Below, in pieces: positions 1 to 37,145 of a stretch of DNA of 37,145 bases. This DNA comes from Perkinsus chesapeaki ATCC PRA-425. Lineage: Eukaryota > Protista > Perkinsozoa. The notes under the pieces are model-generated. The model did not search any database, had not been told where the DNA came from, and saw nothing but the letters and a program-made list of their open reading frames with translations. Position numbers and translations under genes: made by a program. Location of the stretch: assembly GCA_013115145.1 (NCBI GenBank), contig JAAPAO010000350.1, positions 1-37,145 on the forward strand, read 5' to 3'. How positions within the stretch are numbered: the first letter of the stretch is position 1; the number at the start of each line of letters is the position of its first letter.

Positions 1-2699
1 TGCTCAATTGTACTGGTCGAAGATGCAACAGAGCTGTCCGTAAGATTAAGCGCCGAGCTTTCCACAGCCGCAGTAGTTGGTAGCGCCAGTTTGCCATACA
101 GGCGTTGCGCCTCAGCCTCCATGAGCCCACCGAGAAGGTTATTCACGAGCGGAACGATGAGCATATCTTCCAAGTCCACCGATGCCTGATGACAGTTTGA
201 AACGGTTTCAGGCGCAAAGCTGCGCACGGGTGGAATTCTTTGGCGCTGAGATGGGAACAATGGCCGAAGTGAGATGCTTGGACCTTCTTATGCAACCAAC
301 GTCGCTGAATTCGATTCTGAAGTCAGTTTTGACTCTAGAAATCATTTCATGGAAATACTCAATTTTCAAAAATTTGCGCGCTTTTTGCGTTTAGCGCGCG
401 CCCAAACACGCACACTATGACAAATGCAAGGCTGGATCAACCGAAAAGCAAGTACAAGATCACATAAATTAGTTAGAAAAAGTTAGTCGCTATCTTGATT
501 AGTCGCTATCAAGACAAGCCCAGACAACGGGCTTTTCGGCCAGCGGCTAGCCGATTGCGTCGTTGCTTACGACTGGGGCCTCCAGTGGGATGAAGCAAGG
601 CGCCTAGATGAAGCCGAAGCTAGTTCAAGCAGCGATTTTCCTATTTCTTCATCTTCCAGCGATTCCAGCTCGGAGTCATCAGATAGCGACTAATCAAGAT
701 AGCGACTAACTTTTTCTGACTAATTTATGTGATCTTGTACTTACTTTTCGGTTGATCCAGCCTTGCATTTGTCATAGTGTGCGTGTTTGGGCGCGCGCTA
801 AACGCAAAAAGCGCGCAAATTTTTGAAAATTGAGTATTTCCATGAAATGATTTCTAGAGTCAAAACTGACTTCAGAATCAAATTCAGCGACGTTGGTTGC
901 ATAAGAATGTTCAAACATCTCACTTCGGCCATTGTTCCCATCTCAGCGCCAAAGAATTCTACCCGTGCGCGCCATTAGCAATTCCTCGAAGAAAAAGATG
1001 AAGACTTCATTATAAAGCTAATTTGGTAGAGCGGTGTCCAAGTCGACTTGGGTTAATCGGAAATCAGAAGCTTCGGAGAACTTCCAAATTCTTCTGCCAC
1101 ATACGCGCATCGATCCTTACCAATTGATGGAGCTCTTCCAGCTCATCATCAGATACTCCAGCAGCTTCAGCTTCCCGTACCAATGCGTACAGCTCTCGCA
1201 CCGTATCCTGCCATTCCAATAGAACTGCGGCTGAGATAGCGGCAGGCTGAACTGAAAAATAGGAGAGTTGGACTATAAATGATCTCGAGCAGAAGATTCG
1301 AGGCTCGAAGAAATTCGGGCTGATTTGGGTTAGAGCTCGTCGTCTGCGCCCAACTGCCCATTTTACGCCTCATCAGATATTCGAGCGGGGAAAAAATTTG
1401 AGGAAATTCCTTCGACTTTTGTATGTTCCACCATCGAGCGCATTTTCTGTAACTAATCAGAGAGAGATCGCAGAGGAAAGGTAAAAATGAATTATCAAGA
1501 TTTTCCCAAATGTTGACGGGAGATGCTGTATCATAGCAGCTGCATATGCACTCGTGAGCTCATGGATACCTCCCTGGGGAGTCTGAAGATTCTCCTTTGC
1601 TTTCGACATATTTTCTGATACTTCTTTTGGTGTGGTCAACTCGTTGGGCTGGTTTACTCGGCCGGGACGCCCCGTTGCACAAGATATGAGGGACAGAAGC
1701 TGCGTTGTCTAGCGTGAGTGTTGCAGCGCTCGTGTTGGTGTTCTCACGCTTAAATACCCAGTTGCAGTAATTATTCCCCTTTAATTTTACCTCCCGCCCA
1801 CCCTGGTGATGGGTCGACTGATCTCGTCGTTTTCGAAAGTGCTCCGAGACCCTCGGCCCATTTGCCGAGGTCGCTACGGCGGCCTCCGGCCCGCGCCCCA
1901 CCGCCAGGGAGGAAAGGCCGGGTAACAGCCATTGGCGGTCGAATTTCCTCACAAGTCGGAGCTGAGCGAAACAGTCTATACAGTAAAATGCAACTTCATT
2001 CGCCTACCTAGATTTTCACTTAACTTTTCCTCAGGACAATCCACTATTTCTATTCCTGAATTCATAAGATCTTCCAACTTCATGGGAGACGAACTTTTTG
2101 GCGAGACAATCCCTTCCGCCACCGTATCAGATATATGACCTGATTAACACAACAGTTAGAACTCCGCAAATTACCAAACTCTCCCGGTGAGTGCGCATTC
2201 CCAGTCAACTGAGGTTCGATTCCAGGCCTTGCGAAGCATTGAGGAAATTTTTCACAACAGTCGCAAACTAACTCGTGAATTTCAGTGAACTAAGTAATAG
2301 AGCAAGCTATTAAAATTCCACTGCACTCGCAGACCGCGCACGTCACAAGATTATGGTGCCACGTTAGAGTGCCTCTCGCCAGGAACCAACCTCTCTCAAA
2401 CGAATCAACGCCAGTCCGACCAGTGCCACATCCTGGATCTCGCACACCGATATGCAACGTAACCGCTCACCATTCCTGAAGACATTCTCTTTTTCCGCCG
2501 TTCTCTGTCTCCGTCGTCTATTCGCTCGGCTTCTGCGTTCCTCAGCATTGGCCCGCCTGAAACTTGAGCACTCTCTGAAATTAGCTTGACTTTCCTACAG
2601 TGCGGCTGGGGTGACTCCAAGGCTGACATCGCGCTCTGCTCGAATGCGTATCTTCTCCAGGTAGCTCAATAATGAAGTCGTTCGTCGTCCGTTATCCAT
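1..2699 (-). pseudogene. Multi-exon hypothetical gene running off the left edge; one exon is interrupted by the TIR element at 225-967
   Basis: Manual splicing gives coherent frames. ATG at 2699 (MDNGRRTTSLLSYLEKIR...), then ...LVREAEAAGVSDDELEELHQL, a GT-AG intron at 1018-1120, then LYNEVFIFFFEELLMARSFAPETVSNCHQASVDLEDMLIVPLVNNLLGGLMEAEAQRLYGK..., which is open only after removing 745 nt (element plus one TSD). Exon structure at 1250-2500 is only partly resolved. Confidence 0.55.
225..967. mobile_element. Non-autonomous long-TIR DNA transposon (CACTA/EnSpm, CMC-like): 5'-CACGGG...CCCGTG-3' termini, 286-bp TIRs, 2-bp CG TSD
   Basis: 225-510 is the reverse complement of 682-967 with about 7 mismatches; 171-bp spacer; CG at 223-224 and 968-969; removal restores the host frame. 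An equivalent reading is ACGGG termini with a GCGC TSD. The superfamily call rests only on CAC/GTG termini and the short TSD. Confidence 0.8.
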
Positions 2700-3790
2700 A
2701 TTAGTTCGTCAATTACACAGGTGACAGAGTTGTGAAATGGAATCCCCGAAAATGACAGAGCGAACTACGTATTTTGAAATTTCAGCAAAATTCTGAACAT
2801 AATGAAATAACAGTGATAGGTCGGGTCACTTATGAAAATAGGAATCAGGATAGTACTAATTTGTCGGGCAAATAATAATTGAACTTACATATCATCCTTG
2901 AAATAATATAACTGCTTTATAATTTAACTAACTTGTCAGAATCTAAATTTTATTACCTTATTTATTTAAATAAGTTAGAATTTAAATTTATTAAAATCTC
3001 TCAATTACCCACCACCTGTAGACTTCGCTGTACTTACTTGCTTTTGTGAAACGTTTTTTTTCGAAGGAGAGACTCGTTTGACTCCAAGGAATTGTGATCT
3101 CCAGGTCAAAAAATGTCGCAAATGCGTGACTCGCGCGGAAATATTCTTCCAAGGGGAAAGGGAACATCAAATTGACAGGAGGAATTCAATAATCAAATTC
3201 CTTCTAAGAGGTCTCCGTGCTACTCCAGGACTACTCTTGTTTCAGATGAGGTAGCACCTGAGGTGCCATTTGGCACATCGCCGAATTTCAACGCCGACAG
3301 GCTAAACGCCAGTGGAGAACATAGTTCGCATTTCTCCACTCGTACGTCTCCTTTTGAAACACACTTACGCCTTTACAGATAGAACTTTTGATGAGCATCT
3401 TATTTACAATTCGGAAGCCAAACTCATTGCGGAAAGCATGCCAGGTAAAGACAATGCTTCCTTCTCTTATAATAATAATCAAATTGACTGTTACTAAACC
3501 CAGCAACTCAGATAAGCAACATCGTTGACATTGGTCATGAAGTGCCCAAAGGGGCTGCTGCTACTGCTGCTAGTCTAGACAGTTCTGCACACAAATCTCG
3601 AGCGGCATCGACCAACCGAGGTGACCGCCCTGGAGGGTCTGACATAGCAAACAATGGTTTTTTTGCAAGTTTCGATAACACTACTCACCGTGAAGCCGCA
3701 AAAAGGTTCGCTCGATCTCGGTCTCCTCGAACGGCCTTCGGTTCACCACCCATCTGAGGAGATGATTATTGCTTCCTGTGCACGATGGCG

Positions 3791-3811
3791 GTCACGACTC
3801 GTGACTCAGAG
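3791..3811. repeat. 22-nt-type inverted-triplication scar of 8-mer GTCACGAG
   Basis: gtcacga-ctcgtgac-tcagag; 1-nt deletion in the right copy. Confidence 0.65.
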
Positions 3812-4323
3812 GTGAGATAAAGCATGCATACTCCAGGTAATCCCCTCTCACCGAGTTATCTCATCGACAGTCAAGCCTATATCATCCATCAGCTCATCAA
3901 TTCTATCATGACACTCTGCCACGGCGTGGATAATCTGACAGATCAAGGTTGAGCACAGAAATCCACCAGATCTCGGAAATAGGAATTGGCTGTAAACGCG
4001 GAACATCCTGAATGTGTCAGTAGTACTGAAACGTCCAAGTTGTTCAACTTTCTACTCTTGGCCGATTTAGTTTTTTTTTTCTACTTAATCGACTAAGTCG
4101 TAGTCAGGGTTCAAGAACGTTAAATATCTGATACATGATCTCGAGGCTCTGATTATAAGCACAGAAGGTGTCAATAATAAAATCACTCCCAGCAGCCGAA
4201 GGAAGAGGCACCGCCAAGTGCCAAACAAGTTTGACATATGACCTTCGAACGAATATCAGTATTTTTTTCTTTTATGGCAGAACAATACAGAGTAGTTTAA
4301 CGAGAATCCGACAGAGACGAATT

Positions 4324-7300
4324 CTAGCACTAGGTGCCCGCGCCATCGATGGAGCAGGAACCGAAAGCTATACCTGTTCATTATTCTCTTTCCCTTCTAT
4401 CAACAACTCTCTTGCCCGTTGAGTCTCAGCCTGCCACTCGAGGCATGTCTCGATCATTTTCTGCACTAATGTTGATTTCTTCTGCGCTGCTTCAGTGTCG
4501 CCTCCTCCAGTTGCTGAAATACACACTTTGTCCAATTTGGAAAATCCAAAAAATAAAGCTATCGAAAATCACAAAGGATATTTTCAAAGTCGTCTTTTAT
4601 GAGCTACGTTATAACTCCCAGTAATCCCTCAACGCCTATCTGTCCTCAAACAGTAGTGGCAGTTTCCACCCTGTGTCTCGGGTCAGCCCCCCCCTTATAT
4701 TTAATGTTAATAATTCTGGATATCCCGCTGGGTAATAATTCATCTCTTTAAGCTCTCGGAGCAGAAGCCCTGACGACTTCACAGACCTTACCAAGCAATG
4801 GGCGAGCAACTTCATTCAAGTCCTTCCTAACGCTTTCTACTTCATCCCCAAGACGCTCTAGATTCGATACCCTGAAAAGGAGATTAAGCCAACAACTTCT
4901 CAACCTACCTCACCTTTCCTGTATGCCTCGTACTTCCCCAGCGACCTCTGTGATGGCGTCCTGGGAAGATTGCTGAGCTTGCTGTGGATTGCCTCCAGAC
5001 GGCGATAGGTTCTCAAGCCCATCCAGTCTCGCTGCGATACTATCGCATCTGAGAGATACACTTTGAGGAACGCCCAACGGGAATCGAGAGGATCAAGGAG
5101 GACGGCTAATCGATCAAGAAAAAGTCGGAGAGATTTTGTAATTTTCCGTGTTTTTTTGTAATATTCAGTAAATTGAACCCGGAAATAATCGTGAAATCTC
5201 GCAAAATTTTCGCCCATTTTTGCCCTGATGGTGTTAAGCATTCCGTAAGAAGTTTCACAACCCGAGGAACCCAACAAAGCTAGTCGGCAGCTGTTTTGCA
5301 TTTCACCTTAAAGTTCATCACATTACATTCTACTGTAACATTCAATGCATTTACCACAAAAGTCTCAGCGAATCCAGATGATACTTAACTCCCGGAAGAA
5401 TTGCTTTGTTGCCTACCTCTTCCCAAGGCGTTCCCGATCCTCAGCACTATCATCCAGCAGTTGTCGAAGCCGCTTCGCTCCGCTGTGTAAATTATCAATT
5501 TTCTCCTCGGTATTATTTGCCAATTCCTCTATCGCTCCACGCAGGTTCATTGTCGCTTCCTGCAGTTTGCGCTCGAGCTCTTGTGAGATTTCGCTGGCAT
5601 CATTTTGCCGCGAGGACTTCTGACCACAAAGAAGCATAAACTTCTGACCTTTGAGATCACAGACCCCCGCCGATCGCCGTCTGGGACGTATTTGCAATAT
5701 TATTAATATTATCAGTGCAAAGAGCAGCAACAGCAACCAAGAGCATATCCCCCCTGTCCAGGCACAGAAAAGCACCAAAACCAAATGTTCCAACAAGCCC
5801 GTGAGAACTACTCACGCGCGCCACCAAATTCAGCACAGAGGGCACGACGTCAATTTCCTCCAACTCCGAGCTTGATGACCGATAAACTGACTAATAATAT
5901 TTCTTACCTCATCAAAAGCATCATTAATTTCCTTCATTTCCACCTTAACCCTCCTCAACATCCCCTCCACTTGCTCCCTATCCGCCTTCTCCTCAATCTC
6001 CTTCATTAATCCCTGCTCTATATTTTCCATTCTCTCCGCCACACTGCCATTAAGGCGTGTTTGGCCTTCCTCAAGTGCGGTGATTCTGTCATCTGTTCGA
6101 TTGACAGCCTCCGATTGCGCTATCAGTCCGGAGTCCAGCTCCTCCGCGACTTTAGAAAGCGCTGCGTTGATAGCTAACACAGAAGGAGGACTATTTCGAA
6201 ATCTCGGTCGTGAAAAGTGAGGTTCCAACATATTTCGGAATGGAAGAAGATACTACTAAAGTAGTAAAGCCAGTAGCAGCAGCGGAAGCCATGAAATAGT
6301 ATTCCATCAATTACAGTGATGAAGAATAAATATTCTATACCTCTGCCAGCAGCTGACCCACACCCCCTTAACGCCCTAAACACCCGAATTTCGGGTTTCG
6401 GGTTTTCGGGTTTCGCTTGTCTCCCCTGCCTCCTCCCTTTACTACAATTATCAGTTTCAGCCAGTTGCCCTTCTAATATCTCCATTCTTTTCCAACACCC
6501 TCCCATCCGACTGTCAACTTCGTCGACACGCTCCTCCAACCTGATCGAACCAACAAGTCCAAATACCAATGTTCATGCTTGTGAACTCTCCAAGCCAATA
6601 ACGATACAGATCTGCGATCCGCAATGCCCACCACGTTGCATCGTTAAACCAACACTACCGCCGTAGTACTCATCAATAGACTAAGTAAGTACAAGTGAGA
6701 GCCTGTAGCGAGCAGTTTGCCAGTTCTGAGCATACTCGAACATTTTCCCCGAATCGCTTGCACAATCCACATCCATACAGATTCCCCACCGCTCAGACGG
6801 CCTTACCTATTAATTTCACTCAAAGCCTTCTCTTCCATCTCATCTCTAACTCTATTAATTTGGACCTTGAAATGTCCGCATTAGCCTTGACCAAAGAACA
6901 CGATATGATTACGTGTGACGCGGCAGTCGCCTTATCGATTCTCCGGGCTAGTTCGTCACCGCTTTCTGCTAGGACGCCCAACACCTACAGTAACAGAAGC
7001 TGTCTAAAAGATAAGCAAAGACAATAAATCTAAAACGGCGTTTCATTAGCGCACAAAAATGGATTCGCGATCGATTTACTCATAAAGACTTTATCATCGG
7101 GACGCGACTATTCGGAAATCCACCAGACGGGGGGAGGCGGAGAACTTCATCAGAAAACATCAAGTAGAATTGGAAAATTCAAGTGCGCTTATTAATGCAT
7201 CGGAGAGTCCTTGTAAGGATGAGAGTTTGAGGAAGTATGGTAGAAATCATTGTGAGGGTACTACTTCTCGCTCACGCAGAAATATGTTCCCGATTGAACC

Positions 7301-9383
7301 GCACTATGAAATTAGTTAATTTTTCATCAAGTAAAATTCGTCGAATAGAGCGATATAAGTGTAAGTTCCCCTTACTACCTTCGCCTGTGAACCCGCCAGC
7401 TCTCCCCTTAGCTGCTGAACATGCCCTTGCAATCGATCATGTACATCCCCCAACGCCCTCGACACTTCATCGGACCTAACTCAACCATCTAGAGAATTCC
7501 TAATTTCCACAGGCCGATGACCTCCGCGCCGAAACCTGCGTAAATTCCAGACGAACCTCCTCCACCATCGACCGCGCTTCTTCCCTCTCGCACATGGATT
7601 CCTTCAAGCTCGCAATTGTGTCATCAAACCTCTCTTGCACCTTTGAAAAAAGCTGCCATAGAAAAGCCTCAGTAATTTACCTTTTCCGCCGCTTCCCGAA
7701 CATGTCCTTTCATTGCCTTCTCAACCTCATCTTGGACCATTTTTAGTGTCACGTCAGCTTCCAATCGATTAAACCTAAACCGCAGGTCACCCTCATGCCG
7801 CTCGAACCGGACATGTTCCTCCTCGCCAATTGCAGAGATTTCCTCGTTCCAAAATATTTCCTCACAAGTTCGTCTATTTAGATTCGATCGCCCCCCCCCA
7901 AATTCTACACTCTAAGCGTAACCCACCAAAACTGCTTCCCCTAGTTGTTATTACATTTCCTCTTTCCATTGATTCTCATACGCTTCTTTGACATGCTCTC
8001 CAACCATAGAGATTACTTCAGCGCGAAGCCTCGTTTTAACCTAAGGACACTGCTGTTAACATTTCCCAGACACATACGTATAAATTGTCCAATTATTGCT
8101 GTCTATTAAGACGTAATCATTCCTGCTCGTTTCTGAATATGGATTCGAAGGCTGTCCCACGACTCCATCTTCATAAAGGACAACATAGCGCGAAACAGTG
8201 ATTGTAGATAGCAGCCAGGAGATTTCGTAAAATACCATACTTCCTCAAAATCGTCTGCTAATCCCTTTATAGCAGCCTTCGTTAACTTTGACAGGAGTTC
8301 TTCATTCATCTGTTTCTCATATTCCCCTTCAAAGTACTCTCGGCCTGACAAAGAGAAGCCTGAATTCAGACAAAGCATTATAGACTTCGAAAATGGCCAT
8401 CAAATGTAATTAAACGGAACCTTCCTCATCATCACTAATGGAAGAATTTTGCCGAGTGCCGAGTTTTACATCTTCTGTGGGCTATCTCGAATGAACACTA
8501 CGCAAATTCTAGAGTAAACATACGGAAAAGATACTCCAATCCGACCTGAGATGTATCCTTGTTAGAGCCACACCCGTAAGATTCTACATAACCGGATCTA
8601 ACCTCACGAACTTTATCTAAACCTCAAGAGAAGTGAACTCGGACGCGACAACAACTGAGTTAGAAGGGACCTAGGTAAATAAACTTACACTGAACAGCGG
8701 CGGCCTCCATAAAATGTTTCGTGGCTTCGAAAGCTCGATCTCTGTTTTCGTTGACAGCGATATTGCTGAGCTTTCTTACTTCCTCTAGGCAACTGATCAG
8801 AAAACTTCAATTTATCCGGTGTGGGGAAACAATTGTGAAGATTTTATTAGTCATTCCTTCTGGCATAAATCAGGCTCAGGATACCATATATGGGGATATC
8901 TGTTATCGGTACTGGTGCTAGTATTGGCCAAAGTACGGTATGAAGACATAGGTCGATTTATATCATCGAAAAGGCAGCAACCAGCACCCATTGAGACATT
9001 CCTTAATGGATAATCCATAAATTAGGAACGATCATGATCAGACCGAATTTCCCTTCCCGTTTACTCATCTTTAGCACGCTGGAATTCATCAGCCATCAGC
9101 GCCTGTGAATCCTTATGTCGTTCCAACATAGCTTTGAAGCACTTTAATTGTCTTTCTTGTTCCTATCAAAAATCCTATATAAGTCATCTTTACAAGCCTT
9201 GTCTTCTGTCATCTTTACCTCGCACAAGCACTGTACTTTAACTGTCATTCCCGACATTGCCGCACTAAGGAATTTCTCCAACTCTGGAGAAGCCAGTCTG
9301 AATTCGACGGCTAAGACCGGAATTCGAGAAGGCAGCTCACCTTGGGCCGATTCCATGTGAGATGTAGGCTCCAGCGGGAGCAA
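4324..9383 (-). CDS. Long multi-exon coiled-coil hypothetical protein (may be two genes; ends approximate)
   Basis: Series of heptad-rich exons separated by short GT-AG introns, e.g. EQERQLKCFKAMLERHKDSQ, VKTRLRAEVISMVGEHVKEAYENQWKE, RITALEEGQTRLNGSVAERMENIEQG, ITEVAGEVRGIQERVSNLERLGDEVESVRKDLNEVARP. Starts about 215 bp from thioredoxin, divergently. Not every junction could be phased. Confidence 0.6.
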
Positions 9384-9598
9384 CAGAAGCGTGGGGCATT
9401 GTGATACACGGTCGAAGAGCGTACAGCAATGTGCGCCGATTACACATGAGAAAAAATTCCTTTATCTCGACGTTTTTGCACGTGCCACAACACTCAGCTT
9501 GTGCGGATTCCGCTAGTATCTGTTTACTTAGCTTCGCTTCTACATGTCAGTCTTACAAACATTAATTAGTAAATTGCTGTTTTAAACTCGTTTTCATT

Positions 9599-10009
9599 AT
9601 GTCTGTTTCTCACGTGAACACCGTTGAAGCTCTTAACAAGGCATTTGCCGATGCTGGTGACAAGTTGGTGGTTGTGGATTACTTCGCAACTTGGTGCGGT
9701 CCCTGCATGATGATGAAACCCAAATTCGAGGCCATGGCCAAAGAATTCGACGGCAAGGTAAGATACCCCATTCCGATTCCAAAAGTATATTTTTATTTTC
9801 AGGCCATTTTCGTTAAGGTCGACGTTGATGAATCCGAGGAGGTTGCGGAGAAGGCTGGCATTCAGGTTCTTCCCACATTCATGCTTTACAAGGGAGGAAA
9901 CAAGGTAACCTCGAAAATATCTTTAGGCGGTTTATTATACTTGCAGGTTGCCGAGATGAGTGGTGCCAGCGATGCTAAGCTACGTGACTTGGTTAACGCC
10001 AACTGTTAA
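9599..10009 (+). CDS. TRX: Thioredoxin, 107 aa after splicing (introns 9758-9802 and 9905-9946)
   Basis: VVVDYFATWCGPC active site, FVKVDVDE and cis-Pro motif VLPTF; two GT-AG introns of 45 and 42 nt read through in the ORF track. Confidence 0.95.
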   Translation: MSVSHVNTVEALNKAFADAGDKLVVVDYFATWCGPCMMMKPKFEAMAKEFDGKVRYPIPIPKVYFYFQAIFVKVDVDESEEVAEKAGIQVLPTFMLYKGGNKVTSKISLGGLLYLQVAEMSGASDAKLRDLVNANC

Positions 10010-10791
10010 GTGTTGCTACACTGACGAAAGGTCGATTATATACTTGTTAATTGTTGCTGAGTATTATTGTCAAAAAGATATCTATCAGCACATTTTACTG
10101 TATTATGGATTGAGTTCTGAATTTAAATAATAAATGTTGGTAAAAAATGGTATACGGTTAATTGTAAATGAGTAGTTATCGATAACAACTTTGCTGCTGC
10201 AATCTCGCTCTCGGTAGAGGAACTTTCAAAGTCGTGGAGTAGAGGAACTAAACCCTTGACTCGGACTCCCCGGTGCCGCGAGAAACTCACTTGTATGACC
10301 TTAACAGAATGTGAGCAATTGTCCAGCTGGTCAGTTGGTCGTTCCTGATGTTATATTTAACCTATAGTCAAACAGACCTATTAACCAGCTTATCAAATTC
10401 ACTGTATCGAAGCAGCTTGCTTCGAAGGAACTAAGTAGAGCTAGACAAGCGCCAGATGAGGCGATGCGGCTACAGAACGTTCATGTCCCTTAACCGTCAA
10501 GCGGTGTGACGTAACGTGACTCTTCGGCGGCATTACGCCAGCACGGTGTGTATCGTGAATGGGTATACCCTTCCTGAAGTTGAATTAACTGCTGAAGCTC
10601 AACGTTTGTAACTTGTGAGAATTACAACGGTATCTACGGTAAATAGCCTACATGAGGTAGACTCGAAATAATAATACCTATTGCGTTTGTTTGACTGATA
10701 GATCTGACTATATCGAGCTCTCATACTGCCCAGATTCTTCTTGATCAAAAGGGGCCAGCAGGAGTGAAAAAAAAGAATACCCTGAACAGAC

Positions 10792-11562
10792 TTAACCATA
10801 CAAAGCTCCTTGCGCAAGGATAACATCACCATGGACCTTATCGGCCCCGTTGCTTTTCAAGCCATAACGGAAGATAACATTATGAAACCATCCATTATCA
10901 ATTTGGGAAAGCGTTACTTCCATCAACATATCCAGCTCCTCGCCATTGCTATTGACATTCTGCTCCCATTTCCAAAACAACACACTGTGACCCATGTTGC
11001 TTCCGATAACTACGCCGTGTTCAGTGTGCCACGGGATCTCGATTTTGGAAATACCGTTGCCCTCTATGTTTCCGAAAGCTAAGGCCGTGAACATTAAGTA
11101 CCCTTCAGAACCATCAGAAAAATTGGCACCCGTGAAGATTTCAGACCCTTTGAGGCCAGCTGGGTGCAGGCGCAGCGTGTAGCCACCAACTTCAAAGAGT
11201 AAGGTTGCGAATCCATAGCATCGAACTAGAACGTCCCGGATCGAACCATTTTCATACTTCATAAGGTCGAAGCGGATATTGAAGTTGCCCCAATGCTTGG
11301 GGTCATTTGTTTTCAACCAAATACCAGTGCCATTTGAGTTCTCATCAACGACGTTATAGATGCAGGTCTTTTCCCAGACCACAGGATCTTCCTGGTCAGC
11401 AGGACGGAAATATGAGGTTGTGGGGCCACCGTTACATCCTTTAGGGAAATCAGACGTCACCGTTAATTTGGCAGATACTGGAGAAAGGAGCATACCACAC
11501 ATGATAATACAGAAGCACATCATTGTAGAGCGAATTGGTAGTTTGCTTCTCTGAAGGGTCAT
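10792..11562 (-). CDS. Secreted protein of unknown function, family A copy 1 (intronless)
   Basis: Long open frame; hydrophobic signal MMCFCIIMCGMLLSPVSA; shares DFPxGCNGGP...VWEKTCIYNV...IDNGW motifs with copies 2 and 3. First ATG at 11562 (the ORF track start is a GTG); 11523 is an alternative start. Confidence 0.85.
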   Translation of the reverse strand: MTLQRSKLPIRSTMMCFCIIMCGMLLSPVSAKLTVTSDFPKGCNGGPTTSYFRPADQEDPVVWEKTCIYNVVDENSNGTGIWLKTNDPKHWGNFNIRFDLMKYENGSIRDVLVRCYGFATLLFEVGGYTLRLHPAGLKGSEIFTGANFSDGSEGYLMFTALAFGNIEGNGISKIEIPWHTEHGVVIGSNMGHSVLFWKWEQNVNSNGEELDMLMEVTLSQIDNGWFHNVIFRYGLKSNGADKVHGDVILAQGALYG

Positions 11563-11803
11563 TTGATATTTGGTGAACCTAACCACAGCTTATCAAAAAA
11601 CTTCGGCTTGAACTCTATATGAAAGCTTAAACGACGCGACGCCGATACCATCATCCACTCCGCCGGCGACGCCAAACTGAGACGCCCACACTTTTTGTGC
11701 TGTACATCCGTGATTGCAACCTGTCGGCCTTGGACCGACAGGTAAGGTTGGTAGTCTAAAGGTTTCAATATCCTATGATCAGATCATACAGAGTGGATGG
11801 CGG

Positions 11804-11825
11804 CCATAAGCCTCATGGCATAAGG
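11804..11825. repeat. Inverted-triplication scar of 8-mer CCATAAGG
   Basis: ccataag-cctcatgg-cataagg; 1 substitution. Confidence 0.7.
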
Positions 11826-13159
11826 CGCTAGACCTTCGACTTTTCTTCGACAACCAGACACCACGTGCGAGGAGATTAGATGGAGCTAAACGGCAACCTC
11901 CTGAAAGCTCTCTTCTAATCCCCGTGCGCAGTTCGTGCCTTTGAAAAACTTCAAGGCAGTCTGTGATATGTACTTAAGACCCCAAGGGAACAGCAAGCCA
12001 ACTTCTACAAGGGAGGCAGCAATCTCACAATACTTATTTGCACGCGTGGTGGCTCGCCTGTAGCCTTTTGGGAACTGCCAAATTCTTTGGGTCAGCTAAG
12101 CTGACAGCGCACTGGACACATATCTTGAAAGCTGACTCAGCTTCAAGCACCTCACACTATGGTACAGCACCTTTGGGCACCTCACATATGGTGGCATATA
12201 ACCAGCTGGCTTCCTGAAATGTTGGGCTCACATATGTTCACGGGAAAATTTATTTTCGAGCGAACTTTACGGAGCTGATTTCTATAACCGACAGACTGAG
12301 TTACGCGCAAGGTGCAGCCTTTGATATAGCTAAGCAGTCTTTCCAAGCCACAGTCCGACTTTTCTATCCGTGAAACAAGGCTGGTATTGAACTCAGCCCT
12401 TTAACGATCTGTGCCGACTGCTTCTAAGTGTGTTCATTGAGAAGCAAGTGCCTTTATCGACAAGCCCTCTTGTGCTAATTGTATAACAATAATTGTTCCC
12501 AATTATTCCATTTGTACGTAAAAAACGCCTCCCCTTTAAAGATGGCCACCTCACCGCAAAACTAAGCGATGAAGCGAAAAAGAGGAGGTTTACTCGGAGG
12601 TTATGATATCAAGTAAGATGATACGATTTTCAATGAAAATAGTGTTTGAGTTGGTTCAATTTGATAAAGTGAGTTTATATCAATATCAACTCATAGTTTC
12701 ACTTAGCAGCAATTCTCATCAAAATTCTTTTGAGAAACATTTTCTCCTCGAGATCAAGTCTAAGCGCCAGCAAAGCTAGCAACTGATGACAATATGAGTT
12801 ACTCAATAACGCAATAGTGATACTTAGCTCAAGACTTAGCCAGGTATTATATTCTTGGTTCGTTTGTTCAGTTATGTATATACCGTGAAACAAGCAGAGC
12901 TAGAGCACAATTGTATGAAGCAGCATGTGAGAGTTTCACACTGTTAAACAATTGTACACGAAACGCGCATGTACGAACTGCAAGTTTATGAACCGCACTG
13001 ACAGCTACTCCCAGCTTTTAGGCATTGTCGTGGCATGTTTCGAGGTTCATGTTCTTAGTGGTAAAATTGAGTTGGGTAAAAGTTGAGCAAAGAATGAATT
13101 TGCATATCGGTTCGATCGCAACTGTGGAGAATAAATCTCATTGTAAATAGAAAAATAGA

Positions 13160-13386
13160 TAATAAACTAACCTCTTTGATGAGCCTGTTCAGATCAGCCT
13201 CCTTCTCCCGAGCTGACTTCTAGAAGAGCTGCCAGCACACAATAATTCAGCACGCATGCGCAACTCCTTACTTCGGGAAAAGGCTAGGCTCACCCTGAGC
13301 CTCAGGGCCTGAGCGCCGCTGCCTTGGGGAACAAGGCAGCCTGTGGTCCTGTCCGTCTCAGCGCCCTTTTTGATTTGGTCTCCCGT
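13160..13386 (-). pseudogene. Truncated copy of the gene at 19139-19797
   Basis: Homologous first two exons (...EKEADLNRLIKE), but the start codon is ACG (13384-13386) instead of ATG, there are internal deletions, and the downstream exons are absent. Confidence 0.7.
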
Positions 13387-14534
13387 GGAGGGTTGTAGAA
13401 TGGAGGAAGAGTCAGTGCGAGCTTGACGGGGTTTTGGCTCGATACCCTAGCGAAAAAACTCAACCAATGAGTCCCTGCCCGAGGCGGTATCGGGATACAA
13501 GCATATGGTCGCCTACATATGTTGACGAGAAAAAGAAATTTCAGGAAATCTTACAAAAGTTTCGTCGATTTTATGTCCCAGGCTGGGAGTCCCAGCAAGA
13601 GAGGGTCTATTTTTTGTATAGAAACCCCGAAGAAAAGGAATATCTATCAGAGGGTTGCCTGAGCCAACTTGCCTCAAGCACCACCGCTAACATTGTTAGC
13701 CTACAACAAAGGAGGATTGGCAGGTATTTCACCACTGAGCTGAGAACGACCAAAACTTTTGGTCCAAAAGTCCGCGGAGTTTTGCTAGGAAACGGTGGGC
13801 TGAAATCTTTGACAATCGCAAGATTAATGATATACATTCATTTAAATTTAATCAATTGCTCCCGTAACAATCATAACTAACACGTGGTAACTTCAGTTTT
13901 GGAAGAAGAAATACAAGGTAAATGTAAGATAGTAACAAATGACGGAAGCGGTAAAACAACTTGTCAGTAGCCCACCTTTTAAAGGTGACCTTTATAAAGG
14001 ATCGATTCAAGTAACAATAACCGACAATAGTATCTAGTCGCCAATCTCACCATAGCAATCTGATAAAGATTGGCAGAAACAGAAATGACGTCTACCGAAA
14101 GGTCGATTATATACTTGTTAACTGCTGCTGAGTATAATTGTCAAAAAGATATCTATCAGCACATTTTACTGTAGATTTTATTGAGTTGTAATTATTAATT
14201 ACTAATTAATTCTGACGCTTAATACTGCCTGGGGGAGTTCCACACGAATCGTCGAGCCTCGCCTGTTGCGTGATCTGAACAGCATCGAATTGAATTTATC
14301 TTTAGTAAGAAGCCAGGGATACATCAGTGACAAAAGACATACATATTTCCACGGATAAAACTCTGACCTTGTCTGAATGGATAGAACGGCAGATAGTTGG
14401 GAGAGCGGACCTCTGACCAAAAGTCCACTAGATTGGTCAGTTGCTGGTGATGTATTTTGGGCACGATTGCTGAGAAGACTAGTGTTAGTTAGCCATAATG
14501 TTGCTGCCAATTGGGATTCCCAAATTGGGAATAG

Positions 14535-14595
14535 GACCGACATGGGCCTCCTTGATGTCATAACTTATGTGAGATCAAGGAGGCCCATGTCGGTC
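14535..14595. repeat. 61-nt hairpin with a perfect 22-bp stem
   Basis: gaccgacatgggcctccttgat (14535-14556) is the exact reverse complement of 14574-14595; the 17-nt loop contains cataa-c-ttatg. Confidence 0.9.
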
Positions 14596-14609
14596 ATATT
14601 GAGCCATAA

Positions 14610-14631
14610 GGAACTAATAGTTCCGAACTAT
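14610..14631. repeat. Perfect inverted-triplication scar of 8-mer GGAACTAT
   Basis: ggaacta-atagttcc-gaactat. Confidence 0.9.
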
Positions 14632-14819
14632 AGGAAGTAACTTCCACAACTCAACATCTGGGTATATTGACATTATAATCCTATCTACTCGACAATCATT
14701 CATTTTTTATTCGGCTGAGTGAAATAACTTCATTGCTAAAAGATTGCCGACAGCGGGCTGATATCGTCGAAGACTACCCTTGAGCAATCAGTAAGAATAA
14801 AAAGAAAATACGCGAAGGG

Positions 14820-14841
14820 CCATGAAGTTCATGGCATGAAC
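14820..14841. repeat. Perfect inverted-triplication scar of 8-mer CCATGAAC
   Basis: ccatgaa-gttcatgg-catgaac; the other arm has a single gctcatgg at 17960-17967. Confidence 0.92.
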
Positions 14842-14845
14842 GGCG

Positions 14846-15682
14846 CTAACCATACAAAGTTCCTTCCGCGATGGTAACGTCCAGATGGAAATCACGGGCC
14901 GTTTCATTATTTAGATTTTCACCGTGATAAAGGAGGGTAACTCGGTTGTACCATCCGTTATCAACTTCCTTAAAGTTTACTGTCATGGCGACATTGAGCT
15001 TGGAGACATTAGTGGGCGATCGACTCCAATCCCAACGCAGTGTGCTTTTATCCATTTTGCTCAGGATAGCCCAACCTTCTTGGCCTACCCATGGGATCCC
15101 GAGGTCGGTAATACCGTTGCCCACTATGTATCCAGTAGCAGTTGCCCGAAACTTCAAGAAACCAGCAGGTCCAGTAGGAAAAGTAGCACCAGTAAAGGTC
15201 TCCATCCCAGCTATGCCAGCGGGGTTAAAGTGCAGCTTGTAGCCATCAGCCTCGAAGAGTAAGTGAGCCCATCCCGTACATGTAACCCTAGCATCTCTGA
15301 GTGTACCGTTATCATACTTCAGAAGTTCGAAGCGAAGATCAAAGGTGCCATACCGACCGGGAAAGTTCGTCTTCAATAGAATGCCAGTTCCATTTACGTT
15401 TTCACCAGCAACGTTATAGATGCATGTTTTCTCCCAGACCACAGGTAACTGTAAGGTGGCAGGCCCACCGTTACACCCTTGAGGGAAATCAGTAGTCACC
15501 GTCGGCTTTCCAGATACTGGGACCAGAAGAGCACCGCAAATAATAAGACAGAAGGCCTTAGAGGACCGGATTAACAGGTTGATTCCCTGAGTAGATAAGG
15601 TGCCACGACTAGCACATTCTCCTGACTCTTGAACAAACCGGGTGCTAGCGGTCTTTGTAGTAGCGCGACTAGCAGGAGGCAT
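14846..15682 (-). CDS. Secreted protein of unknown function, family A copy 2 (278 aa)
   Basis: Intronless ORF, recessed hydrophobic segment AFCLIICGALLVPVSG, N-glycosylation sequons, 37 aa differences from copy 3. Confidence 0.88.
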   Translation of the reverse strand: MPPASRATTKTASTRFVQESGECASRGTLSTQGINLLIRSSKAFCLIICGALLVPVSGKPTVTTDFPQGCNGGPATLQLPVVWEKTCIYNVAGENVNGTGILLKTNFPGRYGTFDLRFELLKYDNGTLRDARVTCTGWAHLLFEADGYKLHFNPAGIAGMETFTGATFPTGPAGFLKFRATATGYIVGNGITDLGIPWVGQEGWAILSKMDKSTLRWDWSRSPTNVSKLNVAMTVNFKEVDNGWYNRVTLLYHGENLNNETARDFHLDVTIAEGTLYG

Positions 15683-16261
15683 GAGAGATCAAAGGTGTTT
15701 AATGATTAAACTTTGATCTGCAGTTTGCGTGAGAGAAGCTCATGATATGAGGTCGTATGGCTAAATCGAGGAAATCTATACGTACGATACGCGAACTATT
15801 ATGACGCATTACCCGTGAGTCATCATGGAGCCTCCGTGCGCCAGGCTGTCTATTCAAGCTTGGCCCGTTCATACCGCAAGTAAGGCTTGAAAGGGTGAAG
15901 TAGATAGAAGAGATGAGTTGGGTTCCCAAGGTCAACTCTTTAATCTCTTTTACCCAATTCGCTTGCCTGGGTATCAACCTTCACCTACTGTGCCCGTCAA
16001 CCTACAAACGGCAGGTCCTTGTTATGGTCGAAGCTCCATCACTGTTGATACCCGGTTAAATGACACCAGTGACTCCTCTCAGAGAAGATACGATAATTTT
16101 GATTCTCTGAATGGTTCCAACATTACAGGAGCTGCTGCTAAGCAAATCTTTGGGTGAAGACCAGACGCTAAACCGTCCTAAAGGTCAAAAGGATGGTACT
16201 CAGTTTGCGAACGATTTCTTATCTGGTCATGATGAATCTCTTACAGAGTTTATGTTGGCTA

Positions 16262-16283
16262 CGTGAGACTCTCACGGTAAGAG
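16262..16283. repeat. Inverted-triplication scar of 8-mer CGTGAGAG
   Basis: cgtgaga-ctctcacg-gtaagag; 1 substitution. Confidence 0.75.
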
Positions 16284-16411
16284 AAGCAGAGTCAAATGTT
16301 TTCTCGTTGGCACGAAGTGGTAAATGGCAAATCCATAGATGATGTTGTTACGGCGATGCAGGAGGAATTTGTTGATATTTTGGAACCTATTTCTCAATTT
16401 ATAAGAATGCC

Positions 16412-16843
16412 ATGTCGGAAACGGCTACTTATCCATCGCCGTTGAGAAGCTTATTTTTGCATAAGTGTGCCAGGGTGACGGCAATATCTGAGTTAGAGGA
16501 TACTAATGTATGTAGGAGCATTCATAATGGGGTGTCAATAAGATTATATCACGATGAGGCGCTTTCGAGTCCATTTTGGCCTCAGTATGGTGGTGCAGTA
16601 AATTCACTTAGAGAAGGGGAAGCACCATTTGTAAGGTGGCCTGGGGCAAAATTTGGACTAATGGAAGATGACAGTATTGATATGGATGAAAGGGAATATA
16701 AACCCCAATATTCTTCCGATTGTTATATGGAAGAAGAAATGGTACCAGCATATGAGAAATTATTGTCTGCTGAACCGGCGATGGACATTAAGGAAATCAT
16801 GGATTCTGAAGCGACTGCCTTGACCAAAGTAACAGTAATGTGA
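16412..16843 (+). pseudogene. Acidic ORF remnant in the palindrome spacer, unidentified
   Basis: 143-codon open frame preceded by protein-like but frameshifted segments (GKSIDDVVTAMQEEFVDILEPISQF); no recognisable domain. Confidence 0.3.
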
Positions 16844-16934
16844 AAAAACAAACATCAATCTGTGCAAGTGTACGACGATAAAGTCTATGAATCGTTATAC
16901 ACCCGCTTGAATAGACAGCGTGGCGCACGGAGCG

Positions 16935-16955
16935 CATGGAGGCTCCATGATGGGC
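16935..16955. repeat. Inverted-triplication scar of 8-mer CATGGAGC
   Basis: catggag-gctccatg-atgggc; 1-nt deletion; a further near-copy cacggagc lies at 16926-16933. Confidence 0.65.
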
Positions 16956-17118
16956 GTCACGGTTAATGCCTCGCAATAGGTCGCGTTGCGCGCATATAAA
17001 TTTTCTCGATTTAGACTATAATGTGAGGCTCAGATGAGCTCATATTTTGAGCTTCTCTCACCAAAACACCGCGCACTTCGTACCCACTGCAGATTAAGAA
17101 CCTTTCTGTTGATCTCTC

Positions 17119-17955
17119 ATGCCTCCTGCTAGTCGCGCTACTACGAAGACCGCTAGCACCCGGTTTGTTCAAGAGTCAGGAGAATGTGCTAGTCGTGGCA
17201 TCTTACCTAATCAGAGAATCAACCTGTTAATCCGGTCCTCTAAGGCCTTCTGTCTTATTATTTGCGGTGCTCTTCTGGTCCCAGTATCTGGAAAGCCGAC
17301 GGTGACTACTGATTTCCCTCAAGGGTGTAACGGTGGGCCTGGCACCTCACAGTTACCTGAGGTCTGGGAGAAAACATGCATCTATAACGTTGCTGGTGAA
17401 AACGTAAATGGAACTGGCATTCTATTGAAGACGAACTTTCCCGGTCGGTATGGCACCTTTGATCTTCGCTTCGAACTTCTGAAGTATGATAACGGTACAC
17501 TCAGAGATGCTAGGGTTACATGTACGGGATGGGCTCGCCTACTCTTCGAGGCTGATGGCTACAAGTTGCACTTTACCCCCGCTGGCATAGCTGGGATGGA
17601 GACGTTTGAGGGTGCTAGTTTTTATGGTGGACCTGATGGTTACTTAAACTTTCAGGCAACTGCTACTGGATACGTAGTGGGCAACGGTATAACCGACCTC
17701 GGGATCCCATGGGTAGGCCAAGAAGGTTGGGCTATCGTGAGCAAAACAAGAAAAAGCATGCTGCGTTGGGGTTGGATACAATCGGTCACTAATGTCTCCA
17801 AGCTCACTATCTCCATGACAGTAAACTTTAATGAAGTTGATAACGGGTGGTACCACGAAGTTAAGCTCCTTTATTATGGTGAAAATTTAAATAATGAAAC
17901 GGCCGGTGGTTTCCATCAGGACGTGACCATCGCGGAAGGGACTTTGTATGGTTAG
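17119..17955 (+). CDS. Secreted protein of unknown function, family A copy 3 (278 aa)
   Basis: Inverted paralog of 14846-15682, intact ORF. Confidence 0.88.
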   Translation: MPPASRATTKTASTRFVQESGECASRGILPNQRINLLIRSSKAFCLIICGALLVPVSGKPTVTTDFPQGCNGGPGTSQLPEVWEKTCIYNVAGENVNGTGILLKTNFPGRYGTFDLRFELLKYDNGTLRDARVTCTGWARLLFEADGYKLHFTPAGIAGMETFEGASFYGGPDGYLNFQATATGYVVGNGITDLGIPWVGQEGWAIVSKTRKSMLRWGWIQSVTNVSKLTISMTVNFNEVDNGWYHEVKLLYYGENLNNETAGGFHQDVTIAEGTLYG

Positions 17956-18051
17956 CGCCGCTCATGGCCCTTCGCGTATTTTATTTTCACTCTTACTAAT
18001 TGTTCAAGACTTTTATGGGACGATATCAGCCCGCTGTCGGCAATCTTGTTG

Positions 18052-18073
18052 CAATGAACTTCATTGGATGAAG
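18052..18073. repeat. Inverted-triplication scar of 8-mer CAATGAAG
   Basis: caatgaa-cttcattg-gatgaag; 1 substitution; the other arm has a single cttcattg at 14728-14735. Confidence 0.88.
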
Positions 18074-18137
18074 TATTTCACTCGGCCGGATAGAATTTGG
18101 AACTATATCAAGATAGTAATCAATCTGGACCAACAAC

Positions 18138-18159
18138 ACTAATCTGGCTAGTCTAGCCA
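18138..18159. repeat. Inverted-triplication scar of 8-mer ACTAGCCA
   Basis: actaatc-tggctagt-ctagcca; 2 transitions in the left copy. Confidence 0.6.
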
Positions 18160-18162
18160 CCT

Positions 18163-18184
18163 GTAGCACCGTGCTACTAGCACG
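18163..18184. repeat. Perfect inverted-triplication scar of 8-mer GTAGCACG
   Basis: gtagcac-cgtgctac-tagcacg. Confidence 0.92.
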
Positions 18185-19138
18185 TAGTATTCACTTTCTA
18201 CTTTGAGAAGTTCTTCTCCGAATCCCTTTAATAATGGTTTTGTTAAGTCAAGGGGAAAATCACAACACAGACATTAACCAACCACTGAGGGCAGCAATTC
18301 GCACTGACATTGTTGCCGAGGCTATGAAAGATCTTTAGCTAAGGGAGTTGATAGCTTCCTGCACCTTCTCCCTTTCTTACACCGTAGAACACAAAAATAG
18401 AATTCTTGTAGGTCGTTGTTAAGATTTTTGTACTCTGGCTTGCCAAGGCCAATCTACTGGGGAATAACATTAATTCTAGCAAGCCACGTCGAGGTAAGAA
18501 CTCCAATGTTGGTCTCCTTAACCGTTTACAAGCGATTGTACGAATAAGCTATGAGAACTAAACGTAGTAGCTTATTAAGATTATACTGATATCTGCCTCC
18601 AAGTGATATCTATCTCTTTGGCGCGACAAATGATATATGTACTAGATATGTACTATATGTACGCCTTTCCCATTCGTATAATCACTCCTGTGTAATGTCT
18701 AACAATTCATTATTCAGTGATACTATTCCGAAGCGGAAAGGTGGAGTCGAGTTGGCTAATTCTAGTACAATATAGGCCATATCATACGGCTTTACTGCTG
18801 TATTGCCAGTGATATCGGCGGATGTATTATACTGCTCTAGTTAATCAGCTATTCGGTATATATTGGTTATAGGTTATAGCTTATAACTTATGCCGTGTAT
18901 GTAACCCCATAGCAGATTGCTGTAAGCAGTCATAGCGTACGCTTGTGTCACGTGTCGTATTCTCGTCTCAAGTAACAGAAGGCGTATCTCCAATATCTTG
19001 CTACCGACTTTGCAACTATGAATTCAACACTCTTCATCAAATGAAATGGACAGGCTGATGACGCCGACGTCCTTATACCAACTTTAAGATTGCCAACTGC
19101 GGCCAAAGCCGACAGTAGCGATTCGAAAAACAGCCTTA

Positions 19139-19797
19139 TCAGTCCTTCAACTCGTTCAACTTTTTTTCTGCCAATTTGGCTTCATACGACATGTCGAGCT
19201 CTTTTGCCTGTAAACGAGAAATGTACTGTCCTGGATCAGCTACTCACATCTTTGATGGCCTTCTCTAACTCGCTCTTAGTATTCCCAGTGCGTAAGCGAC
19301 TGCGTACTTCCTCCGGATTGGGCTTCCCTCCGTCCACACCTGCCCCACGACTAAGATATATTCGAACTAAATTCTTACCTTCAAGCTTAGCTTGAGATTG
19401 CTTCCTAAGAAGGGCTTGGTGCGCTTTAGCCTGAAACAGCAAATCTGCCCGTAATAATAAGTCGCCGCTTTTCATGTGAACTCGACGAAAGAACGCGGTT
19501 AATGATGGGTCTTTAATACAACATTTGCGGCAAATGATTTGCAATAAGCTAACCTCTTTGATGAGCTTGTTCAGATCAGCCTCCTTCTCCCCACCGCCGG
19601 CAATCCTATTAGAGTTCTGCCTAGCGAACTGACTTCCAGACGAGCTGCCAGCACACAATAAACACACACGCATGCACAACCGCTCACTTCGGGAAAAAGC
19701 TAGGCTTGCCCTGCGCACCACTGCCTTGTCGACTGAACCTCGACGCGCTCCCGGCGGTCCTGGCTGTCTCAGCGCCTCTTTTGGTTTGGTCTCCCAT
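19139..19797 (-). CDS. Small five-exon hypothetical protein (about 135 aa)
   Basis: Spliced model MGDQTKRGAETAR...KPSFFPN / SSGSQFARQ...EKEADLNKLIKE / AKAHQALLRKQSQAKLEG / VDGGKPNPEEVRSRLRTGNTKSELEKAIKD / AKELDMSYEAKLAEKKLNELKD* with GT-AG introns in consistent phase. Confidence 0.7.
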
Positions 19798-20289
19798 AAG
19801 GGCTTGGGGAATGGAGAAAGAGTCAGTGCGAGCTTGACGGGGCTTTGGCTCGATACCCTAGCGAAAAAACTCAACCATTGCAATCATCAAACGATGCCTT
19901 CTCTCAGAGCAAAATTATGGAATCCTTGGGATCAGCCGAGACAGTATCGGAATACAGGTACTGGTCGCCTACATACGTTGACGAGCAAAAATTTCAGAAA
20001 ATTTCAGAAAATTCCGGACGATTTCATGTCCCAGCGAAAGAGGGTGTATTTTTCGTATCGAAACCCTGAAGGAAAGGAAAATCTATCAGCCTGATAGATT
20101 TTCACAGATTTTCCTTTTTTAGAAACCTGATAGCTATCAGGCGGGTGCCTCAAGCGCCACCGCTAATAAAGGAGGATTGGCAGGTATTCCAACAATAAGC
20201 TGATAACCACCGCAGAGTTTTGCTAGGAAAAGGTGGGCTGAAATCTTTGACAATCGCAAGATTAATGATATACATTCATTTAAATTTAA

Positions 20290-21433
20290 TCAATTGCTCC
20301 CGTAACAATCATAACTAACACGTGGTAACTTCAGTTTTGGAAGAAGAAATACAAGGTAAATGTAAGATAGTAACAAATGACGGAAGCGGTAAAACAACTT
20401 GTCAGTAGCCCACCTTTTAAAGGTGACCTTTATAAAGGATCGATTCAAGTAACAATAACCGACAATAGTATCTAGTCGCCAATCTCACCATAGCAATCTG
20501 ATAAAGATTGGCCGCAACAGAAATGACGTCTTTCTTGTCTCGGCGAGCCTTGGCGATCTCGGCCTGCTGGTCGCGATACCTGTGGGAAAGTCAACTGCAG
20601 ACGACGGACATCTCGGCTGCCGACTACGTACTTCTGTGTGGCTTTTTCGACATCCTTGGCGAGGGTCTCATTCTCCTTATCAAGCTCTGCATCGGTTTTG
20701 CCTGAAAATGACAAACGCTTGCGTCGAACCCACCACCATTCCCTAGAGAAAAAGCAACCCTAACCTCCACGCCATTCTCACCTTCGGTCTTGCCAGCCTT
20801 CTTCTTAGGCGCCGCTTTCGCCTTCGGAGCTGCCGCGTTCTCTTCTTTTCCCTCCTCAGCAGCCTTCTTCTTCTTCCCACCCTTCTTCTTCTTTCCCTCG
20901 CCTTCAGCCTTCTCCCCCGAAGCATCTTTCTTCGGGCTCGTCGGTGGCTCGCTGTCACCCTTCGGAGCCGTCAGGGGCGTGGAGGAGTGCCTCTTGCCTC
21001 GCCTGTCGCTCACTTCCTTAGCAGGAGTCTCGACCGCCCCCGCCTTGTCGGTTTCACCCTTCACAGGGGTCTCGGCTAGCACTGGATCAGCCGCGGTTTT
21101 GGAACCTTCAGCTGGGGAGGAATCTTTAGCCTGAGGTCGGAGCATGCAAGATACAAAGTGGCTCAGCTTGCAAACCTCTGCATGTTCCCCTCCTTCCTTA
21201 TTTCCCTCCACTTGCTGGTCTTTCGAAGAGACCGCATTCTTCAGTTTAGACATAATGGACGAGAACATCTTATAGCTTAGAAATAACAACCTGCGAACCA
21301 CCGGAGCAGACACCTTCACCGCCTCCGCAAGGAGCCGCATCAGAGTGTTAAGGAGCCTCAGCAGATGTCCCACCACATCGACAACTGTCGCCTTAATCTT
21401 ATCGATCATCACCTCAGCTGCCTCGCCAGACAT
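20290..21433 (-). CDS. Multi-exon Lys/Ala/Glu-rich low-complexity protein with a C-terminal coiled coil
   Basis: MSGEAAEVMIDKIKATVV...KKKGGKKKKAAEEGKEENAAAPKAKAAPKKKAGKTE / GKTDAELDKENETLAKDVEKATQK / YRDQQAEIAKARRDKKDVISVAANLYQIAM; 3' end is 20290 if spliced or 20417 if read through. Confidence 0.7.
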
Positions 21434-21544
21434 TTCAGAATACCAACTGGTATGCGCCGCCAAAGTATCAACGCAACCTCTCGTAAGCGGCACACTCTTG
21501 GTAAAAAATTTCAATTTTTGGGAGGAATTAAGAAAATGCAAGAT

Positions 21545-22870
21545 TCACAAGGTGTCCAAGCTTTGGAGCATCTCGTTCATGACTTTGTCTCTGGACTCCC
21601 CTGCCTTCAATAGAAGTTCCATCAGGACCTTTTCCGTCTCGGCTTTCTCTTTTTTGCATTCATCGAGAGACGCGGCGGCCGCGAGGTAACTGAAGGAGGC
21701 ATTTTAGGGAGTCCGATGAGGAGGTGGCATAAAATATATAAATGTAATGAGGGAGAAGTGGCATATCTCCGCTACTAGGAACACTTTCCACCTTCGCGAA
21801 CACCCGAGATAGAATGAACCATCGCCCTCCCACCGAAACAAAAGCCTCCTACTACTTTTTATTAGCTTCCTCAAGTATAGCCTTCTTCTGATTCGCCTCT
21901 TTCTCCCGTATTGCCAGCTCCCGGCTAAGATGATCCACGCTCCGCTGCATTTGAGATATCCTCGCTGCTTGATCTTGCTCCAACCTATCCAACTTCTCTC
22001 GAACCTACGTGGATGATCTCAAAACAGTCACGCGCCCAAAAACTCAGATGCTGCAAACAAACCCCAAACGCTGATGCAAGCACCAGTTACACCTACCTTT
22101 TTGAGGCGTTGATGCTGGTCCACTAGCTTTCGTTCGTGATCAGATATATGCTCCTGTATGAGCTTTTGCTTTGCCCTCAAGGCGTGGTCGATGGACTGGC
22201 CGGCTTCCTGTAGGGTTAGGGCGCGCGAGAGGGAACCTGAGCAAAATACTTCCAAGTCTAAGGACGTGTTCGTGAAAAAATATTTTTCCGGTCGGAATTT
22301 CACTGCTGGCGACCACAACATTTTAGAGACGAAAAACATGCGCGAATTCGGCAAGTTTTCTGCTCAGTCAGAACAGCAACTTATTCTTCAACTTCCCGAT
22401 CAGTTTCCATGCATCAAATGGCGAGCATTGTCGACTCGAAAATTCCGGAAAGCCAAGTTACTCCGATATTGGAATCAAATTATTCTTAGCGCCTCTGCTG
22501 GTTGAACCCGGATATACCTCCGTTTGCCTCACTTGACGATGTTGTCTCCGCAGCTTCGGCCGACTTATCAACTGTCGGCGGTGATGGAAGAGGAACACCC
22601 TGCATAGAATCGAACCATGGTCGTTTGATTAACGAACAGCACCCATTTCTATTAGACTAATTTTACCTTACAGACCCTGTTAGATTGCCCCCCTCCCGCT
22701 CTCTCAGCCTCCATCGTTGCCGCTACTATTGCATCAACATCAGCAGCTGCCTTGCTGCCGGATACACTTTTCAAATTAATAGAAGATCGCCGAGAATCTT
22801 TTCCGCTCTGGGGAGCACGCTTCGACCTGTCAGACGGATTCGACGGATCGAACCATTGTAGAGAGGACAT
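21545..22870 (-). CDS. Multi-exon coiled-coil hypothetical protein
   Basis: Exons MSSLQWFDPSNPSDRSK..., LTLQEAGQSIDHALRAKQKLIQEHISDHERKLVDQHQRLKK, VREKLDRLEQDQAARISQMQRSVDHLSRELAIREKE, ...KVMNEMLQSLDTL*; GT-AG introns, not all phased. Confidence 0.6.
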
Positions 22871-23406
22871 GACAATAAAAACCGAAACAGTGGTGGACAA
22901 CGCAGTTGACGCTATTCAAGTTCACAGGCTCCCTCCCAGGGAAGACAACCTATCAACGTGCTCATTTTTTGCAGACTATTTCCTTCATTTCTCCTCACCA
23001 AAAACACCTAGCTCACCAACGCTTAGCCCGGTCCACACAGATGCATAGTGCTGATGAGAGGGCCCAAAAATTCTACTACTAAAACTTCCGCAAATCCATT
23101 CCAGCATTTGCCGCGACCAGCAGTTCGAGACGTCATTATTTTCAACGTATTATTTTTCTTCCAATGTCACATGTCACTCTAAAATCTCGCTCGCCCGATG
23201 ATCTTAGAAACGGTCACACTCACTTCGCTGATCCACTCAACATATCTTAAAAGCTTCAAACTCACCACTAATTTTAATACGCAAGATCTCCGTTGGAAGG
23301 TCAATCGTCTTTGGTGGCCACTGCAACCCCCTAGCGCTTCATTTTGGCGGACCTTTCCCGTTTCACAAGTTCGATGAAAAAGTTCGTTTCGTAGAAAAAT
23401 CAAAGT

Positions 23407-23436
23407 ACCCCACCCGGGAATCGAACCCGGAGCCTC
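23407..23436 (-). pseudogene. tRNA-derived 3'-half fragment (T-arm only)
   Basis: ccggg-ttcgatt-cccgg perfect T-arm/B-box followed by gtggggta and a T-rich run; no matching 5' acceptor, D or anticodon arm. Confidence 0.35.
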
Positions 23437-23488
23437 CCCTAAACCCAACCAGCCATCAGTTGATAAATATATTCATTCCCAACATAAT

Positions 23489-24202
23489 TCACCTTACGAC
23501 ATTTCTCGGTAAAAATCCTCCTCCAGGTTCCCTATCGTTAAAAGTGGGCCCGATCGGGTAGTAGCGGAACCCTCCGTTAGGGCCGCCAATTTGCACCATC
23601 CGAGGCACCACAAACTTCCTTCGAATCGCCTTGCGATCTTGATAGAACTTTTTCACCAAAACTTTCGCGCCTTGCTCTCCCCTCAAACCTAGCCTCGTCG
23701 CAACCTCCCGCCAAAATGGCGCCGACACTCCGTTGAGGAATTTGCAAGTGAGCTCAAGATGACCAAGATCTCTCGCAAAGGCGCAATAACCCACTATTCT
23801 GCTCGCCAAATCGACAGGTAGTTCACAAAAATGCGGTATGGGCAACCCGTACACCAGCGGCTCAGCAAAGGTTGTCCGAAATCTCGTAAGAACGTCCCTC
23901 GAGTTTTGCCCTATTTTTTCCACGACTTCGAGCCTCCGCTTTTGCCTGACTCCCTCAATGACAACTCTCTGTCGGCCTAGAATGATCACAGTGAACCGGC
24001 ATTCGCCAATTCGGACGACGACATCCTCCGCCACGTTTTCGATTTGGACATTTGCGCTAAGTCGCCGGAGATCTGCCACTACCGCGGCCTGGAGGCTCTC
24101 GGGAGAATCCAAGCGAATGTTTTCATGTGCCGAAGATTCGTATCGCACTTTGAAGAATTCCCACCGTGACAGCAACGCGGTTGCCTGAAACGGTGGCCGC
24201 AT
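23489..24202 (-). CDS. F-box protein with a Gly/Pro-rich C-terminal tail (FBXO7-like architecture, tentative)
   Basis: ELPVDLASRIVGYCAFARDLGHLELTCKFLNGVSAPFWREV fits the F-box consensus; tail IGGPNGGFRYYPIGP resembles the RFDPxGP motif of FBXO7/PI31; true start uncertain. Confidence 0.65.
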   Translation of the reverse strand: MRPPFQATALLSRWEFFKVRYESSAHENIRLDSPESLQAAVVADLRRLSANVQIENVAEDVVVRIGECRFTVIILGRQRVVIEGVRQKRRLEVVEKIGQNSRDVLTRFRTTFAEPLVYGLPIPHFCELPVDLASRIVGYCAFARDLGHLELTCKFLNGVSAPFWREVATRLGLRGEQGAKVLVKKFYQDRKAIRRKFVVPRMVQIGGPNGGFRYYPIGPTFNDREPGGGFLPRNVVR

Positions 24203-24449
24203 TATGGCAACAATTTCCCAGAGCCTCTATCCTTCCTCCCCATCTCGCTTTCACAGCTTTAATCCTTCTTGTCCTCCAGTGCGAGGAACCCTCCCGCTTG
24301 AGGCAGGAAGGTGAATTTTGGCGCAAGAAGATGCCGACGGCTATGCAGCCCTCTCCGGTGTTTCACAACAAATAGATTTTTGAAAATGTGCGTGCACGAG
24401 GACACGGTGCAAAAAAGCACATTCAAATCGATCAACCGTTTCGTACCGT

Positions 24450-24817
24450 TCACATGTAGTTGCTAAAGTAAGCAATGCTCTCTTCGAATAAACGATAATT
24501 CCCCTGTTGCACTATGGAGCAAGACGACCCACTTCAACACAAAATCTGTCCCCTCTCTCTCACCTTTTCCCTCATCTGATCGCCATAAGTCCCGCCAGAC
24601 GAAGCCTTCCGCCTCACCTCACTCATCAGCGCTTCTGTCTCTTCTCGCTCCCCATCTCGAATACCTTCACCAATTCTTATCAAAGCTTTGACAAGACGTG
24701 ATGAGTTCCCCAGCAGCAAGCACTACCCGAGCCAGCCCGCGGCCCTCCTGGACGCAGCTGCGCCTCCAGATGGTCTAAGGACGCCTTCGCTCGCTGATAC
24801 ACGGTTCCGCTAGACAT
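24450..24817 (-). CDS. Small three-exon hypothetical protein (about 90 aa)
   Basis: Spliced model MSSGTVYQRAKASLDHLEAQLRPGGPRAGS / ALIRIGEGIRDGEREETEALMSEVRRKASSGGTYGDQMREK / GNYRLFEESIAYFSNYM*. Confidence 0.55.
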
Positions 24818-25559
24818 TGGCAGCAAGGAAGCACTAATATGGTCACAAAGATGGCCCTCCCCCACCAGGATGGAAATTTCGAACACTAAATCGCCGGAGA
24901 GAACTATTTTATCATGGCACTACAGAAGACTCATTACAATCAAACAGACTATGTATGTGTCATGAAGCACCAAATCAATGAAGTAGCCAGTAGTGTGTTT
25001 CCAGCAAATAACTTACACTTTTAACACATGTTACCACATTACGAAGTGATATAGCTATTGATAATGGTCTTTACTACAACCTCCTATAAACATTTTCTTC
25101 ACTAACCTGTCCAGCAAGACACCGATCATTTCGGCGACTATAGAAGATGTCGAAAGTGTCTTCCCAAAGTCATAAAATGTTCGGAGGAGTTGCCGCACCG
25201 CATACTACTTTTATTATATTTAATAACAGATTACCAATTCTGATATGCTAACAAAGGCAACTATATACAAAATTATTATTCCATATCACTTCGCTATCAC
25301 TCATCACGGGTATGTCTTGGTGGAGCTGAAGTGAGAAAAATTCTTACAAAAAACTAATGACACTATCTGGTAGAGAAAATTACGGGGATTCAGAATATAT
25401 ATGTCACACCGTCTCAAACGTTTTTCACAATAAATCTCTTATAATTATAGAAGCAATACGAAAGTGAAGTACAACCCAACACCACAACCTCTATGGTTCA
25501 ATGAAACTTGAGAAATGCGCACGAGAAGAAAACCGCCCCCCGCTCAGCCGCGGAGGCGT

Positions 25560-26366
25560 TCATATCAGCTCTCCCGCGACTTGTACGAATTCGTTCACTG
25601 CATCATTAGCAACATTCGGATCATGCTTCACCTCGCTCATAAACTTGATCTTCATTTTCGACAAACTCTTCGCTACCTCCGATTTTCGTGGCGCAGTGAC
25701 TTGACCAATGATCCTCGTCACAATTCTGCGCATTCGCGTCTCTGTCTCCTCCACAACCGTAACCGACTCCTCCTTGTGCTCCGAAAACTCCGGGACCCCC
25801 CTATTTCTCGCCAGCCCTATAGCACGATCGACCTCGACCAGCGACTCAGTGCTGCAATCGCTGATATGCACCACCGGAATTCGGCGCTCCCAACCGATCT
25901 GGCCGTTTTTTCCGCCATCTCCGGCCTCAGGAACTTCAAGTACCTCGCTCATCCCCGTAATGACGCCCGGAGGCACCACGTAGCTCCTCTCGGCATTCCT
26001 TTTCAAGCACTCTTCAAGAGGGCAATTCATAAACACACAGCACACACCAGCACCGACTGACCAGGCGGCCTTGCAAACGCTTTTACGCATCGATCTGAGG
26101 AACTGATTATCATCCATAACCACCGTAATGCCCTCCGATCGCCGCAAAACCAAAGCCATTTCCTGGAGGGCAACTCGCCGCCCCTCCCTCCAGAGACCAG
26201 GATCGAACTCCTGCTCCCCCCATCCATTCTCTCGGAGTAGCCGCCGACCAATAGCGTCGTATTCGATAAGGTAAGTGTCGGCTCGTTGTGATTTCAGTTT
26301 CTCAGACAAAGTTGATTTGCCGGAAGCGGGCAGGCCACACAGGATCACAACAACATTGCTTGGCAT
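25560..26366 (-). CDS. PSTK: O-phosphoseryl-tRNA(Sec) kinase (L-seryl-tRNA(Sec) kinase), intronless
   Basis: N-terminal P-loop LCGLPASGKST, LIEYD, the PSTK-type DDNQFLRSMR motif, CPLEECLKRN lid and a helical C-terminal domain. Confidence 0.85.
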   Translation of the reverse strand: MPSNVVVILCGLPASGKSTLSEKLKSQRADTYLIEYDAIGRRLLRENGWGEQEFDPGLWREGRRVALQEMALVLRRSEGITVVMDDNQFLRSMRKSVCKAAWSVGAGVCCVFMNCPLEECLKRNAERSYVVPPGVITGMSEVLEVPEAGDGGKNGQIGWERRIPVVHISDCSTESLVEVDRAIGLARNRGVPEFSEHKEESVTVVEETETRMRRIVTRIIGQVTAPRKSEVAKSLSKMKIKFMSEVKHDPNVANDAVNEFVQVAGELI

Positions 26367-26887
26367 GGAAAAAACGACTCAACTGCAGAGCATTTTGTAT
26401 AATGAATTATGAGAGTACTTTTTGTCAGCAGGCCGACGGAAAGACTTTCAGATTGGCAGTTACGCGTGCATCTCGAAGACGTGGCGCCGTTAAAGAGCAG
26501 CCGATACCTCCTACCTGGGCAACACAACTAATTCACAAATTCGGACACCTTCAGACTCTCATGTCAACTCAACCACCATCACTCCCCATCCCTCATTCCA
26601 CTAGATCTCTCAGCTACTCGACGCTTGCCCAGTATTCGGGGGCCGTAGAACCTGCAAAAATAATCTTAATACATTCTTAATCGCATTTTCCCCTTTCTGA
26701 ATACTTTTTCAATTCAACACTTTTACTAATAATGGCTTTATTACTTCACCAGTAGTTGCGAAGCGTATACTCGAACTTTACTAACACTTCGTACGCACGC
26801 GTGCGTACAAATTACCAGCAGCTCGATGATCTAAAAGGCCTATGATCACATGCCATACACCATACGATAGGTACTCCTACTCCTCGG

Positions 26888-26909
26888 GATACCATTGGTA
26901 TCATACCAA
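26888..26909. repeat. Perfect inverted-triplication scar of 8-mer GATACCAA
   Basis: gatacca-ttggtatc-ataccaa. Confidence 0.92.
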
Positions 26910-28695
26910 AGGAAAATATACGAAAAGTAGGTTCAGATTTGATCTTCAAGGTTTGCGGGCAAACAAATATTTTCCCGCCGAAAAATGACAGGCCTGGGGA
27001 TTGAACTTGCGACCATCTAAACTCGATCACTGATGCGGATCGTGTCAGCGATTAATCTTATTTTCGGATATCCCCCGGAGCCCAACAGACCTGCATGCAT
27101 CAACCAGCTTCCTCTCTGAAGGACTATTAATCGACACTCGACGTTCTCCCGTCAGACCTGTCAAAACAACAACATGCACATATTCCCAAATGAGCAGTCC
27201 AACCTGATGCGCTCTCCACGAAGCTCGTTAACTTCTTCGCTGAGGCGGGCCTGAATAAGACACGCGAAAATTTCCGCAGGTTTTGATCACCACTGCTAAT
27301 TGATTATTATAATTAAATTATCTATACTAGTAATGTTAAGTCTGCATTGTTGACCAATATTAAATCCTATATCTACTCATTATAATCTTCCCTATTCCAT
27401 ATCACCACTACCACTAACAGTATTATCCAACTCACAAGCATAGTGACCTCAAGTTCCGACACTCGGCTTATGGTAAACTACAAACAATTATGCTTCGGAA
27501 AATCACACCCTCTCAGACTTCCCGGCAACGACTTCTCATTGAGATCCTCCCAGTTAAAACGCATCTCCCCCCCTCAATCTTCACTAACATGCCCCCCTGA
27601 TACACGGCAAATCTTTCCCTTCAACAATTACTCCGATGCTCCATTTGATTGCCTATGTGCCATCAAGCTCGTCCCATCCAACTGACTTCCGTATCGTTCT
27701 GGATAGTACGTAACCGATTTCCGTGCTGGCTTCCTTGCCGGACCTGCCATGTCCTTCCACTCTAACCTTGCTAGAGTACGAATCCCACCTATTGTTCGTC
27801 TAAATGAAGTCGTGCATGTGACCTTTTCGGTAACCGGATTCAGCGAGGAGGTGAGCGGCCTGATACAGGTCACAATCGGCCCAGGAGACCACTTATCCAC
27901 ATATAGATAATAGTTTAACATAACAAGCTTGCTGGACCGCTCCAGCAGCTAAGCCCACTGCCTTACTCCTATACTGGGACTCGCCTGCTGCCTGGTCGAA
28001 GGCGAAGTGCCGCACTATAAAAGTATCAGTACAAATGAGTAAGCCTATATATAATATACAAATAGCATCAACTCGTTGCAAAAGTAAGATATGCACAATA
28101 ACAAGAATCCCATTTGTGGTCGGATACAATTCCAAGATCCCAGAGCGGTCGGCCAGAACTTATACTCAATGAGAGCTTTTCATGGCAACTTCCGCACCCG
28201 CCATGGCGTCAATAAGATTCATCAACAACATACAGCTTGTTACAGAAATGCTTGCTTTAATATCTATCGTTATAAAAAGAACTTAAGATTATCGACCAAA
28301 CTACCCAACAATATTCCACCGCCCCCAAACTCACTTATGCGTTCTAAAATAATTCTCCACAGATTCTCCCACCGAAGATGACGACGCAGAACTGTCCTTT
28401 GAGCGAATCGATGTGGAGGCACTGCTGTCGCCAGAGACGCTCGGTACCGAGGAGAGCATTGAATGATAAGATATAATAGCTGCAATGAACTCTACTATAC
28501 CATCTACTCCACAAATTTTACCCAAAATTTTTTTCCGAACTCCACGTAACTTTCGGAGATTTTACATATTTCCCGTGCGACGTTTAACCGCACAATAAGT
28601 CATCTCGAGCTATCCGTCAACACGACAATACTTGGCCATAGCCACTCCCCAAATGGGTTACCAAGATTCATGCAACTACATGAATAAAAAGCAAG

Positions 28696-31118
28696 TCATA
28701 AAGACCATTGCGGCCGCTGGTATCTAGGCGGCGGTGGTGATCCTACTGATCTACGAATACTACTACGAGTCGCTATCGATGGCAATGTGAGGTTGGATTG
28801 GGGACGGAGAATTGTGCTCCTACTCGGGAGCGAGCTGGAAATACCTAAAAATGAAACATCCAACCGCGATGGATGATAAGACTATAAACTCTCCATCAAA
28901 AAGCAAACCAATAATTCATATGCATTTATTATTCGACTACACCGCAAATTCACCCGGGACCAAACGCCAACTGATCAACTTCCAAAAAGGCCCACGGGAG
29001 CTCCGCATATCGATCCAGCGGACCCCCCTCCCCCCAAATATGACTTCTTTCCATCCAGGAATCACAACAAGTCGATGTTGAAGTCCACAGCCCTCCTCCT
29101 CGACTGCTCCTTGACTTAACCGGAATTCTGGCTCGAGCCACAATTTTATGATTGCACATCTAAAACAAGCCAGTTAGAACAAGCGATGACAACCTCTCCG
29201 AGGTGAAAGTGAGAGCAAAACAGAGAGCTCAATACTCGATTGAAATAGATCACAATAACCTTCGTAGTAAACATAGCATCTTGGGCAGGACAGATGTCAT
29301 CACTAGACGCCTTCTCTTCGGGGTAAGAATTCAGAAAGCTCGACGGCCCTTCCATGGCCATTGACATGAACTACTAAAAGCTTCCACGGCCCTACCAGAA
29401 CCACTTCATATAAATTCGCCTGTCTTCCCTTTAGAAAAGAACAATGAAATTTCCCTATCCTGGAAAAGGATTTTATTTTCCCTTGAAATTTTTGCCCTAT
29501 CCAGCATCTCTACCTGGCACACTTGCCCCGGCGGGCCCTCCCCGCCAATCTGAAGACGCTTCAGTAAAGCCAGGCGCTCCCGCTGCAGTTTCTCTATCAA
29601 TTCCTGCTGCTCCACTATCATTCGTATCGGAGATTCTGCAAAAAATACAGCGGAGCGACGCAGTTCTGACGAACTTACCAACAGCCGAAGCATCCTCGTA
29701 GCGGTCAAGCCGCATCTTCGTCACACTCAACTGGGACTCGGCAGACTGCAAATCTTTGCGCAATACTTCAACCTCGACCTGTACAAAAGATACGTCTTAA
29801 AAGTGGAATCTCATCACCTTGGAAGATTCCAGCTCGACACCGAGAGCTTCTTTCATACCAATTTCTCTAGAAATCTCCACGCCAAGCCGATCATCTGAAA
29901 TAGGGACAAATTAAGTTGTTGGAGAAGATATAATAAGTTGCCTACTTTCGGATTGGACTTCACTTCTAATCAGTCTTGTTTCTTCCAACTCAGCGGCAGT
30001 GGACTCGTACTGGGTACTCAAATCTCGGATCTGAGAGAAAGTTGGTATCAGATACGCAGTGGAATTAGCAGACAAGCGATAATTTGCCGAGACCGCCGAA
30101 GACGCTCCAACTTCAATTTCTTCAAGGAATTTTCTTAAAGCACCTACCGTAAAAGTTTATCATCGCCGAAATCGAGGAAGAACGTTCAGAGAAGATGTTC
30201 TCAACCGGAGGAAAGATATTAATATTTCCCACAGAATTATCGCTGACTTAGGTTTGATGTCCAGTTTTAGGATAGACCGCGCGCCACGAAATGTCAACTT
30301 CACACCACCTTCTCCAGCAGTTCCTGCCGCTCCTGAATGAATTTAGAATCGTCTTTGGCAGCAATCTCTCGCTCATGCTTTCTCGAGTCGACCTAAGATA
30401 CGTCCTGCTGTCCTCGCCGCAACCTCAACCTCCGCTACCCAAACCCTCCATCGAGCTAAGATTCGCCCAAGTAAGCCCTCCTCCTCTCTGGCCGCTAATG
30501 CCTCAACGAAACCAAGTCGCATATATCGCACTCGACCATGCAACTGAAATTCCAACGACAATAGCTCTCTCAGTAAGAGCTGGATTGCCTACTTCTCTGA
30601 GTTCGGCAATCTTCCCGTCAAACTGAATGTTCACTCTCATTAGGTCATCTTCAACAAGGGCCACCTAAGATAATCACTCCGAACTCAACTCCCCAAGCCA
30701 CGCCAAGAGCAGCGCATTTCAAAGCCCGGTCCCATAAATACCAGTGTTATACGTCCTAAGTCTCCCCAACAGCTATGCAGCGAAGCCCAACCGTTCCTTC
30801 CTCATCATTTAAGCGTTCTGGTACTATAATTTAACCCAGCTCTTAAAAAAAAACTGAATTGCTAACTTCTACTTATTATTAACATGGCCTTAAAGCTTCA
30901 AGTCGCTGAGAACCTACCTTATATCTCCCTTCGATACAAGCACCTGTCCACAATCGCCAGGCCAAAAAGTTGCCCCATAGAGTCTGCTCCTGCAAGTCTC
31001 GATGATACCGCTCCGCCGTTTCACGAACTGCCCGTCGAAGTAGCCTTTTTTGCTCATTAGCTCTATTTTCACCTACCACAAGACATGGTCCGGGAGACAT
31101 AATTATCACGCGGGACAC
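28696..31118 (-). CDS. Multi-exon helical/coiled-coil protein with Sfi1-like Trp motifs (may be more than one gene)
   Basis: TLWGNFLAWR and LLGRILARWR match the LLxxx[FL]xxW[KR] core of centrin-binding Sfi1 repeats; coiled-coil exons at 29450-29800; S/R/P-rich last exon ending RYQRPQWSL*. Confidence 0.45.
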
Positions 31119-31179
31119 AGGTGAAATGAGGTTCTAGTTGGCCTTTAGCTGTTGAGTTGAAGCGTCTTTTGTTAACGAA

Positions 31180-32157
31180 GTGCAGAAGGCAGGTTGCAGA
31201 GGGCAAATCATCTTCCCTACAGAGATTTCCGGCTACAGTTCTTTTCCCTCCTACCGCGGTTTACCTCTACTTGACTCTTCCTGTAAAGGGCATATAATAA
31301 ACAAGTTCAAACGGAAAGATGGTATGAAATTTGATCGAACTACTATATACGGAGAAGTTGACTTGCTGGAAATCAATAAGAGATGGGAAATACTTATAAA
31401 GTAGTTTACCTTCCATCAGAAGAGTGTTGAATTGGCATTTGTGCTGACGTAGCACCGCAAGGAAAACCTCTTCAAGATTGCAAAGAGTCATCTTGTACGT
31501 CTCGCGTATCATATTTTCGGTTTCAACCTGAGAATCTTTATTGACATCAGGAGCACGCTTAACCTTCTGAAGGTTACCGCGGTGGAGAGAGCGGATTGAA
31601 GCGCTACGATCTCCTGGAACATTGATTCCACTCTGTTGCGTGCTTGCTGGGCCTGAGAGTATCTTAAGCTTAACCGCGCAAGATACGAAACATGCTACAA
31701 TGGTGGCTTACAGAGATCAATCCATGAGCTTCATCTACAAAGTCAGGTTTCACCTCTCGCTTTTGACTCCCCAGGTACCTGTGGTCGCCAAGAGTATCTT
31801 TTGTTTGAGCGTGCAAGATACGAAGTTGGTCAACTTCCTACCATCCGCACAACTGGCTCATCTTGGCGACATAGCCCGCAATCTCTGCTGTTCTACCACG
31901 GCTCTCCAAGAAGGCAACCCGAAGATACTCATCGCCTGCTGATCGATAATCCGGCATCTCAAAACACGCGGCAAAAGATTCGTAGTGGACTATGGTCGTT
32001 GAGGAACTTCGAGAAAGTGCAAGATTGGCGAGATCTGAAACTGCTTAAAAAAGAGAGTGGAATTGTACAAGGCAGCCTTGTCAAGGTTGTCTGTCAGGGT
32101 CTCACAGTGAGAACAATCTATATATTGTGGCTCGAGGGTGATCCTCCGTCGAATTAG
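31180..32157 (+). pseudogene. Degenerate intronless reading frame with four internal stops and no frameshift
   Basis: One frame holds for about 325 codons with TAG, TAG, TGA, TGA; internal repeat EYLKLNRARYE / EYLLFERARYE. Confidence 0.5.
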
Positions 32158-32691
32158 CACTACACCCCACAGTGTAGGGCCTACACTGCCTTTCATCATC
32201 CTGGACCATTCTTGTCTTGCTCTCTCTCTATTGCACTCTCTACGCAGTTCCCTCCACCAAATTATCTGTCCTACTTAGTATTCATTAAAGTTTAATAATT
32301 AAAGTTTACCTCGTCATTCACTTCCTCACTGAACTTGACGCGATCTGTTGTCTCAAGTAGTCGATCTCGTAAGGTGTGTTTTTGCGCGGGGTTGACATCG
32401 TCTTCTTTCGCGTTTTGGGTGCCCAGAAAATTCGTATTGAACGATTGAACAGTTCAATGCAAATCTTAATCGGCGAATTATTTACATCGATCTTTTAACT
32501 GGAATTACGGCCGATCGTACGTAATGGCATGTGGTAGTTTGGGAGTAAACTCGAGTTGATAGATTAACTATAAAGTTAGTATAAACAAAACAGAACAGAG
32601 TGAGTTAGATGAGAAAATCAGTAATCTCTATACTGCAAACTTGTCAGTAGAAATAACAGAAAGAATGACTTGCCAACTGGCTGTTCACTTC

Positions 32692-33114
32692 TTATATGCT
32701 TGGGCAGGCATAGGGTTCACCAGTACAGTTAGAATCAGTAGGAGCAAAACATAGGGAACCATCAGACTTGTTAATAATACCAAAACAGACTGGAGGATTC
32801 TGCCACGATTTACAGTATGATCCCCATTTAGAGTTTTTACAACTGTCTAAGTTATCGCAGGTATCTTCACAAGTAGGTGATACTATTGGACATGACACCG
32901 GCTCCAAAACAGAGTCATCACAGGAAGAGTCTTCCGGTTGAAAGCAATAACCGTCATCTTTATGGTATAACCCAAAACAGACACCATTTCCTTTACAATA
33001 AGAACCATACTTTGAGTTCTTACAAGAAGGTGTTTCATCACATAAATCTTGACAATGGTCAGCCGAGGCAAGGGAGACTGACGATAGTAGAATTGCTGTG
33101 AGGAGAAAATTCAT
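32692..33114 (-). CDS. Secreted cysteine-rich protein, two 8-Cys repeats, copy 1
   Basis: Signal peptide MNFLLTAILLSSVSLASA; repeats CxxxCxxxxxCxxSK[YW]GSYCK...VCFG...CFxP...C...EPxxC; 16 Cys. Confidence 0.92.
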   Translation of the reverse strand: MNFLLTAILLSSVSLASADHCQDLCDETPSCKNSKYGSYCKGNGVCFGLYHKDDGYCFQPEDSSCDDSVLEPVSCPIVSPTCEDTCDNLDSCKNSKWGSYCKSWQNPPVCFGIINKSDGSLCFAPTDSNCTGEPYACPSI

Positions 33115-33367
33115 TTGGGGAATGGAATAATTTAAACCTGAAAAACTTGTTATAAGATAATATCGATATATCTCAAGTACACTCTTATCGACTGATATGA
33201 TGTAATGAATTTGGACAATGAGTTCTACACCATTTGTGTGTGGATCCTGTTACACATGGCTCCACAGTAGACATCAAGTATATGTCTCCGTGTAATGTAT
33301 GATAACACAGTGCGTATTAGCTTTCGAGCGTTTCTTCAGTTACTTCTTCTCTTCTCACAATTGATGT

Positions 33368-33389
33368 ATGTTAACTTAACATTGTTAAG
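33368..33389. repeat. Perfect inverted-triplication scar of 8-mer ATGTTAAG
   Basis: atgttaa-cttaacat-tgttaag. Confidence 0.9.
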
Positions 33390-34089
33390 GTGTGTTTGGC
33401 GGCCTTCATTCATTTAAGTTTTCTCTTAAGTGTAGAATAATGTTCTACATCGAATTTCGGTACGTCACTCTGACAAAACTGTAAGTGCGGCAACATTCGT
33501 ACTATGGCCTTTCACGCATGATGGTCTGTCTTCCGGACTAATTTAGGCAGTCTTCGACTGGCGAATTGGGACAAACAGCGCGTTCCTTGAAGGAAACCCT
33601 CCCATTGCGAAGGATGAGATTGCGAATGCGATGCGAAGTCCGCATACGAACATAACAAAGCCGGCATAGGGTTTGCCAGGCAAGCCAGTATTGGCAATTC
33701 ACACTTCTTTGCCAGGTAGGAATCGGTAGTAGCGAGAGAGTGATGGTCGTTATATTCTCAATAATTTGCATTAGAACTTCATAAAGTTCAGTTTTGCAAT
33801 CGGTAGTTGTTTTACAAGTGAATTGAGTGGACCCGGCCTGCTGATTCTTCTACACCAGGGCTACAAATTTGATAGTCAAGTAACGAGGGTGCTTATCTTA
33901 GGGTTACTGTGTAGAACTCAAGACGGCTCTGGATAGGCATAGGAACCCTAAATGCTTCATGAGAAGAAGCCCATTAGCTTACAAATCTAGCCCAGTGTAC
34001 AACCTATGTGGCACTGAAATAAACGCCACAAAGACACTGTGACGGAGTTGACATAACATATGTAAGCAAAGCATTTAAATCGTTGACAG

Positions 34090-35003
34090 CTAATCGGTAT
34101 CCCGAGAATAGTATAGGGCAAATAGATATTCATCACCTTGCTCTGAAAAGACGAATGTATTCAAATAACCCAGTCAATTGATGATGGGTTCGTCTTCCAA
34201 CTCACCCATAACATTTATGAAGTGGAACGTCTCGTAGAAAGCAATCGCGCCTTCTTCACGTTTTTTAACGAACAGAGCCAGAGCGAGAATGTCTGATGTT
34301 TTCTTTCCCTGAAATGGAGTCGAGTTTGCATTACGATACATAAAACCTCAACACAAAGGCACTTACGCATTCTATACTGTATTCGACGAGTTTTGTACCA
34401 ATCTTATTTCTACGATAATCCTTGCTAACTACCACCTGAACAGCAATGAACACTTTTTGATCGCTGGATTGCACATGGCCATACAGAACCGAAACAAACT
34501 ACTCAATGCGATGGGACATCGTGATCGGAGTATATAATAAACTATACTGTACCCAACAGCTCACATGATTTATAAATCCAAAACGTCCTTTCTTCTTTGG
34601 GTCAGACCTAACAGAAACGAAAAGTGGCTTGTAACTCATCATTCGTCATCCACTCTGCGGCTCAGTAGAGAAGACATGATATCCCCACTCACATGCGTGA
34701 CCTTACAGCTGCCTCACTCCCTTTAGACAGCCTGTCTGGTATGGTCATCTCAATGAACCCAACGACTGTCTAAAAGCATTTATAGGAAAGAGAATCCTCG
34801 GTCTGAAGGCTCGTCAATCCTCTTCTTACATTAGCGCCCATATTCAGATCAACTGCTACATAGCATGGGATTCCCGGCCTATCCTGGCAGTTCGCCTCTA
34901 GAGGGAACCTGCCGAACGTATCTCCTTCCTGGTAGTTACGATAAGCTATGTTTTCAGCTGAGGAGAGTGTGAAGGTGAAGAAGACAAGGCACAGATGATT
35001 CAT
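34090..35003 (-). CDS. Signal-peptide-bearing GNAT N-acetyltransferase, 172 aa, six exons (34830-35003, 34693-34769, 34565-34607, 34367-34435, 34206-34308, 34090-34142)
   Basis: All five introns are GT-AG and in phase. Product contains IAYRNYQEGD (beta1), CYVAVD/TVVGFIE, FGFINHVVVSKDYRRNKIGTKLV (motif A) and ALFVKKREEGAIAFYETFHF (motif B); N-terminus MNHLCLVFFTFTLSSA. Confidence 0.85.
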
Positions 35004-35029
35004 CGTGTAATAGCACTGCGAAACTACAC

Positions 35030-35051
35030 GTCGTAGCCTACAACTTGTAGG
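35030..35051. repeat. Inverted-triplication scar of 8-mer GTTGTAGG
   Basis: gtcgtag-cctacaac-ttgtagg; 1 substitution. Confidence 0.75.
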
Positions 35052-35607
35052 GCAACATTCACCCGTTTATCACCAATTCACATTTATGTCGATATCATTC
35101 GGCCACAGAGCTTTTGCGACGCCTGTTCCGTTCGAACGAGGCAGCGAGGCAGGCAGCGCTTTCTCGCAGCGGGAACCTCCTTTGTACTTTTGTGCATGCG
35201 TGCAACTGTGGAGACGGTTTATTGCGTCACGCTGTAAGGCGAGCAGCATTGATAATTTAATTGAACAAGTTGAAGTTGTAGTAAGACATTGTTAGTGGTT
35301 TGCTGTGACTTTGACACATCTACTATTGACTTATCTTGTGAGAACGGTTACGTTTTCAGGAACCTGAATTCTGTACACCCGGGCGTCCTGGATACTATCA
35401 CAATTCAGCTTCTACTAGGGGACCACTGTCCATGATAGTCTAAGATGTGTGCCAATGGAGATATTATTGGAATTTGGCAAATCCTGCTCCACATTTGCGC
35501 CCAGTAGGACTCCGGGTCTCACGTCAGTGGCCTGGCCATGGTCGGCTCAACGCTTCAGACTGGTGCATGCGTGCTGACCCAATTCATCATAACTTCAAGT
35601 TTTACTC

Positions 35608-35825
35608 CTATATCAGGAATCCGGCTACCTTGTTATCTCCCCAATATTGCACGCTGCATTACTGAAGCTAGCAGTTGGCGACCAGTCTTCACGCGCGCTT
35701 TGTAATCATTCTCTGTGTAGCTCATGTTCAATCGGTGGAATTTTTGCCCTGCTACGGCGCGATTTATTGTTTATGCGCGGTGTGTGCATGCGCCCTGCAT
35801 ACTCTTGATATCTGATTTGTTTTAT
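35608..35825 (-). pseudogene. Possible degenerate GNAT paralog
   Basis: DYKARVKTGRQLLASVMQRAILGDNKVAGFLI aligns loosely with DYRRNKIGTKLVEYSIECGKKTSDILALAL; frameshifted QIRYQEY upstream. Confidence 0.3.
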
Positions 35826-35948
35826 CTGATTCGGCCCATCGTGTCCATGGGCCGTTGAACTTGGACCTATTTTATATAAGAAATAACGTGAGAATGGATC
35901 GCTATAGGGTTCCACCATCAAATGTCAGCCTCGTTTAGATATGCTCCA

Positions 35949-35970
35949 TTTCGAGACTCGAAATTCGAGT
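35949..35970. repeat. Perfect inverted-triplication scar of 8-mer TTTCGAGT
   Basis: tttcgag-actcgaaa-ttcgagt. Confidence 0.92.
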
Positions 35971-35985
35971 TTCTTCTTGTACCGT

Positions 35986-36007
35986 CTTATGGGCCACAAG
36001 TTGTGGC
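35986..36007. repeat. Inverted-triplication scar of 8-mer CTTGTGGC
   Basis: cttatgg-gccacaag-ttgtggc; 1 substitution; a further direct copy cttgtggc at 36010-36017. Confidence 0.8.
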
Positions 36008-36580
36008 ATCTTGTGGCTCTATAACAGGTCTCCTCAGTGACAACTCGATCACTTCGAGATGTTTAAGTTATTAGGGAATGTGAGTGATAACGACTAATGT
36101 GAACAAAGATAGACCGCAGTGCAAACATGGCGCGGCGCATCGCGCATGCGTGTAAAGTAGATGCATTCGTTACCATAGGTTAGGTCATTCTATGTGAACT
36201 AGTGTGGGCTTAGTTGCACTAAAAAGTAGATGCGAGATCACCGAAAACCTCAAGAAGCTACCGGAATCACTCAAGCCCATCTCGTCATCTCGAGGTATTC
36301 AACAAACAAATGGGGAAGGGGTAGACGTCACTGGTGTCATACCAGGCACTGGCGCCACAGACTTTCTTGGAACAGAACCCTGATGATGCTTCGACTTTTG
36401 CTACTACTAACGGTCTCTGTTAACAGCATCTTACTTGAATGGGAACATTGGGATTGTACGAGTCAGGGTCACTACAAACAAAACAAAACGAAGTGAGTTA
36501 GACGAGGAAATCACTAATATCTCTGTACTGCAAATTATCAGTAGAAACAACAGAGAGAATGACCTGCCAGGTGTCTCTTC

Positions 36581-37003
36581 TTATATGCTTGGGCAGGCAT
36601 AGGGTTCACCAGTACAGTTAGAATCAGTAGGAGCAAAACATAGGGAACCATCAGACTTGTTAATAATACCAAAACAGACTGGAGGATTCTGCCACGATTT
36701 GCAGTATGATCCCCATTTAGAGTTTTTACAACTGTCCAAGTTATCGCAGGTATCTTCACAAGTAGGTGATACTATTGGACATGACACCGGCTCCAAGATA
36801 GAGTCATCACAGGAAGAGTCTTCCGGTTGAAAGCAATAACCATCATCTTTATGGTATAACCCAAAACAGACACCATTTCCTTTACAATAAGAACAATACT
36901 TTGAGTTCTTACAAGAAGGTGTTTCATCGCATAAATCTTGACAATGGTCAGCCGAGGCAAGTGAGATTGACGATAATAGGAATGCTGTGAGCAAGAAATT
37001 CAT
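36581..37003 (-). CDS. Secreted cysteine-rich protein, copy 2 (17 Cys)
   Basis: 4 aa differences from copy 1, including SKYG to SKYC. Confidence 0.92.
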   Translation of the reverse strand: MNFLLTAFLLSSISLASADHCQDLCDETPSCKNSKYCSYCKGNGVCFGLYHKDDGYCFQPEDSSCDDSILEPVSCPIVSPTCEDTCDNLDSCKNSKWGSYCKSWQNPPVCFGIINKSDGSLCFAPTDSNCTGEPYACPSI

Positions 37004-37145
37004 TTGGGGATTGAAATAATTTAAACCTGAAAAACTTGTTATAAGATAATATCGATATATCTCAAGTACACTTGATGAGATTTGATGAGAAAGCTAGTTG
37101 TTCTCTAGGAGACTGCTGCACGCGACACGGAGCGCCGTGACGCTC

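Follow-up and report, generated by a model that had tools for sequence, protein, structure and literature searches.

A recurrent 22-base scar

The window analysed here, i.e. the entire 37,145-nucleotide contig JAAPAO010000350.1 of the shellfish parasite Perkinsus chesapeaki, holds annotated genes, paralogous segments and a series of 22-base motifs, here called scars, each of which is built from an 8-base sequence X according to the formula X[1-7]+revcomp(X)+X[2-8]. All 22 bases trace to the local 8-mer, with no foreign bases found within the scars, and the target 8-mer is unrestricted, its sequence differing in every scar. The two palindromes are centred on scar positions 8 and 15, where the base is complementary to the eighth and the first base of X, respectively.

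With up to two changes allowed, the window contains 30 scars (10 perfect, 14 with one change and six with two), where about 0.25 would be expected: first-order (Markov) resampled sequences gave 0 perfect scars, 0 with one change and 0.25 with two, and dinucleotide shuffles of the window gave 0 to 0.05. Against the Markov-resampled control, 18 scars were seen in the three-change class (3.4 expected) and 41 in the four-change class (27 expected).

From the left, scars lie at 4529..4550 (two changes, X=TTTCCAAA), 5026..5047 (one change, X=GTATCGCA), 11804..11825 (one change, X=CCATAAGG), 14188..14209 (perfect, X=GTAATTAA), 16262..16283 (one change, X=CGTGAGAG), 18866..18887 (two changes, X=GTTATAAC), 30116..30137 (two changes, X=ATTTCTTG), 32067..32088 (one change, X=ACAAGGCT), 32165..32186 (one change, X=CCCTACAC), 32283..32304 (two changes, X=TATTAAAC), 33368..33389 (perfect, X=ATGTTAAG), 35030..35051 (one change, X=GTTGTAGG), 35949..35970 (perfect, X=TTTCGAGT) and 35986..36007 (one change, X=CTTGTGGC); the others are described below with their surroundings or paralogues. 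A candidate decayed scar with three changes, at 3791..3812, is on its own inseparable from background.

The earlier note on this DNA, which had interpreted the motif as a trace of hAT excision, listed 14 loci, and the motif is present at all 14. The arithmetic behind its figure of 1.4e-4 for perfect copies arising by chance is correct, and the six loci it called perfect (14610, 14820, 18163, 26888, 33368 and 35949) proved so on recheck. Among the eight to which it assigned one or two changes, 11804, 16262, 18052, 18138, 35030 and 35986 stand, while 3791 and 16935 have three by substitution count. The tally was also incomplete, missing the perfect scars at 13749, 13973, 14188 and 20411 and about a dozen with one or two changes.

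The sharp length peak at k = 8 that the note had predicted was borne out in both species examined: in the window, a scan of k = 3-13 confined the signal to k = 8, with zero signal at k = 7 and k = 9-13, and a k-scan of 115 kb of P. olseni loci gave a signal at k = 8 alone. In a spacing table of 6-mer / inverted 6-mer / 6-mer for the window, the sole outstanding cell is (7,7), with 14 cases; the (8,8) cell, i.e. the offset-free 24-base form, is empty. Since the same scars are found unchanged in short-read contigs (five DNA runs, two independent samples), they are not an assembly artefact.

Genomic placement and decay

Annotated coding sequence without introns (21.3 kb) is free of scars, where 18 would be expected, in agreement with the predicted depletion in coding sequence. 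Scar density is 1.8 per kb between genes versus 0.49 per kb in gene ranges, an approximately 3.6-fold difference. A perfect scar at 26888..26909 (X=GATACCAA) falls within the range of a 622-aa gene, and a scar with one change at 19522..19543 (X=CATTTGCC) lies in a 215-codon open frame within an annotated gene range, where exon and intron could not be resolved. At 27301..27322 (two changes, X=TAATTATC), two of the three frames contain stops and the third is open for 26 codons only.

Some scars stand directly beside start or stop codons: the perfect scar at 14820..14841 (X=CCATGAAC) immediately follows a stop codon, that at 15697..15718 (one change, X=GTTTAATC) lies immediately upstream of a start codon, and L001:10863, on another contig, is a further case. 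One annotated gene in the window bridges a scar-rich spacer between two paralogues.

Clusters and overlapping scar matches are also seen and are consistent with local hopping; the scar at 18138..18159 (two changes, X=ACTAGCCA), for instance, is separated by three bases from the perfect scar at 18163..18184 (X=GTAGCACG). The changes that the scars have accumulated show that, once made, they decay like neutral DNA. These changes are scattered across every scar position and all three 8-mer copies, 30 of 42 are transitions (71% in this sample), and they strike single copies, breaking the pairing without compensation.

Empty sites and polymorphic alleles

Comparison with paralogues, both within the window and on another contig (L001), revealed an empty site, i.e. 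a single 8-mer, for seven window scars. In one paralogue (copy B), the scar at 13575..13596 (one change) is represented by a single GTCCCAGC and a 14-base gap, that at 13654..13675 (one change, X=GTTGCCTC) by one near-copy of the 8-mer, and the indel-decayed scar at 13686..13707 (X=GCTAACAA) by a single GCTAATAA. The perfect scar at 14610..14631 (X=GGAACTAT) corresponds to a single 8-mer in L001; scar 14820 and that at 18052..18073 (one change, X=CAATGAAG) each correspond to one in the other palindrome arm; and the site of scar 15697 is empty in both the other arm and L001. As the paralogous empty state is a single 8-mer, each scar represents an exact gain of 14 bases.

Several scars recur in paralogues. 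The scar at 13293..13314 (one change, X=CCCTGAGG) is present, heavily decayed, in copy B; the perfect scar at 13973..13994 (X=CACCTTTA) has a perfect duplicate at 20411..20432; the scar at 14510..14531 (one change) recurs with two changes at L001:11201 and predates that duplication; and a candidate old scar with three changes at 16935..16956 is partly common to three paralogues. At the perfect scar 13749..13770 (X=ACCAAAAG), copy B is without all 22 bases.

P. olseni also carries the same scars. At at least 13 polymorphic sites among seven haplotype or isolate contigs, one allele is scarred while the others hold one 8-mer exactly. In two cases a scar is nested in an older one, giving a series of 8, 22 and 36 bases, and old scars common to six haplotypes have decayed differently. 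The P. olseni scars, these scar/empty alleles and the nested series are new here. The comparisons show that, in two Perkinsus species, a single 8-mer ABCDEFGH has repeatedly become ABCDEFG + h'g'f'e'd'c'b'a' + BCDEFGH.

Of the two allelic states that the note had proposed to look for, the empty one was recovered as one 8-mer in paralogues and P. olseni alleles; the occupied one is absent from the 13 polymorphic P. olseni sites, where each allele, in up to seven haplotypes, is scarred or empty. Occupied alleles should seldom be met if the copies are few and move often, so their absence leaves membership in the hAT superfamily unexcluded.

Target preference and search for the element

The scar target preference is weak. 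T at position 2 (equivalent, by symmetry, to A at position 7) accounts for 55/128 in 64 P. chesapeaki scars (p = 4e-5) and for 42/116 in 58 P. olseni scars (p = 0.02); the preference also includes T3/A6 and G/C at positions 1 and 8, and TA at positions 4-5 is not enriched in the scar 8-mers. Set against hAT target preferences, as the note had suggested, T2/A7 agrees with the nTnnnnAn of Hermes (PMC10368747), unlike the nnnTAnnn of the Buster type.

None of 69 open frames of the window scanned against Pfam encodes a hAT transposase, and neither an inverted-repeat element flanked by an 8-bp duplication in the window nor a haplotype-specific insertion so flanked over 115 kb of P. olseni loci was found. 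The called genes of L001, L002 and the P. olseni loci have no Pfam hit to a transposase family, and outside them no open frame reaches 170 aa (frames not Pfam-scanned). In total, about 190 kb of Perkinsus DNA, not the whole genome, was examined for a hAT element with 8-bp duplications. Because neither such an element nor an occupied allele was found, the transposon is inferred.

Proposed mechanism

The hAT-excision interpretation is supported by this analysis, in which every feasible check suggested by the note pointed the same way. Probably, a cut-and-paste transposon using hAT-type chemistry inserted once at each scarred site and was later excised, leaving the 22 bases as its footprint; the element itself is an inference. 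Insertion would duplicate the 8-mer. On excision, the transposase would nick one base inside each flank and the 3'-OH of the flank would attack the opposite strand, sealing each flank as a hairpin whose unpaired tip would be the complement of the base formerly next to the element (h' for the left flank and, on the bottom strand, A for the right). The host would then open the hairpins away from the tip, with a cut in the returning strand no fewer than 8 bases from it, e.g. an incision of the Mre11/CtIP type in what would become the 5'-ended strand; opening at that distance is assumed, not shown. The resulting 3' tails would end in h'...a' and A...H and, being perfectly complementary over 8 bases, could anneal, to be followed by flap trimming, gap filling and nick sealing. 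This scheme predicts the 22 bases just as observed, and accounts for both centre bases.

Such an element changes place without increasing in number, so that a handful of copies could account for a great many scars. The note's view of a repair dominated by microhomology is itself an inference, since precise repair and deletions are invisible to a scar scan. A more far-reaching idea, which we offer only tentatively, is that hairpin-break repair in Perkinsus is near-deterministic (a cut far from the tip and annealing of 8-base tails), perhaps owing to weak or absent Artemis/Pso2-type tip-opening and classical end joining, and that tens of thousands of self-identifying, datable scars were written by a few hAT copies of high mobility or, in the absence of a resident element, by a domesticated hAT-like nuclease.

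Relation to known footprints

In V(D)J coding joints, hairpins made by RAG are opened by Artemis:DNA-PKcs, and off-centre opening brings inverted flank bases into the joint; these P additions are usually a few bases long, and trimming and untemplated addition come after them. The Perkinsus scar would likewise stem from a hairpin-sealed flank opened off-centre, but here the whole 8-base duplication is inverted and the ends meet via an 8-base overlap. P-element footprints keep bases of the element's inverted termini, and such a footprint was rejected because all 22 scar bases come from the local 8-mer.

Footprints of hAT elements (Ac/Ds, Tam3, Hermes, TcBuster and Ascot-1) resemble the Perkinsus scar in the 8-bp target duplication and in the flank hairpins inferred for it. 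The hallmark of Ac/Ds is a run of palindromic (P) nucleotides whose centre is complementary to the base beside the element (PMC5873905), and the centres of the Perkinsus scar are, in the same way, complements of the bases beside the would-be element. Joints in hAT footprints also often use microhomology (PMC5873905; PMC3499496). Yet footprints in plants, yeasts and human cells are not as uniform: 28 types were recovered in 128 events in Candida albicans, palindrome arms in yeast range from 1 to 20 bases (PMC5873905), and small insertions or deletions occur in human cells (PMC3499496). In Perkinsus, by contrast, there is only one conspicuous product, whose two arms each measure exactly 7 bases and which has an 8-base overlap and a frequency of about 1-2 per kb of intergenic DNA.

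Repair after mPing excision uses microhomology from the target duplication to restore the original site precisely (PMC4561436). Both systems take the repair-guiding microhomology from the duplication made by insertion; in Perkinsus, unlike mPing, it lies between folded-back strands, and 14 bases are therefore added.

Alternative explanations

It is possible, if unlikely, that another hairpin-forming superfamily with 8-bp duplications is responsible, be it Mutator-like or some undescribed member of the hAT/MuDR/P/Kolobok/Dada group. Muta1 makes flank hairpins and 8-9 bp duplications (PMC5499845), thus sharing the hairpin chemistry and possibly the duplication length; Dada elements, distant hAT relatives, are known in Perkinsus marinus (PMC3706591); and no hAT element was seen in the roughly 190 kb examined. 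However, more than 90% of Muta1 excisions are precise, with no stereotyped palindromic footprint reported, and Mutator-like duplications vary within a family, at 8-10 (9-11) bp (PMC5499845), whereas the scar is strictly 8, with zero at 9-13. A Mutator-like footprint of variable length is not supported, as scans of the window and of P. olseni, allowing up to two changes, yielded nothing at k = 9 or k = 10. Dada elements target tRNA genes, with duplications of 6-7 bp (PMC3706591), and the T2/A7 preference matches Hermes.

We give still less credence to the absence of any resident transposon, in which case a host nuclease, e.g. a domesticated hAT-like transposase, would attack 8-bp sites, or insertion and excision would occur within one cell cycle, the break being mended to a scar. 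The lack of occupied alleles and of an element would fit, and hairpin-making domesticated hAT transposases such as Kat1 exist (cited in PMC10368747). Against this, few mobile copies set beside thousands of scars already predict rare occupied alleles, and a staggered 8-bp cut, filled and joined, would leave a tandem 16-base duplication without the inverted middle copy. That copy needs two full 8-mer copies, each hairpin-sealed, and therefore the duplication pre-exists.

Replication or repair errors without a transposon (fold-back, template switching or polymerase theta snap-back synthesis) do generate short inverted duplications, but they appear very improbable here: a continuum of lengths would be expected, and the k-scan contradicts it: in about 120 independent cases from two species, the unit length is always 8 and the offset always one base. 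Least credible of all is a selected structure of two overlapping 7-bp hairpins (e.g. a protein-binding or termination signal, as the scars beside start and stop codons might suggest) or an assembly artefact, given that the sequence differs in every scar, scars are present or absent among alleles and paralogues, decay hits all positions without compensation, the short-read contigs agree and old scars common to six haplotypes have decayed differently.

Implications

No published description of a uniform 22-base Perkinsus scar was found. Excision footprints are normally too varied to be recognised without knowing the element's position, and past cut-and-paste activity is therefore invisible in genomes. 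Each Perkinsus scar, in contrast, can be recognised by its sequence alone and preserves the site from which it arose, so that the genome, if the hAT-type excision reading is true, holds a countable record of past jumps. The scars may be used to count and date transposition events, to map insertion preferences (intergenic, beside gene ends, clustered) and, by presence or absence, to genotype strains, while the three internal 8-mer copies make a neutral mutation spectrum readable; 14-base scar indels also confuse gene models. Should repair indeed be near-deterministic, a genome-wide transposition count with a built-in neutral mutation spectrum would follow. The scars point to an unusual, uniform hairpin-break repair in alveolates that stand beside dinoflagellates and apicomplexans.

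A single unit length and a single geometry

The scars considered here span 22 bases and consist of the first seven bases of a local 8-mer (X), the reverse complement of X and the last seven bases of X. All 14 loci for which the earlier note had claimed this formula carry it, and the six that it had called perfect are indeed so (6/6). For the eight loci said to have one or two changes, i.e. departures from a perfect copy, the claim stands at six, while 3791 and 16935 have three changes each. The number of scars had been underestimated: perfect copies number 10 in the window, and a further 14 and 6 carry one and two changes, respectively, versus 0, 0 and 0.25 in resampled sequence, and a further surplus is seen at three changes (18 versus 3.4 resampled) and four changes (41 versus 27). 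These scars are clustered, with 17 of the 30 lying between 10 and 20 kb of the window and several only 25–100 bases apart; some directly adjoin a start or a stop codon.

A scan of unit lengths in the window (k = 3–13), of the kind that the earlier note had proposed, gives a signal at k = 8 only. When every spacing between a 6-mer, the inverted form and a second direct copy was tabulated for the window, the sole outlier was 7/7 with 14 cases, and the 8/8 spacing, predicted if the scar lacked its one-base offset, had zero cases. Direct 6-mer repeats in the window peak only at a spacing of 14; a class of simple tandem 8+8 footprints is absent, there being no peak at a direct-repeat spacing of 8.

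Empty sites in paralogues and haplotypes

The window's internal duplications and a paralogous region on L001, a further P. chesapeaki contig, provided comparison copies for pairwise and three-way alignments. At seven scars, named here by their start positions in the window (13575, 13654, 13686, 14610, 14820, 15697 and 18052), the other copy has one 8-mer and a gap of 13–14 bases. Every scar adds 14 bases to one 8-mer, and the empty state, for which the earlier note had suggested looking across strains, exists both in these paralogues and in P. olseni haplotypes (see below). Scar 13973 is common to a 99%-identical duplicate at 20411, and scar 14510 is also found in L001:11201, meaning that it predates that duplication. 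At L001:10863, an independent scar lies 9 bases from the 14820 site, and both window arms (the halves of the inverted duplication 14723–18065) are empty there. A nested scar occurs at L001:12007.

Short-read contigs from five DNA runs and two samples revealed no 14-base indel at 18 scars with up to two changes in two stretches. As the P. chesapeaki runs are assembled contigs from which rare variants are dropped, this indicates that the scarred form is the main form in those cultures, and no more than that.

Some further length differences between copies were recorded. Relative to the perfect scar 13749–13770, the paralogue at 20165–20211 lacks all 22 bases, 8 fewer than expected for an empty site, and one short-read contig of run X3 departs from the window exactly at 13749. 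A 33-base segment (window 13209 versus 19591–19625) without duplication or inverted ends is present in copy B of an internal duplication and in two further paralogous read contigs, and absent from copy A. Finally, L001:10169–10215 carries an in-frame 30-base insertion in the paralogue's coding sequence, compared with both window copies. Inside it are a tandem repeat of 9 bases and an inverted repeat of 11. This templated insertion is longer than the 22-base scars and of another kind.

In P. olseni, orthologues of an intronless 2OG-oxygenase gene adjoining one P. chesapeaki paralogue led to a single locus, sampled as seven contigs from five assemblies (115 kb). It holds 58 distinct scars with up to two changes, and the signal is again confined to k = 8. 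Mapping the 70-base flanks of every P. olseni scar onto the other contigs identified at least 13 sites with the 22-base scar in one haplotype and exactly the single 8-mer in others. At TGTATAAT, for instance, two contigs are scarred and four are empty; further scar/empty sites are CCATTTCC, AGGTACGC, GGCCGAGT, CCTACGAC, GCGCTGTC, CGCCGCCT, CTTACCCG, CAGCTCCC, GTCGGAGG and GGAGAGCA. The site ATGGCACG forms a series, being empty in two contigs, a 22-base scar in a third and 36 bases long in a fourth, the result of a second scar built on an 8-mer across a junction of the first. One old scar is common to six haplotypes, in which its decay differs. No allele at any of these at least 13 polymorphic sites contains an inserted element.

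A further P. olseni site, represented on three contigs (L008:13279, L006:15078–15169 and L011 at ~15120), has three alleles, all of them without the single 8-mer in intact form. One is a perfect scar (X = GGTCTAGC), another a filler of ~84 bases between the copies of a 14-base direct repeat, and the third a 4-base deletion. They may represent different ways in which excision of one ancestral insertion was repaired, and the site hints that excision outcomes other than the scar exist.

Location relative to genes, and decay

The window comprises the complete 37,145-base contig JAAPAO010000350.1 from the Perkinsus chesapeaki assembly GCA_013115145.1. Its annotation places on the minus strand gene ranges up to 9447 and at 10792–15682, 19139–21433, 21545–22870, 23489–24817 and 26579–31957, together with a KTI12-like gene (25560–26366) and an acetyltransferase gene (34090–35003), and on the plus strand a thioredoxin gene (9599–10009) and a gene range at 17119–17955. 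Across the window, L001 and L002 (another P. chesapeaki locus), scars occur at 1.8 per kb in the spaces separating annotated genes versus 0.49 per kb inside gene ranges (p = 1e-6), whereby gene ranges include introns and the model 10792–15682 is counted as two genes. The depletion in coding sequence anticipated by the earlier note is borne out by the 21.3 kb of intronless annotated CDS from all loci, which contain zero scars versus 18 expected; since several haplotypes of one gene contribute to part of this total, the true expectation is perhaps half. For several scars inside gene ranges, notably 19522, frame analysis left exon or intron position undecided, and two RNA runs, from which the gene is absent, gave no RNA evidence on this point. 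The only sequence recovered for an orthologue of the KTI12-like gene, a 1.5-kb contig, has no scar and is uninformative.

The annotated 537-aa gene at 10792–15682 appears to merge two separate genes in error: it covers the paralogous open frames 10792–11586 and 14846–15682, and the 3.2-kb spacer between them holds ten scars. Within 14723–18065, a 278-aa gene without known domain forms a head-to-head inverted duplication (14846–15682, minus; 17119–17955, plus), with a third paralogue at L001:10001–10861. The arms are 91% identical overall and share an identical run of 176 bases (15265–15440) within a ~300-base near-identical block, suggesting gene conversion as far as sequence alone can tell.

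In scars with one or two changes (window, L001 and L002), changes are not limited to particular copies or positions: all three copies and all eight positions can hold the odd base. Six bases are present three times in every scar, which allowed the direction of later mutations to be read by majority; of the 42 changes inferred in this way, 30 are transitions. The pattern is one of ordinary neutral decay rather than selection for pairing.

Target preference and an inferred route to the scar

A target logo in which each scar and its reverse complement were pooled alike shows, for 64 P. chesapeaki sites, a preference for G/C at position 1 and for T at the next two, none at 4–5 and the mirror image at 6–8, with p = 4e-5 for position 2. 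The 58 P. olseni sites have the same preference in weaker form. Hermes prefers nTnnnnAn (PMC10368747); the nnnTAnnn preference of the Buster branch of hAT (PMC3499496), in contrast, is not seen at Perkinsus scars.

What connects the observed input and output, both of them exact, is inferred: insertion, hairpins, a distal cut and annealing. An element with an 8-bp duplication whose flanks are both sealed would leave the hairpin strands ABCDEFG-h'-g'...a' and h'...b'-A-B...H. If each hairpin were cut at least 8 bases past its tip, on the returning strand, two 3' tails complementary over exactly 8 bases would arise, and their annealing, with trimming and filling, would give ABCDEFG h'...a' BCDEFGH. 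Such a route yields the right length and both centre bases, while hairpins lacking the offset would lead to a product of 24 bases, a form that was never seen. Hermes reportedly nicks one base into the flank, as attributed to Zhou et al. 2004. The footprints of Ac/Ds contain inverted additions centred on the complement of the base adjoining the element, a rule caused by sealing of the flank hairpin after a nick one base inside the flank (PMC5873905).

The unusual part is the uniform outcome. Ac/Ds footprints are varied: in Candida albicans, 128 events gave 28 types, and in yeast the palindrome arms can reach 20 bases (PMC5873905), and excisions in rice mostly result in deletion or filler DNA (PMC4423477), whereas the Perkinsus scars represent one uniform product. 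The fraction of excisions that end in a scar cannot be stated because precise repair and deletions are invisible to the scan.

Search for a transposon

About 190 kb of sequence was examined for the element in all. In the window, inverted termini flanked by 7–8 of 8 matching bases were only artefacts of two large inverted repeats, and Pfam detected no transposase in any of the 69 open frames of at least 90 aa, the only matches being thioredoxin/OST3, KTI12/AAA and F-box. Rfam and tRNA scans returned no matches. Outside the window, no transposase family was found among the called genes, and the extra loci contain no long unannotated open frame beyond these genes, although such frames were not scanned with Pfam. 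Haplotype-specific P. olseni insertions of 40–7000 bases, screened for 8-bp duplications, comprised tandem gene copies as well as insertions that have neither duplications nor inverted termini; no element was among them. The lack of any occupied allele would be explained by few copies that move often.

Several repeats were recorded along the way. A fold-back in the window has inverted 289-base arms (222–510 and 682–970; 97.6% identical) around a 171-base centre, and its ends (222–970) lack an 8-bp duplication. The segments 32660–33115 and 35189–35395 are multi-copy in the genome, with a summed contig depth of ~10 to 15 times the single-copy level and diverged copies. The former belongs to a Cys-rich gene family; the latter, ~190 bases, lacks inverted termini and any clear duplication and matches nothing in Rfam.

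Alternative origins and novelty

Besides insertion and excision of a hAT-type transposon, a host nuclease of hAT descent could make the scars, and this cannot be excluded. The strict length of 8 bases speaks against a Mutator-like or other hairpin-forming element. Template switching is excluded as no other unit length is present, as is a selected structure, given that scars are polymorphic for presence and absence and that their decay is uncompensated. Independent read sets and the sharing of old scars rule out an assembly artefact.

In the full-text literature, which did not cover key older footprint papers, no description of the 22-base scar or of hAT in Perkinsus was found. The chemistry behind the scars that hAT excision would require is already known. 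This analysis adds a second species, allelic empty sites, a nested series, depletion in CDS, a decay spectrum and a pooled target logo; what is new is that one stereotyped footprint, nested as well as polymorphic, exists at genome scale in two species of Perkinsus.
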